Source of the DNA: a virus
Taxonomy: Duplodnaviria; Caudoviricetes
Reading direction: 5' to 3' (one strand)
IMG/VR virus record: IMGVR_UViG_3300018430_000021
Location: 32,001 to 96,000 of that record
Length of the DNA: 64,000 nucleotides
The position numbers and the translations under genes are program-made. Of the stretch, positions 1 through 64,000 are shown in pieces. The first letter of the stretch is position 1. Every line of letters begins with the position of its first letter. The notes under the pieces are model-generated. The model was not told the origin of the DNA, made no database searches, and saw only the letters and a list, made by a program, of their open reading frames with translations.

Positions 1-82
1 TTATTTGTTTACACTTTGGCTCCAATTTCCTATATTATAAATGTTGATAGTTCAATCAACGATTTCACAAGAGGTAATAATT

Positions 83-1417
83 ATGGCAAATACGTACGGT
101 TTAACCTGCGAAGAGAAGTTTGAACGCATGCAGCAAACCCTGTATGTGATTTATCCGAGCATCGCGAGCTTCTATGCGATGTGCAACAAGCGTGTACTTC
201 CGAAGGAATCCGGTGTGACGCTCCGCATGAACACTAAGGAAGGTTCGACGCCGTTCATCGAGTATACTGAAAGCTTCCTCAAGACTCTCAGTATCGAAAG
301 TTTCACGGTTCTTACGAGCATCGAACTCTTCCGCTTGCTTCTGCACCACATCACTACACGTCTTCAGCCGAATCCGGGGTTGACTGTGCAGGCTTCGAAC
401 TTCATCTGTTGCGACTCGAAAATCCGCAACTGTCTGTTGCCCAAGGACTTGAAAGAGGTCTTCCCGGATGTCTCTGAACTTCTGGCGATGGAACCGAACT
501 TCAACGTTGTCGAAGACCTGTATCTTGAAAAGGTCTATGCGATTCTGGAACGTCAGAAGGGTGACGGAAAGGGACAAGGCCAAGGTGGTGGTGCTCCGCA
601 GCCTCAGAGTCAACCGGGTGGCGGTGAAGGTGAAGGCGATGGTCAACCGCAGGATGGCGACGGTGATGGCGAAGGTAAGTCCGAGAAGGAACAGGAACAG
701 GATTCTCTGAAGCGTCACTTCAGCGAACAGCAGAGCAAGAAGAACTCTGAAGGCTGGGGTGAAAACGAACTCGTTGACGCACAGGTTTCTGATGAGGTCA
801 ACAAGAGACAAATCACCAGCTGGTCTGACGTTGGTGAAGGAATGCAGAAGAGAATTCTTAAGGCTAACGAACTTCAGTTTGACCCGTGGACTGTTATTAA
901 GCGCTTCACGACTTCGGTCTTCTCCGATGCCATTGCATTCACGAGAATGCGTCCGAATCGCCGCCTTCCTGACATGACGGGTCTTCTGCCGGGTAAGCGT
1001 CACAGCATGAAGGCTAAGGTACTCTTTGCGATTGACTGCAGCGGTTCCATGGCTGAAAGCGAAATCGAACGTGGCTGTGCGGTCGTTAACTCTGCGCTCA
1101 AGCATGCTGAAGTGGATTACTGCTTCTGGGATTGCGGTTGCTCTGACTTCACGAAGAAGCGCACCAAGGCTTCGGACTTCAAGGGTCTCGGTGGTGGTGG
1201 TACGAACCCGGATTGCGTCATCAAGAAGTTGGAAAAGGAAAAGGTGAGATACGATGGTCTCGTGTTCATCACTGACTGCTACTTCGATTGGCAGCAACCC
1301 GCAGGGAAGTACAAGATTTTCATCCTGCACACCAAGGGTGCTGGTGAACCGCCGAGCTGGTGTCGCTGGCACTTGGGCATGGACGACATCGAAAAGATCC
1401 AGAAGTCCCGCTCTTAA
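83..1417 (+). CDS. vWA-domain protein with N-terminal metallopeptidase-like domain (DUF2201-like), MoxR partner
   Basis: MIDAS motif AIDCSGS, GGGGT and FITD motifs, G/E-rich linker; GAGGT RBS before ATG 83. Confidence 0.85.
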   Translation: MANTYGLTCEEKFERMQQTLYVIYPSIASFYAMCNKRVLPKESGVTLRMNTKEGSTPFIEYTESFLKTLSIESFTVLTSIELFRLLLHHITTRLQPNPGLTVQASNFICCDSKIRNCLLPKDLKEVFPDVSELLAMEPNFNVVEDLYLEKVYAILERQKGDGKGQGQGGGAPQPQSQPGGGEGEGDGQPQDGDGDGEGKSEKEQEQDSLKRHFSEQQSKKNSEGWGENELVDAQVSDEVNKRQITSWSDVGEGMQKRILKANELQFDPWTVIKRFTTSVFSDAIAFTRMRPNRRLPDMTGLLPGKRHSMKAKVLFAIDCSGSMAESEIERGCAVVNSALKHAEVDYCFWDCGCSDFTKKRTKASDFKGLGGGGTNPDCVIKKLEKEKVRYDGLVFITDCYFDWQQPAGKYKIFILHTKGAGEPPSWCRWHLGMDDIEKIQKSRS

Positions 1418-1438
1418 TCTTTGCCTCAGTGAAACCAA

Positions 1439-1468
1439 GGGGTCAGCCGAAAGGTTGACCTCTTTTTT
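1439..1468 (+). terminator. Intrinsic terminator
   Basis: ggggtcagcc-gaaa-ggttgacctc followed by T-run. Confidence 0.8.
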
Positions 1469-1554
1469 ATTGTAATATCGAAAATAAAATTTTAGATTGT
1501 TTAGTTTACAAAATTGAAATTAAATTCTATATTAAGATAAAAAGAGGTTATTGA

Positions 1555-2124
1555 ATGATAAAAAGATATAAGATAAGGACTTCTGCGACTTGGTGGGAGA
1601 AGGAAGGTGACCCGAACGTGTATGTCTACGGCAACGTCGACGCGGCCGGTGAACCTACGAATGACGGTTTCTTTAAAGACTCGACCAACAACGCGATCTT
1701 CCCTCGTGCACGCAAGAAGCTTCTCCGCACGGCCATAGTGGAGGAAACCCAGGCTTACAAGTTCTTTGAACAGTTCAACTACAGTTCCCAAAGGGATTCG
1801 GACGGTATGAGCGTCAAGCCTACAGGCGAGTTTCGCCGTTATGTCGATGTGGTTGGACGAAAGAAAACGACGGGCACGAAGTCCACGTATGTGAAGGGGG
1901 AATACAAGAGCCATACCTATAACACTACTGTGAACATCTACAAGCTGAACTGGGCTGGCCAGCAAAAGCGCGACGAACTGCGGAAGGAACAGAAACCGGA
2001 TTTGACGAGTGTCAACCAGCGTTTAGCTGAAGAGATCAAGCGTGCAGAAAAGGAATCCGCCCGGTTCTTCGGAGCCTATCACAACTGGAACGTCGAAAAC
2101 CTGCTCAGCAAGCTCGACATTTAA
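1555..2124 (+). CDS. Hypothetical protein with C-terminal tail (ENLLSKLDI)
   Basis: ORF with own promoter and RBS. Confidence 0.75.
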   Translation: MIKRYKIRTSATWWEKEGDPNVYVYGNVDAAGEPTNDGFFKDSTNNAIFPRARKKLLRTAIVEETQAYKFFEQFNYSSQRDSDGMSVKPTGEFRRYVDVVGRKKTTGTKSTYVKGEYKSHTYNTTVNIYKLNWAGQQKRDELRKEQKPDLTSVNQRLAEEIKRAEKESARFFGAYHNWNVENLLSKLDI

Positions 2125-2354
2125 TTTGATAAAAAATAAGTTTAACCCTTAACCCAAAATTACTATCTTATAAAGCATGTTGAATATCGAATGTTTAATG
2201 ATTGAAATTCCTGCGGGTTTTACGAAGCTCGCTGGAACAACGAAAGAAAAAATCTTAAATCTTTTCGTTTACAACTCAATCTTAAAATTCTATATTTAAC
2301 ACGTAAGCAATAACGCTTACAACGTTCAACAAATCAACAAAAGGAAATCTGAAT

Positions 2355-3509
2355 ATGAATATTGCTCAGCTCACCAAAGCCATCAAGTATCTGCCCACCC
2401 GTAAGTCCATTCTTCTCAAGGGTACCCACGGTATCGGCAAGACTGAATGGGTCTCTCACATGGCCGATGTCCTCGGTCTCAAGCTGGTCATCTGGCATGC
2501 AAGCCATGCTGCAGATGCTGGCGACATCACTGGTCTTCCTTTCCGCATCACTGAAACGGATGCTGAAACTGGCAAGAGCTACGAAGTGACTCGCTTTGCT
2601 AAGCCGCAGTGGATGATCCAGAACAAGCCGGTGCTTCTGTTGCTCGACGAAATCAACCGTGGCCTCAGCATCGCTTTGAATGCTATCATGCAGCTCACGA
2701 ACAACGGCACTTACGATGACATCAGCCTCCCTGAAGGTTCTCGCATCTTCGCATGTATCAACCCTGAAGAAGACGGTAAGTACGATGTGGGTACTATGGA
2801 CGCAGCTCAGCTTGACCGCTTTGCTATCTACGAATTCAAGCCGACTGTGGAAGAATGGCTTGAATGGGCTGTCAAGAAGGGTTTGGACTACCGTGTGACC
2901 GGGTACATCCAGAGCCATCCGACGAACCTCGACCCGTATACGAACCAGGAACTTGTCAAGTCTGTCCAGGGTCACGACTGTGCAGTTCTTCCTTCTCGTC
3001 GTTGCTGGGAACAGGTCAGCGACACCATCAAGAATGGTGAAGCTGATAAGGCTTGGGAAGGCGGTGAAGGTCACAAGCTTCTCACTGAAATTGTTGCTGG
3101 TCTCGTGGGCAGCGGAGCTGCTCTTGACTTCATCAGCTACTTCAAGGCTCAGGATAATGCACTCTCGCCGAAGATGTTGATGGAAGCTGAAAAGATTGAT
3201 GCTTCCCTGAAGCAGAAGATTGAAAAGCTCTGCAAGACCGACTTCCCGAACGCAGTCAAGCTCGTCGGTGGTTGCACGCTCTGGATGAAGGAACACGAAA
3301 AGGAAATCCCGGGCGAAGTCGGAGCTCGTATGGCTCACAACTTCTACGACGTCCTTGAAGCTCTCAACAAGGACACTCGAATCGCTGCGGTCAAGGACTG
3401 TGTGATTGAAGCTGTGAAGAAGCAGGAAGCTTGGGCCATCGGCATCAGCAAGCACGAATCTCGACTCAAGGCACTCTACAAGAATGCTATGATTAGCCGA
3501 GACCTGTAA
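2355..3509 (+). CDS. MoxR/dynein-related AAA+ ATPase
   Basis: Walker A GTHGIGKT, Walker B LLLLDEINR, sensor ACINP, LDRF arginine finger, PSRRCW. Confidence 0.9.
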   Translation: MNIAQLTKAIKYLPTRKSILLKGTHGIGKTEWVSHMADVLGLKLVIWHASHAADAGDITGLPFRITETDAETGKSYEVTRFAKPQWMIQNKPVLLLLDEINRGLSIALNAIMQLTNNGTYDDISLPEGSRIFACINPEEDGKYDVGTMDAAQLDRFAIYEFKPTVEEWLEWAVKKGLDYRVTGYIQSHPTNLDPYTNQELVKSVQGHDCAVLPSRRCWEQVSDTIKNGEADKAWEGGEGHKLLTEIVAGLVGSGAALDFISYFKAQDNALSPKMLMEAEKIDASLKQKIEKLCKTDFPNAVKLVGGCTLWMKEHEKEIPGEVGARMAHNFYDVLEALNKDTRIAAVKDCVIEAVKKQEAWAIGISKHESRLKALYKNAMISRDL

Positions 3510-3541
3510 GACTTGTGAGCCTTCGGGCTCTTTGTTGAACG

Positions 3542-3578
3542 AAAGGTGGTAGTCTGAAATATGACTACCACTTTTTTG
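3542..3578 (+). terminator. Intrinsic terminator
   Basis: ggtggtagtc-tgaaatat-gactaccact followed by T-run. Confidence 0.8.
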
Positions 3579-3831
3579 TACTCTTGAAAGAGTTATGCGA
3601 TCCCGGTCTAAACTCAATTTAAAGACTTGTTTATTTGACCAATATATTTTATTGTCTTTTTTAAAATAGGTCTTTAAAATGCGTTTATGGCTTAAATTTT
3701 TATATTATAAAAATATATCCACATAATATAAAAGACTTTCCCATTGCGATTCCGTAATAAAAAATCTTTGACTTTTTCATTTACGATTATTCCAAACTTT
3801 TCTATATTATAGACAAACAGTAGAGGTAATT

Positions 3832-4533
3832 ATGAGTACAAGTATTGTTTCAGGCTTTAACGAAGTTGTTCTCAAGGACAACTCGCAGTTCGCGGAAGGT
3901 CGCAAAGACTACTTCAAGTACATTATGGGAAAGCTTGAAGAAGTCGATAACGAACCTGAACGTTTTGGCTTTGCTGGGGCTGCGTTCATTCTCGGGCGTA
4001 AGCTCGAAAACATAGGCGGTTATTTCACGGGTCGTGACAGTATCGCTCGAATCGTCCTTCCCGAGGATTCCGCAACTTACGATGAAACCACGAAGGAACT
4101 GGAATTCAAGGATGACCGTGAGTTTGCCATCTTCGTCCACGAATCGTCCCACTTCATTCATCTTGTCTGTGACAAGGGGGAATTCATGAGTCCAGAATTC
4201 GAGAAGCTCAAACCTATGAGCAGAGCAGCCGAATATGGCCAGGTGAAGACGAACACGAAGTATATCGAATACGAAGCGGGCTGGAGAAGCCTGTACAGTA
4301 ACCGTTGCTTTGAAATGTTCCCGGACGATTCGCTCATCTTTGAAATGAATCTCCAGAACATGCTGCACTACATGGAGTTCGACGCTTCCGATGCCTTCAA
4401 GAAAGACTTGAAGGAAGCCAAGACACCTGAAGACCTCAAGAAGGCCTGTGACGCACACAAGGACGAATATGACAATGCTGTCAAGGACATCAAGAAGTGG
4501 TCGCAGATTTCCTCGTTCGTAGTCAAGGGCTAG
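3832..4533 (+). CDS. Putative zinc metallopeptidase (HExxH)
   Basis: FVHESSHFIH and downstream EYEA third-ligand motif. Confidence 0.6.
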   Translation: MSTSIVSGFNEVVLKDNSQFAEGRKDYFKYIMGKLEEVDNEPERFGFAGAAFILGRKLENIGGYFTGRDSIARIVLPEDSATYDETTKELEFKDDREFAIFVHESSHFIHLVCDKGEFMSPEFEKLKPMSRAAEYGQVKTNTKYIEYEAGWRSLYSNRCFEMFPDDSLIFEMNLQNMLHYMEFDASDAFKKDLKEAKTPEDLKKACDAHKDEYDNAVKDIKKWSQISSFVVKG

Positions 4534-4613
4534 TTCGAAAGAAAAATATATTAAAATCTGGATTACAAAAACTCCAGATTTTTCTATATTAAAGATATAA
4601 ACGAGAGGTTATT

Positions 4614-5285
4614 ATGGCAACGTTTTATGTCGGTAAAGATAAGGTAAGCTGGAATGCAGTTATGCTTCGCATCGGTTCATATTTTCCGTATGTAAATGGA
4701 ACTGGTGTTCGTGGCATTCCTGGTGATCCGAAACACTTTGTGCATTACCATTCTGGCGATGACGAATATAAAATAAATGAGAAACCAGATTCGGCTTACA
4801 ATTATTTCGGTGAAACCCAAATTAACCTCAAGTATGTCCCGAAGAAGCTCAAGAACGCCGAATACAATAGTTTCGTTGACTGGTTCAAGGCTGTCTATAG
4901 TTTCATCCGCGAATCCAAAGACACTGCGTCAATGAAGTCTAAGATGAAGACTCAGCAGAACCGTACAAGTAACCAACTCGAATTCTTCGGAGTCGACTCT
5001 CAACTTCAGGATGTCATGAACAAGACAGGATTCGTTCCTGCACCGTTGGACTACTGGATGAGAAAGAGCGAGACTGCGAAGAAAAACGATTGGACTACAA
5101 TGAACGAAGTCAATCGGCATTATAAGAAACTCCGTGTCCAGTATGAAAAACAATTCGACAAAGACCGTAAGATTGAACTGCAGGCAGAAGTTCAGCGTAA
5201 GCAGACGGTCAAGCTGACAGTACAGGGCTTGGACGCTACTAAGATGCAGGAACTGATTTCGTTGGTCATGGAACAGTTGAAGTAA
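4614..5285 (+). CDS. Hypothetical protein
   Basis: Own promoter and RBS. Confidence 0.75.
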   Translation: MATFYVGKDKVSWNAVMLRIGSYFPYVNGTGVRGIPGDPKHFVHYHSGDDEYKINEKPDSAYNYFGETQINLKYVPKKLKNAEYNSFVDWFKAVYSFIRESKDTASMKSKMKTQQNRTSNQLEFFGVDSQLQDVMNKTGFVPAPLDYWMRKSETAKKNDWTTMNEVNRHYKKLRVQYEKQFDKDRKIELQAEVQRKQTVKLTVQGLDATKMQELISLVMEQLK

Positions 5286-5358
5286 AAATAATCTTCTTTT
5301 TTCCTTTACAACTAAGTCTAAAATTCCTATATTATAGGTATAACAAAGAGGTAATTAA

Positions 5359-5718
5359 ATGAAAGACTCCGATTACAAGATTGCCAATGAAATGACTGAT
5401 GAAAATTTGATTCAGCACATCCGCGATGCAGTTCCTGACTCTAAGGACAACATGCGAGCCAGTGACATCCTGAAAAAGGAACCGTACAACGGATCTCAGC
5501 GAACCATGCTGGCCAACAAGCAGCTTCGTGCGATTACTGACACGTCGAAGTTCTATCGTCGAGCCAAGGCTTTCCTGATGAAGGAAATCAACATCAGCTT
5601 CAGCGGTACCATCTTCAGTCACTGTAACACCATCGAAGCACAGAACTTCATCAAGTACACTCGGGAAATCGTGAAACGAAACCGTGAAACAATGGAGGCT
5701 CTTGACAGGCTGGATTAA
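5359..5718 (+). CDS. Hypothetical protein with C-terminal tail (ETMEALDRLD)
   Basis: Own promoter and RBS. Confidence 0.75.
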   Translation: MKDSDYKIANEMTDENLIQHIRDAVPDSKDNMRASDILKKEPYNGSQRTMLANKQLRAITDTSKFYRRAKAFLMKEINISFSGTIFSHCNTIEAQNFIKYTREIVKRNRETMEALDRLD

Positions 5719-5751
5719 GTTTCGGCTAGTCCATAGCCCTCATGAGGTTAA

Positions 5752-6171
5752 ATGCGGGAGATCACTATGGATTACAAGAAATTAAAACGAGACGTAACGA
5801 AAGGCCTCACCAGGATGTTCGACCATCTTGGTGATACCTACACGCTCGCTGAATTCCAACAGGAAGTCTTCAGACGGACTGGATTCGTAGTGAAACCGGA
5901 TTCGGACGAAACACAGTTGACTTTCCATAACGGGATAAGCGTGCATTCAAAGAACTATACGCATGAACCCACTGGTCTCACGTTCGGGGTCAGCGGTGTG
6001 TGGGGCAAGAGGATCCGTAGTACCGTAGAATTTGACGGGCATTACACTGAACGCCTCATGCAGCAGTGCGTGAACACAGGAAACCAAATCAAAAGGACTT
6101 TATTTTATGGGAAACAAGGAAAAACAAGTTACAATGGCGATGCTTCAAAAGGTACAGGAACGAATCCGTAA
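5752..6171 (+). CDS. Hypothetical protein
   Basis: GAGGTT RBS. Confidence 0.7.
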   Translation: MREITMDYKKLKRDVTKGLTRMFDHLGDTYTLAEFQQEVFRRTGFVVKPDSDETQLTFHNGISVHSKNYTHEPTGLTFGVSGVWGKRIRSTVEFDGHYTERLMQQCVNTGNQIKRTLFYGKQGKTSYNGDASKGTGTNP

Positions 6172-6268
6172 CGGAACGCCCAGGTTCGGCGATCACGGTC
6201 TCGTGAAGATGTATCAGGCCAAGCTGGGAATCACAAAGGCAACACCGCAGAAAATTAAAATTATTTAA
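6107..6268 (+). CDS. Small hypothetical protein (53 aa, MGNKEKQ..)
   Basis: AAGGA RBS; fills the gap before the next promoter; not in the ORF track. Confidence 0.5.
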   Translation: MGNKEKQVTMAMLQKVQERIRNGTPRFGDHGLVKMYQAKLGITKATPQKIKII

Positions 6269-6340
6269 TTACTTACAACAAAGACGGAATTTTCTATATT
6301 AAGAATATCAAGCAACAAACATCAACAAAGAGGTAAGAAT

Positions 6341-6535
6341 ATGAAAGTTGCAGTTCTGAGTCGCACTGAATCCTGTGGTCGTCGCATTCTCGAAGGATGC
6401 TTCGTGGACGATCCGGTCACCGGCGAAACCGCTATGGACAAGGCCAAGAAGGCCAAGTCCAGTCTCCTGAAACGTTATTGTGCACCGAGCCGCCTCTGTG
6501 CCGATACCGAAATCGACATGATGGAGGCCCAGTAA
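6341..6535 (+). CDS. Hypothetical protein
   Basis: Own promoter and RBS. Confidence 0.7.
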   Translation: MKVAVLSRTESCGRRILEGCFVDDPVTGETAMDKAKKAKSSLLKRYCAPSRLCADTEIDMMEAQ

Positions 6536-6855
6536 TGGGTAAGCGGAAGAAAGAGAGAATTCCGTCGAAAAAGATGGTTATCTCTGTCGCTATCGCCGAA
6601 TATGACGAATGCGGCAGCGATGGCCTCTGCATCGACAACGTTGTAAGGTTTAAGAAGTCTTTGACCGCGGCAAAGTTTATCGCGGCGGATCTCAACAAGA
6701 CCGTCGGAGACATGGCTGAGTATCTGGGCTTCGAACGTGTGAACTTCCGTGACGTTAACCGTAGCATCATGAGCCTCGACCGCGGGGAGAACAAGGAATG
6801 GCAGACTCCTGAAGGTACTCCGACATGGTTGAAGTGGAAGGTATTCCGTCACTAA
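6535..6855 (+). CDS. Hypothetical protein (start MGKRKK)
   Basis: TAATG coupling, GGAGG RBS. Confidence 0.7.
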   Translation: MGKRKKERIPSKKMVISVAIAEYDECGSDGLCIDNVVRFKKSLTAAKFIAADLNKTVGDMAEYLGFERVNFRDVNRSIMSLDRGENKEWQTPEGTPTWLKWKVFRH

Positions 6856-6945
6856 AATTTCACACAAAGAACGTTTACGGAATTAGAATATTTTATTATA
6901 TTTTAATTCCGAACAAACATTAACAATCAAACCAAAGGAAAAAAT

Positions 6946-7233
6946 ATGAAGAGCAATTTTGTTGAATCCGAAGCCAAGTCTGAATCCAAGCGTGGTCGTC
7001 TGAAGAAGGACTCGCTCGAATTCGTCCTCAAGCACGCAGTCCAGCCGGGTCGCGGACGTAAGCTTCTCAAGGCGAACTGTGCCGAACTTGCAATCCAGGC
7101 CGGTCACGGTGTCGCTGGCTATCATGCAATCTGGTATCGCGAAGGCGACGGCGTGAAGTTCGGCTGTAAGTCTGATCTGTATTTCCATCAGACCTGTCAG
7201 AAGCTCGGCTACACCGTCATCAAGGTTAAGTAG
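6946..7233 (+). CDS. Hypothetical protein
   Basis: Own promoter and AAGGA RBS. Confidence 0.75.
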   Translation: MKSNFVESEAKSESKRGRLKKDSLEFVLKHAVQPGRGRKLLKANCAELAIQAGHGVAGYHAIWYREGDGVKFGCKSDLYFHQTCQKLGYTVIKVK

Positions 7234-7318
7234 CAAGCCCGCGAAAAAATATTCTAAAGTCCAGACTTACAAAAGTCTGGATTTTTTCTATATTATAAAC
7301 ATAACGACGAGGTAATAA

Positions 7319-7606
7319 ATGATTATTGAATACGCTTGGAAACCGGAGTATGACGGAGGCTGGCTTGATACCAACGAACTCCAGCAATGTGTACCCATAA
7401 AAGATGACGAATTGCACATGCATTTCAAAGGTGGCGACGATACCTATATCAGGGCCGGCGGATATATTATTGTCAACGGTGTAAGAATTAGCGGGAATAA
7501 GGCAATTTCACGTAAGCTCCATGAAATCGTGTCAATCGAACGTCTTGGTGAATCAAACGCGGCCATTGTACTCTCGAATAAAAAATCCACCAAGAAAAAA
7601 GTTTAA
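7319..7606 (+). CDS. Hypothetical protein
   Basis: Own promoter and RBS. Confidence 0.7.
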   Translation: MIIEYAWKPEYDGGWLDTNELQQCVPIKDDELHMHFKGGDDTYIRAGGYIIVNGVRISGNKAISRKLHEIVSIERLGESNAAIVLSNKKSTKKKV

Positions 7607-7654
7607 AACCTATCCAGATTTTTCTATATTATGAATATCAACGAGAGGTAACGA

Positions 7655-8236
7655 ATGCTTATTTTAAATAATCCTAATCTGGTAAGGATGAGCCGACAAC
7701 ATGGATTCTGGTATGGCAAGATTCATATCAAGGTACAACGTTTTGACGTCTATGCCATCTTGACTACCAAAGAACATGGAAGCTGGAAAACTCCGCTTAC
7801 ACAGCCTGTGTTCGTTGAATACCGCAGACAGTTGAAAATCTGGTTACAAGAAGAACGTGTCAAAGCCGATGCGAGAAGCGAAGCACGAAAGAAGACACTT
7901 GCGGCGAACAAGGCTAACAGTCCTTGGACCGCATTCGAATGGCGTAAGAAGTTCCTGTTGGAAATGGGCTGGTATACGGATCGTGTCCGCGGTGGAAGTG
8001 CGTTCCAGTTCCATGAAGTCTTGCGACTTGCACCTGATGCTATCGACGAAAAGGCCAAGTGTTTCTACACCGGTTGTATTGACTTCGTGAGGAAACCTCT
8101 TGGAAGGTATGAAGCGAAGAGAATCTACTCGCCTGAATCGTATGCGGCGGCAATAGCCAAGGTAAAGGAAGACATGCTCGCAGAAAGCAAAATAGAATAT
8201 AACAAGACAATGAAGGCTATCGAGGCACTTGCGTAA
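7655..8236 (+). CDS. Hypothetical protein with C-terminal tail (KTMKAIEALA)
   Basis: Own promoter and RBS. Confidence 0.75.
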   Translation: MLILNNPNLVRMSRQHGFWYGKIHIKVQRFDVYAILTTKEHGSWKTPLTQPVFVEYRRQLKIWLQEERVKADARSEARKKTLAANKANSPWTAFEWRKKFLLEMGWYTDRVRGGSAFQFHEVLRLAPDAIDEKAKCFYTGCIDFVRKPLGRYEAKRIYSPESYAAAIAKVKEDMLAESKIEYNKTMKAIEALA

Positions 8237-8309
8237 ATAATAATCTTTAATCTCTTGTTTACGACTTCTGAATATTTAACTATATTATAGACATAAACAA
8301 GAGGTTATT

Positions 8310-8786
8310 ATGATTGAAATTGAAGAAAAGTTTTTGAAGCCCGCGATTGAAATTGCACAGGAAATCATTGGTGATGCCGGTAAAATTTTCAAGGTGAAAG
8401 ATGGTGACCTCAAGGATCTTGAATTCTGTCTGGCCATGATGACCGATAATGACAAGCATGCCTGGCAAGTAAGAATGGCGACGATTAACCTGGAAGTTGC
8501 ACGAAAGGAACGTGAAGTTGAAGACGCAATGAACTGGGACCGTGTAGAAAAAGCTCGTCTTGCTGCCGAAACGCCGTATATCTATGGTGACGAACATCGT
8601 TGGTGGTGCTTGGTCACTGACCTCGTGGCATGTTTCTTTGATGGACGTTTTGCAAAACATAACGACGAAGAAGTGGACTTCTATTGCGATATGATTCCGT
8701 TATTGCGTGAAGACTGTACAACTGAACAAACAGCAATGGCAGGTCGGGTTGCTAAGATACGAGTATGCAGAAATAGCGGACTTTAA
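8310..8786 (+). CDS. Hypothetical protein
   Basis: Own promoter and RBS. Confidence 0.75.
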   Translation: MIEIEEKFLKPAIEIAQEIIGDAGKIFKVKDGDLKDLEFCLAMMTDNDKHAWQVRMATINLEVARKEREVEDAMNWDRVEKARLAAETPYIYGDEHRWWCLVTDLVACFFDGRFAKHNDEEVDFYCDMIPLLREDCTTEQTAMAGRVAKIRVCRNSGL

Positions 8787-8834
8787 TAAAAAGTGGTTTA
8801 CAATGAAGAAGTAAATAACTATATTTGAACAGCT

Positions 8835-8918
8835 GGCCTTGTGGTGAAATTGGTATACACATTTGACTTAAGATCAAACGCCGGTAACGGCATGAGAGTT
8901 CGAGTCTCTCCGGGGCTA
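8835..8918 (+). tRNA. tRNA-Leu (anticodon TAA)
   Basis: Cloverleaf with anticodon arm tttga-ctTAAga-tcaaa, long variable arm, T arm gagag-ttcgagt-ctctc; no encoded CCA; promoter 8797/8820. Confidence 0.92.
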
Positions 8919-8954
8919 TTCTGGTAAACATTGCGGATTTGGTAAACATTCCTT

Positions 8955-8962
8955 TATAAATA
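8955..8962 (+). promoter_or_regulatory. T4-type late promoter TATAAATA
   Basis: Exact consensus just upstream of the HNH gene. Confidence 0.6.
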
Positions 8963-8966
8963 AAAT

Positions 8967-9449
8967 ATGAAGGAAAATGATTTATCAGATCAAGAGTTTA
9001 TCGAAATTGTTAAACAAACCAAATCTATGTTGTATGCGTCTAAACTTTGTGGCATGGCATATACTACATTTATTAGGCGGGCTAAAAAACTAGGCGTTTA
9101 TGAACCAAATCAAAGCGGAAAAGGTTTACCTAAAAAACAACCGTTAACACCGTTAAATGAAATTTTTAATGGAATGCATCCAGAATATCAGACCTATAAA
9201 TTAAAAATAAGGTTGATACGAGAAGGATATATAGAAGACAAATGCTCTATATGCGGATGGGATAAAAAGCCTGCGGGAAGAGAATTTACACCATGCGAGC
9301 TTGACCATATAAATGGAAATCCAACCGACCATAGATTAGAAAATTTGCGTTTAATATGCCCGAATTGCCATAGTTTAACACAAACATATAGATTTAGGCG
9401 CGGTAAAACTAATAATAAGAATGGAAAAGAATTTTTAGAAAACAGTTAG
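8967..9449 (+). CDS. HNH endonuclease (free-standing, homing-type)
   Basis: CSICG, ELDHINGNPTDHRLENLRLICPNCH; AT-rich. Confidence 0.9.
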   Translation: MKENDLSDQEFIEIVKQTKSMLYASKLCGMAYTTFIRRAKKLGVYEPNQSGKGLPKKQPLTPLNEIFNGMHPEYQTYKLKIRLIREGYIEDKCSICGWDKKPAGREFTPCELDHINGNPTDHRLENLRLICPNCHSLTQTYRFRRGKTNNKNGKEFLENS

Positions 9450-9470
9450 CCTCCTTCTTTGGGTTGAAGG

Positions 9471-9506
9471 GAACCGGTAGATCTGTAAGGGTCTGCCGGT
9501 TTTTTA
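9471..9506 (+). terminator. Intrinsic terminator
   Basis: aaccggtagatct-gta-agggtctgccggtt followed by T-run. Confidence 0.8.
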
Positions 9507-9557
9507 TTTCTAATTATTTCTATTTACAAGATATTCAGAATTTACTATATTATAGTC

Positions 9558-9845
9558 ATGGAAATCAATAAGACTATTAAAATTAAACACGGCCGCGGCC
9601 AATCGATGCTAGAGTTAAAAATCCGCAACATTCTGGATGTCGTAAAATCGACGGGATATATCGAGCTTAGATTCTGGAGTCCGGAAGATAGCCATAAAAA
9701 GTTTTTATACATTTTCGACGACGAACCGATTACGTGGTACGACAAGGACGGTAACGAATCCACTGACTACGAGAAGTTGGTAGATACGTTGTCGGTTTAC
9801 GCCGAACAGACGAAACTAAAAGATGCCCTGGCAAGTCTGAATTAA
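9558..9845 (+). CDS. Hypothetical protein, leaderless, C-terminal tail (KDALASLN)
   Basis: ATG 6 nt after TATATT. Confidence 0.75.
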   Translation: MEINKTIKIKHGRGQSMLELKIRNILDVVKSTGYIELRFWSPEDSHKKFLYIFDDEPITWYDKDGNESTDYEKLVDTLSVYAEQTKLKDALASLN

Positions 9846-9915
9846 AACTCAATTAGATTTTGATTTACAAGACTTTTAGAATTTTCTATATTATAGTCAT
9901 GCAAGAGAGGTTAAA

Positions 9916-10221
9916 ATGGTAATTCACGGTACTAATAGTGATGACATGCCGATACTGTTTGATACGACGAAGATCGATGCAACATACTGTTGCCAGAATG
10001 ATCACGGTTTATGGAAAGTTGTATTGACCCTTAGTAACGGCCTGGAATTCTGGTTGCCGCGATATAACACTATCAAAATCAACGGCGTCAACATTATGCA
10101 TGAGGGCGATATGGCTAAGTATAAGAAGATGGCCGAGGTCATCAATACAATCATTGATCTCGAACGTCAGGACCCTCCGATAGACATGGAAAAGTACGCT
10201 GAGATTGGCAAGTCGAAGTAA
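9916..10221 (+). CDS. Hypothetical protein, paralog of 10748
   Basis: Shared INGV and DPPxDxxK motifs. Confidence 0.75.
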   Translation: MVIHGTNSDDMPILFDTTKIDATYCCQNDHGLWKVVLTLSNGLEFWLPRYNTIKINGVNIMHEGDMAKYKKMAEVINTIIDLERQDPPIDMEKYAEIGKSK

Positions 10222-10275
10222 AGAAAAACTAAATAAGTCGTTTCCAAACTTCTAATAATTTCCTATATTATAGTC

Positions 10276-10674
10276 ATGAGCATTAACAAGACATCAAAAC
10301 TGCTTCGCATTCTTAAAACACATACTGGTCTGATTCAAACAAAGCCAGTCGGAAAGGAATTGAGGTTTGACTACAACTTTCAAGGGTTTCATCTGCCTGT
10401 TGTAGAACCGTATCTCATGAGTGAAGGTTATCTTCAAAAGAAGTATTTTTGGATTTATAACTTTTTTGACTATTCACACCTGCATGACTATTGCATGGAA
10501 GACATATTGTCTGGTAGAAATAATGTAAACAATAATACTGTATTCGTAGTCCAGTATGACAGGATGACAGTGCCCAAGCTGCCTAAGTTTATTGACCAAC
10601 AAATTGAATACATCCAAAAGGCTATCATGCGGTTTGAACAGCAAAAGATTGAAAAGGCATTGGATGCTCTGTAA
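10276..10674 (+). CDS. Hypothetical protein, leaderless, C-terminal tail (EKALDAL)
   Basis: ATG 6 nt after TATATT. Confidence 0.75.
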   Translation: MSINKTSKLLRILKTHTGLIQTKPVGKELRFDYNFQGFHLPVVEPYLMSEGYLQKKYFWIYNFFDYSHLHDYCMEDILSGRNNVNNNTVFVVQYDRMTVPKLPKFIDQQIEYIQKAIMRFEQQKIEKALDAL

Positions 10675-10747
10675 TAAAATTCTTTAAACAAATCGTTTCC
10701 AATCTTCTAACAATTTTCTATATTATGAATATCAACGAGAGGCTATA

Positions 10748-11089
10748 ATGTTTATCACCGGCTATAAAACAATGAATAACATAAAAGTCCCGATGTGTTT
10801 CGAGACAAAGGACATTTGCGCTATTATACCGTTTTTGAATGACGGACATTATTGGGAAGGTCGAATAAGGAAGGAAGACCGCGTAATAACTATCTTTCTT
10901 AATACGATAGGCGGGCAACAGATCGGTATTTCTGATGGCGAAACTATCATGATTAACGGTGTTCCGGTAACGAATGACTGCACGGAAAATGCACTTAAGA
11001 TTATCGAGCACTTTATGATGTGCATGAATCTGGAGACTACTGATCCTCCCGTGGACTTGGACAAGCTGAAAGAAAAAGTTAAGAAATAA
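10748..11089 (+). CDS. Hypothetical protein, paralog of 9916
   Basis: Shared INGV and DPPVDLDK. Confidence 0.75.
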   Translation: MFITGYKTMNNIKVPMCFETKDICAIIPFLNDGHYWEGRIRKEDRVITIFLNTIGGQQIGISDGETIMINGVPVTNDCTENALKIIEHFMMCMNLETTDPPVDLDKLKEKVKK

Positions 11090-11127
11090 AGGTTTACAAC
11101 ATTCGGATATTTAACTATATTTAGAAC

Positions 11128-11424
11128 ATGAAACGAATCAAGATTGAACGCCTCACGGAAAAAGACTTATTTATCCCGTATGAGAAGATAGTTGGAGTAA
11201 CCGGCGGGCCAAGTACGATTCTGATAGATTACAAGACCGTCGACGATATGGGCTGGCATGTATGGCTCGCAAACGAGACCACGATGAGCTGGACAAGAAT
11301 CGACGACGACGGAAGCCAGGTAAAGAATACGCTGGTAACTAACGAGGATTTCAAGGCGTTTGTCGAATTCCTCACCGCAGTTGCCAAACAGAACGAGAGT
11401 GTCAAGGCGATAGAAAGTTTATAG
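11128..11424 (+). CDS. Hypothetical protein, leaderless, C-terminal tail (VKAIESL)
   Basis: ATG 6 nt after TATATT. Confidence 0.75.
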   Translation: MKRIKIERLTEKDLFIPYEKIVGVTGGPSTILIDYKTVDDMGWHVWLANETTMSWTRIDDDGSQVKNTLVTNEDFKAFVEFLTAVAKQNESVKAIESL

Positions 11425-11516
11425 TTATGGAACACCGCAATAAAAATTTTACTAGATTCCGGGTTTACAAGTTCCAAGAATTTAACTATAACAATAAACA
11501 AAAAGGAAACAAAATC

Positions 11517-12047
11517 ATGAGTACTAAAAGTGCAGAAGAAACCATCCGCGGACTGATTCAGGCCGCTAAGGAAAACGCTCCCGAACACCAGACGGTCGAC
11601 GGAATCGAATCCTGGAAGATTACCATGGACGGTGAAGTCTACAAGGTGTCTGTCGCGGACCGCAAGGCGAAGACCGGTCGAGCGTTCAACTGTCATGGCC
11701 TGGTGAAGATTCTCCCGGACGGAACGGAAGAAACGGTTAACCTCGGCGCCTGGAAGAAGAAGTTGTTCTACACTCTGGCCTACAACCTCCAGCAGGGCAA
11801 GGTGTTCAAGAAGAACGAACAGAATCCGACCAAGGTGAAGGCAATCGTCAAGGACATGAAGGAAAACCCGGCCAACTACACCAAGAGCGAAGACCTTATC
11901 CAGGGCACGTTCAACGGCAAGCCGATTACCGTTTCCCGCACGAAGAAGACCTACAAGTCTGGCAAGAGCATGTATCGCATCACGATGAGCGAATGCGGCA
12001 TCGTCACCCTGAAGGGTTCCCAGCTCCAGCCGCTCTTCAAGGCATAA
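11517..12047 (+). CDS. Hypothetical basic protein
   Basis: AAGGA RBS; codon usage typical of highly expressed genes. Confidence 0.8.
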   Translation: MSTKSAEETIRGLIQAAKENAPEHQTVDGIESWKITMDGEVYKVSVADRKAKTGRAFNCHGLVKILPDGTEETVNLGAWKKKLFYTLAYNLQQGKVFKKNEQNPTKVKAIVKDMKENPANYTKSEDLIQGTFNGKPITVSRTKKTYKSGKSMYRITMSECGIVTLKGSQLQPLFKA

Positions 12048-12128
12048 CCGAAAGAAAAAACCCAAATGTTTCTGTTTACGCCTTGTCCATGGTTTTCTAT
12101 ATTGTAATTAACAACGAGAGGAAAGATT

Positions 12129-12290
12129 ATGGACAAGGCTAAAGAAACAAAGAGAATGCGTGATGAAAGAATCAAAGAATCCGAAAACGGTCGCAAGCTC
12201 CGAACCAAAACTGTCCGAGACCGAACAAAGTATACCCGAAAAGGAAAACTTCGTTTTGACAGTAAAACAGGAGAGATACAACGGCCTTAG
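12129..12290 (+). CDS. Small basic protein (53 aa) with RDRTKYTRKGK motif, loosely ArfA-like
   Basis: Promoter and GAGAGG RBS before ATG 12129; not in the ORF track. Confidence 0.6.
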   Translation: MDKAKETKRMRDERIKESENGRKLRTKTVRDRTKYTRKGKLRFDSKTGEIQRP

Positions 12291-12510
12291 CCGCAACATC
12301 TACGCTGTTGACCTCGTGAAGATCGAAGAAGACGAATATGACCCGGAGGAATACGAACTGACCTATAACGGGCCGGGCGGAACACATACGTTGTCTATTC
12401 GTAAAAAGGACACGTACCTTGTCAACGGAAAGGAAATCCCTTTCGAAAAGGTACAGGCCTATCTCGAGAACCTGAGGACCGCTGCTGTAATCGATGCTCT
12501 CCCGGAATAA
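12256..12510 (+). CDS. Hypothetical protein with C-terminal tail (AAVIDALPE); start uncertain (TTG 12256 or GTG 12160)
   Basis: AAGGA RBS before the TTG. Confidence 0.6.
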   Translation: MTVKQERYNGLSRNIYAVDLVKIEEDEYDPEEYELTYNGPGGTHTLSIRKKDTYLVNGKEIPFEKVQAYLENLRTAAVIDALPE

Positions 12511-12588
12511 TTATTTTCTTCCTTGTCGTTTACAAAAAGAGAAAATTATTCTATATTAAAAATATCAACCAACAACAAGAGGTAATAA

Positions 12589-13233
12589 ATGTCTGAAAAG
12601 AACGAATCCGTAGAACAGAAGGCCGAAGCCCAGCAGGAAGCACCCAAGGTCATCTACATCTACAAGAAACACAAGAACAAGAAGAAAAAGAAGACGAATC
12701 CCAAGCCCTGTCACAACGGCGGTTATCGCATGGCCGATTTGGAAAAGGTCATGACTCCGCTCGAACTCGCCCAGTATAACAAGAAGAAGGAAGATCTTAA
12801 CAAGGCCCTTACGGAACTCAACAAGCTCAAGACGCAGGCCAACAACCTCAGTGAATATACGGACCGGGTGTTTAATCGCCTCAGTCTCGGTAACATCGAC
12901 GGTTACATCAAGCTTCTCTCCAAGCAGGTCAGACCGCTTCTTGAAAATATCAAGCGCTGGAAGAGCTGTGTCAATGATATTCGTGCCGATATTAAGGGAA
13001 TCCTTGCACCGGCCATCAAGCGTCTTGACAATATCAATTCCAAGGAACCGTACAAGCCGCAGGAAGTTCTTCGCCGCTTTACAGCCGATGTCAAGGCCGG
13101 CGAAAGCACTCCGAAGAAGGGAAGCTACACCCTCAGCCGACACGATGCTCTCGTGCTTGTGAAGGAAATTTCCGATGTCATCACTGGAAATCCCAAGGCA
13201 CAACGCATTGAAATCTTTATCGCATCGAATTAG
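12589..13233 (+). CDS. Hypothetical coiled-coil protein with lysine-rich patch
   Basis: Own promoter and RBS. Confidence 0.8.
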   Translation: MSEKNESVEQKAEAQQEAPKVIYIYKKHKNKKKKKTNPKPCHNGGYRMADLEKVMTPLELAQYNKKKEDLNKALTELNKLKTQANNLSEYTDRVFNRLSLGNIDGYIKLLSKQVRPLLENIKRWKSCVNDIRADIKGILAPAIKRLDNINSKEPYKPQEVLRRFTADVKAGESTPKKGSYTLSRHDALVLVKEISDVITGNPKAQRIEIFIASN

Positions 13234-13340
13234 AGTTTATCCTCTAGTTGATTGGGACGGACGATCTACAGGATCGCCCGTCTTTTTATTTGGCAATATT
13301 TTATGTTTACGACTTCTATGTATTTTATTATATTTGGAAT

Positions 13341-13724
13341 ATGAGGTTATTACTAAACATTGAACAGATTGCAAAAGAACTTGGACTTGAATGCTGGAAC
13401 GAATCCGGTTTTGTCAATGTCCGAATCGGTATGGCTGACTGGGATGGGACAGGTATCGAAACCGACATGGTTATAAAATACTATCATGGACCATATACCG
13501 ACGAATGGGGTCATACCGCGATGAAACGTGAAGAATTCCAGTTGATAACTAGACAACTATTCCCCGGGTCTATATCTTTAAACTACATAGACAACGATGA
13601 CAAGCTTTTTTCGTTCTTGGCTGGGTTTATATTGGTCAAGAATGATATTGGCTCATGGAGAAAAAACTACATAACTGCCCAATATAACCGGGAAATGGAA
13701 GCGATGCTGGCGGTCCTGAGCTAA
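13341..13724 (+). CDS. Hypothetical protein, leaderless, C-terminal tail (EAMLAVLS)
   Basis: ATG 6 nt after TATATT at 13329. Confidence 0.7.
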   Translation: MRLLLNIEQIAKELGLECWNESGFVNVRIGMADWDGTGIETDMVIKYYHGPYTDEWGHTAMKREEFQLITRQLFPGSISLNYIDNDDKLFSFLAGFILVKNDIGSWRKNYITAQYNREMEAMLAVLS

Positions 13725-13778
13725 AAATTCTCTTCCGTTCCTGTTTACATCTTCCGAATATTTACCTATATTATAAGC

Positions 13779-14123
13779 ATGGAAGCAAAAGTAAGTTCTT
13801 TAACAAATGCACAGGTCAAACAGTTACGTGCAGAAGGTATATTGGATTCGGAAGGTGCATATAACCTGCCTACTTCATCGTTTTTTGAAGCACTTACTGT
13901 AAACAATATGCTTTGGGAGTATAAGGAAAGCGAGTTTGACAGTTGTTATCTAAAAAACGGTAGACTAGAGTGTAAGTTTGAGCCTGGCTCAGTACCTGTC
14001 GTTAAAAGTAGCCGTAAAGAGTTGTATAATTATGCGGTAACTGTGCATAAGAGGCTTTGGTCCATTTATAATAAGCTTCGCAACAAGGAACTGTTGGACA
14101 TGATTGATAAGAACCTGGGATAA
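13779..14123 (+). CDS. Hypothetical protein, leaderless, C-terminal tail (LDMIDKNLG)
   Basis: ATG 6 nt after TATATT. Confidence 0.75.
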   Translation: MEAKVSSLTNAQVKQLRAEGILDSEGAYNLPTSSFFEALTVNNMLWEYKESEFDSCYLKNGRLECKFEPGSVPVVKSSRKELYNYAVTVHKRLWSIYNKLRNKELLDMIDKNLG

Positions 14124-14203
14124 TCCGTAATAAAATTTCCTTTGGTTTGAGTTTACAACTTCCGACTATTTAACTATATTTAGAACATAAACAAGAGGTT
14201 ATA

Positions 14204-14698
14204 ATGTTTATCGAATTCTTCAAAAGATTTTTGCCCGGTGTTAAATCGTTCCATGACATGGTGCAGGACAGGAAAAATTATATCGATGCGCTCCGTAGAA
14301 CTACACCGTCGATTTTAAGAAAGAGTCTAAACCATGTAACAGACCGTAAGTTTATGAAAGATCTCTTGAGACGTCTGTATTGTTATAAGGACCATTCTGT
14401 TCGTTATCGGATTGTCTTTACAGATAACCTCACTTATGGTGGTAGTCTCAAAACCATTTTTAATATAAACAAGAATTTTGGCCTTGCATTTGACGAATCT
14501 GAAATCAGGTTCTATTTCAACAACGATTTACAACTTGCCGATTACGACTATGAAACAACGATAAAGGAAACGCTTGACCAAATCTTAAGTCCTTATGACC
14601 TTATGGTTATACAGGATGACTACCATAGAAATATAATAACTCCTGTCAGCGATGCCGATAAGGAACTTGCGACCTATTGTCGTAATGCCTGGGACTAA
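14204..14698 (+). CDS. Hypothetical protein
   Basis: Own promoter and RBS. Confidence 0.75.
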   Translation: MFIEFFKRFLPGVKSFHDMVQDRKNYIDALRRTTPSILRKSLNHVTDRKFMKDLLRRLYCYKDHSVRYRIVFTDNLTYGGSLKTIFNINKNFGLAFDESEIRFYFNNDLQLADYDYETTIKETLDQILSPYDLMVIQDDYHRNIITPVSDADKELATYCRNAWD

Positions 14699-14776
14699 TC
14701 GAAAAGAATTTTAGAAAAGATTTGGCTTACAACTTCTAAATCTTTTTCTATATTAAGAATATCAAAAGAGGAATAA

Positions 14777-15667
14777 ATGATTAAATACAAAACCATCCAC
14801 GTCGACACCACTTCCCTTGACAACATCTTCAAGAATGTTCTCGACCTTCACAAGAAGGTAAGCGACATCAAGTGCCCGACGCTCCAGTGTCCGCAACCTG
14901 ATACTCCGGAAGTCAAAAAGTACCAAGAAGACCGAGCAAAGGCGACAGTCAAAGTCAGACTGGAACAGGTCAAATACATGAAGGAATTCTTCAAGCTGTT
15001 CAAGGACCGTTACATCAAGCTGTGCTGGCAGGGACAGAAGGCAAGGTATTACCATATCGGTGACGTGAACATTAAGGCTGTGCCGAAGAAAAAGATTGAC
15101 CAATGTACTTGGTGGGAACAGACGTTCGCGATTGACGAAAACAAAACCTACTTGGCGACATCTTCCAATACTGTGTCTTTGTCCACAAGCTTTGTCGATG
15201 CGTATGTTCGTGGTTCCAGAGTCCCGGGTGGTTTCCCGTTCAGTGAATACAACACCATGTACATTACGGAAATTACCAAGAAGGAATTCGCCGCCATCGA
15301 CAAGACTGCACTTCCCGAAGGCATTAACCATAACGTATCGTGTGCCATCAGCCCGTGGGTAATGAAAAATGGCGGTAACATTACCGACCGTGCCGAATTG
15401 AAACGTCTTGAACTTGAAATTACGCTCGCCAACAAGCAGCTTGCTTTGGTCAAGGAACGTAAGAACAACTTCTGCATCCGTCAAAACCAGGTCGAAACGA
15501 TTAAGAAGGCACCAAAGGAAGTAAAGACTGCGTTCAAGTATGCGTTCAAGGACCAGATTGAAAAGTCTGACCACAAGATTGAACTTCTTGAAAAACAGAT
15601 CGCGAAGTACAAGGACGAACTTAAAAATAAAACCTATCTTGATAAGGTTGACAAGAAAAAGAAATAA
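14777..15667 (+). CDS. Hypothetical protein with C-terminal coiled coil
   Basis: Own promoter and RBS. Confidence 0.8.
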   Translation: MIKYKTIHVDTTSLDNIFKNVLDLHKKVSDIKCPTLQCPQPDTPEVKKYQEDRAKATVKVRLEQVKYMKEFFKLFKDRYIKLCWQGQKARYYHIGDVNIKAVPKKKIDQCTWWEQTFAIDENKTYLATSSNTVSLSTSFVDAYVRGSRVPGGFPFSEYNTMYITEITKKEFAAIDKTALPEGINHNVSCAISPWVMKNGGNITDRAELKRLELEITLANKQLALVKERKNNFCIRQNQVETIKKAPKEVKTAFKYAFKDQIEKSDHKIELLEKQIAKYKDELKNKTYLDKVDKKKK

Positions 15668-15685
15668 AGCTATATTGATAGCGTT

Positions 15686-15759
15686 GGATGGATAGCTCAA
15701 TCGGTTAGAGCTCCGGACTCATAACCCGTAGGTTCTCGGTTCAAGTCCGAGTCCATCCA
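15686..15759 (+). tRNA. tRNA with CAT anticodon (elongator Met or Ile2; not initiator)
   Basis: Acceptor GGATGGA/TCCATCC with paired G1-C72, D arm gctc..gagc, loop ctCATaa, T arm ctcgg-ttcaagt-ccgag; promoter TTGACA 15648 / TATATT 15671. Confidence 0.88.
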
Positions 15760-15766
15760 TGAAAGC

Positions 15767-15839
15767 CTTCAGGTAACACTGAAGGTTTTTTCTTTATATA
15801 ATCGGTTTACAACTTCTAAGTATTTAACTATATTTAGAA
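15767..15839 (+). repeat. Terminator plus promoter direct repeat, copy 1
   Basis: cttcaggtaacactgaaggttttttctttatataatcggtttacaacttctaagtatttaactatatttagaa, identical to 16590-16662. Confidence 0.9.
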
Positions 15840-15859
15840 CATAAACAAGAGGTTATTAA

Positions 15860-16555
15860 ATGATAGATATAATTATTGGTTCTGCTATTAGTGCTGCAAT
15901 CGCTGCTCCTGATATGGGTTCTGTATATTATACAATTAAAAATCTTGAAAGCCGTATAACAGAATCTATAAGAACTATACAAGGTCAATTGGATATTATT
16001 AAAGCATTACAAATACTTACAATTTATGGTGCAGTAAAAGATGCTACCGGTAATATTGTATATACTGCTGAAGATAACAGTAAAATTGAATATAATATTG
16101 AACATAATGATATTCGTTGTTATTTATCAACGGGTGAATTGTTTTCAATAAACGGAGTAAAACAAATAGTTTTTAAAGAATTTTCTGCAAATGATGGAAG
16201 CATATTTACAATAGGTTTTTGTGATGATTTTGTTGTTATAATCGCAAAAGATAAAAAAGTAATTGACATTCCAACATATTTGCCAAGAGATGAACATTTA
16301 ATTGAGAAACATTGGTATAATAAGAAAAAGCGTTATAATTATTTGATAAATATACGACAAAAGCGATTATTAAATAATAATACCGTTAAAAATTTTTTAA
16401 ATAAATATCCGGAAATTATACCATATTACAATAAATGGATATTTAACATATATGATAAAACGTTGTTTCGAGCATTTATTGCATCACGGCTGCATGGTAA
16501 TATTTCAACGTCTGCATATAATCATGTTATGTATCTGTATAATCGAAATCGATGA
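15860..16555 (+). CDS. AT-rich hypothetical protein, probably recently acquired
   Basis: Much lower GC than neighbours; flanked by a 73-bp direct repeat. Confidence 0.75.
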   Translation: MIDIIIGSAISAAIAAPDMGSVYYTIKNLESRITESIRTIQGQLDIIKALQILTIYGAVKDATGNIVYTAEDNSKIEYNIEHNDIRCYLSTGELFSINGVKQIVFKEFSANDGSIFTIGFCDDFVVIIAKDKKVIDIPTYLPRDEHLIEKHWYNKKKRYNYLINIRQKRLLNNNTVKNFLNKYPEIIPYYNKWIFNIYDKTLFRAFIASRLHGNISTSAYNHVMYLYNRNR

Positions 16556-16589
16556 GATGATTTAAATAATATTTGATATTTTTCGCAAT

Positions 16590-16662
16590 CTTCAGGTAAC
16601 ACTGAAGGTTTTTTCTTTATATAATCGGTTTACAACTTCTAAGTATTTAACTATATTTAGAA
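16590..16662 (+). repeat. Terminator plus promoter direct repeat, copy 2
   Basis: Identical to 15767-15839. Confidence 0.9.
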
Positions 16663-16663
16663 T

Positions 16664-16984
16664 ATGATAACGTTAAAGCTAAGATATGATAAGACAGTTT
16701 CGTTGAATTCTCGAGTTTGTGACATAGAGAATATATCGATGGCGTTCAGTAGGGTACTGGACGAAGGGTATATCAATGTGACAAAGAAATGTGTCCCACC
16801 GATACAGATATATACGCCGCGAAACGTGGACCAACGGATTACATTTTACGATTCCGGACGGAAGATGAAGGAATTTGTTTTGCCGGCGAATTCGGGCGTA
16901 AAAACGTTAATTAACATGTGCGAACAGGTTAAAATGTTCAACGAGTACGCGAAGACAATCACTGCGATAGACAATCTGAAATAA
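16664..16984 (+). CDS. Hypothetical protein, leaderless, C-terminal tail (ITAIDNLK)
   Basis: ATG 6 nt after TATATT. Confidence 0.75.
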   Translation: MITLKLRYDKTVSLNSRVCDIENISMAFSRVLDEGYINVTKKCVPPIQIYTPRNVDQRITFYDSGRKMKEFVLPANSGVKTLINMCEQVKMFNEYAKTITAIDNLK

Positions 16985-17058
16985 AATATTAAACAGGTTT
17001 TATTTACAACATTTGAATATTTAACTATATTTAGAACATAAACAAGAGGTTATTAAGT

Positions 17059-17508
17059 ATGAGACCAATAGAATTTGCAATGGTTATGAAGAATTTTCCG
17101 TATAATAATCAAACGATGATTATCCGTAAGCAGCCAAAACTTCACGGTATTGGTATCTGCACGGCCATTCAGGACTATGCCAAGGCTAACAACGTTGAAT
17201 GTGTGGTAATCAATTTGGCCACATGCGATGACTTCTTCCTCCATGAACTTGACGCATTAATAACGTTCCGCCAGGGAAAGAACTTCGTCTGTGTGTTTGA
17301 TTTCACCACTGGATGTGGTAAGCCGGACAGTTCGCTCAAGGAACATCTCATGCAACTGTTGATTCATCGCGAACATAATGGCTTTAAGATTCCATATAAC
17401 GTGAAGGTTGTTATCTATGACAACATCCTTGAAGAAAAAGAATACGAACGGATTAACTTTGACGTTGCTATGATGGACAAATGTTTCGTCTGTAAGATTG
17501 AAGAATAA
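17059..17508 (+). CDS. Degenerate MoxR-like AAA domain protein (inactive Walker motifs)
   Basis: HGIGIC, VCVFDF and LMQLL..FKIP are collinear with the 2355 ATPase. Confidence 0.55.
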   Translation: MRPIEFAMVMKNFPYNNQTMIIRKQPKLHGIGICTAIQDYAKANNVECVVINLATCDDFFLHELDALITFRQGKNFVCVFDFTTGCGKPDSSLKEHLMQLLIHREHNGFKIPYNVKVVIYDNILEEKEYERINFDVAMMDKCFVCKIEE

Positions 17509-17559
17509 AACCTTTATGGTTTTATTTACAGCTTCTGGATATTTAACTATATTTAGAAC

Positions 17560-18102
17560 ATGAAAAAGAAATACGAATTTACGGAAATTACCGTTAACGA
17601 TGCCGGATTCATCATGCATCAAATCCGAGCGCTCAAAGACTTCGATGACGTGAAAGCTGGTGACCTTGGCGGCTTTATCCTTAACGAAAGCAATCTGTCT
17701 CACAAGGGTAATTGCTGGGTCTATCCTGGTTCTTTCATCGGAAACAAGGCCAGAGTGACCGGCAATGCAAAGGTAAAAGGCAATAGTGTTGTTCGTAATA
17801 CGGCCAGGGTTTATGAAAATGCGGTCATTGACAACGGTGCGGATATTTACACCGCGGCTAGGATTCATGGCAATGCCTATGTTGGCGGTCAGTTAGAAGT
17901 TAACCGTTCAGAAATCTGTGGTGATGCTCATGTAGAAGGTCATGGTATCGGTTGCCATATCTCAGGGCAGACAGTTATCCGTGACAATGCACATGTATAC
18001 CTTGAAGAAATGTCCATCTATGGAAAGATTATCAAGGACAATGAAAAAGTTGTTAAGATTAAATCACATAAAGAAACGATGGAAGCCCTTGCCAAGCTGT
18101 AA
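17560..18102 (+). CDS. Hexapeptide-repeat (left-handed beta-helix, LpxA-like) protein, leaderless, tail (EALAKL)
   Basis: IRALKDFDDVKAGDLGGFI..NLSHKGNCWV and A-x-V-x-G-N repeats. Confidence 0.8.
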   Translation: MKKKYEFTEITVNDAGFIMHQIRALKDFDDVKAGDLGGFILNESNLSHKGNCWVYPGSFIGNKARVTGNAKVKGNSVVRNTARVYENAVIDNGADIYTAARIHGNAYVGGQLEVNRSEICGDAHVEGHGIGCHISGQTVIRDNAHVYLEEMSIYGKIIKDNEKVVKIKSHKETMEALAKL

Positions 18103-18176
18103 CAAAAATCTATTCAATAAAGGTGTACAAGTTCTAAGTATTTAACTATATTTAGAACATAACCAAGAGGTATTAA

Positions 18177-19160
18177 ATGAGCGAAAATAAAGAAAACAAA
18201 ACCGAAAACAGCATGCCGAATGTCAAGAATATCAAGAAGTATTTGCCGAAGTTGCTTAAATCGGTAATCGGATTCGATAAAATCAAAGATGTGGTTAAAG
18301 ATTCGAGCGGCAAGACTGTTCAGGTCAACACATCGAGCAGCACGTTTAATTATCCGAATTCATTCTATACAGGATATAACGACAAGGGTGAAGCTGTCGC
18401 CGTCTTGAAACAAGGTACGGACTGCGACAAGAAGCCTTTTACTTATGTTCAATGGGATGACCCTGCCGGCAAACATCATTTCAGTATCGGGGCGGTCGGG
18501 TATGATTTGACAATACGTCCTAACATTCCCGAACCAGTCTTGAGCGATTTCAAAGAAGACTTTGCTGTCGAAGTTCATAACAATGACCGTAAGCAGACCC
18601 CGGATGTCAAGGTTCGTGATTTCAAGGGACGACTCGTCTTTAGCCAGACCGAAAAGGGTGACTATACCACTTATACGTATTTGCGGAATACTAAAGCGGT
18701 CACGGACTATTCGAAAACCGAATATAATACTAAGTTGAATAAAGAAAGCAGTGGCATCAAGGAATATTATGCGACGCAGACTGTGGTTCATTACGAATAC
18801 AAGGCGACCGATCCTTACTATTGCAGTAACATCATCCCGAAGTATGCTTGCGAAACGGAAAACGGTGTTCTCGTCAAGGAATTTTTCATTGAAGAAGATG
18901 CAGTCGGCGGGTTTGTGCATGTTATCGACTACAAGAATAATGAAGAATGGTGGACTGAACGTGACTATCACTACAAATATCCGGAACAGGGTTGTGCACA
19001 TCCGTCACATTTGTATATGGAAGGCGCACAGAAGTTCAAGAGCCGCGAAGAATACGATCTCTATCGAGGTAAAAAAATTGACGATATGAAAGTAAAGGAA
19101 AAGGCACGAGAAATGATGATGGCCCATCCCATGAGAATGTGCGGCCCTTGGTTCGGTTAA
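18177..19160 (+). CDS. Hypothetical protein
   Basis: Own promoter and RBS. Confidence 0.8.
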   Translation: MSENKENKTENSMPNVKNIKKYLPKLLKSVIGFDKIKDVVKDSSGKTVQVNTSSSTFNYPNSFYTGYNDKGEAVAVLKQGTDCDKKPFTYVQWDDPAGKHHFSIGAVGYDLTIRPNIPEPVLSDFKEDFAVEVHNNDRKQTPDVKVRDFKGRLVFSQTEKGDYTTYTYLRNTKAVTDYSKTEYNTKLNKESSGIKEYYATQTVVHYEYKATDPYYCSNIIPKYACETENGVLVKEFFIEEDAVGGFVHVIDYKNNEEWWTERDYHYKYPEQGCAHPSHLYMEGAQKFKSREEYDLYRGKKIDDMKVKEKAREMMMAHPMRMCGPWFG

Positions 19161-19250
19161 GCATATCTGAAGAAAAATAATTAAGACTAGAAGCTTACAA
19201 CTTCTGGTCTTTTTTCTATATTAAGAATATAAACAAGAGGTAACAAACAA

Positions 19251-19925
19251 ATGATTAACAATGAAACTATCGCTAAGGTCAATGAACAGTTCAACGATGC
19301 ACTCCGTATGACAAAGGAAATGAATCACGTTTGTAAAAATGCGGACAACGTGATGTGTACAATGAACACTATTCGCCGTAAATTCGAAGAATATTGTAAC
19401 ATCTATGATGAACTTACTTCGAAGCATGCAAAGAACTGCACAAGACTCATCGAAACGCAGGCTAGCCTTGCAAAGTTCATTGAAGGACCGGCTGAAGACC
19501 GTATTAAGGCCCTTGCAGAAGAATACAATTCGACTTCCGGCCCGAAGTATTCGCTTCTGTATGCATCGAACTATGTGGACCTTAAAAACGAACAGACTGA
19601 ACTCGAAAAAGAAATCGTCAAGTACGAAACTGCGGCGAATGCCAAAGTAATGCTCATTGATAGCTGTCACTACGCTATCAAGAACTTGTATGTGAAGTTC
19701 CAGAACTCTATGGCCGAAGCCATCCGACAGAAAGAAGCAGTACAGAAGGAACAGGCAAAGAAGCGTATCACGGTGTTTATCGACAACAGCTGGCCGATGA
19801 GTCCTCGTCAAATCCAGCAGGCAATCGATACTCTCACCGCATTCGTAAAGGTTCAGGGTGAAGGTGATGGCCCTATCGAAAAGGGAATCGAAGGACTCAA
19901 AGCTTTGAAGAAAGGCGTCGAATAA
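19251..19925 (+). CDS. Hypothetical coiled-coil protein
   Basis: Own promoter and RBS. Confidence 0.8.
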   Translation: MINNETIAKVNEQFNDALRMTKEMNHVCKNADNVMCTMNTIRRKFEEYCNIYDELTSKHAKNCTRLIETQASLAKFIEGPAEDRIKALAEEYNSTSGPKYSLLYASNYVDLKNEQTELEKEIVKYETAANAKVMLIDSCHYAIKNLYVKFQNSMAEAIRQKEAVQKEQAKKRITVFIDNSWPMSPRQIQQAIDTLTAFVKVQGEGDGPIEKGIEGLKALKKGVE

Positions 19926-20064
19926 GACATCATGGACAATACCAAATGTGTCCAGGACGGTATGTACTTCAAACTGAAGGTTGTCGAATAAAAAATTCTA
20001 ATCTTTCTTTGCTTACGATATAGGATTAAATTCCTATATTATAAGCATACAAGAGAGGTTAACA

Positions 20065-20391
20065 ATGAAAACAATTCTATTCCACGCACTTGACCAGTTT
20101 GAAATGCAGGGCATCGCCAAGATGATTAAAGATCTCAACGGCGAACTGTTCAAGATTTGCTGGTACGAAGAAGAAAGAGTAATCCGTCTTGACGAATTCG
20201 ACCATGCTTTCGTGGTAAGGACCGAAGATAACGAGGTGATTATGGCTATCCCGCGAGGACCTGACAATCTCGTTAACCGTCCGATTACTGACTTGTTCAA
20301 GCCTGACGTTACGCTTGGATGGCTGTATGCGGTCTGTTCTCTGCCGTGCATTTTTCTTAAGGGTTTTGACAAAACAAAGGAAAGAGGTTAA
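20065..20391 (+). CDS. Hypothetical protein
   Basis: Own promoter and RBS. Confidence 0.75.
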   Translation: MKTILFHALDQFEMQGIAKMIKDLNGELFKICWYEEERVIRLDEFDHAFVVRTEDNEVIMAIPRGPDNLVNRPITDLFKPDVTLGWLYAVCSLPCIFLKGFDKTKERG

Positions 20392-20492
20392 ATGAAGGCG
20401 AAACTGAATTAAAATTCTTTACTAATTTCATTTACCAAACCAACAAAAATTTCTAAATTATAAATGTAACAATTAACAAAGAGGTACAAAAC

Positions 20493-20915
20493 ATGATTAA
20501 ATTCATCGGAACAATTCTTTTTATCATCTTGCTCGCCATCGGAGGTTACGCGGTCTATCGCGGGCTCACTGGTGACAACGACAATGCTGACAAGGTTGCG
20601 TCGAAGGCGAGCGAACTGGTCTCTTCCGTGGCCGACACGTTCTCTGACGGAGCCAAGGACATTGCCAACGATGCCAAGAGCCTAGGGGCTGAAGCGACAG
20701 ATTCAGTAAAGTCAGCGGTACTAAGGGCTGGTGATTCAGTTAAGTCCGCGACACTACGAACAGTCGATTCTGTTAAGGATGGTACATCAAGGGCAGTCGA
20801 TTCAGCTAAGTCTGGTGTTGCGTCAAGGATTGGTGACATAAGGGAAGCGAATAAGAAGAAATTTAACGAAGCCAAGAATGCCGCAAAAGACAAGATTGAT
20901 TCGCTAAGGAAATGA
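20493..20915 (+). CDS. Membrane-anchored protein with 11-residue helical repeats (xDSVKS)
   Basis: N-terminal TM helix; four 33-bp repeats at about 20693-20824. Confidence 0.75.
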   Translation: MIKFIGTILFIILLAIGGYAVYRGLTGDNDNADKVASKASELVSSVADTFSDGAKDIANDAKSLGAEATDSVKSAVLRAGDSVKSATLRTVDSVKDGTSRAVDSAKSGVASRIGDIREANKKKFNEAKNAAKDKIDSLRK

Positions 20916-21018
20916 CGATGGATGGACGCACGGCAGAACGAACCGTGCAGGAAAGACGAGAGTAAAATCTCGTCTTTTTCTTATTTAAAATTACTTCTAA
21001 ATTTTCTATATTATAATC

Positions 21019-21432
21019 ATGAGCGTAATTCTTAAAATCGAATGGTTAAATCGTTATACGAATAACTGCGGGCCGACAGGTTCCGTACAGGGTTCGTTCC
21101 AGGCCGGATTAAAGTTTATCAAGGCGGAAATGGAATGGTTTGGCGTAGATATAAAAGAAATGACAAAACCCGACGATTACTCAAGTTATGTTGCAAGACA
21201 TGTTAGGTTCGCGGAACCGGCTGTAATGACCGGACCTCCACACCAAGAAAGCGGTGAATATGACCAAAGGCTCACCATATTCGACCACATGACCGGTGAA
21301 GTATTCTATAAGGCTGAGATGCTGGCAAGAAACTATAAACCCGGTTCCAATGAACCGTTTGAACTGTACAGAGAAGTAATCTATAACATAATGAAATATA
21401 AGGCGGTCATACCTATTGTTGAAAACCTGTAA
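21019..21432 (+). CDS. Hypothetical protein, leaderless, paralog of 28319, tail (PIVENL)
   Basis: MSVIL..EWFG.DIK..YDQRL. Confidence 0.8.
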   Translation: MSVILKIEWLNRYTNNCGPTGSVQGSFQAGLKFIKAEMEWFGVDIKEMTKPDDYSSYVARHVRFAEPAVMTGPPHQESGEYDQRLTIFDHMTGEVFYKAEMLARNYKPGSNEPFELYREVIYNIMKYKAVIPIVENL

Positions 21433-21530
21433 TAAAATTTTAAAATCTTTTTGTTGACACAACATCTGAATTTTTCTATATTTAAACATGTGGTTGAATG
21501 GTTCAACTACTTAAAATAACTGAGGTTAAT

Positions 21531-21818
21531 ATGAATTCTCGTGAAGTTCTCCAGACTTATGCTCCGATGTACAAGGATCTCTCCGATGCCGCACTCTTCC
21601 ACAAGCTGAGCGACATTGCATACCGTCAGATTGGACACGGAATGAGTCACGAATACTGGAAGAAGACCTGGGGAGCCAAGGGCTATATCAAGCCGAACAA
21701 CATCCGCGAACATATCGAAAACGCGATCGCCGAAGACAAGAACTATAGCGATGCCGCAATGGCTGCTGGTCTCAAGCGTTATCGTAACCGACAGGCCCAG
21801 GAACTTGTTCTCGGGTAG
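21531..21818 (+). CDS. Hypothetical protein
   Basis: Promoter, 5' hairpin, RBS. Confidence 0.75.
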   Translation: MNSREVLQTYAPMYKDLSDAALFHKLSDIAYRQIGHGMSHEYWKKTWGAKGYIKPNNIREHIENAIAEDKNYSDAAMAAGLKRYRNRQAQELVLG

Positions 21819-21899
21819 TTCGTAAATAAAAAATCCAGATTAAATGGTTTACATTTGGTCTGGATTTTTCTATATTATGAATATACAAGAGAGGTTAAT

Positions 21900-22217
21900 A
21901 TGAGTCTTCAAGAAAAGCTTAAGAACTATGCAAACGACATTATCGCCTATTCGAAGATGAGACGAGATCGCCAGTCCAACGTCATCATGCTCAATAACCT
22001 GTACAACAGACTGTGTGCCAACTGGGGAAACGTTATCCCTGACTTGATGATTAACAAGATGCTTGACAACAAGGCGGATGGCGAAGACGTTCTCAATGCG
22101 TTGATTGTGAGGGAAAATAACCAGGCGATTGAAATGAGTGTCGAACTCTTCACCAAAATCTACGAGAACAACGGTGAACAAGCGTTTAAGTGTGTCCTCT
22201 GTGTTACCGAAGGATAA
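21900..22217 (+). CDS. Hypothetical protein
   Basis: Own promoter and RBS. Confidence 0.75.
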   Translation: MSLQEKLKNYANDIIAYSKMRRDRQSNVIMLNNLYNRLCANWGNVIPDLMINKMLDNKADGEDVLNALIVRENNQAIEMSVELFTKIYENNGEQAFKCVLCVTEG

Positions 22218-22283
22218 AATCTAACTAATTCCATTTACAAAACATTTGGAATTAGCTATATTTAAATCAAACAAGAGGTTAAC

Positions 22284-22631
22284 ATGGTAAATAAACGTTG
22301 TGTACGAATCTTCTTCATTCCCGACCCGCATCAGCGCGTTCCCGACGACATTTACAACTATTTGGAAGACAATAAGATTGTCTGGCCGGATAATGGCCTT
22401 CCGTATATCCAATCTGAATCCGGAAACTCAAGACTTTACTTCAAGAGTAGCGAGGCTATCCGTTACGGGTTCGCGAAGAACAGTGAAGATGCGGAAAAGA
22501 ACATTTTCTATGCGAAGGGTTTTCTCAATACCGATGAAGGAATCATCGAATTCTGTCATCTCTTCGACAAGGAAAAGTACGCCGACAAGCTTGATAAGAC
22601 TTTGGAGGTTTTGCCTACTGTAAATCCGTGA
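22284..22631 (+). CDS. Hypothetical protein with tail (DKTLEVLP)
   Basis: Own promoter and RBS. Confidence 0.75.
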   Translation: MVNKRCVRIFFIPDPHQRVPDDIYNYLEDNKIVWPDNGLPYIQSESGNSRLYFKSSEAIRYGFAKNSEDAEKNIFYAKGFLNTDEGIIEFCHLFDKEKYADKLDKTLEVLPTVNP

Positions 22632-22704
22632 ATAATTTCCCAGTCTTTTTCACTTACAAAAAGTTCGGAATTAACTATATTTGAAATATACAAGAGAGGT
22701 TACA

Positions 22705-23040
22705 ATGTTTATTTCTTTCGTGAATTCCAAGACTGGTGAAGAACTGTTTGACAAGGCACAGAGTTTGCATCTCGGTAGCGATGAACCGAATGGATATTCT
22801 TTGCAAGTGCGGACGACAGATTTCGAAGTTTCGCTGTATGATACATGCAGTTGGGACATAATCGAACTTTGGCAATCGGATGAATGCTTTACCTACAAGT
22901 TTAACGAAACAACGAAGAAGTATGAAGGGCCTTGCCTGAAGTATATCAAAAGCGTGTTTTCGTCGAATCCGATTAAACCCACAATCGAATCTTATACGAG
23001 ACCGGAGCTCGCACATATCATGAAGTGGCTTATTGCATAA
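22705..23040 (+). CDS. Hypothetical protein
   Basis: Own promoter and RBS. Confidence 0.75.
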   Translation: MFISFVNSKTGEELFDKAQSLHLGSDEPNGYSLQVRTTDFEVSLYDTCSWDIIELWQSDECFTYKFNETTKKYEGPCLKYIKSVFSSNPIKPTIESYTRPELAHIMKWLIA

Positions 23041-23142
23041 GACAATGTTAACCTCCTGTAAGACTGGGAATAATTTCCCAGTCTTTTTCATTTACAAAAG
23101 ATTCAGAAGTTTCTATATTATAATCAAACAAGAGAGGTTAAT

Positions 23143-23517
23143 ATGCACGTTATTTACAAAAACAAGAACAGTGAACGCGAAGTGGCTCGTCTCAAGGGCA
23201 TTGCGTTTGAACATGGTGAATGCTCCGTTTATCTTTCTTCGGGCAATATCCTAAAGTTTGGTGTACTTTCTACGTTCACGGAAGTGACGTTTATTTGCCG
23301 TGATGTGTTCTATAACGGTGACCCTTGTAAGCACGTTTGCGAATTGAAATATGTTCCAAAAGCAGTTCCGGGCGGTGGAGTAAGAGCCTTTGGCCCAGAT
23401 ACTTCGATTTGTGACCCGACGACAAGCAGTCGCCTCGGAAACAATGAACTGACCTGGCAACGTTTCTATGAGGTAATCGAATATTATTACCTGAGGGAAC
23501 TTGAAGGAAATCTTTAA
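23143..23517 (+). CDS. Hypothetical protein with tail (RELEGNL)
   Basis: Own promoter and RBS. Confidence 0.75.
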   Translation: MHVIYKNKNSEREVARLKGIAFEHGECSVYLSSGNILKFGVLSTFTEVTFICRDVFYNGDPCKHVCELKYVPKAVPGGGVRAFGPDTSICDPTTSSRLGNNELTWQRFYEVIEYYYLRELEGNL

Positions 23518-23582
23518 TGGTTTTCTTCTTTACAAAAAGTTCAGAAGTTTCTATATTATAATCAAACAAGAGAGGTTAATAA

Positions 23583-23969
23583 ATGTTTTTGAAAATGAAT
23601 CGAGAAACCCTGTTCACTCTGGTACGTGCATTTTTTCCTGAAGCAAAGATTACTCGCGTCCTGCATCCTGAATATGGAGATGGCGGTGACATTTGTTTGA
23701 GAACCGACCGAACGATTGCATTTGATGAATTTGAAGACGGTCAGTGTGAGGTTCGTGTCTGTACGCTTGACGAAAACAAAGATGTCATTGCTACACAGGA
23801 TTTCGCCACTGAAGAAGAACTTGCGAACTACCTCAAGCAGAAGAAATTTGAATGGTCCAAATACGGCTATGACTGGGATGTTCTCTCGGCAAAGATTTCT
23901 AACCTGCAGGCACAGGGTATGACCATGGACCAGATTGCAGAAAAGGCAATCAAGGAAGGTAAGCTCTAA
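23583..23969 (+). CDS. Hypothetical protein
   Basis: Own promoter and RBS. Confidence 0.75.
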   Translation: MFLKMNRETLFTLVRAFFPEAKITRVLHPEYGDGGDICLRTDRTIAFDEFEDGQCEVRVCTLDENKDVIATQDFATEEELANYLKQKKFEWSKYGYDWDVLSAKISNLQAQGMTMDQIAEKAIKEGKL

Positions 23970-24208
23970 TGGATATTAAAAAGCTCAAGAAACTAATGAA
24001 GAAGATGCCCAGCGAAACCATGCTTAAGGGTAAGAAACATAATCCACCGAAAGGCTGGCCGACTCTCGAAGAAGTCCAGGCCAGGGCAAAGAAACGAGAT
24101 GACATTCTCTTCGCACTTTGCAACGAAAAGGGAATCACTGTTGTTCACCATAAGTTGACGAAGGAATACGATTGCGGTGACATCAAGGGCTTGCCGGAAT
24201 TTAAGTAA
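23969..24208 (+). CDS. Hypothetical basic protein
   Basis: TAATG coupling. Confidence 0.7.
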   Translation: MDIKKLKKLMKKMPSETMLKGKKHNPPKGWPTLEEVQARAKKRDDILFALCNEKGITVVHHKLTKEYDCGDIKGLPEFK

Positions 24209-24225
24209 CCAAGGGGAGGAGACAA

Positions 24226-24291
24226 ATGATTGCATTGATTCCAGTATTCGCGTTCATCACGTCTGTTGCTACGGCCATTATCACGCAGTAA
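24226..24291 (+). CDS. 21-aa hydrophobic peptide (MIALIPVFAFITSVATAIITQ)
   Basis: Strong GGAGG RBS. Confidence 0.45.
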   Translation: MIALIPVFAFITSVATAIITQ

Positions 24292-24372
24292 AGACGAAAG
24301 AAAAATCCAGATAATAACTATTTACTAATTGTCTGGATTTTTCTATATTATAATCAAACAAGAGAGGTTAAT

Positions 24373-24786
24373 ATGTCTTTTATCAACGAAATCCGTAACA
24401 TTCAGGCTGAAACTATCGTCAAGCACGAAGAAGAAATGCGTCGTGACCGCGATATTGTTCTTAAGGTCGTTCACATCATCAAGGACAGGATTAAGGCCAA
24501 GGTGTCCAACTATCTGTATGCAAAAGATGAAACGTCCGAAGAAGTCAAGTTTATTATAACGGATATGTTGAACATGGACAAATATAAGTTTTCCTACACT
24601 GTTGATAAGAAGGTAGAAGATATTGAATTAACCCAGCCGGAATACCGTTCCGTCGTCGACATCTTCCTTAAAGAAGGTTTCAAGGTAAGTCAACGTGACA
24701 GTCATGAAGAATATTATCGTGATGGCCAGTGTCCAGGATTCGGTCACAGTGTTCGCCCTATAAGAAAGCTTATTCTGGAATGGTAA
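24373..24786 (+). CDS. Hypothetical protein
   Basis: Own promoter and RBS. Confidence 0.75.
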   Translation: MSFINEIRNIQAETIVKHEEEMRRDRDIVLKVVHIIKDRIKAKVSNYLYAKDETSEEVKFIITDMLNMDKYKFSYTVDKKVEDIELTQPEYRSVVDIFLKEGFKVSQRDSHEEYYRDGQCPGFGHSVRPIRKLILEW

Positions 24787-24868
24787 TCCCGAGAATAATT
24801 TCCAATCAAAATCAACTTACAAAACAAACAAAAGTTTCTATCTTTAGAATATCAACAAGAGGTTAACA

Positions 24869-25162
24869 ATGGCTCAACGTAATTGCTTTGACTGGCCGAC
24901 GATTCAACGGAATAACAAGGAAGCGCTGGAAAAAATCCGTCCGTATGTCGGCGATAAACTGACGGAGAAGTTCAAGGAGATCCTGGCCGAACCGTCTGAC
25001 TTTGACGTCTTGGAACCATGTGAAGATGATTCCGCCCAACATCAAAAGACGAACTTCATTCCTCCGACCTGGGCGAGCGAAATGAACAAGGACAAACCGG
25101 CCGTGATGTTCTTGGACGAATACAGAATCGAAAACGGAAAGGAATGGCATAACGGGAAGTAA
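24869..25162 (+). CDS. Hypothetical protein carrying a MoxR Walker-B-like fragment
   Basis: TNFIPPTW..KPAVMFLDEYR versus TRFAKPQW..KPVLLLLDEINR in the 2355 ATPase. Confidence 0.65.
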   Translation: MAQRNCFDWPTIQRNNKEALEKIRPYVGDKLTEKFKEILAEPSDFDVLEPCEDDSAQHQKTNFIPPTWASEMNKDKPAVMFLDEYRIENGKEWHNGK

Positions 25163-25164
25163 CT

Positions 25165-25491
25165 ATGTTTATCTACGGAATTCTAAGAAATAAGCTCCGT
25201 ATCTCGGAGGAAAAGGCAAACGAACTGGCCAAGATTCTGCACGACGAGGTGGAAAAGGAAAAGGAAAAGGACAAGGTCCGCCAGGAATACATCAAGAAGA
25301 TGGAAGAACAGGCCGCAAGCTATGAAAAGACCATCGAAGACATGAAGAACGAATCCCTTGACTCTATGGTTAAAAGGATCGCTGCCGAAACGGTTGAAAA
25401 GTCCATCAGGGAAAACCTTACGCTCGAAATCCATGCCTGGGGTGGAGCAGATGTCAACGGGCATTTGGAATGGAACGGAAAGGAATTCTAA
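25165..25491 (+). CDS. Hypothetical coiled-coil protein
   Basis: In an operon with 24869. Confidence 0.75.
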   Translation: MFIYGILRNKLRISEEKANELAKILHDEVEKEKEKDKVRQEYIKKMEEQAASYEKTIEDMKNESLDSMVKRIAAETVEKSIRENLTLEIHAWGGADVNGHLEWNGKEF

Positions 25492-25574
25492 GTTTAGTTA
25501 ACCTCGAGAGGCCTGCGGGAAATCCAGCGGGTCTTTTTCTTTTATATACTCATTAAAAACTCTTTATTATTCGT

Positions 25575-25650
25575 CCATATTTGAGTTATACGGGCTTTAT
25601 TTAATAAAAGAGTATAAGTTATAAGCCATTTAAATAAGAGTCTTTAAATG
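25575..25650. repeat. 76-bp non-coding element, copy A
   Basis: CCATATTTGAG..GAGTA..GAGTCTTTAAATG. Confidence 0.75.
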
Positions 25651-25752
25651 ATGTTTATATCGGCTGTGCAATAGATTAAATTTTCTACTCATTTTCTATT
25701 GACAACTTCTAGTTTTATTTCTATATTATGAACATAAACAAGAGGTTAACGA

Positions 25753-25995
25753 ATGTCTGAACTTGAACGTGCGATTAGAAGCTACTGGCCAACGATGAGT
25801 CCTAGCGAAAGAATGTTCGCAATGATGGATTTGAGCGAAGAATTTAAAATTCCATCTATAACTGTTGACGAATGGCTTGAATGGATTGGCAAACCCAGGG
25901 TCAATCTTCGTCAGATTCCGACAGAACAGGTCCCGCCGAAGTGGTACCTGGAAATGAACAAACCTGGTTTTCACTGTGCACTTTTGGAGAATTAA
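25753..25995 (+). CDS. Hypothetical protein
   Basis: Own promoter and RBS. Confidence 0.75.
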   Translation: MSELERAIRSYWPTMSPSERMFAMMDLSEEFKIPSITVDEWLEWIGKPRVNLRQIPTEQVPPKWYLEMNKPGFHCALLEN

Positions 25996-25996
25996 C

Positions 25997-26191
25997 ATGA
26001 TTATTCGTAACAAGAAAACAAACCAATATGTAGCAGGGATGCAACTCCTTCCTGGAAATAAGCTTTCGCTACTTTGGACTGACGATCCTCACAAGGCAGA
26101 ACATATGGTGCCGTTCCAGAACGACTGGGAAAAGGGTTTCAAATCTTTCCAGAAGGCCATGAAGCTTGAACTTGAAATCGTGGAAGACTGA
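25997..26191 (+). CDS. Hypothetical protein
   Basis: GGAG RBS. Confidence 0.7.
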   Translation: MIIRNKKTNQYVAGMQLLPGNKLSLLWTDDPHKAEHMVPFQNDWEKGFKSFQKAMKLELEIVED

Positions 26192-26267
26192 AAATAAAAA
26201 TCTAAATAAAACCTCTTTACAAAAACCTTAGAATTAACTATATTATAGACATACAAGAGAGGTTAAC

Positions 26268-26891
26268 ATGAATGCATCTGAACTTACTAATCCGGCTATC
26301 GTGAAAGTGTCCAAGTCCGACGGAAACTATTTCTGGTACGGAAAGGAAAAGTTTAAGTTCACCGGCTGTTTTTCCACGACCGATTCGCAAATACAACATA
26401 TCGCATCGGGAGTAGAATCCTACATCAAGCGTGATTCTGACGTGTACAAGGAAATTCACCGCCAGTGGGAAGTAAACCTTGAAGAAAAGAAGGCGAAAGA
26501 TAAGGCGAAGCGTGAAGCCAAGAAGAAGGTTCTCCTCGAGCTCGCGAAAGATTCGACGATGACTGCACTTGAATGGAGGATTAAGCTCCTCAAGGAACAT
26601 GGCCTGTTGCTCAAGTCCAGACCGTACGGGCACGATTACGAAGTATTCCAGTGCAACGTGGGTTGGAATGATTCGTTCCTGGTTACTAAGGCGGACGGTT
26701 CGCAGAACCTCGACGTAAAGACTATTAAGAAGTTCTGCTGTGTGGACAAGATTACCAATGCTGACCCTTACAGCAGGTTCAACGACATAACCATCAAAGA
26801 AGTCCTGGAAAAGGTCGCTCGAATCCAACGCAAGGAAATGGAAAAGAATAAGGCTGAAATAATTAATGCCATCGATACTCTTGCCGGCTAA
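26268..26891 (+). CDS. Hypothetical protein with tail (INAIDTLAG)
   Basis: Own promoter and RBS. Confidence 0.8.
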   Translation: MNASELTNPAIVKVSKSDGNYFWYGKEKFKFTGCFSTTDSQIQHIASGVESYIKRDSDVYKEIHRQWEVNLEEKKAKDKAKREAKKKVLLELAKDSTMTALEWRIKLLKEHGLLLKSRPYGHDYEVFQCNVGWNDSFLVTKADGSQNLDVKTIKKFCCVDKITNADPYSRFNDITIKEVLEKVARIQRKEMEKNKAEIINAIDTLAG

Positions 26892-26972
26892 TCTGTAAAG
26901 AAAACTCTAAATTAAATAGTTTACAAAAAGTTTAGAGTTTTCTATATTATGAATATCAACAAGAGGTTAAAC

Positions 26973-27410
26973 ATGAAAGTTTCTGTAGATTTGGATTTGG
27001 ACATTAAGATTACCGGTGTCAGCCAGGATGTGGCCGAGTACGCCAAGGACAGGTTTGACAACTTCTACGATGCCAACGGACTTCTGTTCCTGGACATGGA
27101 AGAAGAGGACGGTGATTTCAACATTTTGACGAACTGGAGCGCCGGTTATTCCCTCCCGACTCCGAACACGTTGAAGGAACAGTTCGAACGCTGGATTGGA
27201 GAGAAGGCCAAGGCCAGTGTCGGCGATACGATTCAGATTCTGGACTTCGCCCGTGACAATGGCAGTGAACTTCCCCAGTCCGAACAGAAGCTTATCGGTA
27301 AAACCGGTGTAGTGACTGACATCGGCGGTATGGGCGAGCTTCACGGTACTTGGGGTGGACTCGCTATCCTTACCGACGACAAGTACAAAGTCATTGCATT
27401 CGCGGAGTAA
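26973..27410 (+). CDS. Hypothetical protein with DUF4314-like C-terminal domain
   Basis: VGDTI..GKTGVVTDIGGMGELHGTWGGLAI. Confidence 0.65.
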   Translation: MKVSVDLDLDIKITGVSQDVAEYAKDRFDNFYDANGLLFLDMEEEDGDFNILTNWSAGYSLPTPNTLKEQFERWIGEKAKASVGDTIQILDFARDNGSELPQSEQKLIGKTGVVTDIGGMGELHGTWGGLAILTDDKYKVIAFAE

Positions 27411-27482
27411 AAATTCTAATCTTTTCTTGTTTACGACTATGATGTAATTTACTATATTATAGTCATACAAGAGAGGTTAACT

Positions 27483-27710
27483 ATGTGTAAGAAAGCAACA
27501 TTCGGTCAAATCGCAGCATCCTTGATGAACGCACGGGCGGAGCATCCCGAGCTTCGAGACATGGAGCTGGCTGTCGAAATCCGCGAAGGGAAGGAATACA
27601 GGAACATTACCGGTATCGAATCGTTCTTCCGTTGCCACGTGGACACGAGCAAGAACAAGGTTGACAAGATGACTACGGCCATGGCGTTCAAGCTCGACTG
27701 GGACAACTAG
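27483..27710 (+). CDS. Hypothetical protein
   Basis: Own promoter and RBS. Confidence 0.75.
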   Translation: MCKKATFGQIAASLMNARAEHPELRDMELAVEIREGKEYRNITGIESFFRCHVDTSKNKVDKMTTAMAFKLDWDN

Positions 27711-27793
27711 TCCGAAAATAAAAACCGGACTAAATATGTTTACGATTTAATCCGGTTTTACTATCTTTTAATCATAACGAAGAGGTTAACAAT

Positions 27794-27943
27794 ATGAGAA
27801 AAAGAACTTACATCCTGTACGTGCGTAACAATAACGGCCTGAACCAGGTAGGTACGGCTGGCGAAGAAGAATACGAAAGCCTTGACAAGAAATGTGCCGA
27901 TATGCGTAAGAACGGTGAAAATGCATTCATTTGGGAGATTTAA
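27794..27943 (+). CDS. Small hypothetical protein (49 aa)
   Basis: Own promoter and GAGGTTAAC RBS. Confidence 0.65.
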   Translation: MRKRTYILYVRNNNGLNQVGTAGEEEYESLDKKCADMRKNGENAFIWEI

Positions 27944-28031
27944 CTTGAGAAAAGATGTATATTATACTGAAGAGAGCTGGGAAGAGTTAAGAAAGAAATG
28001 GGACGAGCTTCAGCGTCGGAATAAATAAAAT

Positions 28032-28241
28032 ATGGAGATGGGGCCGGAAGAATTCAAAGATTTCATGGATGCGCAAAAGGACGCAATAGAAGTTGCCAAG
28101 TGGTTATGGGGCGAGAAAATCGGCCGAGACCCTGGCGACGAGTTCGTCATCAAGTGGATTAAGGAAAACGCAGAAGATTTCAGAAAGAACTGGCCCACTT
28201 ATTACGAAGAGTGGAAGAAAAAGAAACAGAGTTTGCATTAA
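28032..28241 (+). CDS. DUF4032-like small protein
   Basis: AIEVAKWLWGEKIGRDPG..WIKENAEDFR. Confidence 0.6.
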   Translation: MEMGPEEFKDFMDAQKDAIEVAKWLWGEKIGRDPGDEFVIKWIKENAEDFRKNWPTYYEEWKKKKQSLH

Positions 28242-28318
28242 CCTCCTGGAAAGCCCGCGGGAAAAATTCCTGCGGGTTTTTTATTTACAAAACCTTCGGA
28301 ATTAATTATATTATAGTC

Positions 28319-28711
28319 ATGAGCGTAATTCTTGAAATTCAATATTTGGAAAGATATAATACTGACCGTGTGAAAAAGGGACAGATTCATTACGCAGATC
28401 CTATTTCGTTAAAAGAAGTAACGGGTTCTTCAATAGAATGGTTTGGACTGGACATTAAATGGGAAAACAGTTTTGGCGATATTCAGCATATTGAGTTCTG
28501 CGAGCCCTGTGCATCATTAAAGTATGACCAACGGCTTATTATCTACAACGACAAGACAAATGAAGAATTCTATAGAGTCGAACAAATCCAGGAAGAAAAC
28601 AGAAAATACAAAGACCCGGAGCGATGCCAGCGGGCGTTTGCTATTTGTCGTGATGCCCTTTGGAACATAGAAAAATACAAGACGATAATCGCTATTGAAG
28701 AAAACCTGTAG
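28319..28711 (+). CDS. Hypothetical protein, leaderless, paralog of 21019, tail (IAIEENL)
   Basis: ATG 6 nt after TATATT. Confidence 0.8.
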   Translation: MSVILEIQYLERYNTDRVKKGQIHYADPISLKEVTGSSIEWFGLDIKWENSFGDIQHIEFCEPCASLKYDQRLIIYNDKTNEEFYRVEQIQEENRKYKDPERCQRAFAICRDALWNIEKYKTIIAIEENL

Positions 28712-28784
28712 AAAAATTCTAATCTTTTTCTATTGACAAAAAGCTCAGAAGTTTCTATATTATGAATATACAAGAGAGGTTAAT

Positions 28785-28961
28785 ATGGAAGCTGAAGAAA
28801 TTAAATCTATCGTGAAGGACCACCTTGTCAGCAAGGGATGTTCGGTTGAGCTCGCGGACGAGTACCTGGCGAGCTATGCAGAGACAATCTATGAAGATTT
28901 CGAGAATGGCGAATCCTGCGAAGAAATAGCCCAGACCATTCTCGACAATGAAAACCTGTAG
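28785..28961 (+). CDS. Small acidic protein (58 aa, ends ENL)
   Basis: Own promoter and RBS; flanked by a direct repeat. Confidence 0.7.
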   Translation: MEAEEIKSIVKDHLVSKGCSVELADEYLASYAETIYEDFENGESCEEIAQTILDNENL

Positions 28962-29035
28962 AAAAATTCTAATCTTTTTCTATTGACAAAAAGCTTGGAA
29001 GTTTCTATATTATAATCATCAACAAGAGGTTAACA

Positions 29036-29488
29036 ATGAAAAAGATTTATAAGATTACTGGTTGCACCACCGACGTTCATGAAGATTCTTACAAGGACGG
29101 AGAAGGTGCTTTCTGCAACAACTGGAGCATTCGCGAGACTAACGCTCCGCTCGAACTCAAGGAATATCCTTCGCTGAAGGAACTGTTGGCGGAAGTCGGC
29201 GAAAAGTACCTTATTCTTCCGTACAAGCAGAAGGCCGAAGAAATCGAGAAGTATTGGTTCCATTTCGAAGACCCGGACTTGAAGGATGAACTTCGTTTCG
29301 ATAACGACTGCATGGTGGACGTGAATAACGAACGAATCGACGACAATGACCTCGCCAAGTGGAAGAAAGGGAAGATGAAGCTTTATAACGCTCACACTGT
29401 GCTCTACGTGAAGGCGTTCCTCGTCGAAGACGTCAAGCTCGAGGATATGGAAAAGGACGCAAACGACTTGAAGATTGAATATTGTTAA
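29036..29488 (+). CDS. Hypothetical protein
   Basis: Own promoter and RBS. Confidence 0.8.
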   Translation: MKKIYKITGCTTDVHEDSYKDGEGAFCNNWSIRETNAPLELKEYPSLKELLAEVGEKYLILPYKQKAEEIEKYWFHFEDPDLKDELRFDNDCMVDVNNERIDDNDLAKWKKGKMKLYNAHTVLYVKAFLVEDVKLEDMEKDANDLKIEYC

Positions 29489-29568
29489 CCTGAAGAAAAA
29501 TACCGGAACAAATCTATGGACAAGTTCCGGTATTTTTTCTATATTATGAATATACAAGAGAGGTTAAC

Positions 29569-29676
29569 ATGACTGCATTAGTAATTATTATCGGTTCTGT
29601 CGCTGTAACGGCTGTTGTCACTAATCCCAAGATGTATGACCTCTTTGACAAGGCTAAGTCGAAGGAAAAAAACTAA
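29569..29676 (+). CDS. Small membrane peptide (35 aa)
   Basis: Own promoter and RBS; hydrophobic N-terminus. Confidence 0.6.
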   Translation: MTALVIIIGSVAVTAVVTNPKMYDLFDKAKSKEKN

Positions 29677-29740
29677 ATCTTTTGGCTTACGACTTCTAAA
29701 AATCTTTCTATATTATAATCATCAACAAGAGGTTAACACA

Positions 29741-30136
29741 ATGGATAAAATCAAGGCTGTACGCTTCCACAACGAACTCGACGCACTCATCAAGAAATTT
29801 GCCCAGGAACACGGAATGGATGTTCATTCGGGAAGATGCTCGTTCACTTCCACGGGACTGTCCTATAACATCTCGCTCTACGAAACCGACGGAGACGGTA
29901 ACGAAGCGATGAGCGAATACGCTTGGAACCAGATGATGAGCAGGGCCAATCGTTTCGGTCTCGGGTTTGACCCTCGTGGCCATAAGTTCTACACGAACAC
30001 CGCCCGCCCGAAGCCGTTGCAAATCATGGGTTATGACCCGTACAAGAAGTATTGCTGGTCCTGCAAGGATCCGGTTACGGGAAGTGAATTCACTTGCAAC
30101 TCGGATTATATCGACTGGAACCGTCACATCGGCTAG
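29741..30136 (+). CDS. Hypothetical protein
   Basis: Own promoter and RBS. Confidence 0.8.
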   Translation: MDKIKAVRFHNELDALIKKFAQEHGMDVHSGRCSFTSTGLSYNISLYETDGDGNEAMSEYAWNQMMSRANRFGLGFDPRGHKFYTNTARPKPLQIMGYDPYKKYCWSCKDPVTGSEFTCNSDYIDWNRHIG

Positions 30137-30218
30137 TCCGAAAGAAAAAGTCCGGACTAAAATGTTTACAAAGTTCGGACTTTTTTCTATATTATAATCA
30201 ACAACAAGAGGTTAACAC

Positions 30219-30557
30219 ATGAAACACGAAGTCATTGCTTATCAACTCATCCGCGTCGAATCTGGTGATTGCTGTACCAAAGCAACAACCGATTTAATCG
30301 CTGTAAAACAGAATCCACAAGAACTCGCTGAAATCCTCCGTAAGGATTATAACAGTACGTTGGTCGGTGATCATCAGGAACCGAACATCAGAAAAGGAAA
30401 GAAAATTGAAATCAAGGACGGAAATCTTTGGGTAAAGACTTCTGAATCGGGTGATTTGGTCTATACCTGGCAAGTAATAAGACTTAAATTGAACATTGAA
30501 GTGACGTTCCCGTTGGATCACAGACACGAAGACGGTGTTGAACTTGCGCTTGTCTGA
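30219..30557 (+). CDS. Hypothetical protein
   Basis: Own promoter and RBS. Confidence 0.75.
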   Translation: MKHEVIAYQLIRVESGDCCTKATTDLIAVKQNPQELAEILRKDYNSTLVGDHQEPNIRKGKKIEIKDGNLWVKTSESGDLVYTWQVIRLKLNIEVTFPLDHRHEDGVELALV

Positions 30558-30634
30558 GTAAAAAATTTAGAAAAGATTTTATGTACAAAACTTAAAATCT
30601 TTTCTATATTATAATTATCAACAAGAGGTTAAAC

Positions 30635-30931
30635 ATGGTAATCAGAATTAACACTATCGAACACGATGTAGTCAAGATTCATCCGGCCCGTACCAATTCC
30701 AAGGGCGAAACGGTCTTTAACGTAACCTACAAGAACAAATACACCGGAAAAGAATTCCGTAAGCAGGTCATGCCCGGCGATACGATCGCGGCCGGAAATA
30801 TGCCTGCGATGTGCGGACATACGAAAGAAGAAATGAACGTTATCCGTGAGACCCTCCAGGAAAAACTTCTCGGTCCCGAATACATAAAGCTAAAGCGTAA
30901 GGACGGTGAGAAAATCTATACTGAAAAATAA
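30635..30931 (+). CDS. Hypothetical protein
   Basis: Own promoter and RBS. Confidence 0.75.
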   Translation: MVIRINTIEHDVVKIHPARTNSKGETVFNVTYKNKYTGKEFRKQVMPGDTIAAGNMPAMCGHTKEEMNVIRETLQEKLLGPEYIKLKRKDGEKIYTEK

Positions 30932-31028
30932 TATCAACCGGTTTGTCTGAGACAAAAATTAGAATATAACCGGTTGACAAAATCCTCCGGTTTTTCTATA
31001 TTATAAATATCAACAACAAGAGGTTAAT

Positions 31029-31394
31029 ATGAGTCGTTCCTATCGCAAAGTTTTCAAATGCCCGTGTGATTGTGTTTCTCGCGAATCGATGAAGAAATGG
31101 AAGCATAACACCAAGCAACAGCGTCGTGCACGTGAAAAGGCCCAGATGAACGGCATCATCCAGGACGAAGAAGGTTTCGACGAAGAAACGTGCACACCTA
31201 TCAAGTACCAGAAGGTGAAGGACATGAACGACTGGGCCGGTCCTCATGATGGATGGAATCGTATCGGTCCCAAGTCCGCGGAAAAGAACATCGAGGAATG
31301 GAAGAATCTCCCTGAACACCTCAAGGACATGGAACCGTCTCCGGCACAGATGGAAAAGATTGAAAAGACTCGCTACCAGTATTTTCGCAAGTAA
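31029..31394 (+). CDS. Hypothetical basic protein (MSRSYRK family), related to 37676
   Basis: MSR..WK..RR..W..P.DGWN shared. Confidence 0.75.
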   Translation: MSRSYRKVFKCPCDCVSRESMKKWKHNTKQQRRAREKAQMNGIIQDEEGFDEETCTPIKYQKVKDMNDWAGPHDGWNRIGPKSAEKNIEEWKNLPEHLKDMEPSPAQMEKIEKTRYQYFRK

Positions 31395-31473
31395 TTACTG
31401 TTAACTCCCTGATGATGAGAGACCGCTGGCAAATGGCTGGCGGTCTTTCTCTTTTATATCCTTAAATAACGCT

Positions 31474-31550
31474 CCATATTTGAGCCATAATCTTCTCTTT
31501 ATATAAGAGTAATATAATTTATCGCCCATTATAATTGAGTCTTTAAAATG
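31474..31550. repeat. 76-bp non-coding element, copy B
   Basis: CCATATTTGAG..GAGTA..GAGTCTTTAAAATG. Confidence 0.75.
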
Positions 31551-31651
31551 AGTTTCTTACACAAGTGCAGTCAAGAAAATATTTTAACTTTTGGTATTTA
31601 CAAAAAGTAAAGAACTTTCTATATTATGAACATAAACAAGAGGTTAACAAC

Positions 31652-31780
31652 ATGAATAAAGATTTCAGATATTTTGAACGCCCACATTATCAAGCTCCGG
31701 TTGAAGAACCGAAGCAACAGTTTTCTGCCCCGATGCTCATCGTCAAGAACAATGAACTTGTCGTGGAACAGAAGGTTTAA
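31652..31780 (+). CDS. Small hypothetical protein
   Basis: Own promoter and RBS. Confidence 0.65.
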   Translation: MNKDFRYFERPHYQAPVEEPKQQFSAPMLIVKNNELVVEQKV

Positions 31781-32089
31781 ATGGTCATTATCCACGGGAC
31801 AAAGATAACCAACATTGTCATTTTGGTAACCAAGATGACAAAGGTTCTCGTACAGCGTGATAGAAAGTATGATCATGACCGTCACTGTATGGTCTATACA
31901 GACAGTCTTCAACTGGTTATCCATTACCGTGACGACAAAAAGCTTAAAGGAAATCGTCACGAATGGAGCAAAGTTCTTTACGAATGGAGCAACGACGATG
32001 ACAGATGGAAGTTATATGCTTTAGCTCCGGGTGACGTTATCCAGCATAACGGGACGAGGATTACTATCCCCGACATTTCCAAGCTGTAG
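31781..32089 (+). CDS. Hypothetical protein
   Basis: Coupled to the upstream gene. Confidence 0.7.
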   Translation: MVIIHGTKITNIVILVTKMTKVLVQRDRKYDHDRHCMVYTDSLQLVIHYRDDKKLKGNRHEWSKVLYEWSNDDDRWKLYALAPGDVIQHNGTRITIPDISKL

Positions 32090-32235
32090 CGTGACGACCA
32101 AAAGGAATTCGCTTGCAAGAAACTGACCAACGACCTGATGACCCTGGTAACTCTGGAGAAAAATCTTTCTTAAAAGTCCTTTACGAATTCTTCGCGAATA
32201 ACTATATTTGAAATATCAACAAGAGGTTAATAACA

Positions 32236-32376
32236 ATGTTTTTAAATTTCCTTTCAAAAGAAGCTCGCGAAGCACTGCGAGATGCTAACGGCCTTAAGCT
32301 TCCTGAACCGGTTGTAACCGGGGTAACTCATCAGACTTTCATCCAGAACATGATTCGTAACGGGAGGAAGCGTTAA
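32236..32376 (+). CDS. Small hypothetical protein (46 aa)
   Basis: Own promoter and RBS; TAATG coupling to the next gene. Confidence 0.65.
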   Translation: MFLNFLSKEAREALRDANGLKLPEPVVTGVTHQTFIQNMIRNGRKR

Positions 32377-32819
32377 TGTTCCACATGGAGACCGTTACCA
32401 AGCCGATGACGAAGAAAGAACTTCGTGAACTGAATTACGATGCGACAGAATGCTTGTATCTTTTGCTGTGGCGTCTTTTCGACGATCAGAAGGTACAAAC
32501 TGAACTGGCCGACGAATATGCTCGTTTCGTGAAAGAAAACAACCGTATTTCCAGGCATCTGTCCGACATCATGCAGCGTGATACAAGACGCAGGGATAAG
32601 TGGTTCTGGCCGGTAAGACAAAACCCGAATACGACCAAAGAAGAAAGAATGCTCGCCTTTACCAAGTGTATCAAGGCTTTTCATTACGAGATGAAACGTT
32701 ATGAAGCCGTGCTCGCGAAGCATTTCGACAAGATTCTCAAATACTGCGAAGAAAACAAAATCGACTTGAACCAGTACAAGAACCCGCCTTACTGGCGTAA
32801 CTGGAAGGAGAAAGACTAA
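32376..32819 (+). CDS. Hypothetical protein, tandem paralog of 32819
   Basis: TKxMxxKEL, KWFWPV, TKExxxLAxTK. Confidence 0.8.
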   Translation: MFHMETVTKPMTKKELRELNYDATECLYLLLWRLFDDQKVQTELADEYARFVKENNRISRHLSDIMQRDTRRRDKWFWPVRQNPNTTKEERMLAFTKCIKAFHYEMKRYEAVLAKHFDKILKYCEENKIDLNQYKNPPYWRNWKEKD

Positions 32820-33226
32820 TGTTTTCCGAACAGAACATAACTAAGGCGATGAGTCAGAAAGAACTTATGGCCTTCGTAAGAGACATGTTTGAACATGACC
32901 TTCTACTTGACCTCCTGTGTGTCATCAAGAACGAAGACATCAAAACCAAATTTCCTGAAGAACACAAACGCCTCGAATCCGAATGGGAAAAAATCCATCA
33001 CGTGGAGATGTATATCAGCGAGGTGTGTGCACGTGTCATGGAAAAATGGTTCTGGCCTGTATATTGGAACAGTTCCAAGACCAAAGAGGACAAGCTTCTG
33101 GCATATACCAAGATGATTATGTTCAGAAAGAACCGGATGAATCGTTTGAACAAGGTTCTTTACCACCGTTATAAGAATATAGTCGATTATGGCAGGGCAA
33201 CTGGCCTGTTTGCCTCCAGGTGTTAA
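32819..33226 (+). CDS. Hypothetical protein, tandem paralog of 32376
   Basis: Same motifs. Confidence 0.8.
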   Translation: MFSEQNITKAMSQKELMAFVRDMFEHDLLLDLLCVIKNEDIKTKFPEEHKRLESEWEKIHHVEMYISEVCARVMEKWFWPVYWNSSKTKEDKLLAYTKMIMFRKNRMNRLNKVLYHRYKNIVDYGRATGLFASRC

Positions 33227-33353
33227 CCTCATGAGGGGACCAGAGGCGGGCTCGGTTAGTTCCGTCTCTGGTCGCTTGAATTTAAAATTCTTATCTTTTA
33301 CCGTTTACAATATCTTTAGAATTTTCTATATTGATAATATCAAGAGGTTAACA

Positions 33354-33488
33354 ATGAAAACAAAAAGATTTTCCACATTCGATGTCATCTTAATCACTGC
33401 ATTCCTGTTCTTCCTGTACATTACCGGTCTTTGGAAGATTGTCGCCTTAATCGTGTTCATTCTTTTTGTCTGCTGGATGATGTCGTAA
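33354..33488 (+). CDS. Small membrane protein
   Basis: Own promoter and RBS; two hydrophobic segments. Confidence 0.65.
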   Translation: MKTKRFSTFDVILITAFLFFLYITGLWKIVALIVFILFVCWMMS

Positions 33489-33874
33489 TGATTACAGTAC
33501 AGATTAAAGTCAAGTGGTATGATTATTGGACCAAGAAATATGGTCCGAAACAGCAACACTATTCTTCCATCGTGGGCGAAAACACAAAGCTTGATACAGA
33601 TGAATATGAATCCGATGGCGTATTTTGTTTGAAGGTATCTGCAGACTGGAAGGTCCAGCCAAAGGAATGGTTTAAAAACTCCGGCGGTAATAATGGCATC
33701 TATAGCGGTGCTAACTGCAGACAGTATCTTCAGTTCTGGGATGGAAAAAAGCTGTTGAAGGAATTCGAATGGAAAGAAAGGCCCGGCAAGGAAGGCTTAC
33801 TGGCCCAGAAGGTTCATATCGAGAACTGGATTAAGCAGTGCATCGAGCTCAGTAAGGTGGACATATTGAAATAA
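33488..33874 (+). CDS. Hypothetical protein (ends LSKVDILK)
   Basis: TAATG coupling. Confidence 0.7.
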   Translation: MITVQIKVKWYDYWTKKYGPKQQHYSSIVGENTKLDTDEYESDGVFCLKVSADWKVQPKEWFKNSGGNNGIYSGANCRQYLQFWDGKKLLKEFEWKERPGKEGLLAQKVHIENWIKQCIELSKVDILK

Positions 33875-33946
33875 AATTTATTTCTTTTCCACTTTACAAC
33901 TTCCAAATAATTTCCTATATTATAAGCATCAACAAGAGAGGTTATT

Positions 33947-34360
33947 ATGGCAAAGATTGATTTGACAAAGTATGAACGACAGATTGACCAGCTGGTTGAT
34001 GAAGCTATTGACTGCGTAACGACGAATGCTCTCGGAATTAAGGGTGATATAGAAGATTCTCAAATTAAAGACTACAACGAGGTTTATCAACAGATTCAAG
34101 ACTATCTGGCCGAGAAGTGGCACAAGGCTAAGGTCGAACGTGAAATGAAGATTAAGCTGGCCAAGGTCGAGCAGGATGTGAAAGAAAATCTCAAGACCCG
34201 TGCAGAAGATGGTATCGTTTCGTTCCGTTCGACTGAAGAAGCTCTTAAGGCTGAAAAGCTTTTGAAAGATAAAGGCTATGAAACCAAGATGTATTGGGAC
34301 CGTGGCTGGGAAAATGTCGAATACTGGATTAACTGGAAGACAGGAAAGTTGAACAAATAA
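33947..34360 (+). CDS. Hypothetical protein
   Basis: Own promoter and RBS. Confidence 0.8.
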   Translation: MAKIDLTKYERQIDQLVDEAIDCVTTNALGIKGDIEDSQIKDYNEVYQQIQDYLAEKWHKAKVEREMKIKLAKVEQDVKENLKTRAEDGIVSFRSTEEALKAEKLLKDKGYETKMYWDRGWENVEYWINWKTGKLNK

Positions 34361-34431
34361 AATTCTTCTTTTCCACTTTACAACTTCCAAATAATTTCCT
34401 ATATTATAAGCATCAACAAGAGGTTAACAAC

Positions 34432-34848
34432 ATGAAAACTTTCAACATCATCGCCAAAATCAAGAATATCTTCGCAAAGAAAGACTATACCGCTCTTCAG
34501 GTCGAAAACTTCGAAGAACACGGGTATGACCTGAAACTCTTGCGAGAAGGAAAGACTGTCTGGAAGGGCCAGCTCTGCAATACACGAGTCTGTTACGATT
34601 GTCATCTGGCTAAAAAGGCCATTGGGTTCTCTGACCGTCGCCAACCGAACATCAATACGAACTTTACCATGTTCTGGTGTGGAACCCCGGGTGCCGCGAC
34701 CGATACGATTGTTATCGGTAACTGGAGTCTTAACCTCGGAAGCTATCCGAAGGATAAGGTCGTGGAAATTCTTCGCAAGCACATCCCGGCGGACAACTTC
34801 TTCTCCGAACACGACAACGATTCTATCGAACGAGCTTTCAAAGTATAA
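34432..34848 (+). CDS. Hypothetical protein
   Basis: Own promoter and RBS. Confidence 0.8.
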   Translation: MKTFNIIAKIKNIFAKKDYTALQVENFEEHGYDLKLLREGKTVWKGQLCNTRVCYDCHLAKKAIGFSDRRQPNINTNFTMFWCGTPGAATDTIVIGNWSLNLGSYPKDKVVEILRKHIPADNFFSEHDNDSIERAFKV

Positions 34849-34966
34849 CGTTAACCTCGAGACCTTCGGGTTGGTCTAGGCTGGCCCGAAGGTTTTTTCT
34901 CTTCTTTTTATGTTGACATCTTCTGGATATTTTTCTATATTATGAATATCATCAAGAGGTTAACAT

Positions 34967-35458
34967 ATGAAAAACAATCAAATCAACATTTTCGAACTCA
35001 TCTCCAGAATCAACGACGATTACGGTAATATCGTTTATATCGCTCGTAGTTTCCCTTCTGTCGACGTGAAGATCGTTGACGACAAGGACAACACCAAGGT
35101 CGTTATCAGGTCTTATGACTCTAACAACAGTGAATCTCCGGTTGGTAACTTGACTATTACATGGAACGACAAAGAATCTCGTCCTAAATATCATCTGGTC
35201 GGTTACACGGAACAGACTTCGGACGGTGAAACAACCAAGTACGACGATTTGGACTGGAAAGACGTTGACTTGTACACTGTTATCGGTCAGGTCATATCTG
35301 TTCTTTCTCCGGGTGACGAACCGAATGGTGACGATGATCCGGAAAACTGGGAATCTGGTATGAACCCGGATGAATACCTCCAGGATTGTGTAAACAATCG
35401 TACCGGAATCTACAAGGGAATCAACTCCAAGACTGTTCTCTCGACCCCGTGGAACTAA
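34967..35458 (+). CDS. Hypothetical acidic protein
   Basis: Own promoter and RBS. Confidence 0.8.
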   Translation: MKNNQINIFELISRINDDYGNIVYIARSFPSVDVKIVDDKDNTKVVIRSYDSNNSESPVGNLTITWNDKESRPKYHLVGYTEQTSDGETTKYDDLDWKDVDLYTVIGQVISVLSPGDEPNGDDDPENWESGMNPDEYLQDCVNNRTGIYKGINSKTVLSTPWN

Positions 35459-35558
35459 AGAAAAGAACCGGGGAAACCCGGTTTATTTTTCTCTTCTTTT
35501 TATGTTTACATCTTCTGGATATTTTTCTATATTATGAATATCAACAAGAGGTTAACAT

Positions 35559-35909
35559 ATGAACGAAATTAAACTTGACTGTCATTCCATGGAAAACCAG
35601 ATTCTTTCGCTTCAGGAAGAGATGAATCGTTTAAAACACAAGGGCGAGGTGGTTATCGCCATTCCCGAAATCAACGAGATGAATCCGCTTGTATTCCTGG
35701 ACATGGCCGACATCGAGAAGCGGGGTAGACATTGGTCGGTAACTTTACAGTTCGATAAGTGCTATGCACGAATCGTCGACAACTGCCGAATCCTGTTCGT
35801 ACACTTCGATGATTACTACATGGGCGGACGTAGAGAAGAACTCGTACCGTACCACAGCGACGAAGAACTTGTCGAAGAGTTCAAGAAGCATGTCGAATTC
35901 CTCAAGTAA
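35559..35909 (+). CDS. Hypothetical protein
   Basis: Own promoter and RBS. Confidence 0.75.
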   Translation: MNEIKLDCHSMENQILSLQEEMNRLKHKGEVVIAIPEINEMNPLVFLDMADIEKRGRHWSVTLQFDKCYARIVDNCRILFVHFDDYYMGGRREELVPYHSDEELVEEFKKHVEFLK

Positions 35910-36035
35910 GGGGGTTTACAGATTGGGCACATTTTTCTATATTTGTGCCCGTCTGAAATAAAATTCCTAAATAATCTTCTTTACAAGATTTGCGGAATTT
36001 TCTATATTATGAACATAACAAAAAGGAATTAACAA

Positions 36036-36395
36036 ATGAAAAAAATCATCATCTTCGCTCTTCTCATCGTTTCTATCGCTTTCGCTTCTGAAACCGACAA
36101 GGGAATCGTAAACGTTACCAAGAACAAGTACGGGACTGAAATGTCCTTCTGGCCGAATACGAGCCTCGAAGGTATCGGCCATGTCTATTCCATCGTGTTG
36201 AACGATTGCGAAGGTTTCAAGTCGGTGGAAATCAAGTTCATGGACGGAACCGTCCAGTATTACTCTTTCGACGAGGAAAAGATGCCTTCTGTTACAACCA
36301 AGTCCGAAGACAGGGTTCTTTCCTGGGAATCTCTTACCTTGCCGAAGTTTATGAAGGAATGGAATCGTTACCTGTCATTCTTCAAGAACGTGTAA
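36036..36395 (+). CDS. Exported protein with Sec signal peptide
   Basis: MKKIIIFALLIVSIAFA-S cleavage site. Confidence 0.75.
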   Translation: MKKIIIFALLIVSIAFASETDKGIVNVTKNKYGTEMSFWPNTSLEGIGHVYSIVLNDCEGFKSVEIKFMDGTVQYYSFDEEKMPSVTTKSEDRVLSWESLTLPKFMKEWNRYLSFFKNV

Positions 36396-36487
36396 GTTTA
36401 GCTTAACCTCGATGATGGACCGCTGGGCATGGGCGCCTGGCGGTCTTTTTCATTTTATACTCATATATTTTCTATCTTATATTCACT

Positions 36488-36563
36488 CCATATTTGAGTT
36501 GTGGAGAGAGTTTTATAATAGAGTAAGATGTTTATACTCGTTATAAAAAGAGTCTTTAAAATG
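36488..36563. repeat. 76-bp non-coding element, copy C
   Basis: CCATATTTGAG..GAGTA..GAGTCTTTAAAATG. Confidence 0.75.
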
Positions 36564-36664
36564 ATTTTCTTTCGTGAGTCCATACAAGAAAAATTCTTAT
36601 ATTTTCTAGTTGACAAAAACCAAATCTTTTTCTATATTATAAGTATCAACAAGAGAGGTTAACA

Positions 36665-36961
36665 ATGTCAAGAGCACGTCATGCAGTCAAACGTTTCACG
36701 CCGGACTTCTGCTGTGAAGCACATATCATCGCATACAGCGGTTTGTTCGGAAAAGAAATCCATCAGACATTGACAGTCTACGGTGACTATGCCGACAACG
36801 AACGGGCGAAGAAGATGCTCAAGCTGAAGATGGAACGGAAGATAAAGAAAGAATATCCGGGCTTCCGCAGTTACGTTTCCTGCAAGTTCTACAAGCATAT
36901 CAAGGGAATGTTCGGTTTCTGCTTCGGCGATAAAGAAGGCGTCGATTACGAGGAGATTTAA
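36665..36961 (+). CDS. Hypothetical protein
   Basis: Own promoter and RBS. Confidence 0.75.
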   Translation: MSRARHAVKRFTPDFCCEAHIIAYSGLFGKEIHQTLTVYGDYADNERAKKMLKLKMERKIKKEYPGFRSYVSCKFYKHIKGMFGFCFGDKEGVDYEEI

Positions 36962-37350
36962 TGATACCAGAATATATGATGACACGCGAAGAACGTTACC
37001 ATTATCAAATGGAAATGGAAGAAAGAGAAAATTCTGAACGCATCAAAGATCTTTCTGTCGATTATTCATCTATCAAGGAAGAAATCAAGAAACTTAACGA
37101 TGAATTTGACACACTCAAGACATATATCAGCGATGTTGTTTATTACCCCGCGGTAAACGTTCGCGATCCAAAGATCGAAATTAAACGCGAAGCACGTCAA
37201 TGGGCTGCAGTTTTTACATTCGGTAATCGTAGAGCTTATATCTACACAACTGGCGTAGTCAAGTTTATCAACTCAAAAGGTAATGAAAAACGTGTTAAAT
37301 TCAAAACCCGTGGTGAATTAAAGGATGCATTCATCAGAGAGTATAAATGA
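36961..37350 (+). CDS. Hypothetical protein
   Basis: Translationally coupled. Confidence 0.75.
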   Translation: MIPEYMMTREERYHYQMEMEERENSERIKDLSVDYSSIKEEIKKLNDEFDTLKTYISDVVYYPAVNVRDPKIEIKREARQWAAVFTFGNRRAYIYTTGVVKFINSKGNEKRVKFKTRGELKDAFIREYK

Positions 37351-37643
37351 GTAAGTTCATCATCGTGAATCCCAAGACCGGGAAACCGGTCCAGATTAAC
37401 GGCTATGTGAACAAGATCCGTAAGCTCGGGGAAGTAACCACCGACAAGAATGGCCAGCCCTGTCTGAACTTTATCCGCGTCTGTGACTGTTACGGCCCGA
37501 AAGGTTACATTTCCGGTGCTTATACTGTATTGGTCGAGGGCCAGACTAAAGGAATCAAGCCTGATACAGTAGAGAAGCTTAACCAGGTTCGCGAGCAGAT
37601 CTGGAAAAAACTTATAGAAAAGAACGGCTTACAATCCCTGTAG
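37347..37643 (+). CDS. Hypothetical protein
   Basis: ATGA overlap. Confidence 0.75.
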   Translation: MSKFIIVNPKTGKPVQINGYVNKIRKLGEVTTDKNGQPCLNFIRVCDCYGPKGYISGAYTVLVEGQTKGIKPDTVEKLNQVREQIWKKLIEKNGLQSL

Positions 37644-37675
37644 GTTTTTCTATATTTTAATCAAGAGGTTAAAAC

Positions 37676-37903
37676 ATGAGCAGACAACGCAGTAATCAAT
37701 CCGAATGGAAACGTGACTGTAACCGTTCCCAGCGCCGTTCCAACAAGCAAACGCTTACTTCTATGGACAAAGAGAACGATGACCCGAAAGTAATCAACCA
37801 TTACAAGGAAACGAGACGGGGAGACATCTGGTGCTCGCCTAACGACGGATGGAACTGGCGCCGTGGCCGTGGACACGATAAGAAAAAGCCCTGGAGAGAC
37901 TAA
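37676..37903 (+). CDS. Small basic protein related to 31029
   Basis: DIWCSPNDGWN. Confidence 0.7.
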   Translation: MSRQRSNQSEWKRDCNRSQRRSNKQTLTSMDKENDDPKVINHYKETRRGDIWCSPNDGWNWRRGRGHDKKKPWRD

Positions 37904-38232
37904 TGAACAAGTTCGAAGCAAGAAACGTAGCAAGCGAAAACGGCTGGAATGAATGGGGAACCAATCCCAAGTTCTGTGTAAAAGTTCCAGAAGGTAATCT
38001 TCGCGTACATATTCAAATCGGGTATGAACTGAGCTTTGATAATTCGTCAGATGATGAAGTCAGTCTGGTGATGGAAATTCATAAGCCGAGCTCCGCCCAT
38101 CCGCCTGTAGCCAGCCGCAGATGCTGTCTCCGGTACATGGATGAATCCTACTTCAAGAACTGGCTAGAATCCGAATCCAGAGAACTCCTCGAAATCGGCC
38201 AGAACCAGAGCAGAAAGGGAGAACTCCCGTAA
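37903..38232 (+). CDS. Hypothetical protein
   Basis: TAATG coupling. Confidence 0.75.
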   Translation: MNKFEARNVASENGWNEWGTNPKFCVKVPEGNLRVHIQIGYELSFDNSSDDEVSLVMEIHKPSSAHPPVASRRCCLRYMDESYFKNWLESESRELLEIGQNQSRKGELP

Positions 38233-38307
38233 GGTTTATTTCTAACCTTTCTTGTTTACGTTTACTGTATGGATTGCTATATTATAAACATAACAAGAGA
38301 GGTTAGC

Positions 38308-38415
38308 ATGGACTTAAATATTCTTTCTATCGCACTGATGTTCGCAGCTGTCGTCTACGGTGTTCGTGTCGCGAACCAGGAATTTGACGAGGCCGAAAAG
38401 AACAGGACAAAATAG
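38308..38415 (+). CDS. Small membrane peptide (35 aa)
   Basis: Own promoter and RBS. Confidence 0.6.
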   Translation: MDLNILSIALMFAAVVYGVRVANQEFDEAEKNRTK

Positions 38416-38461
38416 CGAAAAGCCTCCGTTGATTCTTATATATAAGGCAATGGAGGTTCAT

Positions 38462-38617
38462 ATGGATTATGAAGAAGCTTATAACCGCCTGTTAGAGAAC
38501 GAGATCGCGACGTCCGAAGAAATAGAACTCGTTACAGAAATCAACGGAAAGAACATCGGTACGTTAACTGATATTCTCTTCGCGAGAACTGGCTCAAAGG
38601 ACTTTAACGAAATCTAG
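38462..38617 (+). CDS. Small acidic protein
   Basis: GGAGG RBS. Confidence 0.65.
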   Translation: MDYEEAYNRLLENEIATSEEIELVTEINGKNIGTLTDILFARTGSKDFNEI

Positions 38618-38676
38618 TTCTTTTTCAGGCACGAGAGGCGAGGAGTAAAATCCTCGTCCTTTTCGTACCCAGAAGC

Positions 38677-38684
38677 TATAAATA
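38677..38684 (+). promoter_or_regulatory. T4-type late promoter TATAAATA
   Basis: Exact consensus 4 nt before ATG 38689. Confidence 0.6.
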
Positions 38685-38688
38685 ACGC

Positions 38689-39159
38689 ATGAAGAATCCA
38701 ATCATTGTCAATCCCGACGCCAACCCAGAACTGGCCAGCTATCTGGCCGATATAGTAAAAGACTTTACCAGTTCTTTCCCCTGCACAAGAGATAACTGTG
38801 CACATATCAATCGCGAGCTTATGACCCAGCTCATAATGGAAGGAGAAACCCCCAAGCTGATTTATGGCCTGTACCGGGTAGATTCCTACCTCGGCTGGCT
38901 GGATGAGGACGATTTCACTGACGAGGAACTGGCCCAGATAGAAAAAGAATACGGTGGTAATAACCGCCACAGTCTGGAGGCATTCGTCCGCTCGCTACCA
39001 GAAAACGAACAGGAACAGTACCTGTATATTCCGCACTGGTTCTTACTCCTGGACGGTTTAATTCTGGACGCAGCTTCTGATATGTTCCAGCTTAAGGATA
39101 ATATCAAAAACAGTCCGGACCGTTACTATAGCGAGACTATGGAGCCGATACTGGACTAG
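38689..39159 (+). CDS. Putative papain/transglutaminase-fold protein
   Basis: DNCAH..PHWFL..LILD, a possible Cys-His-Asp triad. Confidence 0.5.
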   Translation: MKNPIIVNPDANPELASYLADIVKDFTSSFPCTRDNCAHINRELMTQLIMEGETPKLIYGLYRVDSYLGWLDEDDFTDEELAQIEKEYGGNNRHSLEAFVRSLPENEQEQYLYIPHWFLLLDGLILDAASDMFQLKDNIKNSPDRYYSETMEPILD

Positions 39160-39788
39160 TTATAGTCATAGTAGTATTTTTTACCGATTTCTTTACTGAG
39201 CCCGTAATCGACAATTACGGGCTTATAATCTATCATCCCGTACTGTTCAGAGCCGAACTCACAAAGGTCGTCACAGTCGAGGTCCGTAGCTAACAGCCGG
39301 TGAAGATTCTGGCCGAAGTCAGTAGCTAGAAACCGGCTATAGGCTGTTTCTATCAGATTCGGTGGCTTATTCCCGTCTGAAGCAAATAACCGGCCGATAC
39401 TGTCACCGATTTGTGTAGGTGATAGCTTAATCTGGTCCGATAGCTGGAGCCAGAACCTGTCATCAAATCTTTTCGCCCGCCGGGACCTAATCCAGCATCC
39501 GTCGCTGGCACAGTCCAGAACCTGGTTCAGGACCGGATTCTGCTGTTCGCTGTAAAAGCTGTCCTCGAACAGGTTCTGTTCCTGGCCCGGTCTGTTCCTG
39601 GCCAGTTTTAGCACCGACTCGTCGTCTACAGCCAGAACTATCCGGCCAGAACCTCGACCGATAAGTTTCAGCCGGTACTTACTGGACAGTTCCTTAACGA
39701 ACTGGTTCAGGTGATTGCTCGTCCTGTGCGGGTGCTGGAAGATTCTGTTCCGCGAATAGAACTGTTCTATTTCTTTCTCTATTTCCAT
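39156..39788 (-). CDS. Protein kinase-like fold protein
   Basis: LIGRGSGRIV glycine loop, VLKLA, QN..E, DDL, PVIVDYG. Confidence 0.6.
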   Translation of the reverse strand: MEIEKEIEQFYSRNRIFQHPHRTSNHLNQFVKELSSKYRLKLIGRGSGRIVLAVDDESVLKLARNRPGQEQNLFEDSFYSEQQNPVLNQVLDCASDGCWIRSRRAKRFDDRFWLQLSDQIKLSPTQIGDSIGRLFASDGNKPPNLIETAYSRFLATDFGQNLHRLLATDLDCDDLCEFGSEQYGMIDYKPVIVDYGLSKEIGKKYYYDYN

Positions 39789-39967
39789 CGCTGGTGATTC
39801 TTATAATCGTGCTCCGCTAACAGTTCATCGAATTCGGCGAGAAGCTTTGGCAACTGGTACTGGCGATAGTTACTGTCCTTTTCCTGGTCCCGTTGCCTGT
39901 TGTACCAGCGTTTGACAGCGAATATAACCACCAGGCCGATAATGACGACTGTTATGAATCCTAACAT
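39779..39967 (-). CDS. Small membrane protein
   Basis: N-terminal TM; minus-strand promoter and RBS. Confidence 0.7.
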   Translation of the reverse strand: MLGFITVVIIGLVVIFAVKRWYNRQRDQEKDSNYRQYQLPKLLAEFDELLAEHDYKNHQRWK

Positions 39968-40068
39968 TTATTACCTCTCGATACTGGCTATAATATAGCA
40001 ACAGTTCTCGCTTTCGTAAATAGGAAAAGGCCAGGATTTTACTCCCGGCCTTCCCGTATCGAGGTTAA

Positions 40069-40317
40069 CTAAACGCTTCCTTCCATCGATTTCATCCGGA
40101 CGTTATCCTCGGTCTCCGAAGCGAAACCCATGACGTAGTTTAACGCTTCGCCGTTTTCCGACTCGAAATGAATCGCATTCCCACGTTTTTCGTACCGTAC
40201 GAGGTCTATGTCCCCGTTATGTTCCGGATGTAGATTCCGATTGCGAAAGTCGTCGAGACCGGCCAGTTCATCGTAGGCTGCGTCTTCCGACGTATAGACG
40301 ATAAATCCCTTGAGCAT
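40069..40317 (-). CDS. Hypothetical protein
   Basis: Coupled to 40574. Confidence 0.7.
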   Translation of the reverse strand: MLKGFIVYTSEDAAYDELAGLDDFRNRNLHPEHNGDIDLVRYEKRGNAIHFESENGEALNYVMGFASETEDNVRMKSMEGSV

Positions 40318-40574
40318 TACTTGCCTCCCTGGTAGAGCGAATTCAACTGGATAACTTCCTGGTAGTTGACGACGTTATGGAATACACGCCCATCGTCACA
40401 AATCAGGTTTAGAGCATAACCAATCTCGCTGTGGACGATATGCCCGACGCATTCCACGACATTTGGAATGATATACGTCTTCGGTTGTTTCAGGTCATTG
40501 TTGTCACAACCTGTCGAAACCAACGCGATTCCAGTGAGTACCAAAGCCATACCGGCGATTATAATCTTTTTCAT
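40317..40574 (-). CDS. Putative lipoprotein
   Basis: Signal peptide ending LVSTG-C. Confidence 0.65.
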   Translation of the reverse strand: MKKIIIAGMALVLTGIALVSTGCDNNDLKQPKTYIIPNVVECVGHIVHSEIGYALNLICDDGRVFHNVVNYQEVIQLNSLYQGGK

Positions 40575-40648
40575 GTTTAACCTCTTTCGTTATATTCATA
40601 ATATAGAAATATTCGAACGTAACGTAAATGAAAATCTTAGAGAAGTTT

Positions 40649-40891
40649 TTAACAGCTGTGCACCGTCCAGAGCATGCAGGCCGTTGACTCGACCCATATC
40701 CTGTCAGACTTGAACTCTTCACGACGGGCGAATCTATCGTGCAATAGAGTGGCCGTTCCCAGCCAATTCTTCTGCTGGAGAATCTCCTCGACCTCTTCAG
40801 CCGATAAATGCTCCGCCCGGCCATCGTCTCCAGGGAATAGGCCAGCGAGCAGTTCCTTTCTTACTTCTGCGGTGAATTCTTCTTCGTTCAT
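40649..40891 (-). CDS. Hypothetical protein, leaderless
   Basis: ATG 6 nt after minus-strand TATATT. Confidence 0.65.
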   Translation of the reverse strand: MNEEEFTAEVRKELLAGLFPGDDGRAEHLSAEEVEEILQQKNWLGTATLLHDRFARREEFKSDRIWVESTACMLWTVHSC

Positions 40892-40941
40892 GACCATAAT
40901 ATAGAAATAACCGTCAGTTCCGTCAATAGGTAATTATCGGG

Positions 40942-41274
40942 TTATTTTCCCGGCAACGCATCGATAGCCAGCTCATTCTCCAGCCCGAGCAGACGCTGTA
41001 GCCAACCGTCACCGAATTTGACGATTTCCTGCAGGCGTAAATCTATCCGGCCGGCGTTAATATCGTTGAACGGTATCTGATAAACTCGGGTATCGAACCA
41101 GTCCTTCGCCGGCCCGGTATAGAGGATAAGCACAGCCTTCTGGTCCTGATCCCAGGACGGGCGATAATAACCTGTCCAGTCAACGTCCAGATTATAGACA
41201 ACGCCGGAAAGCTGGAGTCGTTTATTGATCTCGTCCAGCTTCTCGGCTATGTGCGACATAGGATAACCGGCCAT
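40942..41274 (-). CDS. Hypothetical protein with tail (LAIDALPGK); start uncertain
   Basis: Follows the 41279 gene. Confidence 0.65.
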   Translation of the reverse strand: MAGYPMSHIAEKLDEINKRLQLSGVVYNLDVDWTGYYRPSWDQDQKAVLILYTGPAKDWFDTRVYQIPFNDINAGRIDLRLQEIVKFGDGWLQRLLGLENELAIDALPGK

Positions 41275-41278
41275 AGAC

Positions 41279-41473
41279 TTATCCCAACAGGCTACCGATT
41301 CCGCCAACTACCCAAGTCGCACCGTGAGCTACGTTAGATACGATTCCCGTAGCCAGAGCCACGATGGAGTTGACCGACCCGCAGAAGGAACCTGTCACGT
41401 TACTGTTGGTGGTCATGGCTCCGATACCGAACAGGACCAGAAGGACGATGATGAGAACTTTGAACTTTGTCAT
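41279..41473 (-). CDS. Small membrane or exported protein
   Basis: Own promoter and RBS. Confidence 0.7.
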   Translation of the reverse strand: MTKFKVLIIVLLVLFGIGAMTTNSNVTGSFCGSVNSIVALATGIVSNVAHGATWVVGGIGSLLG

Positions 41474-41557
41474 GTGATTAACCTCTCTTTGATATTCATA
41501 ATATAGAAAAAGAACCGGCATCCGTAAACCGATTCTTTTCCAATTTTTCTTACGGGA

Positions 41558-41917
41558 TTACATCGAACGCTTTTTCATCGTGTCAAATCCTTCGAACCAT
41601 TCATCGATCCACGTCTTATTGCTCTTCATCTGGTCATACATTTCCTTTATCCACTGATGCTTGTCAAGGATTTCGGGTTCGACCTCTTCCGATTCTTGCG
41701 CGATAGTCAACCAATGTTTCGCGTCCTTCACGCTAAAGTCGTCTATCTCGCGGTCGAAATCGTAAAAATCTTGATTTTCGTCCGAATCGTCGGAATAATC
41801 AATCGTAAGCGTCTCGTCGTATTCTTCCAACCGCTTCAAGTATTCGTCACGTTGTTCGCTAGAGATGAGCGCTTCGATGCCCGTTTTAGATTGCGGAATA
41901 TGTACCAAATAGTTCAT
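41558..41917 (-). CDS. Hypothetical acidic protein
   Basis: Own promoter and RBS. Confidence 0.75.
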   Translation of the reverse strand: MNYLVHIPQSKTGIEALISSEQRDEYLKRLEEYDETLTIDYSDDSDENQDFYDFDREIDDFSVKDAKHWLTIAQESEEVEPEILDKHQWIKEMYDQMKSNKTWIDEWFEGFDTMKKRSM

Positions 41918-42110
41918 TTTAACCTCTCTTGATGATGATATTCATAATATAGAAAATCGAATCCAATCCGTAAGCCATTATTATATTCTTTTTTCTTACG
42001 GGATCGCACAAAGGAGACTATGCCGTATGCGATCCCGTGATTTATTTCTTTTCTTTTTTCGTTTACATTTACTTCCAAACTTTCTATATTATAAGCATCA
42101 AGAGGTTAAC

Positions 42111-42515
42111 ATGATTACGAATTTCAAGACTACCAGCATTTCCGAAGAACTTGCCATCATGAACATGGCCGATGTCGATTTCACGATGTGGGGCGAACCG
42201 GCCGAACTTGCGAAGGACGAATATTACCTCGAGACGTTTAACCACCGCCGTGAGATGGAAGCGAAGGGTTATGTGCTCAATCCTCATTTCGACGAGAATA
42301 TGTCATGGTGGAAGGACAAGCACAGCGATCGCCCGTATGACAAGTTCCTCGATTTCGACTGCAACGAATTCGTCACTCCGGAAGAACTCCAATTGTACGA
42401 AGACAAATGTAAGGCGGTCTCTTTCGGATATACGCTGTACCAACGTCTTCTTACCGAAGAAGAACAAGAAGAAGACTACAAGATCTACTGCGAAGAATTC
42501 CATAAGGCGGCATAG
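42111..42515 (+). CDS. Hypothetical acidic protein
   Basis: Own promoter and RBS. Confidence 0.75.
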   Translation: MITNFKTTSISEELAIMNMADVDFTMWGEPAELAKDEYYLETFNHRREMEAKGYVLNPHFDENMSWWKDKHSDRPYDKFLDFDCNEFVTPEELQLYEDKCKAVSFGYTLYQRLLTEEEQEEDYKIYCEEFHKAA

Positions 42516-42602
42516 CGAGCCCGCGCCTTTATTTCTAACTTTTCATGTTGACAACTTCCGGATATTTTACTATATTATAAGTATCAACGACAAGAGGTTA
42601 AC

Positions 42603-42911
42603 ATGAATAACGAAGAATTGAATACATACGCAAACCGAATCGAAACCGCCGGCCTGAAGCGCGACGCGAAAGTAACCGACCTTCATCATTATGCCGTGGC
42701 CGTGGAAGTTACGCCGAAGACATACGGCGAAATAGTCGAAAGCATGCCCGACGCGTTCGAATACTGCTTCGACTACTTCGACCAGAAGGCCGACAAAGAA
42801 GAATCCGTCTTCATGTTCTACCTCGAAGACTGCAACGGCGAGGACGTCGACGCGATAGAAAACTGGCTGAAGACGCATACCGGCTGGCGGTCTTACGAAT
42901 ACAATGGCTAG
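42603..42911 (+). CDS. Hypothetical acidic protein
   Basis: Own promoter and RBS. Confidence 0.75.
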   Translation: MNNEELNTYANRIETAGLKRDAKVTDLHHYAVAVEVTPKTYGEIVESMPDAFEYCFDYFDQKADKEESVFMFYLEDCNGEDVDAIENWLKTHTGWRSYEYNG

Positions 42912-43013
42912 TCCGAAAGAAAACAATACAAGAAAAAGGTTTACAACTTCGTCCGGTTTTTCTATATTAATAACGTAAGCAATGTCGCTTACGTAAAACC
43001 GAACGAGGTTAAC

Positions 43014-43295
43014 ATGATTAAAAGCTTCAGCTATACCAACGCCAAGGGTCATACTACCGTAAGGATCTGTAACGTGGTACATGAAAACGAAACCGAGATT
43101 CGCGGGTTCGATTACAACAAGATGACCCGAGCGGAACAGGAAATCGTAAACAAGGTCTATCCCAACGACCACAAGCCGACTCCGTGTCCTACCGAATTCC
43201 ACAAGACGAGCGAGGTGGACTACGATTCACTCGGTATTCCGAAAGAACTGTTCTCGAAGGCCTACAGGGTTTTCAAGAAGAGCAAGTGTTTCTAA
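43014..43295 (+). CDS. Hypothetical protein
   Basis: Promoter, 5' hairpin, RBS. Confidence 0.75.
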   Translation: MIKSFSYTNAKGHTTVRICNVVHENETEIRGFDYNKMTRAEQEIVNKVYPNDHKPTPCPTEFHKTSEVDYDSLGIPKELFSKAYRVFKKSKCF

Positions 43296-43413
43296 CCTCA
43301 GTTGATAAGAATCTCCAGAATGTCGTGAGATATACTGAAGATTTTTTACTTGATTTTTTGGTTTACAACCTCTTCCAAATTTACTATATTATAAGTATCA
43401 ACAAGAGGTTAAC

Positions 43414-43788
43414 ATGAAAAAAGAAAATATCATCATCCATGAATGCACGAGCCGTAACGAAATCGAAAACCTTGGTTCTGCAGCAACCATCGAAGGACTC
43501 ACACTCGATTCGATTCCGAAGTATGTGGAACTCATCGAGAAGCTTGGTGGCAAGTTCAAGCAGAAGAGTGACGAGAAACTTACCGTATATGTAACCAGTG
43601 GTTTACAGATGAATAAGTCTTTCCGTCTGAAGGGAAGCAATGCATATCCTGATGACACGCACATCGTGTCCATCAAGCTTGAAGACTTCGACTACGAGAT
43701 GGACTTCTGCATCAACAGACTTCGCTTCGGTATCAGGTGGATGGATGACATTCTCGACAACAACCGCTGGCACAATCGAGGCAAATAG
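43414..43788 (+). CDS. Hypothetical protein
   Basis: Own promoter and RBS. Confidence 0.75.
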   Translation: MKKENIIIHECTSRNEIENLGSAATIEGLTLDSIPKYVELIEKLGGKFKQKSDEKLTVYVTSGLQMNKSFRLKGSNAYPDDTHIVSIKLEDFDYEMDFCINRLRFGIRWMDDILDNNRWHNRGK

Positions 43789-43789
43789 T

Positions 43790-44280
43790 CTCTCGTAGCT
43801 CGACCTCTGGCTCGACGAAGAGGCCTTCCGGGCTACAGTTTCGGTGACGTATACTGTGACGTTTTTACCCCAAAATGTCAGGTATATCGTCGCCTTTTTC
43901 GTCATTATATAGGGCCAGATCTGGTGCCCCCCGGGGGGCCTACGGTGACGCCCCTGGGCGGGAAAACTCGCTGTGTTCAAAAAAAGTATTAAGCTTCCTA
44001 TAGGGCTAGGTACCGGGCCTATCCGGAAAATGTGCCCCTATTGGCCAAAATGTGTGCGTCTCGAGGCGATCCCCTAAAAATTTTTTCCGGAATTTTTTCC
44101 AGGCGGTCCAGACCGTATAGGCTAGTTCCAAAAAATTTTTTCCGGAAATTTTTCCTATAGTCGGGAAACGGCGGGCGAAGTTGCCGTTAAGGTCAAAATC
44201 TATGGTTTTCCCTAAAAAATTCGAATACGTGCCTGTCCAAAAAAATTTTCCGGAAATTTTTTCCTCCCCGGGAAAAATTA
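43790..44280. other. Non-coding palindrome- and repeat-rich junction (candidate origin, genome end or packaging site)
   Basis: GCCCCCCGGGGGGC at 43926-43939; three AAAAATTTT(T)TCCGGAA(A)TTTTT copies centred near 44088, 44143 and 44251. Confidence 0.6.
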
Positions 44281-44321
44281 AGGGCTTTACGTATCTAGTG
44301 TATATTGCTATATTGTATTAT

Positions 44322-44714
44322 ATGTCGGATTATTATGATAATTACGAGAATTGTGAGAAATATCTGTTAGAACACGGATATACACGGTATAAGTGTAACG
44401 TGTTGGTTATAGATGCGTTGTTCAGCGTGATGTACCTTAAGGATTCCGACCATATGAAAATAAACCTGCTTTACGGGAAGAGCGGCGAACGGTGTAACAT
44501 GACTTGTTCTGTCAATTACAGCGGGAAGATGGGACCGCAGTTCTGGGAAAGGATCGCGTCTACATATGAGTCTCATGCCCGGGAGCATTTCAGGTTCCGT
44601 GTGGACAACGAGGATTTTCTTAGGCTGGTTGGCGATAACGACTATAATACAGTCGAGATGGCGTTCCGGAGGCACGAGATGGAGAAGTCGTTGGAGGTTC
44701 TGGATGGTGTATAA
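44322..44714 (+). CDS. Tandem paralog family member 1 (near-leaderless)
   Basis: C..L..GY, IASTY, FL..V, KSLEVLDG. Confidence 0.8.
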   Translation: MSDYYDNYENCEKYLLEHGYTRYKCNVLVIDALFSVMYLKDSDHMKINLLYGKSGERCNMTCSVNYSGKMGPQFWERIASTYESHAREHFRFRVDNEDFLRLVGDNDYNTVEMAFRRHEMEKSLEVLDGV

Positions 44715-45075
44715 CTGCGTTACGTGCCTGGACATGCTTATAAAGGCCGGATATAACATGGTAGATACGTACCATGTCGGCGAAGACAGTACCAAGCTGC
44801 AGTTCGAGAAGGATAACAGCATTGTGGCCGCGTATACCTATAACGGGAGTTCTAACGGTTCCGTGTGTATTATAATGTATTGTTCGATTTACGGGGAAGG
44901 TTCGTATACGAACGTGGCCTCTACGTACTGTACGGGCGACAGCGCGATATACGAGAACGTAGATACTGGGAAATTTCTGGAAATAGTGTGCAAATATCCT
45001 GCAATAGAATGGATGGAGAGGTTCCACGCTTACGACTTGGAAAGGAAACTGGAGGTTCTGGATGGAGGGATATAG
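44704..45075 (+). CDS. Tandem paralog family member 2
   Basis: CLDMLIKAGY, VASTY, FLEIVC, KLEVLDG. Confidence 0.8.
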   Translation: MVYNCVTCLDMLIKAGYNMVDTYHVGEDSTKLQFEKDNSIVAAYTYNGSSNGSVCIIMYCSIYGEGSYTNVASTYCTGDSAIYENVDTGKFLEIVCKYPAIEWMERFHAYDLERKLEVLDGGI

Positions 45076-45451
45076 GTCGCCGGATATTATAAAGGGCGAG
45101 TGTTTTCGGAAGCTTGAAACTAACGGTTTCGTAGACACTTACACTTACAGCAAGAGTACTCATCTTACGGGCTGGACGTTCACGAACGAGACATATCCGG
45201 AAAGGGGCTATATCATAGTCTATACCGGGAAGGAAGCCGGGATGAACGGCATAGCGATGGTTTGCGAGATTGGTTCCGGTGAGGACAAGGTGAACGTGGC
45301 GGCCACATACGAAAATCCTTTCAGCATGTACAAGCGGGTTCCGATAGACATATTCCTGGAAACGGTGTGTAAATATCCGACGAACGAATGGATAGAGCGG
45401 TTCCACGCGTACGACGTAAAGAGGACTCTGGAGGTACTGGATGGCGCTTAG
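45062..45451 (+). CDS. Tandem paralog family member 3
   Basis: VAATY, FLETVC, TLEVLDG. Confidence 0.8.
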   Translation: MEGYRSPDIIKGECFRKLETNGFVDTYTYSKSTHLTGWTFTNETYPERGYIIVYTGKEAGMNGIAMVCEIGSGEDKVNVAATYENPFSMYKRVPIDIFLETVCKYPTNEWIERFHAYDVKRTLEVLDGA

Positions 45452-45797
45452 TTACGAAATGGCGGAAAACATGCTATTAGGTAGCGGTTTCAAGGTTACG
45501 ACCGAGGCGCTCTGTACCAACGGCTGCGAGCTTATCATGTTCGGTAAAGAAAATACGGAAATTGAATGCTATAAGGGCGGTCAGCTCAATAAGGAGCTTC
45601 TGTTGATGTGTTCAATCTGGGACAAAAAGTCTTTGGCAAAGACACACGTGGCGGCGACGTTTACCAGCAGGTCGTGCATGTTCGTGCGTGTTTGCGAGGA
45701 AACATTCATGGATATAGTGTGTAGACATCCTGAGACGGAATGGATGACGCTGTTTAACGAGTATGACGTAAAGAAGACACTGGAGGTTCTTTCCTGA
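45441..45797 (+). CDS. Tandem paralog family member 4
   Basis: VAATF, FMDIVC, TLEVLS. Confidence 0.8.
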   Translation: MALSYEMAENMLLGSGFKVTTEALCTNGCELIMFGKENTEIECYKGGQLNKELLLMCSIWDKKSLAKTHVAATFTSRSCMFVRVCEETFMDIVCRHPETEWMTLFNEYDVKKTLEVLS

Positions 45798-46165
45798 TGG
45801 AACGTACTTTCGATTTTTGCAGCGAGATGCTGACATCCGGCGGTTTCGCGAGGCGGACTGACGGGGAATACGACCTGAGCGTTAGCATGAGGCTTATACA
45901 GTTCGAAAAGAAGGATATTATCATAAACTGTTACAAAGGCCCTCGAGATATATGCGACATGGGATGTTTCATTCGTACTCCCGGTACGGACGACTGGGAA
46001 CTTCTGGCGGCCACTTATTGTCCTGATGTTCAGAAGTTTACGTACGGCGGTGTCGACACTGACGATTTCCTGTCGATCATATGCGAAAACAGGGTTGACG
46101 AACTGCGGCAAAAATTCTATAATTACGATATTGAGAAAAAGCTTGAGGTCTTGAATGGAATTTAG
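45797..46165 (+). CDS. Tandem paralog family member 5
   Basis: LAATY, FLSIIC, KLEVLNG. Confidence 0.8.
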   Translation: MERTFDFCSEMLTSGGFARRTDGEYDLSVSMRLIQFEKKDIIINCYKGPRDICDMGCFIRTPGTDDWELLAATYCPDVQKFTYGGVDTDDFLSIICENRVDELRQKFYNYDIEKKLEVLNGI

Positions 46166-46535
46166 GCGCTGTAAGGAGATGATTATTGATGCCGGGTTTG
46201 AACCCAACTGGATTGGTTCCCTGAACGAGGAAACGACTATCCATGCGTTCTATAACGACTTTTTCTATCTCCAGGTATATTCGGACCGCCGCGAGACCGT
46301 AGTCCAGGGCATAGACTTGCATAAGTTCGATATTCCGGGTAACAGGAGATCGAAGACTTCCGCGGTCTGTACTACCTACAAGAATTTCGAGGGCGATATT
46401 CTGTTCAAGGGATTACACCAGAACATTGCCGGTGTCGTCAGGATTATATGCAACAACGCTGACCATCCCGAACGTATCAACTTGAAATTACAGGAATTTG
46501 TGGCGGACATGGTTTTGAGGCCGTTGGAAGGTTAA
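46155..46535 (+). CDS. Tandem paralog family member 6
   Basis: CKEMIIDAGF, VCTTY, IIC. Confidence 0.8.
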   Translation: MEFRRCKEMIIDAGFEPNWIGSLNEETTIHAFYNDFFYLQVYSDRRETVVQGIDLHKFDIPGNRRSKTSAVCTTYKNFEGDILFKGLHQNIAGVVRIICNNADHPERINLKLQEFVADMVLRPLEG

Positions 46536-46536
46536 T

Positions 46537-46941
46537 ATGAATATAGACGATCTTATCGAGAAGTTTGAACATTCGCTTACTCCGGAAGACGGAGAGAAGT
46601 ATACGGCTCGGCAGATTATCGCCAAACTGGGCGAGCATGGCTGGAAGAACGATATTAATGAATGTACGAACAACAAGCACGTGTTTTTAAAAGACAAGTA
46701 TCATTTTTTAATTACGCACACGAATATTAAGGAATACGATGACGGTTATCCGCTTATCAAGCTGTATAGTAACGACGTCCTTCTTACATCTTCCGGAACT
46801 GACATATTCGAGGAATTTAAAGGCGTATTTCCTGAAATTAACCCGACAGCGCTTACGAAATTGATTGAGAAAGATACGGATATTTACAACGAACTGAACG
46901 AGTACTTCGTAAATAAGGCTTTGAAAAATTTGGAAGGATAG
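46537..46941 (+). CDS. Tandem paralog family member 7
   Basis: LGEHGW, KALKNLEG. Confidence 0.75.
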   Translation: MNIDDLIEKFEHSLTPEDGEKYTARQIIAKLGEHGWKNDINECTNNKHVFLKDKYHFLITHTNIKEYDDGYPLIKLYSNDVLLTSSGTDIFEEFKGVFPEINPTALTKLIEKDTDIYNELNEYFVNKALKNLEG

Positions 46942-46942
46942 G

Positions 46943-47320
46943 ATGAGCTATACTGCTTTACAGATGTTTGATAAGCTTGAAAAGGCCGGGTATCATTGTT
47001 GTCACTGGTCCAATATCAAGCACGGTTATAGGAAAGGTGATTACTTGGTTGTCGTCATGCATGCCAGTTTATGGGGTGATAATCCAGGCGATGACAAATT
47101 TCCGCATGTCGAGATATATCGTAACGATACGCTTATCTGTGCATCGTATATTATCAAGAACCATAATTGGAGTAAGGCCATGATTCCTGTCGTACTTACG
47201 CCGGATGAGCTTTTGAATATAGCGGTAAATTTCAGCGATAACATATTTAATATCATTATGGAAAGGTATGTTGACATGACTTTGGAGAAACTCGATGAAA
47301 AACCGCAAGTTAAGTCATAA
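46943..47320 (+). CDS. Tandem paralog family member 8
   Basis: LEKAGY, ICASY, TLEKLD. Confidence 0.8.
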   Translation: MSYTALQMFDKLEKAGYHCCHWSNIKHGYRKGDYLVVVMHASLWGDNPGDDKFPHVEIYRNDTLICASYIIKNHNWSKAMIPVVLTPDELLNIAVNFSDNIFNIIMERYVDMTLEKLDEKPQVKS

Positions 47321-47666
47321 TTATGTTATTGAACGTATGCGTGGTACCGGTTATCGTATGACTTCGGATGAAACCGATGACGGTCTGGCAATGAAGTTCA
47401 CTACGTTTAAACGTAACAATCTTGAGCTTATTATACATTATGATTATTACAGCAGTATCGTAAAATCCATAAATGTCGACAAGCCGCCTAATACCAGTTC
47501 GCATTACCTGATAGCGACGACAACTCATGGGATATACGAATACGAGAATTGTGTCGAGATGAGTATTGACGAACTTTTCGATTATATTATAAGCTGTAAG
47601 ACGACTGAAGAACTGGAAATGAGAATTGAAATGCATGGTATGAAACAGGCACTGGAGTTGTTGTAA
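47295..47666 (+). CDS. Tandem paralog family member 9
   Basis: TGY, IATT, QALELL. Confidence 0.8.
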   Translation: MKNRKLSHNYVIERMRGTGYRMTSDETDDGLAMKFTTFKRNNLELIIHYDYYSSIVKSINVDKPPNTSSHYLIATTTHGIYEYENCVEMSIDELFDYIISCKTTEELEMRIEMHGMKQALELL

Positions 47667-48073
47667 TGGCTAATGGTCCAATATATCCGGAAAAGATGAA
47701 GTATTACATGAATAAACTCGAAAAAGCGGGTTATGAATATCGTCATGACCGTGATATTACAAGTGATGATGGACTTGTGATAACCGTTACTTATACAAGA
47801 AGTGATACCAACGACTTCTCTGAAATTATAATACATGTATATTATACTCGTAAAGTTAATAGATGTTATCTGACATGTAGTTTGCGTAATCCGCAAACCA
47901 ATATATGGCATTCCGCCTGTTCATTCGATGATGACCGAAATGCTTATCGTTTTAACGGTTTACATACAAGTACGCTTACCCGTATTCTATGTAACGGTAA
48001 AAATAATGACCAGATATTGATGGAATTGAATAAGGTTGAACTGAAGAGCGCCTTGGAGAAACTCGATGGATAA
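47666..48073 (+). CDS. Tandem paralog family member 10
   Basis: LEKAGY, ILC, SALEKLDG. Confidence 0.8.
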   Translation: MANGPIYPEKMKYYMNKLEKAGYEYRHDRDITSDDGLVITVTYTRSDTNDFSEIIIHVYYTRKVNRCYLTCSLRNPQTNIWHSACSFDDDRNAYRFNGLHTSTLTRILCNGKNNDQILMELNKVELKSALEKLDG

Positions 48074-48434
48074 GAAAAAACAAAGATCCGTTAATTATTA
48101 TATGGTCCATCTTACAAATGCTGGTTTTGAAGAAGACTCAAACGATTACGGTACGGCGGCTTTTAGTTTCCGTAAGTTTTATAAACCTGGATATGAAGTA
48201 TGGGTATTGAAAGATTATACAAACCAGCATCTTAATATATGTTGTGTAAAATGCGAGCGTGGTAAAGTACCAGAAATAAATATTGCTTGTACATATAAAA
48301 ATTCTACATTTATGGTAGAAAAAGCGGATTTGAATTCTTTATTTAAAATTATTTGTAAGCATGAACCGGAAACTTGGATAAAGATTTTTGCAGAATATAA
48401 TACAAACCGTATTTTAGGAGTTCTTGATGGATAA
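48066..48434 (+). CDS. Tandem paralog family member 11
   Basis: LTNAGF, IACTY, IIC, ILGVLDG. Confidence 0.8.
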   Translation: MDKKKQRSVNYYMVHLTNAGFEEDSNDYGTAAFSFRKFYKPGYEVWVLKDYTNQHLNICCVKCERGKVPEINIACTYKNSTFMVEKADLNSLFKIICKHEPETWIKIFAEYNTNRILGVLDG

Positions 48435-48791
48435 GCTTTTTCCGGAATGTAACCATTTGCTTATTGAAGCTGGATATGCTTATAATGGTTTGATGTGTGC
48501 TTGGGGTGATGTTAAGATACATGGATATAAAAAGGAAATCTTTATGTATCTATCAGTTTATTTGGCGAAGATATAAAGGATCTTGATATTACTTGTCATA
48601 TTGGTACAACAATGGTTGCTACGTCTTATACTAAAGATTCATTGTGTAACAACGATGCATTATTTTATTCAAATTTTTTAGAAATATTTGATATGGTTCT
48701 TCATCATGATGAAACCGATATTGTAAAGGCTTTTAGTGAGAAAGAATTAAATAAGACCTTGGAGGTTTTAGATGGCAATGATAACGCTTAA
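48427..48791 (+). pseudogene. Tandem paralog family member 12, frameshifted in the A-run at 48529-48533
   Basis: Frame 1 gives CNHLLIEAGY; the -1 frame gives VATSY and KTLEVLDG. Confidence 0.75.
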
Positions 48792-49131
48792 ACATTGTTA
48801 TAAGAAATTGCTTCATTACGGATTTAAATGTATAGAACATACTAAAGGTGCACACGAATGGGCTAAATTCGCAAAAGATGATATGACTATACACGTCTAT
48901 AATGATTATACAGAACAAACTAAAGTTTTCAGTATGTTATGTTTAATAAACGGTGAAAAGATTGCGCATACTCTTGGAAACGGTAATCATGCATCTTATG
49001 ACACAAGATATATGTTCAGTGGTTTTGAACATGAACAATTTTTAAATATAGTCTGCATCGGAAAAAGTAACGAAGTTTTAGAAACATTCCGAAAAATCGA
49101 TGTTGAACGAACGCTTAAGTTGTTACCTTAA
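48772..49131 (+). CDS. Tandem paralog family member 13
   Basis: CYKKLLHYGF, FLNIVC, TLKLLP. Confidence 0.8.
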   Translation: MAMITLKHCYKKLLHYGFKCIEHTKGAHEWAKFAKDDMTIHVYNDYTEQTKVFSMLCLINGEKIAHTLGNGNHASYDTRYMFSGFEHEQFLNIVCIGKSNEVLETFRKIDVERTLKLLP

Positions 49132-49169
49132 GGGTTTACAGTTTTATATTTTTTAATTATATTGTGATT

Positions 49170-49517
49170 ATGAAATACAAGAAATGCCGACAGATGTTAC
49201 TTGATGCTGGTTATTATGAGGTTAACTGGGCTGATCTTTATGTATGTCGTTTTCGAAAAGACCGTTATAAGGTAGTTGTATCACAAAATGAATCCGGTAA
49301 CGTAACACGTATTATTTGTTTTGATGAAAAAAATAAACTTGGTAAAGAAGGAAGACTTATTGACACAAAAACCGAAAAAGAACATAAAGACGGTATTTTC
49401 TTTCTAATTCACGGCATTTCAATGCAAGATACTTTGGATATGGTGTGCGGGGATCTTAATCGTCTTGAAGCAAAAATGAATAATTATCTTACATTGGAAG
49501 CCATAGAGAAACTATAA
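49170..49517 (+). CDS. Tandem paralog family member 14, leaderless
   Basis: Promoter 49135/49158; CRQMLLDAGY; EAIEKL. Confidence 0.8.
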   Translation: MKYKKCRQMLLDAGYYEVNWADLYVCRFRKDRYKVVVSQNESGNVTRIICFDEKNKLGKEGRLIDTKTEKEHKDGIFFLIHGISMQDTLDMVCGDLNRLEAKMNNYLTLEAIEKL

Positions 49518-49858
49518 TGCGACTCGAATATGTAAAAAACGTACTTGACAATAACGGTTATCATATCGACGATAAGTCGGGTTGGACTGTCGATGCTTCT
49601 CGAGGTAACATTAAAATCTATGCTACCTGTCCTTATGATAATATTGGAAATGTACAGCTTATAACCATTTATATTGATGATACGCGAGCTATTTCCAGTG
49701 TAAGCACGTATTATACAGATATTCCTAAAATGTTTAAGTATAATAATTTTGAACTTAACGAAATTATTGCCCTTATTGAAAACAGTAGAAATTCAGGCGA
49801 TTTACTTAAATATGCCGGTGAATGGACTACGGAGAAAATCTTAAATGTATTACAGTGA
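49517..49858 (+). CDS. Tandem paralog family member 15
   Basis: LDNNGY, KILNVLQ. Confidence 0.75.
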   Translation: MRLEYVKNVLDNNGYHIDDKSGWTVDASRGNIKIYATCPYDNIGNVQLITIYIDDTRAISSVSTYYTDIPKMFKYNNFELNEIIALIENSRNSGDLLKYAGEWTTEKILNVLQ

Positions 49859-50228
49859 AGATGACTATGGTTTAGGATGCGAAGCAAATGATGTATTAAA
49901 CCGGCTTATACGGGCCGGTTATCGATTTAATTTTTCCGATGTAAATTCCAGAGACGTTAGGCACATGTATAAAGATGATATAAACGTGTATATATCATTT
50001 CATACTAATAAAGGAAAAAGTTATGTCGATAGTATGCAATGCGTAAAAAATGAAGTAGGAATAGCTACTACATATAAAAAAGCATATGTTAATAGTTTGC
50101 CTATACAATATATGTTTTGCGAAGTTGACCCTATTACATTTATGACAATAGTATGCAATAAGACAAATAAGCTGGTTCAAGAATTCGCTGAATGGAACGC
50201 AGACAAGATATTGTCAAAACTTAAATAG
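49845..50228 (+). CDS. Tandem paralog family member 16
   Basis: LIRAGY, IATTY, FMTIVC, KILSKLK. Confidence 0.8.
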   Translation: MYYSEDDYGLGCEANDVLNRLIRAGYRFNFSDVNSRDVRHMYKDDINVYISFHTNKGKSYVDSMQCVKNEVGIATTYKKAYVNSLPIQYMFCEVDPITFMTIVCNKTNKLVQEFAEWNADKILSKLK

Positions 50229-50229
50229 C

Positions 50230-50991
50230 TTAATGTTCAATTCCTATTGCTTTGATAAGTTCCTGTGGTACCACCGCAAGGAACTGTTCTTTTTCTACAT
50301 CGGTAAGATTCTTGAAGTCTGTACGGGCGAATCCCTTGAACACAATATCAGCCATGAGATTCTTGGTAATAATATCGAGCTCGCCTGGAGAAACTTTTAA
50401 TGTTTCGACTTCGTTTCTTCCCTTAACAACAGATTCCATTTCATGGAACTTGTAAAGCGTGACCAACTGCATGAGCCAGCAAGGATCATATTCTGCAAAG
50501 AAATCCCAGACAAAGCCCGGAAGAATTTCCGGCCACGGTGATTCACAAAGAAGTTCCACCTGTTCACGCATCATGTTCGGATGAAGAAGACTGTGACTGA
50601 GTTTAATATCCTTCAAATCTTCCTTGGAAAGTTTCTTCTTGAAATTCTTGGTATTGTATTCCATACCCTGAGCGTGACGAACCTTAAACGCTTTCTTTCT
50701 CAAACGGGAGATTGATTTCTGTTTTGCCTTACGCTTGATAGCGGCTTTCTTCTGGCCTTTCTTACGGTTGATTCTTTCTTTGTTTGTAATGAATACTTCT
50801 TTAGGCTGTCCAGACTTTCTGTCAATCTGAACACGGTATTTACCCTTACGAGTAGTAACCCACTTAACGACACGCTTGCCGTTTCGAATAACGAATTTCT
50901 TTTTAAGAGCTTCGTCAAGAACCTGAAGATTTTCTTCGGTTGGTTCTTCCAAGTATTGTGCGTTATTCTGTGTGTATTCTAAGAAGTTCAT
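50230..50991 (-). CDS. Basic prohead-core-like protein (gp68-like) with acidic extension
   Basis: IRNGK..ERINRKKGQKKAAIKRK; paralog of 50994. Confidence 0.5.
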   Translation of the reverse strand: MNFLEYTQNNAQYLEEPTEENLQVLDEALKKKFVIRNGKRVVKWVTTRKGKYRVQIDRKSGQPKEVFITNKERINRKKGQKKAAIKRKAKQKSISRLRKKAFKVRHAQGMEYNTKNFKKKLSKEDLKDIKLSHSLLHPNMMREQVELLCESPWPEILPGFVWDFFAEYDPCWLMQLVTLYKFHEMESVVKGRNEVETLKVSPGELDIITKNLMADIVFKGFARTDFKNLTDVEKEQFLAVVPQELIKAIGIEH

Positions 50992-50993
50992 AA

Positions 50994-51326
50994 TTATTCC
51001 TCTGGTCGACCGATTTCGAGACCTAATCTTTCAGCCTTGTCCTTACCTTTTTCAATATGTTTCTTTATCTGACCCATTTTGGCGTTGCGTTTCATCTGAC
51101 CGACTTTTTGACCGCGCTTTCTATTGGCTATTTCTTTACCGGACATTTTAACTTCTACACCGTCCTTCATCTTATAGCCTTCCTTGTCGGAAACATATTT
51201 GGTTTCTTTCTTGCCGTTACGAACCCTAATATCCTTATGTTTTTCGTTTAACACCTTTTCATCATCCAAGGTGAACGGTTCCAAATGGTCTTCTACATAT
51301 TGTATAAAATCGGAAAGTTTACTCAT
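50994..51326 (-). CDS. Basic prohead-core-like protein (gp68-like)
   Basis: LNE then VRNGK..GYK..VKMS..RKRGQK; late promoter upstream. Confidence 0.5.
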   Translation of the reverse strand: MSKLSDFIQYVEDHLEPFTLDDEKVLNEKHKDIRVRNGKKETKYVSDKEGYKMKDGVEVKMSGKEIANRKRGQKVGQMKRNAKMGQIKKHIEKGKDKAERLGLEIGRPEE

Positions 51327-51330
51327 ATCA

Positions 51331-51338
51331 TATTTATA
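51331..51338 (-). promoter_or_regulatory. T4-type late promoter TATAAATA
   Basis: Exact consensus on the minus strand before 51326. Confidence 0.65.
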
Positions 51339-51366
51339 ATCTTAAAGGATTTACTATATTTACTTC

Positions 51367-52575
51367 ATGGACTTAGTATCAATAGAAGAAGGCACAAAAG
51401 ATTATCAAATGTTACAGAACAGAAACTTAATTTCTGGTGTTACCGAATTCTTTTCTAAAATTAAAAAGGAAGATTCCGATGATTTTAAACCGGATCCTAA
51501 TGCGGATGAATATGAATTATTCGCTGAACTTTTAGATAAGAATAAACCGAATAGTAGCGAGCTCGCATGGATGGAATCATATACGAAGAAAATCGTAGAT
51601 GAGAAAGCCACGGAATACGGCGTAAATCTTACCGAAGCCGAACATGCACTTAATCAGCTTGTCGAACAACTTACTGAAGTGAGAGCAAAAGAATTTCTTG
51701 CCCTTGACGGTTATGAACGAAATCGTTTCTTATTGCTGGTTGTCGCAGGTATCTATATTCAGATGAAGTCTGGTCTTGGTTTCACATTTACATACGACGG
51801 CAGCGAAGATTATTTCTTGCAGTTCTTTACACCGCGACAGGACTACGTTTTTGCACTTCGTTTCAAGAGAAAGTTTAAATTCTCTTGGAAAGAAATTGAA
51901 TATACACTTTATGCAAAATCCTTCATAGATAATTATACCAAGGATTTCACGGATCCGACCAGTTATGACTGGTTGGAACTTGGAAAGTATTTATCTGATT
52001 TATTCCTTGAAATGTGTAAGGAAATTGTTGGAATTATTACAAGTCATTTGAATAAAGTACAGCATACATGTAAAGATTTAAACGATTTGGACAATTTGAT
52101 TAATACTTCTGACCCTTATTTGAAAAAGAAATTCGATGAAAATTTGGAAGCTAATCACCATCGTTTTACGAAAAAGAATTTTTCGCAGGCTGATGACCTT
52201 TTAACGAAAATAAATTTTTACAAACAGGGTCTTGGCGAGCTTTCTTATTATATCATGCAAGATGAAAATATTACAAAGTATATTCCTGGCATGAGCGATG
52301 AAGTTAAGCTTTCAACTATCGGTTACGGTGTAGAATATACTGTTATCGGTGGAATTTATAACAGCTTAAGGAATATCGCTTTTGTATTGTTCGGTAATAT
52401 GTTTGCAATATGTTATTCCGGATTAACACTTCGTACAAACGCATTGATGGGTCTTGAAACCTTATGGAAAATGGATATTGGCAAACTGGTACAGGATTTT
52501 GAACCATTTTATCAGAAGTATAAAATGAATCAGGAAAAAATCAACCAGTTAATGGATATAGAATTTTTCATGTAA
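51367..52575 (+). CDS. Hypothetical protein, leaderless
   Basis: 402-aa ORF; ATG 6 nt after TATATT. Confidence 0.8.
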   Translation: MDLVSIEEGTKDYQMLQNRNLISGVTEFFSKIKKEDSDDFKPDPNADEYELFAELLDKNKPNSSELAWMESYTKKIVDEKATEYGVNLTEAEHALNQLVEQLTEVRAKEFLALDGYERNRFLLLVVAGIYIQMKSGLGFTFTYDGSEDYFLQFFTPRQDYVFALRFKRKFKFSWKEIEYTLYAKSFIDNYTKDFTDPTSYDWLELGKYLSDLFLEMCKEIVGIITSHLNKVQHTCKDLNDLDNLINTSDPYLKKKFDENLEANHHRFTKKNFSQADDLLTKINFYKQGLGELSYYIMQDENITKYIPGMSDEVKLSTIGYGVEYTVIGGIYNSLRNIAFVLFGNMFAICYSGLTLRTNALMGLETLWKMDIGKLVQDFEPFYQKYKMNQEKINQLMDIEFFM

Positions 52576-52625
52576 AAAGGGTTTACGAAAAGTAATATAT
52601 ATTGTATATTATTGTGAGGTGACCC

Positions 52626-53006
52626 ATGAAAGTTGAATATTTGACACAGGAACAGATAGAATCCCGAACAAAGGGGTTGCAGGATTATTTCCTGATTTTT
52701 GATAATAAACCGTCTGTTAAAGGATGTGTCATGTGTACATTGCCGTTAAACGATAAATCTTTAACTCATGACCTTGATAGGTATATGATGGATTTTTGGC
52801 GTGGAACACACCAGGTTCTTTACTCTACTTTCTGTGTAGCATGTAAGGAACCTTCTTTGATTGTCCACGATAACGGCCATGGAAATCGAGTTTACGAGAA
52901 GAATAATCAGTTTTGGATTGAAGATGTAAATATCGGTGAATATTACGATACGATTCGACAAAAAGTTGATAATTTGAAACTTGTTGAAATTATAGACGAG
53001 CTATGA
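52626..53006 (+). CDS. Hypothetical protein with tail (VEIIDEL)
   Basis: Promoter and GAGGT RBS. Confidence 0.75.
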   Translation: MKVEYLTQEQIESRTKGLQDYFLIFDNKPSVKGCVMCTLPLNDKSLTHDLDRYMMDFWRGTHQVLYSTFCVACKEPSLIVHDNGHGNRVYEKNNQFWIEDVNIGEYYDTIRQKVDNLKLVEIIDEL

Positions 53007-53290
53007 TATACAATTATTGGACAGATCGGCTTAATGAAGCGGCTTCTAATTTTAATGTCAAGTTTGATGTTTATACAAGTAGGTTTCTTCCAAATACGAT
53101 TATTCTAAGAACACAATCCGATCAATGTCCATTACCAGGAGGATATTTTTATTGTTATGACCAACAGTTTACAAACCGTGAAAAGTTGTTGGACATATTA
53201 AATAAACTTATATCAGATGATAAATTCCGATATAACTGGTGTAAAAAATTTTTTGACGAATATCACGATTATATTTTAACAGGCCTATGA
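53003..53290 (+). CDS. Hypothetical protein
   Basis: ATGA overlap. Confidence 0.7.
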   Translation: MIYNYWTDRLNEAASNFNVKFDVYTSRFLPNTIILRTQSDQCPLPGGYFYCYDQQFTNREKLLDILNKLISDDKFRYNWCKKFFDEYHDYILTGL

Positions 53291-53586
53291 CTTCTTCAAA
53301 AATGTATAAACTGGTAAATCAGTTTAATGAAAAAGAACCGAAAGAATTAGAACTTATATACCGTCCTTGGGAAAAACCTGAAGACAGGATTTTTATTGAA
53401 CCTGCTGATTTTGCTGCCAATAAATTTATGGTAGGAAATAAAGGTATATATTGTAGAACGGTTTATGCTCCTGGTTTTACCGATGAACAAGTTCTTGAAG
53501 CTCTTGTAGAAGGCAAGTTTGAATTCTATAAAAAATTTTGTGATATGTATACAGAATGTATTATCGATACCGACGGTGAAGGTTAA
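53287..53586 (+). CDS. Hypothetical protein
   Basis: ATGA overlap; KF..KKF.D.Y end resembles 53003. Confidence 0.7.
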   Translation: MTSSKMYKLVNQFNEKEPKELELIYRPWEKPEDRIFIEPADFAANKFMVGNKGIYCRTVYAPGFTDEQVLEALVEGKFEFYKKFCDMYTECIIDTDGEG

Positions 53587-53589
53587 TCT

Positions 53590-54009
53590 ATGTTTGTTAC
53601 AGAAAATAGAGGAATAGATACATTTAGATATATTTTAAATGAAGCAAAAGCTGTAGGTTTTAAAGGTTCAATCAATCTTGCTCCGCAGAAAGGACTTTGT
53701 TTAAATACATTGGTATATGACGTTCCAAATGGACAGCTTACATTGAAATATTTTTTAACACAGACAAGTGAAGACGAACCTATTGTTGGAAACATGTGGT
53801 TGAATTTTTCATCTATGGTACCAATGTATGATAGACAGTTGATTTCACTTTGCGGCGGTTATGCTGATAATAATGTAGGCCCGAAAGTTTTTGTTGATTT
53901 ATTGAAGCATATCGATACCATAAAAGACCATTTAAAAATCGGCGAAGATGATGAAGAAATAGCCATACAAAAATGGATAAATGATTCATGTTTTGAGGCG
54001 TTGGATTAG
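53590..54009 (+). CDS. Hypothetical protein with tail (SCFEALD)
   Basis: Operonic. Confidence 0.75.
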   Translation: MFVTENRGIDTFRYILNEAKAVGFKGSINLAPQKGLCLNTLVYDVPNGQLTLKYFLTQTSEDEPIVGNMWLNFSSMVPMYDRQLISLCGGYADNNVGPKVFVDLLKHIDTIKDHLKIGEDDEEIAIQKWINDSCFEALD

Positions 54010-54039
54010 CACAATTTTTGCTATATTTAAGGAGAGATT

Positions 54040-54525
54040 ATGAACCACATTGAACTAGACAATCAAGCAGTAGAAATCGTTTTCGAAAATTGTGAAACGA
54101 TTAATATCGATATGTGGGCCATAAAGTCTCTTACTTTCGATACCGTTTGTGATAGATATATCTGGGATGAACATCATAAGAATTTTATAACATCGACCAT
54201 CATTACTGATATAAAAATGGTTTTCGATATTCGTGACTGGAAAGATTTTCATCATACTGCGAGATTAATCGACACAAAAACATTAAAAGAAGACGGTGAA
54301 AAATGTATTGACCGTCTTAGATTTAGTGACGATATTACACATATTGTCATTAACGGTAAATCGTTTACTATTCCGTGGAAACGTACTGAAGCTGGAAAAG
54401 ATTCATTAGGTATTCCTTGGTATAAGAATGTATTGCAGAAAAATACAGAGTCAACTAATACACATGACGGGCATCAACTGTTAACTATTGAAGTGAAAGG
54501 CGTACCAAAAGAATGTATGGAATAG
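54040..54525 (+). CDS. Hypothetical protein (FENCE motif)
   Basis: AAGGAG RBS. Confidence 0.75.
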   Translation: MNHIELDNQAVEIVFENCETINIDMWAIKSLTFDTVCDRYIWDEHHKNFITSTIITDIKMVFDIRDWKDFHHTARLIDTKTLKEDGEKCIDRLRFSDDITHIVINGKSFTIPWKRTEAGKDSLGIPWYKNVLQKNTESTNTHDGHQLLTIEVKGVPKECME

Positions 54526-54896
54526 CTATTGCCAATAAAGATTTTAAAAATCCATTGGATCAAATAAAAGAAAAATTTGAAAGTTATAAAGGCACTAATA
54601 GAATACAATTCTTTGCTAATATTAGTGCTGATTATATAGTTTTTTGCAATGCAGTTATTACCTACGATTTTGCGAATATCCGTATTTATTTAAGAGCGGC
54701 ATTACGATTAAATGAAGAATTTTATGTAACTGTAGTTAATGGCGGTAATAGACTTTATGAAAGAATTTGTAAACTGGACGAATTGTATGAAGTTATGGAT
54801 GAGTTTGTTTACACGATTAAATCCATAGCATTTAAAATTGGTGTTATTGAATTTATGGAATATTGGAAAAATTTAAGCGCGGTAGATAACTTATGA
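54513..54896 (+). CDS. Hypothetical protein with tail (LSAVDNL)
   Basis: Overlapping operon. Confidence 0.7.
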   Translation: MYGIAIANKDFKNPLDQIKEKFESYKGTNRIQFFANISADYIVFCNAVITYDFANIRIYLRAALRLNEEFYVTVVNGGNRLYERICKLDELYEVMDEFVYTIKSIAFKIGVIEFMEYWKNLSAVDNL

Positions 54897-55270
54897 TAAT
54901 TGATAATATAGATTATTCTGTAACTGAAATACGAGAAATGATTAGACGTTTTCTCGTTGAAAAAGGATATGACCCTAACGGCGACTGGTATTTTTTAAAG
55001 CCGAGGGGAGTTATTGATATACGTATAAATCCCGTTTGTACATATTCATATAATACTACACCTGGTATTCCTAACGAACGTGTAGACGTATATTTTAACG
55101 GCGTTATAAACGGAAAAGGCGATTTTATTTGTTATAAAATATATACACCCGAAGACTTTAAAGAGGTCTTAGGTTTTATTGAACGTATAGGCGAAGCTGC
55201 AGCTTCTGAAGAACGCCTTAAGGCGATTTATTCAAATTTGGAAGATGTAATTAAGGTTGGGCAGTTATAG
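54893..55270 (+). CDS. Hypothetical protein with tail (VIKVGQL)
   Basis: ATGA overlap. Confidence 0.7.
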   Translation: MIIDNIDYSVTEIREMIRRFLVEKGYDPNGDWYFLKPRGVIDIRINPVCTYSYNTTPGIPNERVDVYFNGVINGKGDFICYKIYTPEDFKEVLGFIERIGEAAASEERLKAIYSNLEDVIKVGQL

Positions 55271-55595
55271 TTTTCGGTTCTCTATAATCACCTGTAAAGA
55301 ATTCATAGAATACGTTTCCATAATAGGTTTCATATTCTACAGCATAACCGTTAATATCCGATGTCGGATAGATATTATGGATCTGCAATTTTGTAGGTCC
55401 ATTTATGCTATGGTGTCCGTTCTTGCACTCAGGATGCCAGATAAGTCTATGATGTGTAGGGCAAAATGAAAGAACAACTTGGGAATTCAAACGGTTTCCA
55501 AGTTCTTTAGGTATAATGTGATGATATTCAATTTCATTACGATTATGTGTATGATAAGTACATCCAGGCCAATGGCATTTATAAACAATTTCCAT
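55251..55595 (-). CDS. Small HNH-like endonuclease
   Basis: CHWPGC, EYHHIIP, CPTHH; true start MEIVYK at 55595. Confidence 0.7.
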   Translation of the reverse strand: MEIVYKCHWPGCTYHTHNRNEIEYHHIIPKELGNRLNSQVVLSFCPTHHRLIWHPECKNGHHSINGPTKLQIHNIYPTSDINGYAVEYETYYGNVFYEFFTGDYREPKTITAQP

Positions 55596-55609
55596 ATTGT
55601 ATATATTAA

Positions 55610-55637
55610 AAAACCGACTATAAAATAGTCGGTTTTC
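55610..55637. terminator. Intrinsic terminator (bidirectional shape)
   Basis: aaaaccgacta-taaaa-tagtcggtttt. Confidence 0.75.
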
Positions 55638-55659
55638 TAAATTTTGTTTTATCGAATTA

Positions 55660-56721
55660 TTAGACAGCTTCGATAGAGCAGCCGAGACCTTCGATGGTTT
55701 CAACAGCCTTAGCAATCCACTTCGGAGTACCGGTGATAGCAACGGTGTTGGAATCAGCATCGATTTCGTAGGTGACTTCGGAAAGGTCGGTAAGAGCAAC
55801 TTCAGCAATGTCAGTATCTTCAACAGTGAAGGTCTTAGTTTCACGCTGAGAGCGGTTAACCGGTTCCTTAGCGGCAACGTCAACAACGAGGTCAGCAGTC
55901 TTCGGATGAGCTGCGAGAGCTTCAGAAGCCTTAGCAATAGCGTTGGAGGTACCAACGATGCTGATGGAAGAACCATCTTCTGCGATAGTAGCATTAACAC
56001 CGGCCTTAGCAAGGATAGCCTTGACGAGGTTCGGGTTGCCTTCGTAAGCAGAAAGGTCGATAGTTGCAGCACCCTGGTTACGACGACGCGGAGCGACATC
56101 ACCAGCAGCCATAGAATCAATCTTCATTTCGCACTGAGCAATCTTACCAGCAATCTTGGCAGCGTCAGCACCCTTCATGCCGCGGACCATTTCGAGACGG
56201 TTGCGAAGAGCTTCGATACCGGCTTCAGAAGTAGAACCAGAACGGCAGGAGTTAAGAAGACAGTCTACGCAACGTTCAACGTTACCGGCTTCATAAGCCT
56301 GGGCGAAGTTACCACCCTTATCGGCACGAGCACCGTTACCCTTATTCTTCTTCTGGATGAGGGAAATGTCGTCATTTTCAGCAGCTTCGAGATAACCATC
56401 TTCTTCGAAAGCCTTGAGAATGTCCAAGTCATCACCGTCAATCGAGTCTTCCTTGGCCTTCAAAGCGTTATAAGCGTTGATATAGGCCTGAGCGTTAGCC
56501 ATGCTTCCGCTTGCACCCGGACGAGACTTCTTAGAGTCCATTGACTTCTTAGCGCGGAGAAGTGCCTTACCTTCTTCGGTCTTCGGGGCGGTCATAGCCA
56601 TTTCAGTGAGAAGGTCATTCTTAGCGCTTTCGAGAATAGCGGCAACTTCATCGAGAACTGTCGGCTTCTTCACAGTATAGCCGATAGACTGTAGCATTGT
56701 TTTTGCTTCAAATAAGTTCAT
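55660..56721 (-). CDS. Late, Ala-rich hypothetical protein; possible internal head protein
   Basis: TATAAATA at 56759-56766 (minus); N-terminal LFE, ILE and LTE motifs. Confidence 0.7.
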   Translation of the reverse strand: MNLFEAKTMLQSIGYTVKKPTVLDEVAAILESAKNDLLTEMAMTAPKTEEGKALLRAKKSMDSKKSRPGASGSMANAQAYINAYNALKAKEDSIDGDDLDILKAFEEDGYLEAAENDDISLIQKKNKGNGARADKGGNFAQAYEAGNVERCVDCLLNSCRSGSTSEAGIEALRNRLEMVRGMKGADAAKIAGKIAQCEMKIDSMAAGDVAPRRRNQGAATIDLSAYEGNPNLVKAILAKAGVNATIAEDGSSISIVGTSNAIAKASEALAAHPKTADLVVDVAAKEPVNRSQRETKTFTVEDTDIAEVALTDLSEVTYEIDADSNTVAITGTPKWIAKAVETIEGLGCSIEAV

Positions 56722-56758
56722 GTTAATCTCCTTATAATAATTATTATAACTTATATCT

Positions 56759-56802
56759 TATTTATAGAACTTTTAGAATTATTCCTGTAATATTTATAAA
56801 TA
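56759..56802. promoter_or_regulatory. Divergent T4-type late promoters
   Basis: TATAAATA on minus (56759-66, 56791-98) and on plus (56795-802). Confidence 0.65.
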
Positions 56803-56825
56803 ATAAAAAGAATTTAGGAGTGACT

Positions 56826-57830
56826 ATGATACTATTTGAAAATAAGGAAGAAACTTTCGGATTGGCTGATATTGACTCCGATTACGAAATGCTCATGGCC
56901 GAAGATCTGGAAGTTAGCGCACCTGTTGCCAAGCTTCACTTCAACTCTGACCGTCAGTTTGACTCAATTTTGCCTATCGAAATCAAAGTTGATTGTAAAT
57001 TGCCAGAAGTTGAGCAAAAATTCGTAACAGTTCAATATAATCCGGTCAACGTCGACAAGAATTTTGATATTAACATGCTTGATGACAAGGATTACGAAGC
57101 TGATGAAACTTCTGACGGTTTTATTGTTTCTGTAAGCAATTTGTTCAAGCTTTCCAAGAAACTTAAGGCTACTTTTAACCGTTCTGTTATCTATCCATTC
57201 GATAATACGAGTAAAAATGATAAGGTTAATAAGTATTTGGAAAATCCTCGAAAGGACCTTTTCGACAAGATTAGAGAATACGTAAAGGAACTTGTTTATT
57301 CTGTAGACGAATATAAGGCAATCTTCAACCGTCAGTCTGCACGTAACCAGGCTACTCGTGAAGAAAAGAAACAGGCAGCAATCGATAAATGGCGTGCCGG
57401 TCGTACAAATCTGGAAATTCTTCGTGATGAAATCAAGAAAAATCCGGATGTCGAAAGCGCAACTATTACCGACCGTGCTCAGAAGGGATTGTTCACCAAG
57501 CTTCTTCGTGTTATCTTCAAGGGACGTAAGATTTTCGATATTAAGAGTAATGACGCTGGTACTAACTTTATGGTTCAGAAGCTTGGCGACATGTTCAACG
57601 TGTTCAAGACTTATGACTATCGTAAGATTGAAGACTGGATGGTTAAGAGCTATGAAAAGACAATGGAAGCTGAATTGCTCAAGGGTATGACCAACCGTCA
57701 ACGTGCTGAATATCATGCTAAACATCGTATGAAGGATGAACCTAAGGACGATGATGATGATTGGGGAGATGACAATTTCGATACTTCTTGGCTTGACGCC
57801 GAAGACGAAAAACTCCAAGCATCCCGCTAA
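56826..57830 (+). CDS. Late hypothetical protein with acidic C-terminus
   Basis: AGGAG RBS; late promoter. Confidence 0.8.
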   Translation: MILFENKEETFGLADIDSDYEMLMAEDLEVSAPVAKLHFNSDRQFDSILPIEIKVDCKLPEVEQKFVTVQYNPVNVDKNFDINMLDDKDYEADETSDGFIVSVSNLFKLSKKLKATFNRSVIYPFDNTSKNDKVNKYLENPRKDLFDKIREYVKELVYSVDEYKAIFNRQSARNQATREEKKQAAIDKWRAGRTNLEILRDEIKKNPDVESATITDRAQKGLFTKLLRVIFKGRKIFDIKSNDAGTNFMVQKLGDMFNVFKTYDYRKIEDWMVKSYEKTMEAELLKGMTNRQRAEYHAKHRMKDEPKDDDDDWGDDNFDTSWLDAEDEKLQASR

Positions 57831-57847
57831 TTAAAAATTAAATAATA

Positions 57848-57877
57848 AAAAACTCAGGTATTGCTACCTGAGTTTTT
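57848..57877. terminator. Bidirectional terminator between convergent genes
   Basis: aaaaactcaggta-ttgc-tacctgagttttt. Confidence 0.85.
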
Positions 57878-57899
57878 CTTTTCCTCACTCACTAACAAA

Positions 57900-59528
57900 T
57901 TACATCATCGGCATTCCGTCGATTGTCGGAGCAGCTGCATGGCAGGAACAGGATTCCTTTTCCGGCTTCTCACAGATAACACATTCGGTAGTGATAACCA
58001 TGGAAGCAACAGAAGCAGCATTCTTGAGAGCCGTAATCGTAACGATTGCCGGGTCAATAACACCGGAATCAACGAGGTTTTCATAAACGTCAGTCTTGGC
58101 GTTATAACCTTCGTTACCGGAGAGTTCCTTGACCTTGTTAACGATAACGTCAGCAGACTTACCAGCATTTTGGGCAATCTGACGGAGCGGTTCTTCAACT
58201 GCACGACGGATAATATTTACACCGGTCTTCTGGTCAGCTGTTTCAACCTTGAGGTTGTCAAGAACAGACTGAGCACGGATGAGAGCGACACCACCACCAG
58301 GAACAATACCGCCAAGAGCAGCAGCCTTAGTAGCATGGAGAGCGTCATCAACGCGGTCCTTCTTTTCCTTCATTTCAACTTCAGTAGCAGCACCGACCTT
58401 AATAACTGCGACACCGCCAGAAAGGCGTGCTACACGTTCTGCAATCTTGCTACGTTCGTAGTCAGATTCAGTTTCAAGACCGAGATTCTTAAGGCTTGCA
58501 ACATGAGACTTAATTGCTTCAGTATCGCCAGCACCTTCGATAATAGTGGTAGAATCCTTGGTAATCTTGACGGTCTTTGCAGAACCGAGATAAGAAGGAT
58601 CGATTTCTTCGAGCTTAACACCGATTTCATCACTAACCAAGGTACCGCCAGTAAGAACTGCAATATCCTTGAGGTTGTTAATACGAGAATCACCATAACC
58701 AGGAGCCTTAACAGCAGCAACCTTGATAGTTCCACGCATTTTATTGATAACAAGGGCTGCAAGAGCTTCGCCATCAACATCTTCAGCGATAATGAGAAGC
58801 GGCTTATTGTTCTGGGCACAGAATTCGAGAGTCGGTACGAGTTCCTTCATTGTAGAAATCTTGTGACCGTACATAAGGATGACCGGATTTTCAAGAACGC
58901 AGGACATATTTTCTTCGGTAGAGAAATACGGAGAAAGATAGCCGTTGCCAAACTGCATACCTTCAACAACGTCGAGAACAGTATCAGCGGTACGAGATTC
59001 TTCAATAGTGATAACACCGTCGTTTCCGACCTTTTCCATAGCGTCGGCAAGGAGATTACCAATTTCTTCATCACCATTAGCAGAAATAGTACCAACCTGA
59101 GCAATAGCCTTTTTGTCAGTAACCTTGATAGCATTCTTTTCTACTTCGTTAATAATCGCGTCTACGGCTGCGTCCATGCCCTTTTTAAGTTCAATTGGGT
59201 TTGCACCAGCGGTAACGTTTTTAAGGCCTTCACGAGCGATTGCGAGCGAAAGAATGCTAGACGTGGTAGTACCATCACCTGCAATTTCATTGGTCTTGGA
59301 TGCAACGTCCTTAACGAGCTGTGCACCCTGATTTTCGAACGGATCCGGTAAATCAATGGAACGAGCTACAGACACACCGTCCTTCGTTACAACCGGACGT
59401 GAGCCAGTTGCAATCATAACATTTCGACCTGCAGGACCGAGCGTTGTCGCAACAGCCTTGGTCAACTTACTAATACCATTGAGAAGCTTTTCACGTGCTT
59501 CTGTATCGAATTTCATTTCCTTTGACAT
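57900..59528 (-). CDS. groEL: Chaperonin GroEL (Cpn60)
   Basis: [65 protein letters not shown]. Confidence 0.97.
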
Positions 59529-59544
59529 TTATTTTCCTCTATAA

Positions 59545-60006
59545 TTACTGCTTTTCAACAAGAGTTGTATCAAACTGAACCGTAATCTTCTTACCAGTTT
59601 CCGGGTCGATAGCCTTATACTTCAAGAGAGAACTAAGATTAGTATCGAGGTCCTTATCGAGTTCCTTTACGAACGAAAGGATATATTCGGTAGACCAAGT
59701 TCCATCCTTAGCTTCCTTACGAGTAGTATCGATTTGGTCAAGACGAGCATCGAAAACATATTGGTCGAAAGTCATTTCATACTTCATGCGATAATCAGAA
59801 AGCGGAATGGCGCTCTTAATCCAAACGTCCTGAGTAGCATTGGAAGCAAAAAGACTCATCAAATCAATCTGACCGCGGAATTGCTGCGGGAAAGTACGGA
59901 TTGATGTATCTTCAACAACCTTCAATTTGAAAGAAACGATAACAGCGTCTTTCTTGATAATCGGCTGGAACTTCGTCATTACTGCTTTAAACTTAATGTC
60001 ACTCAT
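59545..60006 (-). CDS. Hypothetical protein
   Basis: Operonic with groEL. Confidence 0.8.
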   Translation of the reverse strand: MSDIKFKAVMTKFQPIIKKDAVIVSFKLKVVEDTSIRTFPQQFRGQIDLMSLFASNATQDVWIKSAIPLSDYRMKYEMTFDQYVFDARLDQIDTTRKEAKDGTWSTEYILSFVKELDKDLDTNLSSLLKYKAIDPETGKKITVQFDTTLVEKQ

Positions 60007-60386
60007 TAGTTAGTCTCCTTGTTAGTTTCTTCAGTTTTTGTATTATCTTGAACCCACTTGTTCAATGCGAAAACATCCATTTCATGACTTTCAGGTTCGG
60101 TAATTACACCAGCCTTAAGCATATTCGTAATTGCATTGTAATAGGCAATTTCACGACCTGTCTTCTTACTGAAAGTGTCCTTATAAGAACAATAGGCATA
60201 GCCCTTATAAACAGTGGACATATCTGCATGGTCAATAACTTCACCGATTGCAACAACCGTATTATGTTCCTGCCAAGTAACAGAAATTGTACGTCCATAC
60301 TGGTCCTTCGAGAACTTTGCCTTATCTTCTGTACGATAACGAACCTTAATGATAAATGTTCGTCCATTTGATAATGTTAATCTCAT
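60006..60386 (-). CDS. Hypothetical phage protein (CS..D.F.K..GR..A motif)
   Basis: AAGGA RBS. Confidence 0.75.
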   Translation of the reverse strand: MRLTLSNGRTFIIKVRYRTEDKAKFSKDQYGRTISVTWQEHNTVVAIGEVIDHADMSTVYKGYAYCSYKDTFSKKTGREIAYYNAITNMLKAGVITEPESHEMDVFALNKWVQDNTKTEETNKETN

Positions 60387-60471
60387 AGTTTCTTCCTTAT
60401 TAAATTTTGCAAATAAATATAGCTAATGTTAAAAAACATTAGCCATATAGTAATAGATTTTTTCTGGATTT

Positions 60472-61674
60472 TTAAATAATATTCGGAGACTTTGTATCGA
60501 AAATGCAAAGCATCTCGTTTATGTGACCGTCTGATTCCAACCAGCATTCACTGTTATTGATGAAATCATACTGCCAATTCAAAACCTCGTTATACTTATC
60601 TTTTTTGCAGAGTTTCCAGAACATTGTATCTATTTCGTCGATAGAAGATGTATCGAAGAACTTACATTCTGGATGAATTTCTCGATACGGACTATCATCG
60701 TTTGCCTTGAAAACGTCGCCGATAAATACACAACCGCAAGCACAAGCTTCTGTAAATCTTAAAGAAGACTTACATCTGTTGAACGGGTTATCGACGATGG
60801 AAGCAATACTGAAATCGGCATGCAATTCCATAAACTTTCTCGGGAAGGTATGCGAGTCAGACCATGGAACGTATGTAATCTTGTTCTTGATAGGTTCAAA
60901 GAAGAACGGCAATGAACCTACAACAACGAAATCAATCTTGTCTTCTTTAACATTTTTAATAACCCAATCACAAAGCGCCGTATTCCAGTCACCTTTGTCA
61001 CCAGGCTGTCCAGGATGTCCATTCGGGAAATTCGGATTCTGACCAGGCTTAAGTGTAGGAATCGGTGTACGGAAATGTGTTGGACTTCCGGAATAAATTA
61101 CAACCGGTTTCTTAAGGTCTTCTTCTACTGGTTTCTTACGTTCAAAATTCCAAAGATAACGCGGAACAACGTTCTTTACAACCTTGACGTTATTGTGACC
61201 GAAAACTTTTTCGACCATCTTCTTAAGATACGGAGTAGAACAGATAACCTGGTCAACCATCGGAAGTACGGCTTTCATTACATCCATAATCTGGCCGATA
61301 TTGGACATAAATCCGTCATGACCAGGATTATAAGACGGAACTGCGTCATCTTTTCCTTCACCAGTAAGGAATACAAGATCATCGAATTCGGCGACAATCT
61401 TGTAATTGAATCGCGGCTGTAATTCCTTGTAACGTGTAATAATCTGAATGTCCATCGGATTGATTGGACGCTGGAAAATCAATGCCTTTGTTCTTGCAAG
61501 ATAACCTGGATCGAATGTCGGAAACGGCAAAACAATCGGATAAACACCCATGTTATGTCCGTTAATATATTCACTATTGTATCGAAGTCTTACATGACTG
61601 CAACCAGAATTATCCTTACAGAAAATTAGTGCAAGATTTTTTCCATCTGAATTTTCAGTATGTGCATTTAACAT
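60472..61674 (-). CDS. GT-B glycosyltransferase-like protein
   Basis: SGCSHVR, FQRP, EFDD, STPYL, YSGSPTH, FNRCKSSLRFTE. Confidence 0.75.
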   Translation of the reverse strand: MLNAHTENSDGKNLALIFCKDNSGCSHVRLRYNSEYINGHNMGVYPIVLPFPTFDPGYLARTKALIFQRPINPMDIQIITRYKELQPRFNYKIVAEFDDLVFLTGEGKDDAVPSYNPGHDGFMSNIGQIMDVMKAVLPMVDQVICSTPYLKKMVEKVFGHNNVKVVKNVVPRYLWNFERKKPVEEDLKKPVVIYSGSPTHFRTPIPTLKPGQNPNFPNGHPGQPGDKGDWNTALCDWVIKNVKEDKIDFVVVGSLPFFFEPIKNKITYVPWSDSHTFPRKFMELHADFSIASIVDNPFNRCKSSLRFTEACACGCVFIGDVFKANDDSPYREIHPECKFFDTSSIDEIDTMFWKLCKKDKYNEVLNWQYDFINNSECWLESDGHINEMLCIFDTKSPNII

Positions 61675-62354
61675 TAGTCTTCTTCACCTCTAAAATCATC
61701 GACCGTGTTAAGATTTTCATAAAAATCAAGACCCGGGATTTCTTTTTCTTTTCTTTCATTAAGCTGATTAATATAGAGAATAATAGCATTACTGATTAGC
61801 TGTGTAACAAATGCGAAAGCACTCGTATCTCTATCTTCATCATATCTATTTATATAGGTGAAAAGAGTCATTAAGCATTCTTGACGTATATCTTCAATAT
61901 CTTCGCGGTCCTTGCTTGTAACAAGCTTAAACGAAATAATACGACCGTTAATAACCTTCATGAATGCTTCACAAATTTCTTTCTTAATCAAGTCAAGTTC
62001 ATAGTTATAATGACGACGTTCTTCAGGACTTAACTTCATGTACATTTCACGTAATTCTGGAATATACTTTTCTTTCTTTGTAATAAAGTTCAGACTCGCC
62101 TGATACTGTTCATCTGTCATTAATTTGCTAAGCTTCTTCTTAAGTTCTTTTTCTTCTTTTTCGGGGAGATTTCCTTCTTGAAGCTTCGCCAAGATAATCG
62201 GTCGTTCTTCTTTCGCCTTAGCATACTTATTGTTAAGCTTACTACGATATGGACCGCACCAATTGCCTGTATCGTCTATGTTCTTTCTATTGTATTTGAT
62301 AATCAAATCTCGCAAATACTCATTTGATATGTAACCTTCCTGTTGTTCTTTCAT
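61674..62354 (-). CDS. Late-transcription sigma factor, T4 gp55-like
   Basis: YISN..L, EDIRQEC..YINRYD..SAFAFVTQ; matching TATAAATA promoters in the window. Confidence 0.75.
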   Translation of the reverse strand: MKEQQEGYISNEYLRDLIIKYNRKNIDDTGNWCGPYRSKLNNKYAKAKEERPIILAKLQEGNLPEKEEKELKKKLSKLMTDEQYQASLNFITKKEKYIPELREMYMKLSPEERRHYNYELDLIKKEICEAFMKVINGRIISFKLVTSKDREDIEDIRQECLMTLFTYINRYDEDRDTSAFAFVTQLISNAIILYINQLNERKEKEIPGLDFYENLNTVDDFRGEED

Positions 62355-62466
62355 ATTTCCTCTGCAAAATAAAATTAAAATACAATGTAAACATTGTATT
62401 TTAATATTTAAAATATAGTATTAATTGTAAAAAAATTTTTACAATTGGAATTTTTATTCTGAATTT

Positions 62467-63375
62467 TTAATGTGGAAGGAAGTTTTGTGGTGCCATACCA
62501 TTGTTTGTCATGGTATGATTATTCTTATTCAGCTCGGCTTCTTCTTCCTTGTAAATCTTATTGATTACCTGTTCCATGACTTCAACTTCTGGCCATGCCC
62601 AGTCATTTGTAATCTGAAGATGTGCATACTTACAGATACGGGCAATACGTTCCAGAACATTTGGAAGCGGGAAGAAAGTGAATAGATTATCGTCACTGAG
62701 GTCAATACTTATCGGCATTGTACCACCGCAATGAGGACAATGAATTAAGAATTCCTTATCAAAACCGCAGAAATTATTTTCTATAGTATTAAACAATTTC
62801 GCAGAATCAAGACCTGACATATTTTCTACGAGATTGCATTTTTGTTTAAACGGAATATCCAAATCAATCCATAATGCCATCTCTTCGATATATGTTTTCG
62901 GTTTATAAAGCGAATCTGAAAACTTAGGAATAGTTAAAGGCATTTCAACGTTATAATCTTCAAGATATATCTTTTTAATGAATTCTTTATCGAGATATTT
63001 AATCTTAAAATCAGAAAGTCTTACTTCAGCCTTATAAGCGGCTTTACATTCCGGGCATTCTTTAACGTCAAAAACATAGCTACTACCATTAGTAAAACTA
63101 TTGTTTCTAATCCAGAAAATTAGATAGATACGGTCAGGAAGATAAAGATCCTCCAGCTTTATATTCTCAAGATAAGAACATTTAAACAGAAGTTCGTTAC
63201 ATACTTCAGTTGCCAATTCCGGTCGATATGTAGCAAGAAACTTCACATCCAAAACAGACATGCTTCGCATTTTAATCTTAGCGTCTTTAGGATAGAACAT
63301 TCCTCGTGTTGGTAATTCGTTTAAAGGTATGTTCCAATAATTGTACTTATCATAAGAATATTGAGACGGATGCAT
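62467..63375 (-). CDS. Baseplate hub assembly protein, T4 gp26-like
   Basis: LPTRGMFYP, DRIYLIFWIR, CPEC and CPHC. Confidence 0.7.
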   Translation of the reverse strand: MHPSQYSYDKYNYWNIPLNELPTRGMFYPKDAKIKMRSMSVLDVKFLATYRPELATEVCNELLFKCSYLENIKLEDLYLPDRIYLIFWIRNNSFTNGSSYVFDVKECPECKAAYKAEVRLSDFKIKYLDKEFIKKIYLEDYNVEMPLTIPKFSDSLYKPKTYIEEMALWIDLDIPFKQKCNLVENMSGLDSAKLFNTIENNFCGFDKEFLIHCPHCGGTMPISIDLSDDNLFTFFPLPNVLERIARICKYAHLQITNDWAWPEVEVMEQVINKIYKEEEAELNKNNHTMTNNGMAPQNFLPH

Positions 63376-64000
63376 TACTTAAATTCACTCCACAACCAAT
63401 TATCATTTTCATCATTTGATAACTCTTCAACCATCATGTCGAGAGTCTTATCACCATTATCTACAAGCTGAACTGTCTTACAACTGTCAAGGTCGATTTC
63501 CGGCTGTAATGTTGCATAAACACCCCAATAAAGACCGGAAACAAGGTCATCATGAGTTCCCTTAGCACCCTTGAAAACGTTAGGCGAAACTTCTTCGAAA
63601 CGGGAAAGCTGAGCAATCGTATTGGCGTCATAAATTTTAAGGATTCTTGCGTCAATAAGTCTCTTTGTTTCCATACATGCATCAAGTTTTGATTTCTTAT
63701 CAGCACGAGTTCCAAGACCATGCTTATCTGTGTTAATCAAATTCGTATTTTCAAGAACATACCAAAGTTCTTCAGAAACCTGACGACCGACGTCATTATT
63801 TTCAAGAATATAATAAGCATTATTATACATCTTGGAAGTCTGGTCAATAATACGAGCGAATTTTCCAGGAGTTACGGTATTCGACATGTAAGTACAAACC
63901 TGTTCCATGTCGTTTCTTCCGTTGATTTTAATAACCTGAATTGCCGCATAGTCACCACCGACACCAGTCGCACAGTCAACACCCATGACATAGAGTGCAC
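63375..64000 (-). CDS. Large terminase subunit (T4 gp17-like), C-terminal nuclease domain, 5'-partial
   Basis: GVDCATGVGGDY, ENNDVG, HDDLV. Confidence 0.88.
   Translation of the reverse strand, partial: ALYVMGVDCATGVGGDYAAIQVIKINGRNDMEQVCTYMSNTVTPGKFARIIDQTSKMYNNAYYILENNDVGRQVSEELWYVLENTNLINTDKHGLGTRADKKSKLDACMETKRLIDARILKIYDANTIAQLSRFEEVSPNVFKGAKGTHDDLVSGLYWGVYATLQPEIDLDSCKTVQLVDNGDKTLDMMVEELSNDENDNWLWSEFK

Follow-up and report, generated by a model that had tools for sequence, protein, structure and literature searches.

Introduction

The internal proteins of phage T4 carry a capsid-targeting sequence, a short N-terminal tag on late proteins that the head protease cuts at L-x-E and that serves head loading. 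Poxvirus ankyrin proteins end in an F-box-like (PRANC) element, a folded C-terminal domain of ~40 residues whose known hub is the host SCF. The sliding-clamp-binding motifs (SCBMs) of T4 are portable and interchangeable (PMC2988020; PMC7892883), and the C-terminus of the vWA protein NorD docks on the ring of NorQ, a MoxR-type AAA+ protein (PMC13036017).

Here we report a C-terminal helical motif, [AT]-[LI]-[DE]-x-L, on roughly one in eight proteins of a huge T4-like phage. The proteins that carry it are small, evolve fast, are not late and belong to families with no other detectable similarity; a literature search turned up no account of a tag of this kind. We analysed a window of 64,000 nucleotides, part of a 291-kb record that represents ~70% of a ~420-kb T4-like phage.

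A shared C-terminal motif

The motif, in the form h-x-x-[AT]-[LI]-[DE]-x-L and 0–6 residues before the stop, ends 31 clear ORFs in the window and 49 in the whole record, where a clear tag is one with a matrix score of at least 8. The original prediction of 35–40 tagged proteins in the window was slightly generous, the 31 clear cases being joined by about six borderline ones (for example at 12160, 21019, 46155 and 46943). The C-termini that it quoted are present in the sequence, and the coordinates it gave are gene starts. Its central observation held up against both internal segments and other phages. The motif is enriched 15–45-fold at C-terminal over internal positions; the regular expression first proposed matches 19 C-termini against 1.2 expected from internal positions, and A[LI][DE].L matches 11 against 0.24. 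A hold-out matrix, built solely from 13 solitary examples in the window, found 14 C-terminal matches outside the window, where 2.0 were expected (p = 2e-8); it also recovered 7 of 23 in the 19–32 kb block and, in the paralogue array, 6 of 16. A de novo reduced-alphabet scan placed [ATS][LIVM][DE].[LIVM] among the top C-terminal patterns (29 versus 6.5 expected). A control set of ~1000 ORFs, taken from 14 loci in other phages, contained no tag match, and tag enrichment is absent from two complete relatives, G002 and G003. Spacing from tag to C-terminus varies from 0 to 8 residues, so the register is not fixed. The x position is K, V, S or N, no residue past the final Leu is conserved, and in some tags Ala replaces the acidic residue to give A-L-A-x-L.

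The solitary carriers lie on the plus strand with one exception (scores and tag codons in brackets). A 189-aa product at 1555–2124 (13.9; 2083–2115) sits between a DUF2201/vWA-like gene and a MoxR gene, and a 119-aa product at 5359–5718 (20.1; 5680–5712) has G003 and G002 homologues with different ends. The 193-aa product at 7655–8236 (17.2; 8198–8230) and the 207-aa product at 26268–26891 (13.8; 26850–26882) are paralogues that form a BLAST pair. Further tags end the ORFs at 9558–9845 (95 aa; 16.4; 9807–9839), 10276–10674 (132 aa; 20.8; 10639–10671), 11128–11424 (98 aa; 16.2; 11389–11421), 13248–13724 (158 aa, start uncertain; 16.2; 13686–13718), 13779–14123 (114 aa; 12.4; 14082–14114), 16664–16984 (106 aa; 9.7; 16946–16978), 22284–22631 (115 aa; 15.5; 22581–22613, then five residues), 52626–53006 (126 aa; 13.7; 52971–53003; its L017 homologue is tagged too), 54513–54896 (127 aa; 14.4; 54861–54893) and, on the minus strand, 40942–41307 (121 aa; 14.6; 40954–40986). 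The 166-aa product at 28211–28711 (12.1; 28673–28705) forms a second BLAST pair with a borderline paralogue at 21019–21432 (137 aa; 3.7), and another borderline tag, with an I-D-A-L core, is found at 12160–12510 (116 aa; 0.4). Weak tags end the ORFs at 20493–20915 (140 aa; 9.2), whose G002 and G003 homologues are untagged, and at 33431–33874 (147 aa; 7.4).

The array, family A, also runs on the plus strand. It had been counted as 16 members; 15 are full-length, and the other is a copy split into two ORFs. Members 1 to 5 lie at 44322–44714 (score 11.4; alignments A2 and A4), 44704–45075 (16.4), whose ATG falls within the preceding gene's tag codons, 45062–45451 (17.2), 45441–45797, modelled by AF2 at pLDDT 94 with the tag as the end of helix 98–117, and 45797–46165 (18.1). 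Member 6 (46155–46535; in alignment A2) has a degenerate tag that scores under threshold. Next come 46537–46941 (14.1), 46943–47320 (4.6, with eight residues past the tag), 47295–47666 (12.3), 47666–48073 (16.4) and 48066–48434 (15.2). The broken copy spans 48424–48791, with an N-terminal ORF at 48424–48576 and a C-terminal ORF at 48612–48791 that is still tagged; P0027 is its intact 120-aa relative. Members 13 to 16 lie at 48772–49131 (13.1), 49164–49517 (18.2), 49517–49858 (18.4) and 49845–50228 (14.0). Among 41 members of the array family, invariance or near-invariance is confined to the start Met, a single N-terminal Gly and both leucines of the tag. L020 has array orthologues that are 27–41% identical, versus 77–96% for flanking genes, and that retain the tag. 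Foldseek searches of PDB and BFVD with the family A model gave nothing significant. VIA-align reached a Z of 6.4 at best, its weak rows (an Rhs immunity protein and HicA) staying within noise, and the ESM Atlas returned no named cluster.

Selection on the protein sequence

Might the motif be a by-product of DNA signals, such as upstream elements of promoters or the RBS and start codon of the gene that follows? In the array, the L-E-V-L-D-G codons, TTGGAGGTTCTGGATGG, contain GGAGG and the ATG of the next gene. The -35 box of the next promoter lies 18–21 nt past the stops. The array is the only place where the next gene's RBS and ATG fall within tag codons, so this caveat, raised with the original prediction, applies to tightly packed arrays and fails elsewhere. 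Identical tag residues share a codon at a fraction of 0.30, versus 0.34 expected from codon usage, array included; every Leu and Ala codon occurs in tags. Moreover, 24 tagged genes stand at least 40 nt from the next gene, and the motif reaches 30 nt upstream of the stop. Because codon sharing does not exceed usage and these 24 genes stand clear of their neighbours, selection acts at the protein level. A DNA-level origin is largely refuted and extremely unlikely. The C-terminal motif is real, positional and selected at the protein level.

Dissimilar carriers and the terminal helix

The tag terminates a ~20-residue helix in at least five families that have no other detectable similarity. With the last 15 residues removed from BLAST searches, and with hhalign comparisons of family A with the solitary proteins and with family B, only the terminal 9–20 residues align between families. 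Similarity past the last ~20 residues, as a single paralogue family would show, was not found. One carrier is the 180-aa left-handed beta-helix (LbH, hexapeptide-repeat) protein at 17560–18102 (plus strand; score 21.6), whose body belongs to a different fold family. Its match to phrog_5070 covers residues 1–164 only, the appended tag (codons 18067–18099) lies outside this homologous region, and all 12 of its homologues in other phages are untagged. The proposal that the tag behaves as a portable module on a recognisable LpxA-like protein is thus borne out. Paired orthologues share 49% identity over their last 14 residues and 37% over their bodies (p = 0.003); the tag is better conserved than the proteins that carry it. 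Pfam and PHROGs searches with 27 tagged or neighbouring proteins returned no function except LbH, DUF2201 and MoxR.

In the models of both families A and B, a sheet leads into a terminal helix of ~20 residues with the tag at its end (pLDDT 91–98, ~80 over the helix). Pro and Gly make up 2.7% of the 26 residues ending in the tag, versus 8.0% of untagged C-termini and 14–16% of T4 tails, and helix formers are abundant there. Because it belongs to a long helix, modelled with confidence, in a Pro/Gly-poor segment, the tag may be partly buried and structural, not a free peptide. These features would also suit a helix with no common partner, whose conserved residues pack it against the sheet of the same protein or let tagged proteins form homo- or hetero-oligomers with one another. 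A few ancient beta-sheet-plus-terminal-helix families would then have given rise to the small carriers, and the LbH protein would owe its tag to a fusion at the 3' end of a gene, which repeated promoters ~20 nt past the stops could favour through recombination; Pro or x-Gly past the last Leu resembles a helix stop. Very old common ancestry of these small families may be compatible with the sequence methods used here. This purely structural explanation is possible but doubtful. The same Ala/Thr, Leu/Ile, Asp/Glu and Leu recur across otherwise dissimilar families, which exceeds the needs of packing, and the proteome's internal helices lack this pattern. In addition, relatives with comparable small proteins lack the tag, and the two modelled folds are unlike (alpha1-beta5-alpha-alpha versus four strands and one helix).

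Expression class and distribution

By crude promoter calls, none of the 103 genes assigned to TATAAATA late units carries the tag, compared with 16 of 126 in early units. Virion loading, one of the roles first suggested, is unlikely on these counts. The tagged genes are lineage-specific, and many further genes carry the tag in sister lineages L017/L021, L080 and L081. G002 and G003, complete genomes of 416–424 kb, are tag-less. In G002, at least 18 small proteins share a different C-terminal peptide, P-K-G-I-L-K-I-P, and the principle thus recurs with another label. Megablast of two window pieces against a phage collection gave no match. PolB of the tagged lineage lies past the left end of the record; in the PolB contigs examined, none of the genes up to 10 kb from PolB is tagged, so nothing ties these contigs to the tagged lineage.

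Early, never late, expression would suit a C-terminal degron, by which a protease clears early proteins on schedule. The A-L-A-x-L variants faintly resemble ssrA-type ends, and relatives have a ClpP-family protein near PolB, with a 202-aa homologue in G000. An ssrA-like signal has a fixed position at the extreme C-terminus and ends in L-A-A or similar non-polar residues; the tags have neither this register nor an L-A-A end, and prefer an acidic residue in the core. Lineages without the tag have the ClpP-like gene too, and its product may be a head protease. We regard this nested case of docking as quite improbable.

Candidate partners

A DUF2201 metallopeptidase/vWA-like gene (41–1417) and a MoxR-type AAA+ gene (2355–3509), both on the plus strand and assigned by Pfam, had been put forward with GroEL as possible hubs. 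A reader of this kind has a precedent in NorQD, where the vWA protein docks on the MoxR-type ring through its extreme C-terminus, and the tagged gene at 1555–2124 lies between the two genes. However, the pair and GroEL are poor candidates because they are conserved, at 37–64% identity, in tag-less G002 and G003. The tag also keeps no fixed distance to the C-terminal carboxylate, and the window's vWA-like protein itself ends without one. That the MoxR/vWA pair reads the tag, again a nested case of docking, appears very unlikely from these sequences. The proteins common to tagged lineages and absent from G002 and G003 are only small unannotated ones (42603–43788) and a 353-aa protein (55660–56721), insufficient to name a candidate hub.

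The tag could also be a degenerate SCBM that tethers accessory proteins to a gp45-like clamp. In T4 (AF158101), gp43 ends in S-L-D-F-L-F-G, gp55 in S-L-D-F-L-Y plus four residues and gp33 in T-L-D-F-L-L, and all three satisfy the regular expression and position rule of the original prediction; the tag consensus in turn matches the SCBM core, [ST]-L-[DE]-x-L a few residues from the C-terminus. The phage encodes both a clamp (G000:3538–4275, minus strand) and a clamp loader, and tagged arrays adjoin clamp-loader genes in L080 and L081. The aromatic anchor, Phe in the core with Phe or Tyr after it, argues the other way. Clamp-type C-termini of this lineage retain FF, IF or FY, as in PolB of relatives (L-[DE]-x-[FI]-F-x), a conserved 126–137-aa protein (D-L-S-E-F-F-x in G000 and L080) and the gp55-like late sigma factor (61674–62354, minus strand; G-L-D-F-Y in the C-terminal region), but the tags never contain these aromatics. 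The sigma element is identical in tag-less G002 and G003. Core genes had been described as tag-free, and this sigma factor is indeed untagged, although its separate clamp-binding-like C-terminus was overlooked. Nor does a flexible linker precede the tags, which end a continuous helix in the models (2.7% Pro+Gly). Tethering to the clamp, too, would be a form of docking, and it looks improbable.

Discussion

We put at roughly 45% the probability that the tag is a common docking element, or address label, for one shared putative partner, a figure that includes the clamp, protease and MoxR cases. The existence of the motif, its fixed place at protein ends, its protein-level selection, its spread across otherwise dissimilar families, its absence from late genes and its restriction to one lineage are shown here; that the tag binds anything is an inference. 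The idea of a common docking signal survives as a portable protein-level module, conserved beyond the bodies that carry it, with the hubs and the virion loading first proposed now disfavoured. The tag makes up the final two to three turns of a predicted ~20-residue C-terminal amphipathic alpha-helix, whose hydrophobic positions fall at i, i+3/4 and i+7. The first Leu/Ile is preceded by a small residue and followed by an acidic one, and the helix often ends at Pro or x-Gly. Dozens of early or middle accessory proteins, lineage-specific and rapidly diversifying, would use this helix to engage one partner and leave separate tasks to their variable bodies. The putative partner is more likely to be a host factor, or a phage protein specific to the lineage, than one of the conserved phage machines.

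More broadly, and tentatively, huge T4-like phages may maintain lineage-specific address-label systems, in which an interchangeable C-terminal label plugs a large and fast-diversifying set of early effectors into one undescribed hub. The label would be [AT]-[LI]-[DE]-x-L in the tagged lineage and P-K-G-I-L-K-I-P in G002, the hub could be a host machine or a phage scaffold, and effector bodies would be swapped with one interface kept. The different label of the sister phage suggests a general, undescribed organisation of accessory proteins in large phages. If one partner reads the tag, it offers a single handle on ~50–60 otherwise unannotatable early proteins per genome, which would form a fast-evolving layer of host takeover or counter-defence in huge phages. 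The tag could also be used to search related metagenomic phages for accessory genes. Even if only structural, it still marks many small helix-terminated families under strong diversifying pressure.

Among known arrangements, the PRANC proteins are an analogy only: large, fast-evolving families of viral paralogues there join a variable target-binding body to a conserved C-terminal element for one hub, but that element is a folded ~40-residue domain, eukaryotic and without sequence relation to the tag. The capsid-targeting sequence likewise places a short terminal tag on hypervariable, otherwise unrelated proteins from a plastic region of T4-type genomes; it is N-terminal, late and cut at L-x-E, whereas the present tag occupies the C-terminus and is missing from late units. 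In NorQD, a ring of MoxR type reads a hydrophobic C-terminus, and the window also has a MoxR/vWA-like pair. NorQD, however, serves one client in a fixed register with the last two residues essential (PMC13036017), in contrast to many clients in variable register here, and the window's pair occurs in tag-less relatives too. The closest known system is the SCBM of T4 gp43, gp55, gp33 and DNA ligase, a short portable C-terminal element on otherwise unrelated proteins of a T4-type phage, whose core, [ST]-L-D-x-L at 1–5 residues before the end, fits the regular expression of the tag (PMC2988020; PMC7892883). The SCBM places Phe at x and Phe, Tyr or Leu past the second Leu and follows a flexible linker, whereas the tag is free of aromatics and closes a long helix; and SCBMs are found on replication and late-transcription proteins, the tag on ~50 accessory ORFan proteins.

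A C-terminal tag shared by dissimilar phage proteins

The IMG/VR record that contains the window (G000:32001-96000) is 291,102 bp long, is estimated to be 70% complete, and encodes a gp44/gp62-type clamp loader, a clamp, a gp32-type protein and a gp55-like sigma factor; the phage is T4-like. About 40% of its proteins have homologues, at about 47–50% identity, in two complete relatives, G002 (416 kb) and G003 (424 kb). The clamp gene lies at G000:3538-4275 on the minus strand. A contig from a near-identical relative, L081, spans a segment absent from the record and carries a clamp 94% identical to that of G000. In relatives, the PolB neighbourhood (L075:4518-9447, L076, L077) encodes Cpn10, SpoVG-like, ClpP-family and eIF-1A-like (PF01176) proteins.

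The original prediction held that about 35–40 window proteins end in a common helical motif, approximately (aromatic/hydrophobic)-x4-[ATKS]-[LI]-[ED]-x-L. Its regular expression occurred within 5 residues of the C-terminus 19 times, compared with 1.2 expected from the internal frequency in G000 ORFs, and stricter versions gave 29–45-fold C-terminal enrichment. Among the 406 ORFs called with a codon-usage model, an iterated matrix picked 49 C-termini against about 2.8 expected. Because training of this matrix was circular, we trained a separate hold-out matrix on 13 solitary window examples alone. It matched 14 C-termini outside the window (2.0 expected; p = 2e-8), 7 of the 23 C-termini of the 19–32 kb block and, within the array of tandem paralogues (family A, window 44322-50228), 6 of 16. 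A de novo reduced-alphabet scan, blind to the earlier expression, returned [ATS][LIVM][DE].[LIVM] among its top C-terminal patterns (29 versus 6.5). A control set of about 1000 ORFs, taken from 14 loci in other phages, yielded 0 matches, and we found no enrichment in G002 or G003. The common C-terminal tag is thus confirmed against both internal segments and the C-termini of other phages, while its predicted extent stands for 31 clearly tagged window ORFs and otherwise draws on about six borderline cases.

The tag as the end of a helix

Once the last 15 residues were removed, BLAST connected only a few tagged pairs. Profile alignments of the array family, whether with 269 other small proteins or with a second tagged family (family B, G000 19.9–25.3 kb), were confined to the terminal 9–20 residues. 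The predicted portability of the tag, based on an LpxA-like protein, is likewise supported: this left-handed beta-helix protein (window 17560..18102, plus strand) matches PHROG 5070 over residues 1–164 of 180, and its 12 homologues in other phages have different C-terminal ends. The family A model (pLDDT 94) comprises alpha1, five strands, a short helix and a 20-residue terminal helix with the tag at its end, and the family B model, with a pLDDT of 64 for the whole chain and about 80 at its C-terminal end, has four strands followed by a single terminal helix of 20 residues. The Pro/Gly content of tagged C-terminal segments is low (2.7% versus 8.0%). Together, the terminal alignments, the beta-helix case and the models indicate that the tag ends a long helix on families that differ in predicted architecture and have no other detectable similarity.

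A terminal helix in both models could also be a structural or self-association element, the main alternative and in our estimate the less likely one. That the tag is a docking label, engaging one common partner, is plausible, with a probability of roughly 45% when the cases nested within this reading are included.

Selection acts on the protein

Where two tags have the same residue, their codons are identical in 30% of cases, against 34% expected from codon usage, and all six Leu and all four Ala codons occur. For 24 tagged genes, the next gene lies at least 40 nt away. Selection on the tag is therefore at the protein level, and the tag is supported as a portable, selected module. Overlap with promoters or ribosome-binding sites, raised earlier as a possible source of the motif, applies inside the array, where one DNA stretch has two roles: codons for L-E-V-L-D-G or I-L-G-V-L-D-G hold a Shine-Dalgarno box (GGAGG in L-E-V-L-D-G) together with the following gene's ATG (window 44670-44714, 45028-45075, 48393-48434), and L-E-G plus stop is the source of a GAAGGA box. 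Such dual coding may explain the x-Gly ending in the array; it leaves the motif as a whole unexplained.

Sigma-70-type early promoters (TTTACA-N17-TATATT) lie about 20 nt past the stop of most small genes. In many intergenic spacers (window 9846-9915, 10675-10747, 13725-13778, and many others), the stop of an early gene is 18–21 nt upstream of the next -35 box, and an A-rich stretch comes next; several of the genes downstream begin immediately past the -10 box and seem to be leaderless. By crude promoter calls, 126 genes belong to early units, and 16 of these are tagged, whereas the 103 genes of TATAAATA late units include no tagged gene (Fisher p = 8e-5). This distribution argues against the suggestion that the tag serves virion loading.

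Tagged proteins diverge rapidly

A profile search of 1.8 billion proteins with the array family matched 46 cluster representatives, which end in the tag except for a few truncated or frameshifted copies. When 41 members are aligned, full or nearly full conservation is confined to the start Met, a single N-terminal Gly and both leucines of the tag. In the syntenic contig L020, from a closely related phage (L020:2452-9362 versus window 44322-50228), array orthologues keep their tags and are 27–41% identical, whereas flanking genes are 77–96% identical; this difference suggests that array bodies evolve very fast, probably under diversifying evolution. One array member is split into ORFs of 50 and 59 aa (window 48424-48791), and a relative retains an intact 120-aa version (P0027). 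Array proteins (window 45441-50228) begin with a helix ending L-x-x-x-G-[YF], and a motif of this type also opens a 353-aa protein (window 55660-56721, minus strand).

Many additional genes, of various sizes, carry the tag in L081 and in the more distant L017/L021 and L080. In sequence past the left boundary of the G000 record, beside clamp-loader genes, L081:8090-11959 holds a family B array of at least 11 genes (89–116 aa), most ending in the tag then Pro, with the CCA TGA ending overlapping the next ATG. A G003 homologue exists for only 5 of the 49 tagged proteins, compared with 43% of all proteins, and conserved early proteins are untagged. G002 has a different C-terminal peptide, (L)P-x-V-P-K-G-I-L-K-I-P, preceded by a Pro-rich stretch and common to at least 18 small proteins (108–190 aa) of several N-terminal types in two clusters (G002:10678-13381, contig L052:10678-13381; G002:344455-352285, contig L069:4455-12285).

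Candidate readers and known docking motifs

A MoxR/vWA pair and GroEL, the hubs first put forward, are weakened as candidates because both are conserved in the tag-less G002 and G003. The pair, a DUF2201 metallopeptidase/vWA-like gene and a MoxR-type AAA+ gene (45–51% identical to its G002/G003 counterparts), flanks a tagged 189-aa gene (window 41-3509). In the NorQD precedent, MoxR docking requires a fixed C-terminal register (PMC13036017), which the tag lacks.

Clamp-type tails of this clade keep an aromatic pair. PolB of relatives ends L-[DE]-x-[FI]-F-x, and the sigma factors of G000, G002 and G003 alike have G-L-D-F-Y. A conserved 126–137-aa protein between the DnaB-like helicase and gp32-like genes (G000:8737-9146, minus strand, missed by the codon-usage caller; L080:5206-5619) ends D-L-S-E-F-F-x, a clamp-binding-type tail, and may be gp33-like or another clamp client. 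Since the tags have neither these aromatics nor the linker of the T4 sliding-clamp-binding motif, we do not count them as members of that motif. It is still the closest known element: T4 clamp-binding motifs are portable (PMC2988020; PMC7892883), and the T4 ends of gp43 (S-L-D-F-L-F-G), gp55 (S-L-D-F-L-Y plus four residues) and gp33 (T-L-D-F-L-L) all match the expression first proposed for the tag.

What the first reader, a model, noticed from the sequence alone, without database searches (positions are those of the whole stretch)
9445..43299. Anti-Shine-Dalgarno element (GTTAACCTC) placed between stop codons and terminators
Seen: the reverse complement of the cassette RBS (GAGGTTAAC), or a close variant, sits at or just after the stop codon and a few nt before the terminator hairpin. 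Sites: 23047, 25497, 28238, 29484, 31400 (variant), 33222, 34850, 36403, 43293, 9445 (variant), and the minus strand at 40061-40069. In the cases I read, no ATG follows on the opposite strand, so these are not RBSs of antisense genes. ACCTCC also matches the 16S rRNA anti-SD. Inference: once a transcript is complete, its 3' end could pair with its own RBS (8-9 bp) as a translation timer or 5'-3' closure, or act in trans on other phage or host RBSs. Leaderless mRNAs would be unaffected.
Basis: partly seen in the sequence, partly recalled or inferred. Interest (0 to 1): 0.72.

Follow-up and report, generated by a model that had tools for sequence, protein, structure and literature searches.

The report
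Ribosome-site mask ahead of phage terminators
In the early-gene region of a giant T4-like gut phage, many transcription units end with a short sequence that is the mirror complement of the genes' shared ribosome-binding site, set just before a strong terminator; it probably lets a finished message fold over and block a ribosome-binding site, but this is untested.

Summary
GTTAACCTC or a close variant, the reverse complement of the cassette RBS GAGGTTAAC, lies in sense orientation from 4 nt before to 7 nt after the stop codon at 11 sites in the window. In five of them the motif's own TAA is the stop. Each site is followed by a strong stand-alone terminator.

The same module occurs in four related uncultured phage contigs. 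There the core TAACCTC(C) is invariant while every hairpin differs. In two relatives it extends to TTTCATGTTAACCTCC, the complement of SD + ATG + AAA. I did not find it in the first 50 kb of RB49, the phage in which PeSL (promoter-early stem-loop) cassettes were first described.

The motif matches the consensus translation initiation region. It does not match the TIR of its own or the next gene any better than other TIRs, so I found no cis-specific covariation. Folding predicts that it pairs with the 5'-proximal RBS of the finished transcript, or with the next RBS in some read-through transcripts. In the 3' fragment alone it is predicted to be single-stranded.

Best reading (0.45): a portable RNA mask for cassette RBSs, acting mainly in cis, like the icaR 3'UTR. 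This is inference from sequence and folding only.

Novelty: a new variant of a known kind. Earlier notes of this scan report similar elements in other phages (e1-5653796, e1-5683986); I did not check them.

The parts
9445..9453 (+). Anti-RBS variant GTTAGCCTC. Its TAG is the stop of gene 8967-9449. Terminator hairpin at about 9472-9501.
23047..23055 (+). Exact GTTAACCTC, 6 nt after the stop of gene 22705-23040. Terminator at 23060-23085, then the promoter at 23091.
25497..25505 (+). Exact GTTAACCTC, 5 nt after the stop of gene 25165-25491. Terminator at 25508-25535.
28237..28245 (+). ATTAACCTC. Its TAA is the stop of gene 28032-28241. Terminator at 28253-28278. The next gene (28319) is leaderless.
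29484..29492 (+). GTTAACCTG. Its TAA is the stop of gene 29036-29488. It is followed by a PeSL-type hairpin (29499-29534) that embraces the -35 box.
31400..31408 (+). Variant GTTAACTCC, 5 nt after the stop of gene 31029-31394. Terminator at 31414-31453.
33222..33230 (+). Exact GTTAACCTC. Its TAA is the stop of gene 32819-33226. Long hairpin at about 33238-33282. In strain L190 that gene is absent and the same TAA ends the gene upstream.
34850..34858 (+). Exact GTTAACCTC, 1 nt after the stop of gene 34432-34848. Terminator at 34861-34894. The whole spacer is identical in three strains whose protein is 95-96% identical.
36402..36410 (+). CTTAACCTC, 6 nt after the stop of gene 36036-36395. Terminator at 36417-36447.
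43293..43299 (+). Core only, TAACCTC. Its TAA is the stop of gene 43014-43295. Weak hairpin at 43310-43343.
40061..40069 (-). Exact GTTAACCTC on the minus strand, overlapping the TAG stop of minus-strand gene 40069-40317. Terminator at about 40055-40023, then a minus-strand promoter.
34420..34428 (+). Example of the partner sequence: cassette RBS GAGGTTAAC of gene 34432. It stands for about 21 exact plus-strand RBS copies in the window (e.g. 22275, 24859, 27473, 29026, 34956, 43005).

Best explanation
The motif is the business end of a portable 3' module built as: stop codon, anti-TIR (translation initiation region complement) with core UAACCUC(C), purine-rich spacer, GC-rich terminator hairpin, U tail.

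The module is transcribed as the last single-stranded stretch of an early transcription unit and is held there by the terminator hairpin. It is complementary to the consensus translation initiation region of the cassette genes: GAGGUUAAC here, GGAGGUUAACAUGAAA in relatives.

Once RNA polymerase has terminated, the motif can pair with a free cassette RBS. The most likely partner is the 5'-proximal RBS of the same message, which would close the mRNA on itself and limit further initiation. Each early message would then give a burst of protein. If the terminator is read through, the same sequence can instead mask the next cassette's RBS.

Because cassettes are shuffled between strains, the module matches the consensus RBS rather than one particular partner.

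Shown: position, conservation, complementarity, and predicted folds. Inferred: that the pairing happens in the cell and lowers translation or mRNA stability.
For: - Position. The motif is strand-specific and sits at stop codons. It is coupled to the strongest stand-alone terminators.
- Complementarity before terminators. The 30 nt ahead of stand-alone hairpins are more complementary to each genome's set of start regions than the segments ahead of other cassettes: median -8.6 against about -5.3 kcal/mol, p = 8e-9.
- Conservation. The module is kept in five related genomes with the core invariant and hairpins, spacers and flanks all different. In G001 and G006 the complementarity extends across the start codon and an AAA codon.
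- A second pair. A different pre-terminator sequence, ATCTCCTTGTTG, in G001 and G005 is the complement of the other common leader, CAACAAGGAGAT.
- Predicted folding of whole units. Pairing with the first RBS has probability 0.73-1.0 in 7 of 8 units here. It is the dominant partner in 10 of 14 units of relatives. It is lost on scrambling the motif: 0.48 against 0.07, p = 8e-4.
- Accessibility. In the isolated 3' fragment the 9-mer is unpaired with probability 0.86-0.98 at 8 of 11 sites.
- Precedent. Anti-SD-like 8-mers hundreds of nt from the RBS, including at one of two 3'UTR sites tested, pair with the RBS in vivo, speed decay and block initiation, and are normally selected against (PMC12697547). 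The icaR 3'UTR pairs with its own SD (PMC3868564).
Against: - I found no covariation with the unit's own RBS. In G001 the first RBS of the eight units ranks 4, 54, 4, 70, 87, 59, 42 and 10 of 105 for duplex strength.
- G004 uses ATAACCTCC although its commonest SD is GAGGTTAA.
- Some units that end in the motif have no matching SD. Examples are the leaderless gene before G001 site 289989, genes 8967 and 28032 here, and the AAGGAATTAAC RBS of gene 36036.
- Anti-RBS k-mers are not depleted inside the cassette genes.
- Long-range fold predictions are unreliable and ignore ribosomes.
- The phage already has a RegA-type protein repressor.
- There is no transcript evidence.
Confidence: 0.45

Rival explanations
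1. Read-through insulator. The anti-TIR lies upstream of the cassette promoter and the RBS lies downstream of it. Transcripts that run through the terminator would therefore fold the next gene's RBS into a long hairpin, and only transcripts started at the cassette's own promoter would be translated. This is the logic of T4 genes e, soc, 49 and I-TevI (my knowledge).
For: The geometry fits at 8 of 11 sites here: the motif lies 76-122 nt, or about 245 nt, upstream of a GAGGTTAA[CT] RBS. In modelled read-through RNAs the motif pairs with the downstream RBS with probability 0.83-1.0 in 3 of 7 cases. In segments that lack the unit's own RBS, this holds in 4 of 7.
Against: - The motif goes with the strongest terminators, where read-through is least. 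It is nearly absent from the many cassettes that have weak or no terminators.
- The downstream gene is leaderless at 9445 and 28237 here and at G001 284653.
- In G001 the downstream RBS ranks 41, 8, 91, 20, 61, 71, 96 and 104 of 105 for complementarity.
Confidence: 0.15
2. Trans-acting 3'-end RNA. After the message decays, the fragment 'anti-TIR + hairpin + U tail' survives, as 3'UTR-derived small RNAs such as CpxQ or DapZ do (my knowledge). The fragments accumulate and pair with the RBSs of the whole early cassette class. This would be an RNA counterpart of RegA that shuts early translation off.
For: - The motif equals the consensus, not a neighbour's RBS. Its median duplex energy with all cassette start regions is -10 to -15 kcal/mol here.
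- It is present on units that have no SD of their own.
- The seed is predicted single-stranded, directly 5' of a long helix formed by the purine spacer with the U tail.
- There are many copies per genome.
Against: - No small transcript has been shown.
- No stand-alone copy (promoter, then motif, then terminator) was seen.
- A 9-nt seed in trans competes poorly with a strong RBS.
- The host and its RNA chaperones are unknown.
Confidence: 0.15
3. A DNA-level feature without an RNA role. The motif would be the left border of the terminator-promoter cassette, supplying a stop codon and forming an inverted repeat with the RBS. It would be kept by recombination or gene conversion, or be a leftover of inverted start regions.
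For: - The motif supplies the stop codon at 5 of 11 sites.
- Strain L190 lacks gene 32819-33226 exactly up to the motif's TAA, which then ends the upstream gene.
- Relatives keep the complement of ATG and AAA as well, i.e. a mirrored start region.
- Strain-level gene gains and losses have their joints inside the cassettes.
- Whole spacers are identical between strains whose genes differ by about 4%.
Against: - The reverse complement of the promoter, expected beside an inverted start region, is absent; a hairpin follows directly.
- The hairpins of different copies are unrelated in sequence, so this is not a recently spread repeat.
- The other, more numerous cassette borders use a different post-stop motif.
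- None of the strain joints listed lies at the motif; that table was cut (8 joints not shown).
- No tyrosine recombinase was found in the 291 kb held, and GTTAACC does not fit the integron core GTTRRRY.
Confidence: 0.15

Closest known systems
icaR mRNA 5'UTR-3'UTR pairing in Staphylococcus aureus (PMC3868564), and the hbs 5'/3'-UTR interaction in Bacillus subtilis (PMC5737220)
   Same: A pyrimidine-rich anti-SD stretch in the 3'UTR of a message is complementary to an SD at its 5' end. Pairing is expected to block initiation and speed decay.
   Different: Here it is one near-invariant element repeated at the ends of many unrelated transcription units in a virus, directly ahead of the terminator and often overlapping the stop codon. 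It matches the class consensus rather than co-evolving with a single gene. It has not been tested.
PeSL (promoter-early stem-loop) cassettes of T4-type phages RB49/phi1, PST and nt-1 (PMC2839356, PMC4122927)
   Same: Sigma70-like early promoters are joined to stem-loop terminators and a shared SD and start. They are clustered among small orphan genes in hyperplastic regions. Gene-sized gains and losses between strains have joints inside the cassettes.
   Different: A term search of the first PeSL paper (PMC2839356) found no mention of an anti-SD element, and I read only the abstract of the second. I found none ahead of the terminators in the first 50 kb of RB49. The element goes with the stand-alone terminators, not with the hairpins that embrace the -35 box.
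RBS occlusion in read-through transcripts of T4 genes e, soc, 49 and I-TevI (my knowledge of McPheeters 1986 and later work; not checked here)
   Same: The complement of the RBS lies upstream of a promoter and the RBS lies downstream, so that only promoter-proximal transcripts have a free RBS.
   Different: In T4 each hairpin is gene-specific and local. Here a terminator sits inside the loop, the partner RBS is often absent or poorly matched in relatives, and the element is generic.
3'UTR-derived small RNAs of enterobacteria (CpxQ, DapZ, SroC; reviewed in PMC7821165)
   Same: A single-stranded seed lies just 5' of the mRNA's own Rho-independent terminator. The seed is complementary to the start regions of other messages.
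   Different: No processed fragment has been shown, the seed is only an anti-SD core, and the proposed targets are the phage's own gene class.

Membership tests
PeSL-type regulatory cassettes | Strong sigma70-like early promoter joined to a stem-loop terminator or attenuator, ending in a shared SD and start codon | tested here: met
   The window holds 58 matches to TTTACA-N17-TATATT, with GAGGTTAAC + ATG downstream. Hairpins lie ahead of the -35 box or around it.
PeSL-type regulatory cassettes | Clustered among small orphan genes, with joints of gene gains and losses between related phages inside the cassettes | tested here: met
   The motif is confined to 50-80 kb of the contig. Strain contigs skip 31003-34393 and 36963-37354, with joints inside cassettes. 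L189 carries a different gene after the same RBS. L190 lacks gene 32819-33226.
PeSL-type regulatory cassettes | An anti-SD element as part of the described cassette | tested here: not met
   A term search of PMC2839356 found no such mention. No CCUC-type motif precedes the intergenic terminators in RB49 1-50,000. The anti-SD is therefore an addition to the cassette, not a defining feature of it.
icaR-type 5'-3' UTR pairing | 3'UTR sequence complementary to the SD of the same mRNA | tested here: met
   There are 8-9 complementary bases to the first RBS in 8 of 11 units. The predicted pairing probability is 0.73-1.0 in 7 of 8 units. The test fails for units that are leaderless or have a poor SD.
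icaR-type 5'-3' UTR pairing | Pairing shown in vivo or in vitro, with an effect on translation or on RNase III cleavage | not testable with these tools
   The RNA libraries were available only as contigs, which break at repeats and show no transcript ends.
T4-type read-through RBS occlusion | The complement lies upstream of the transcription start and pairs with the RBS of the gene downstream | tested here: inconclusive
   Pairing is predicted in 3-4 of 7 read-through models here. In G001 the downstream RBS is poorly matched or absent, and two downstream genes here are leaderless.
3'UTR-derived small RNA | Accessible seed 5' of the mRNA terminator | tested here: met
   The unpaired probability is 0.86-0.98 at 8 of 11 sites. 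This is a prediction only.
3'UTR-derived small RNA | A stable processed 3' fragment that acts in trans | not testable with these tools
   No raw-read RNA data for the phage were laid. Contigs cannot show transcript ends.
Integron gene cassette (attC) | IntI tyrosine recombinase, and an attC site with the GTTRRRY core after the stop codon | tested here: not met
   PF00589 is absent from the 291 kb held, while it was found in all 14 control genomes. GTTAACC does not fit GTTRRRY, and the hairpins are plain GC-rich terminators with U tails. The contig is only about 70% complete.

The most novel reading that the evidence does not exclude
The module is a universal, portable 'translation-off' tag for a whole temporal class of genes. 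Any gene shuffled in front of it yields a message that silences itself. The terminator-protected 3' fragments then accumulate as a pool of small RNAs that titrate the shared early RBS. This would make an RNA counterpart of the RegA repressor that times the early-to-middle switch while sparing leaderless and non-consensus messages.
Probability: 0.2. Interest if true: 0.8.

Novelty: new variant of a known kind. Interest (0 to 1): 0.62.

Why it matters
Anti-SD sequences far from the RBS were recently shown to repress bacterial genes, and they are normally purged from them. Here a virus appears to have done the opposite. It has fixed such a sequence, as a standard part, at the 3' end of many early transcription units and has kept it across related genomes while everything around it changed.

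If the pairing is real, it gives a simple sequence-encoded way to cap the output of each early message. It would also show how modular gene shuffling can carry translational control along with promoter and terminator. Finally, it offers a compact part for synthetic biology: promoter, RBS, terminator and a matching off-switch.

It also adds a feature to the PeSL concept that a term search of the first PeSL paper does not show and that I did not see in the RB49 sample.

Tried and rejected
- Megablast of 15 kb against GenBank phages found nothing.
- A collection scan for TCATGTTAACCTCC returned only unrelated single hits, which are ordinary RBS + ATG on the other strand.
- A scan for motif + promoter returned mostly one unrelated prophage locus. 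Apart from G001, already in hand, it gave one new relative, G006.
- The MoxR-like protein as a query found only distant contigs without cassettes.
- Cis-specific covariation with the unit's own, the first or the downstream RBS was not found. Genome-level matching of motif variant to SD variant was not found either.
- Anti-RBS k-mers are not significantly depleted inside cassette genes compared with synonymous shuffles; control k-mers were equally low (a first run timed out).
- Metatranscriptome contigs from four studies cover 90-99% alike relatives of the stretch. They break at the repeated cassettes, so they show neither transcription, nor transcript ends, nor a small RNA.
- RegB (PF10715) was not found, but the control genomes were silent too, so this says nothing.
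- Antisense genes are rejected: frames from the mirrored ATG in G001 run 0-38 codons and are not conserved.
- Mimicry of the 16S 3' end was considered. UAACCUCC resembles UCACCUCC, but I see no role for a mimic that the complement reading does not already explain.
- Rfam has no family at these sites.

Full report
**Setting**

The window is bases 32,001-96,000 of a 291-kb IMG/VR virus contig. It carries a GroEL, a T4 baseplate protein and, just past the window, a RegA-type translational repressor. Earlier notes of this scan call it a T4-like giant phage of ruminant guts. The runs that hold the stretch are faecal and gut metagenomes, some from sheep.

Window positions from about 1.5 to 44 kb form a dense series of small genes. 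The window holds 58 matches to TTTACA-N17-TATATT. Most are followed by AAGAGGTTAAC and ATG, and several by an ATG 6 nt after the -10 box, which makes those genes leaderless. This is the architecture described as PeSL (promoter-early stem-loop) cassettes in RB49/phi1, PST and nt-1 (PMC2839356, PMC4122927).

- GTTAACCTC occurs 28 times against 0.5 expected. Twenty-two copies are on the minus strand; apart from the post-stop copy at 40061-40069, these are the plus-strand RBS GAGGTTAAC.
- All eleven listed sites exist, five of them exact and six as variants.
- Across the whole contig, 8 of the 37 plus-strand matches with at most one mismatch start from 4 nt before to 7 nt after a stop codon. I expect about 0.3.
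- At 9445, 28237, 29484, 33222 and 43293 the motif's own TAA or TAG is the stop.
- Every site is followed, after 3-20 nt of mostly purines, by a GC-rich hairpin and a T-rich tract.
- Gene ends with the motif have far stronger hairpins than other gene ends: -20.9 against -6.8 kcal/mol, p = 4e-5.
- Cassettes whose hairpin embraces the -35 box, or that have no hairpin, almost never carry the motif. They have a different post-stop sequence, TAGTCCGAAAGAAAA.

**Relatives**

Pattern scans of IMG/VR found four related contigs with the same cassettes: G001 (424 kb, complete), G004, G005 and G006.

All four have the same module in the sense orientation of their genes: stop, motif, spacer, hairpin, T-rich tract, promoter.

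The core TAACCTC(C) is invariant, with information content peaking at 1.5-2.3 bits per position. The hairpins, spacers and flanks are unrelated from copy to copy.

In G001 and G006 the conserved part is longer: TTTCATGTTAACCTCC, the exact complement of GGAGGTTAACATGAAA. The element therefore mirrors a whole translation initiation region, not only the SD. The antisense frames opened by that mirrored ATG run 0-38 codons and are not conserved, so they are not genes.

A second pre-terminator sequence in G001 and G005, ATCTCCTTGTTG, is the complement of the other common leader, CAACAAGGAGAT.

Overall, the 30 nt ahead of stand-alone terminators are more complementary to each genome's start regions than the segments ahead of other cassettes (p = 8e-9).

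In the first 50 kb of RB49, none of the intergenic terminators is preceded by such a motif.

**What the motif does not do**

It does not track a particular partner. In G001, where start regions are heterogeneous (AGAGGTTAAA, GGAGATTAAC, AAGGAGATTA), the motif stays GTTAACCTCC. Duplex strength with the own, first or downstream start region ranks anywhere from 3 to 104 of 105. G004 uses ATAACCTCC although GAGGTTAA is its commonest SD.

Some units that end in the motif begin with a leaderless gene or have no matching SD. The motif behaves as the complement of the class consensus.

**What folding predicts**

- Whole units, modelled from the predicted transcription start to the U tail, pair the motif with the first RBS with probability 0.73-1.0 in 7 of 8 cases here.
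- In relatives the first RBS is the dominant partner in 10 of 14 cases.
- Scrambling the nine bases removes the pairing: median 0.48 against 0.07, p = 8e-4.
- If the terminator is read through, the motif pairs instead with the next RBS in 3 of 7 models.
- In the 3' fragment alone, the nine bases are single-stranded beside a long helix in which the purine spacer pairs with the U tail.

These are thermodynamic predictions without ribosomes. They gain weight from a recent massively parallel assay in B. subtilis. In that assay, anti-SD-like 8-mers placed hundreds of nt from the RBS, including at one of two 3'UTR positions tested, paired with the RBS in vivo, sped decay and blocked initiation. Such sequences are depleted from native genes (PMC12697547). 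The icaR 3'UTR is the classical single-gene case (PMC3868564).

**Evolutionary behaviour**

Three strains whose protein is 95-96% identical have a spacer (stop, motif, terminator, promoter, RBS) identical to this genome's, while the gene itself differs by about 4%.

One strain carries a different gene after the same RBS. Another lacks gene 32819-33226 altogether, and there the motif's TAA ends the upstream gene. Contigs from RNA libraries show further gene-sized skips with joints inside the cassettes.

The module therefore travels as part of the terminator-promoter cassette and has to work with whichever gene lands in front of it. That fits a consensus-matching element.

**Reading**

I favour an RNA role, at about 0.75 in all. 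The alternatives do not explain all of the following:
- strict sense orientation;
- placement inside the transcript just ahead of the strongest terminators;
- a conserved core amid unrelated hairpins;
- complementarity that extends over the start codon in relatives.

Within the RNA readings I put self-closure of the finished transcript first (0.45), then read-through masking (0.15) and a trans-acting 3' fragment (0.15). These three are not exclusive.

A purely DNA-level border or remnant keeps 0.15. Its support is the stop-codon supply and the strain deletion at the motif. Against it: the reverse complement of the promoter expected beside an inverted start region is absent, no recombinase was found, and none of the strain joints listed (the table was cut) falls on the motif.

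Nothing here shows expression. The RNA libraries were available only as contigs that break at repeats.

**Novelty**

The principle is known: a 3'UTR anti-SD pairing with the RBS. The cassette type is also known: PeSL. What I could not find described is their combination as a near-invariant, repeated 3' part conserved over a phage clade. Earlier notes of this scan report similar elements in other phages (e1-5653796, e1-5683986, e1-5644734). I did not test them.

Noticed in passing
window 9558, 11128, 13341, 13779, 16664, 17560, 28319 (starts): Many cassette genes look leaderless: the ATG lies 6 nt after the TATATT -10 box and there is no SD. My crude caller finds about 43 such starts in the contig.
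   Followed up: partly
window 27700-27722, 30133-30147, 42925-42939; G001 (L016-L018), many sites: A second conserved post-stop sequence precedes the hairpins that embrace the -35 box. It is TAGTCCGAAAGAAAA here and (T)AACTGAAAGAAAA in G001. Its A-rich part can pair with the T-rich tract after the hairpin.
   Followed up: no
window 25540-25700, 31455-31600, 36450-36612: Three copies of a conserved non-coding element of about 160 nt lie between a motif-bearing terminator and the next promoter. Invariant islands are CTCCATATTTGAG and GAGTCTTTAAA. There is no Rfam match.
   Followed up: partly
G000:C1:96588-96848 (-), 588 nt beyond the window's end: A homologue of the T4 RegA translational repressor (PF01818, E = 1e-22). 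The phage therefore also has a protein repressor of early messages.
   Followed up: no
L190:1220-1300 against window 32760-33230; L189:1300-1370 against window 34967-: Strain-level cassette shuffling. L190 lacks gene 32819-33226, and L189 has a different gene behind the same RBS. RNA-library contigs skip 31003-34393, 36963-37354 and 28301-29705, with joints inside the cassettes.
   Followed up: partly
window 25163: One related strain (run X17) has AAGAGAGGTTAA inserted behind 25163. This gives the translationally coupled gene 25165 its own cassette-type RBS (table 4).
   Followed up: no
window 8835-8918 and 15686-15759: Two tRNA genes each sit directly behind an early cassette promoter (8797 and 15648) and ahead of a terminator.
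   Followed up: no
G001 about 329,440 (L018) and G005 about 19,650 (L019): The pre-terminator sequence ATCTCCTTGTTG is the complement of the alternative leader CAACAAGGAGAT. It may be a second anti-leader / leader pair.
   Followed up: partly

Follow-up and report, generated by a model that had tools for sequence, protein, structure and literature searches.

Probable fusions of early promoters to start codons in a giant T4-like gut phage, with predicted leaderless genes enriched for a C-terminal tag

The window analysed here (the whole 64,000-nt stretch, positions 32,001 to 96,000 of IMG/VR record IMGVR_UViG_3300018430_000021) carries many early cassettes with promoters of the sigma-70 type (TTTACA, 17 nt, TATATT). 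The 291-kb contig holds 153 such sites, 114 of them adjoining genes, and a promoter scan of 20 kb gave 96 sites where 46 were expected. The predicted +1 A, the seventh base past the −10 box, is the most conserved downstream position (1.89 bits); it is present in 95 of the 114 promoters, with C or T just before it in 100. In about 65 cassettes the predicted +1 is followed by a 15–22-nt leader with the Shine–Dalgarno (SD) sequence AAGAGGT, and conservation of this leader extends past the SD core. About a quarter of the promoter-proximal genes (~30 in the contig, 13 in the window) instead have their ATG directly behind the −10 box, and we refer to these as leaderless, a prediction from promoter geometry. 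Many of their products end in a C-terminal motif, the tag. The predicted leaderless cassettes and the features discussed with them are as follows (window coordinates):

9523..9845, + strand: leaderless cassette; −35 at 9523, −10 at 9546-9551, ATG 9558; 95 aa, tagged, predicted PH-like fold
9864..9922, + strand: counter-example promoter; ATG at 9887 is the +1 but opens a 7-codon mini-ORF only, overlapping the SD and start codon of SD-led gene 9916
10241..10674, + strand: leaderless cassette; −10 at 10264, ATG 10276; 132 aa, tagged
11093..11424, + strand: leaderless cassette; −10 at 11116, ATG 11128; 98 aa, tagged, predicted PH-like fold
13306..13724, + strand: leaderless cassette; ATG 13341; 127 aa, weak tag
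13744..14123, + strand: leaderless cassette; ATG 13779; 114 aa, tag variant with NLG end
16629..16984, + strand: leaderless cassette; ATG 16664; 106 aa, tagged; terminator-like hairpin upstream at 16587-16610
17525..18102, + strand: leaderless cassette; ATG 17560; 180-aa left-handed beta-helix protein with an extra C-terminal tagged helix
20984..21432, + strand: leaderless cassette; ATG 21019; 137 aa, paralogue of 28319; terminator-like hairpin at 20950-20979
28284..28711, + strand: leaderless cassette; ATG 28319; 130 aa, paralogue of 21019
40649..40926, − strand: leaderless candidate; ATG 40891; 80 aa, untagged; weaker −35, low coding score
44286..44714, + strand: leaderless first gene of a paralogue array; ATG 44322, 7 nt past the −10; tagged
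44715..50228, + strand: rest of the paralogue array, minus 49170; its tagged members number at least 10 and are SD-led or translationally coupled rather than leaderless
49135..49517, + strand: leaderless gene within the paralogue array; ATG 49170; tagged; related to array member 46155
51333..52575, + strand: leaderless candidate; ATG 51367, 16-nt spacer; 402 aa, untagged, high coding score

An earlier sequence-only reading had described 13 ATGs lying right after TATATT boxes with no ribosome-binding site, and every one was found as described: a TTTACA-like −35, a 17-nt spacer (16 nt at 51367), TATATT, 6 nt (7 nt at 44322) and an ATG which opens an ORF of 80–402 codons, with no SD-like sequence scored 5′ of any of these starts. 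Its proposal that one promoter type serves both classes also held, as the discriminator tagaac leads into ATG at 11128 and 17560 but into ATA and a leader at 14175, 15829, 17026 and 18147; the same promoter subtypes feed leaderless and SD-led genes.

Across the 153 promoter-like sites of the contig, 18 of the 20 ATGs at offset 6 open a frame of 80 codons or more, compared with 13 of 74 control triplets at the same offset (ATA 5/35, ATC 3/22 and AAA 5/17; Fisher p = 3e-9), whilst GTG and TTG occur there 0 times each. Genome-wide, called starts lie 6–9 nt past the −10 box in 29 promoters and 21–28 nt past it in 65, with zero promoters at 10–14 nt, a gap that arises partly by construction as the gene caller gave a score bonus to promoter-fused ATGs. 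The first 36 nt of leaderless ORFs fold weakly (−1.5 kcal/mol vs. −3.9 kcal/mol in internal windows, p = 2e-6), and SD-led starts exhibit the same contrast with internal windows; the 5′ ends of leaderless ORFs are unstructured and A-rich, like those of SD-led genes. We conclude that the 13 window sites are probably genuine promoter-to-start-codon fusions, and their mRNAs are predicted to lack a leader.

The TATATT, 6-nt, ATG arrangement is kept in orthologues in the relatives L014 to L017: the architecture at 10276 is the same in L014–L017, that at 13341 in L014–L016, at 16664 in L016 and at 21019 in L015. In the L014 orthologue of 13779 an in-frame indel of 2 codons directly follows the ATG, which still lies 6 nt past the −10 box. 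In homologues of 9558, over-extended ORF calls cross the promoter in frame, showing that the arrangement is kept at 56–67% identity; over such homologue ORFs in general (56–80% identity) the −10 box is translated in frame right before the Met, and for 10276 the call P0059 likewise crosses the promoter in frame. The N-terminus of the 11128 family is nearly invariant: among 15 orthologues at 72–96% identity, 11 of the first 13 residues show no variation, and neither do the last 5. In silico, promoter-to-ATG fusions are thus supported as a discrete class, and the fusion is retained in relatives whose proteins are as little as 56% identical. Gene callers carry such ORFs on through the promoter or can overlook them, which puts early genes of such phages at risk of mis-annotation.

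The tag is enriched in the leaderless genes at every scale. In the window, PWM or regex detects it in 10 of the 13 and inspection by eye adds 21019, reproducing the earlier count of 11, and 10 of 59 SD-led promoter-proximal genes carry the tag, where roughly 8–10 of about 60 had been reported. Those earlier counts omitted a further 15 tagged genes among the 55 in the window that lack a qualifying promoter immediately upstream; the 44322-50228 array holds 10 of these 15. In the whole 291-kb contig 12–15 of 30 leaderless genes are tagged against 40 of 393 others, so the enrichment holds in the genome-wide Fisher test which the sequence-only reading had proposed (OR 6–8, p = 1e-5 to 1e-6); among promoter-proximal genes only, the figures are 12–14 of 30 against 10 of 81, and inside the tag-rich block 9–10 of 12 against 14–16 of 64. 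The further claim that the two classes almost coincide did not survive: only about 23–27% of tagged genes are leaderless genome-wide, about three-quarters being SD-led or translationally coupled, and 15 of the 30 leaderless candidates are untagged.

AF2 models made for two tagged leaderless proteins, 9558 (pLDDT 91.6) and 11128 (pLDDT 92.6; 7 strands and a helix at 72-97), predict the same topology, a seven-stranded beta sandwich with one C-terminal capping helix. Both models have near-identical lists of PH-domain matches, their top structural matches being nearly all PH, PTB or FERM-F3 domains, at Z scores of only 5.1–6.6 (11128 against PH domains, VIA Z 5–6.6); Foldseek gave no match at E ≤ 0.001. 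The two proteins share no BLAST-level similarity, yet give a collinear hhalign match (E = 1e-3). In both models the helix that caps the fold terminates in the tag. A reading of the shared motif as a free-standing sorting tag therefore calls for caution, since at least these two proteins are predicted to have it as part of the fold itself.

Most tagged leaderless genes are small (95–137 aa) and several stand in tandem clusters; most of their products have no detectable similarity to one another. Paralogy is nevertheless evident: 21019 is a paralogue of 28319, and the array family includes 44322 and 49170, its other members retaining the tag without being leaderless. Similarly, contig position 25351 has a leaderless gene related to the SD-led one at 23612 (z 6.9), with the tag kept in both. 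The 17560 protein is different, with strong PHROG matches of unknown function and weak, sub-threshold Pfam hexapeptide (LbH-type) matches; most of its relatives in other phages align only to about residue 147 and all ends differ. Its different fold and added tail suggest that at least one combination of tag and leaderless start arose separately. The shared PH-like fold, the paralogy and the mixed leader status among paralogues indicate that co-inheritance within families, rather than a dedicated translation route, is most likely the cause of the enrichment, at least in part. The sequence-only reading had proposed that the tagged proteins form a class translated by a separate route; its tag enrichment stands, whilst tagged paralogues that differ in leader status and classes that overlap only partly show that the tag class is not defined by such a route.

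We give about an even chance to a joint explanation in which the promoter-ATG fusions are genuine, the genes are translated leaderless, and the tag is enriched through family co-inheritance. The +1 A of the early promoter would then be the A of the ATG, so that the mRNA of a leaderless cassette would begin with AUG, as expected from promoter geometry, and the ribosome would recognise this 5′-terminal AUG without an SD by the leaderless route. In the other ~65 cassettes the transcript would instead run into its SD leader. Duplication of a cassette would copy the promoter-ATG fusion together with the C-terminal helix.

It is unlikely, in our estimation, that the tagged proteins are co-regulated and translated leaderless on purpose, thereby escaping regulators that target the SD or the initiation region in other early mRNAs, although the persistence of the tag association in all three comparisons and the retention of the fusion architecture in relatives would fit such a scheme. 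The conserved SD leader could serve as a common operator which leaderless mRNAs lack, and a gene for a translational repressor of the RegA family (PF01818; score 78.1 bits, curated cut-off 25) lies just outside the window (G000:C1:96588-96848, minus strand). RegA represses the translation of early mRNAs in T4, and a RegA-family gene is a feature that T4 and this phage share. With a RegA-type gene nearby, escape of leaderless mRNAs from shut-off is plausible, and the homologue is a concrete candidate for the shut-off factor, falling short of proof; no RegB was found, which speaks against the scheme. Against it too, about three-quarters of the tagged genes are SD-led or coupled, half of the leaderless genes are untagged, and paralogues retain the tag whilst differing in leader status. 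A fuller version has two regimes drawn from one promoter family, in which the SD leader would be shut off by a RegA-type repressor or another initiation-region factor, whilst the leaderless form, preferred for small PH-like proteins with the C-terminal helix motif, would escape and allow synthesis past early shut-off; we consider this improbable.

A compact cassette design could also yield the association if each ORF were fused at its 5′ end to its own promoter and ran at its 3′ end into the upstream element of the next, whose translation would supply the last residues of the tag. This element is common to 108 promoters (from the −35 hexamer, a G at −34/−33, C-Y-G at −27 to −25, then an A-tract) and is present also where no gene is called (G at −33 in 30 of 45). 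Six tagged leaderless genes place the end of their final Leu codon precisely 24 nt ahead of the following −35, 28319 and 28785 are identical in the last three codons, stop, 21 nt and −35, and in the early block the next promoter is abutted by 10 of 13 leaderless genes as against 33 of 101 others. However, non-leaderless early genes that abut a promoter are tagged no more often (7/33) than those that do not (14/68), array genes are tagged with no promoter downstream, the codons of the motif's upstream half vary, and 10276 homologues at 39–42% identity keep the C-terminal motif, so we judge the design quite unlikely to be the explanation. Leaderless status predicts the tag in the early block even when genes are stratified by the junction of 3′ end and next promoter, and a functional link between tag and leaderless status may therefore exist.

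It is very unlikely that the genes are not leaderless in vivo, with transcripts starting elsewhere or reading through from upstream promoters and ribosomes initiating internally at the ATGs, independently of an SD, in an AU-rich region, given the exact spacing (offset 6 in 11 of the 13 sites), the conserved +1 A and distances that fall into two groups with no intermediate leader lengths. The start is predicted from promoter geometry only, and no terminator-like site was seen between the upstream gene and 10276, 11128, 13779 or 17560 (4 of the 13), so that read-through transcripts would hold these ATGs internally. Some RNA-library contigs span cassette boundaries (e.g. 10298-12687), whilst others start 18–38 nt inside leaderless genes with no upstream extension, a weak hint to the contrary, as these are assembled contigs from rumen and gut metatranscriptomes in which 5′ ends are not visible.

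Accounts of leaderless initiation usually centre on Actinobacteria, Deinococcus, archaea and a few temperate-phage repressors, and to our knowledge it has not been described for T4. Here, in a giant T4-like gut phage, the same promoter is predicted to act with a strong SD leader or with none, offering a natural side-by-side system for the role of leaderless translation in infection, be it in dosage, timing or escape from repressors such as RegA. In leaderless genes of Deinococcus-Thermus and Actinobacteria, as described in PMC12340547 and in PMC4007540 and PMC4633059 as relayed by PMC8244752, the −10 box directly adjoins the ORF. As there, the −10 box of our cassettes lies ~6–7 nt before an AUG that is the (here predicted) start of transcription, many genes are involved and no SD is present; those leaderless genes amount to half of a genome, whereas here they make up about a quarter of promoter-proximal genes in a phage, and most neighbours have a strong SD behind the same promoter family. 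The lambda cI mRNA from PRM is one of several leaderless phage and transposon mRNAs (reviewed in PMC9031893), ribosomes binding through the 5′-terminal AUG in the account of PMC2553737 given by PMC5312081. Our mRNAs resemble it in their predicted AUG start, host RNA polymerase and lack of an SD, but the cI-type cases are single regulatory genes of temperate phages, and here ~30 genes of a T4-like jumbo phage are concerned, many of them early cassettes. The jumbo phages phiKZ (0 leaderless transcripts among 65 mapped starts) and AR9 (leaders of 26–491 nt; PMC8244752, PMC5312081) share with this phage an abundance of short early transcription units and a promoter that is AT-rich and conserved; they use their own RNA polymerases, in contrast to the sigma-70-type promoter found here.

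The C-terminal tails of T4 gp43 and gp55 bind the sliding clamp (PMC2988020), and like the tag they are acidic and hydrophobic, sharing a Leu, an Asp/Glu, a second Leu and often a Gly, with both Leu at matching positions (tails read from AF158101; that of gp43 ends SLDFLFG). We rejected the tag as a clamp-binding motif of this type (S-L-D-F-L-F/Y), as it is without the motif's two aromatic residues; the ~70%-complete contig yielded no gene for a clamp, polymerase or gp55.

The cassette at 9887 resembles SD-led E. coli mRNAs with 5′-terminal uAUGs (PMC4965119) in that its SD-led gene lies behind an AUG at +1. Unlike those, it is one case in the window, and its 7-codon frame terminates shortly after the start codon of the main gene. 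The same mini-ORF arrangement occurs in L014, and a possible second case lies at contig position 280279 on the minus strand.

Single-gene cassettes with one promoter family make up most of window bases 1 to ~44000. The thirteen genes proposed as leaderless in the sequence-only reading (named here by window start position) have the described geometry at every site: a −35 hexamer near TTTACA, a 17-nt spacer, the −10 box TATATT, 6 nt and then ATG, the exceptions being a 16-nt spacer at 51367 and 7 nt between −10 box and ATG at 44322. All 13 ATGs open reading frames of 80-402 codons with no SD-like sequence upstream, which bears out the proposed lack of a ribosome-binding site. The same promoter does serve both classes, as had been claimed: in the standard cassette the same 6-nt discriminator is followed by AT, then A or C, and a leader of 15-22 nt containing AAGAGGT. 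Across 114 gene-proximal promoters no position downstream of the −10 box is more conserved than the seventh base after it (1.89 bits), which is A in 95 and preceded by C or T in 100; since sigma-70 start sites usually show a pyrimidine and then a purine, +1 is predicted to be the A of these ATGs. Two tRNA genes, tRNA-Leu at 8834-8919 (window 8820-8919) and tRNA-Met at 15685-15760 (window 15671-15760), begin 8 nt after a TATATT of this family, so a 5′ leader would be nearly absent from their primary transcripts, which would form the RNA-gene counterpart of leaderless mRNAs. Early cassettes also encode a putative metallopeptidase of DUF2201 type and a MoxR-like AAA+ ATPase, and an HNH endonuclease gene and a GroEL-family chaperonin (PF00118, E 2e-67) are present.

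Metallopeptidase, MoxR-like ATPase, HNH and chaperonin regions: window 83-3509, 8967-9449, 57900-59528

With AT already the consensus at +1/+2, a single G at +3 is enough to make an ATG, and the test therefore lies in the frame that follows. Frames of at least 80 codons at offset 6 follow 18 of 20 ATGs, versus 5 of 35 ATAs, 3 of 22 ATCs and 5 of 17 AAAs (p = 3e-9). Distances from −10 box to called start form one group at 6-9 nt and another at 21-28 nt, and none is 10-14 nt, a gap that arises partly by construction because promoter-fused ATGs received a bonus in the gene-calling score. Over their first 36 nt, leaderless ORFs are as unstructured and A-rich as SD-led genes, internal windows being far more structured (p = 2e-6). 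Frame test, distance groups and 5′-end structure all agree that the promoter-ATG fusions are more than chance. Exceptions occur, as at 9887, where the +1 ATG opens a 7-codon mini-ORF (window 9899-9922) that runs across the SD of the SD-led gene 9916 and stops just past its ATG; the same arrangement occurs with different sequence in L014, a metagenome locus holding relatives of these cassettes. Among SD-led promoters with AT at +1/+2, G stands at +3 in 1 of 52; T is missing too (0/52), so the depletion of G reflects the A/C leader consensus and does not amount to specific avoidance of ATG.

The architecture is retained in relatives. The TATATT, 6 nt, ATG arrangement is kept in the orthologues of 10276 and 11128 in loci L014-L017 (67-95% identity over the 11128 protein), and in those of 13341, 13779, 16664, 17560 and 21019 wherever these loci reach them; the L014 orthologue of 13779 carries a 2-codon in-frame indel right after an ATG of unchanged position. 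Some database homologues of 9558 (56-67% identity) and 10276 (80%) have N-terminal extensions, which are gene-caller artefacts: they are the promoter translated in frame, and the Met comes straight after the −10 box and six further bases. The 15 orthologues of the 11128 family agree completely at 11 of their first 13 residues and at the final five. Scans of IMG/VR with the 21019 protein, the 11128 protein, alignment A2 and the promoter-plus-ATG pattern gave no matches, as did a GTDB genome scan with alignment A2.

The window covers bases 32001-96000 of a single viral contig of 291,102 bp, ~70% complete (CheckV), and across the whole contig leaderless status is associated with the tag, a C-terminal helix motif common to many of the encoded proteins. 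Using a tag position matrix built from non-leaderless proteins only, with the 99th percentile of internal windows as threshold, 12 of 30 leaderless genes are tagged versus 40 of 393 others (Fisher test, odds ratio 5.9, p = 5.5e-5); a simple regular expression gives 14/30 versus 40/393 (p = 1.8e-6). The association persists in all three subsets tried, and because it holds inside the tag-rich block, region was rejected as its full explanation.

Tagged genes among leaderless and other genes in three subsets of the contig
Promoter-proximal genes: leaderless 12-14/30; others 10/81
Proteins of 80-200 aa: leaderless 12-14/23; others 30-32/211
Tag-rich block (contig 19.9-61 kb): leaderless 9-10/12; others 14-16/64

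The proposed link thus passes the whole-contig test, but the two sets are far from coincident. Tagged genes of the window comprise 10-11 leaderless genes, 10 SD-led promoter-proximal genes and 15 without a qualifying promoter just upstream, 10 of these last lying in the paralogue array at 44322-50228, which contradicts the statement that the classes almost coincide. Fifteen leaderless candidates have no tag; they lie mostly at contig 167-270 kb and combine good promoters with high coding scores, so the leaderless architecture is a general habit of the phage and not the mark of a tagged class.

Part of the association probably traces to common descent. Genes 21019 and 28319 are clear paralogues, 44322 and 49170 are members of the array family, and a leaderless gene at contig 25351 is related to an SD-led gene at contig 23612. 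The 9558 and 11128 proteins have no BLAST-level similarity; their profiles align collinearly end to end in a weak match (hhalign, E 1e-3), and their AlphaFold models (pLDDT 91.6 and 92.6) share one topology, seven strands in matching order plus a single long C-terminal helix, and match nearly identical sets of PH, PTB and FERM-F3 domains (Z 5.1-6.6). In these models the tag appears as the final two turns of the helix that caps the fold itself. Gene 9558 is followed by 9916 and 10276 by 10748; the two SD-led followers are paralogues, which points to a duplicated two-gene module of one leaderless tagged and one SD-led gene (window 9558-11089), and 9558 and 10276 have their first residues in common. 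Other than the weak 9558/11128 match, the 21019/28319 pair, the array and the contig 25351/23612 pair, the tagged leaderless proteins gave nothing above controls against one another by BLASTP, phmmer (protein bodies), Smith-Waterman z-scores, hmmsearch, jackhmmer or hhalign. Searches with 11 leaderless proteins in Pfam and 10 in PHROGs found nothing except for 17560 and for below-cut-off, chance-level Pfam matches of 44322 and 51367; the ESM Atlas gave no lead for 21019, and a Chou-Fasman secondary-structure guess was dropped as its Q3 was only 0.6 on the two models. The 17560 protein (window 17560-18102) is a left-handed beta-helix of hexapeptide repeats in the widespread phage family phrog_5070, with an extra C-terminal helix of ~30 residues that has the shared motif at its end. 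In other phages the relatives of this protein mostly align only as far as about residue 147, and every one has a different end; its tagged helix is therefore a separate addition, and to judge by sequence this protein counts against a single family for all tagged leaderless proteins. A family trait copied with the cassette would, on these comparisons, explain the link better than the dedicated translation route proposed for tagged proteins, because paralogues keep the tag while their leader status differs.

The layout of compact cassettes offers another explanation, in which the tag's last residues may be shaped by a DNA element where a gene abuts the next promoter. Such an element is common to 108 promoters, and is also present where no gene was called; relative to the −35 it has G at −34/−33, C-Y-G at −27 to −25 and an A-tract.

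Upstream element, ~24-34 nt before −35, examples:
window 10666-10695
window 21424-21453
window 28703-28732

A gene that runs up to the promoter in the appropriate frame translates the element as Leu, then Asp, Glu, Ala or Gly (their codons begin with G), any amino acid, Leu and stop. The C-Y-G forms the final Leu codon of six tagged leaderless genes, and exactly 24 nt separate the end of that codon from the following −35. Genes 28319 and 28785 are identical over their last three codons, stop, 21 nt and next −35 (window 28700-28738 and 28950-28988), suggesting that the 3′ end of a gene and the promoter behind it travel together as a single module. DNA may thus shape the final one or two residues of the motif. 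However, in early genes that are not leaderless the tag is no more frequent in those abutting a promoter (7/33) than otherwise (14/68), array genes are tagged without a downstream promoter, and stratified counts reject 3′ abutment as the full explanation of the association. The tag was also considered as a sliding-clamp-binding peptide and rejected, its resemblance to T4 being partial and no clamp, polymerase or gp55 gene having been found in the ~70% complete contig.

Whatever the origin of the association, the geometry makes it most likely that the ATG's own A is where host RNA polymerase begins transcription, and the 5′-terminal AUG would then be used by ribosomes, as in other leaderless mRNAs (PMC9031893). 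No terminator-like site was seen upstream of four of the genes; read-through transcripts would therefore carry those ATGs internally without an SD, so that only transcripts from a gene's own promoter would be translated efficiently. A gene for a RegA-family translational repressor (G000:C1:96588-96848, minus strand, locus L018; PF01818, 78 bits) lies ~600 nt past the window end. In T4 the initiation regions of early mRNAs are where RegA exerts its repression, and by analogy the near-invariant leader here could be a candidate target. This gene makes concrete the idea that leaderless genes could escape SD-directed shut-off, which stands as a candidate reading. RegB was not found in the ~70% complete contig, where missing RegB, clamp, polymerase and gp55 genes prove nothing.

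A −10 box directly before the ORF is common in Actinobacteria, and the classic leaderless case in phages is lambda cI. In Deinococcus the arrangement is the rule (PMC12340547, PMC4007540). Among jumbo phages, none of the starts mapped in phiKZ gives a leaderless transcript and leader lengths in AR9 run from 26 to 491 nt, whereas here leaderless genes are predicted, their starts coming from promoter geometry. The novelty is a T4-like jumbo phage with about a quarter of its promoter-proximal genes switched to a predicted leaderless mode that is otherwise known.

Relatives at 90-99% identity are present in rumen and sheep-gut RNA libraries. The RNA data are assembled Logan contigs from gut/rumen metatranscriptomes, which cannot place transcription starts, and contigs ending just inside 10276, 11128 and 13341 give a weak hint on them. 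In the RNA contigs of one relative an SD-led gene follows the 21019 promoter, with the junction precisely at +1/+2, and in those of related phages distant cassettes are joined at promoters, e.g. 9892 to 20054 and 14771 to 19277 (window 9001-29000); cassettes therefore appear to be shuffled by recombination there.
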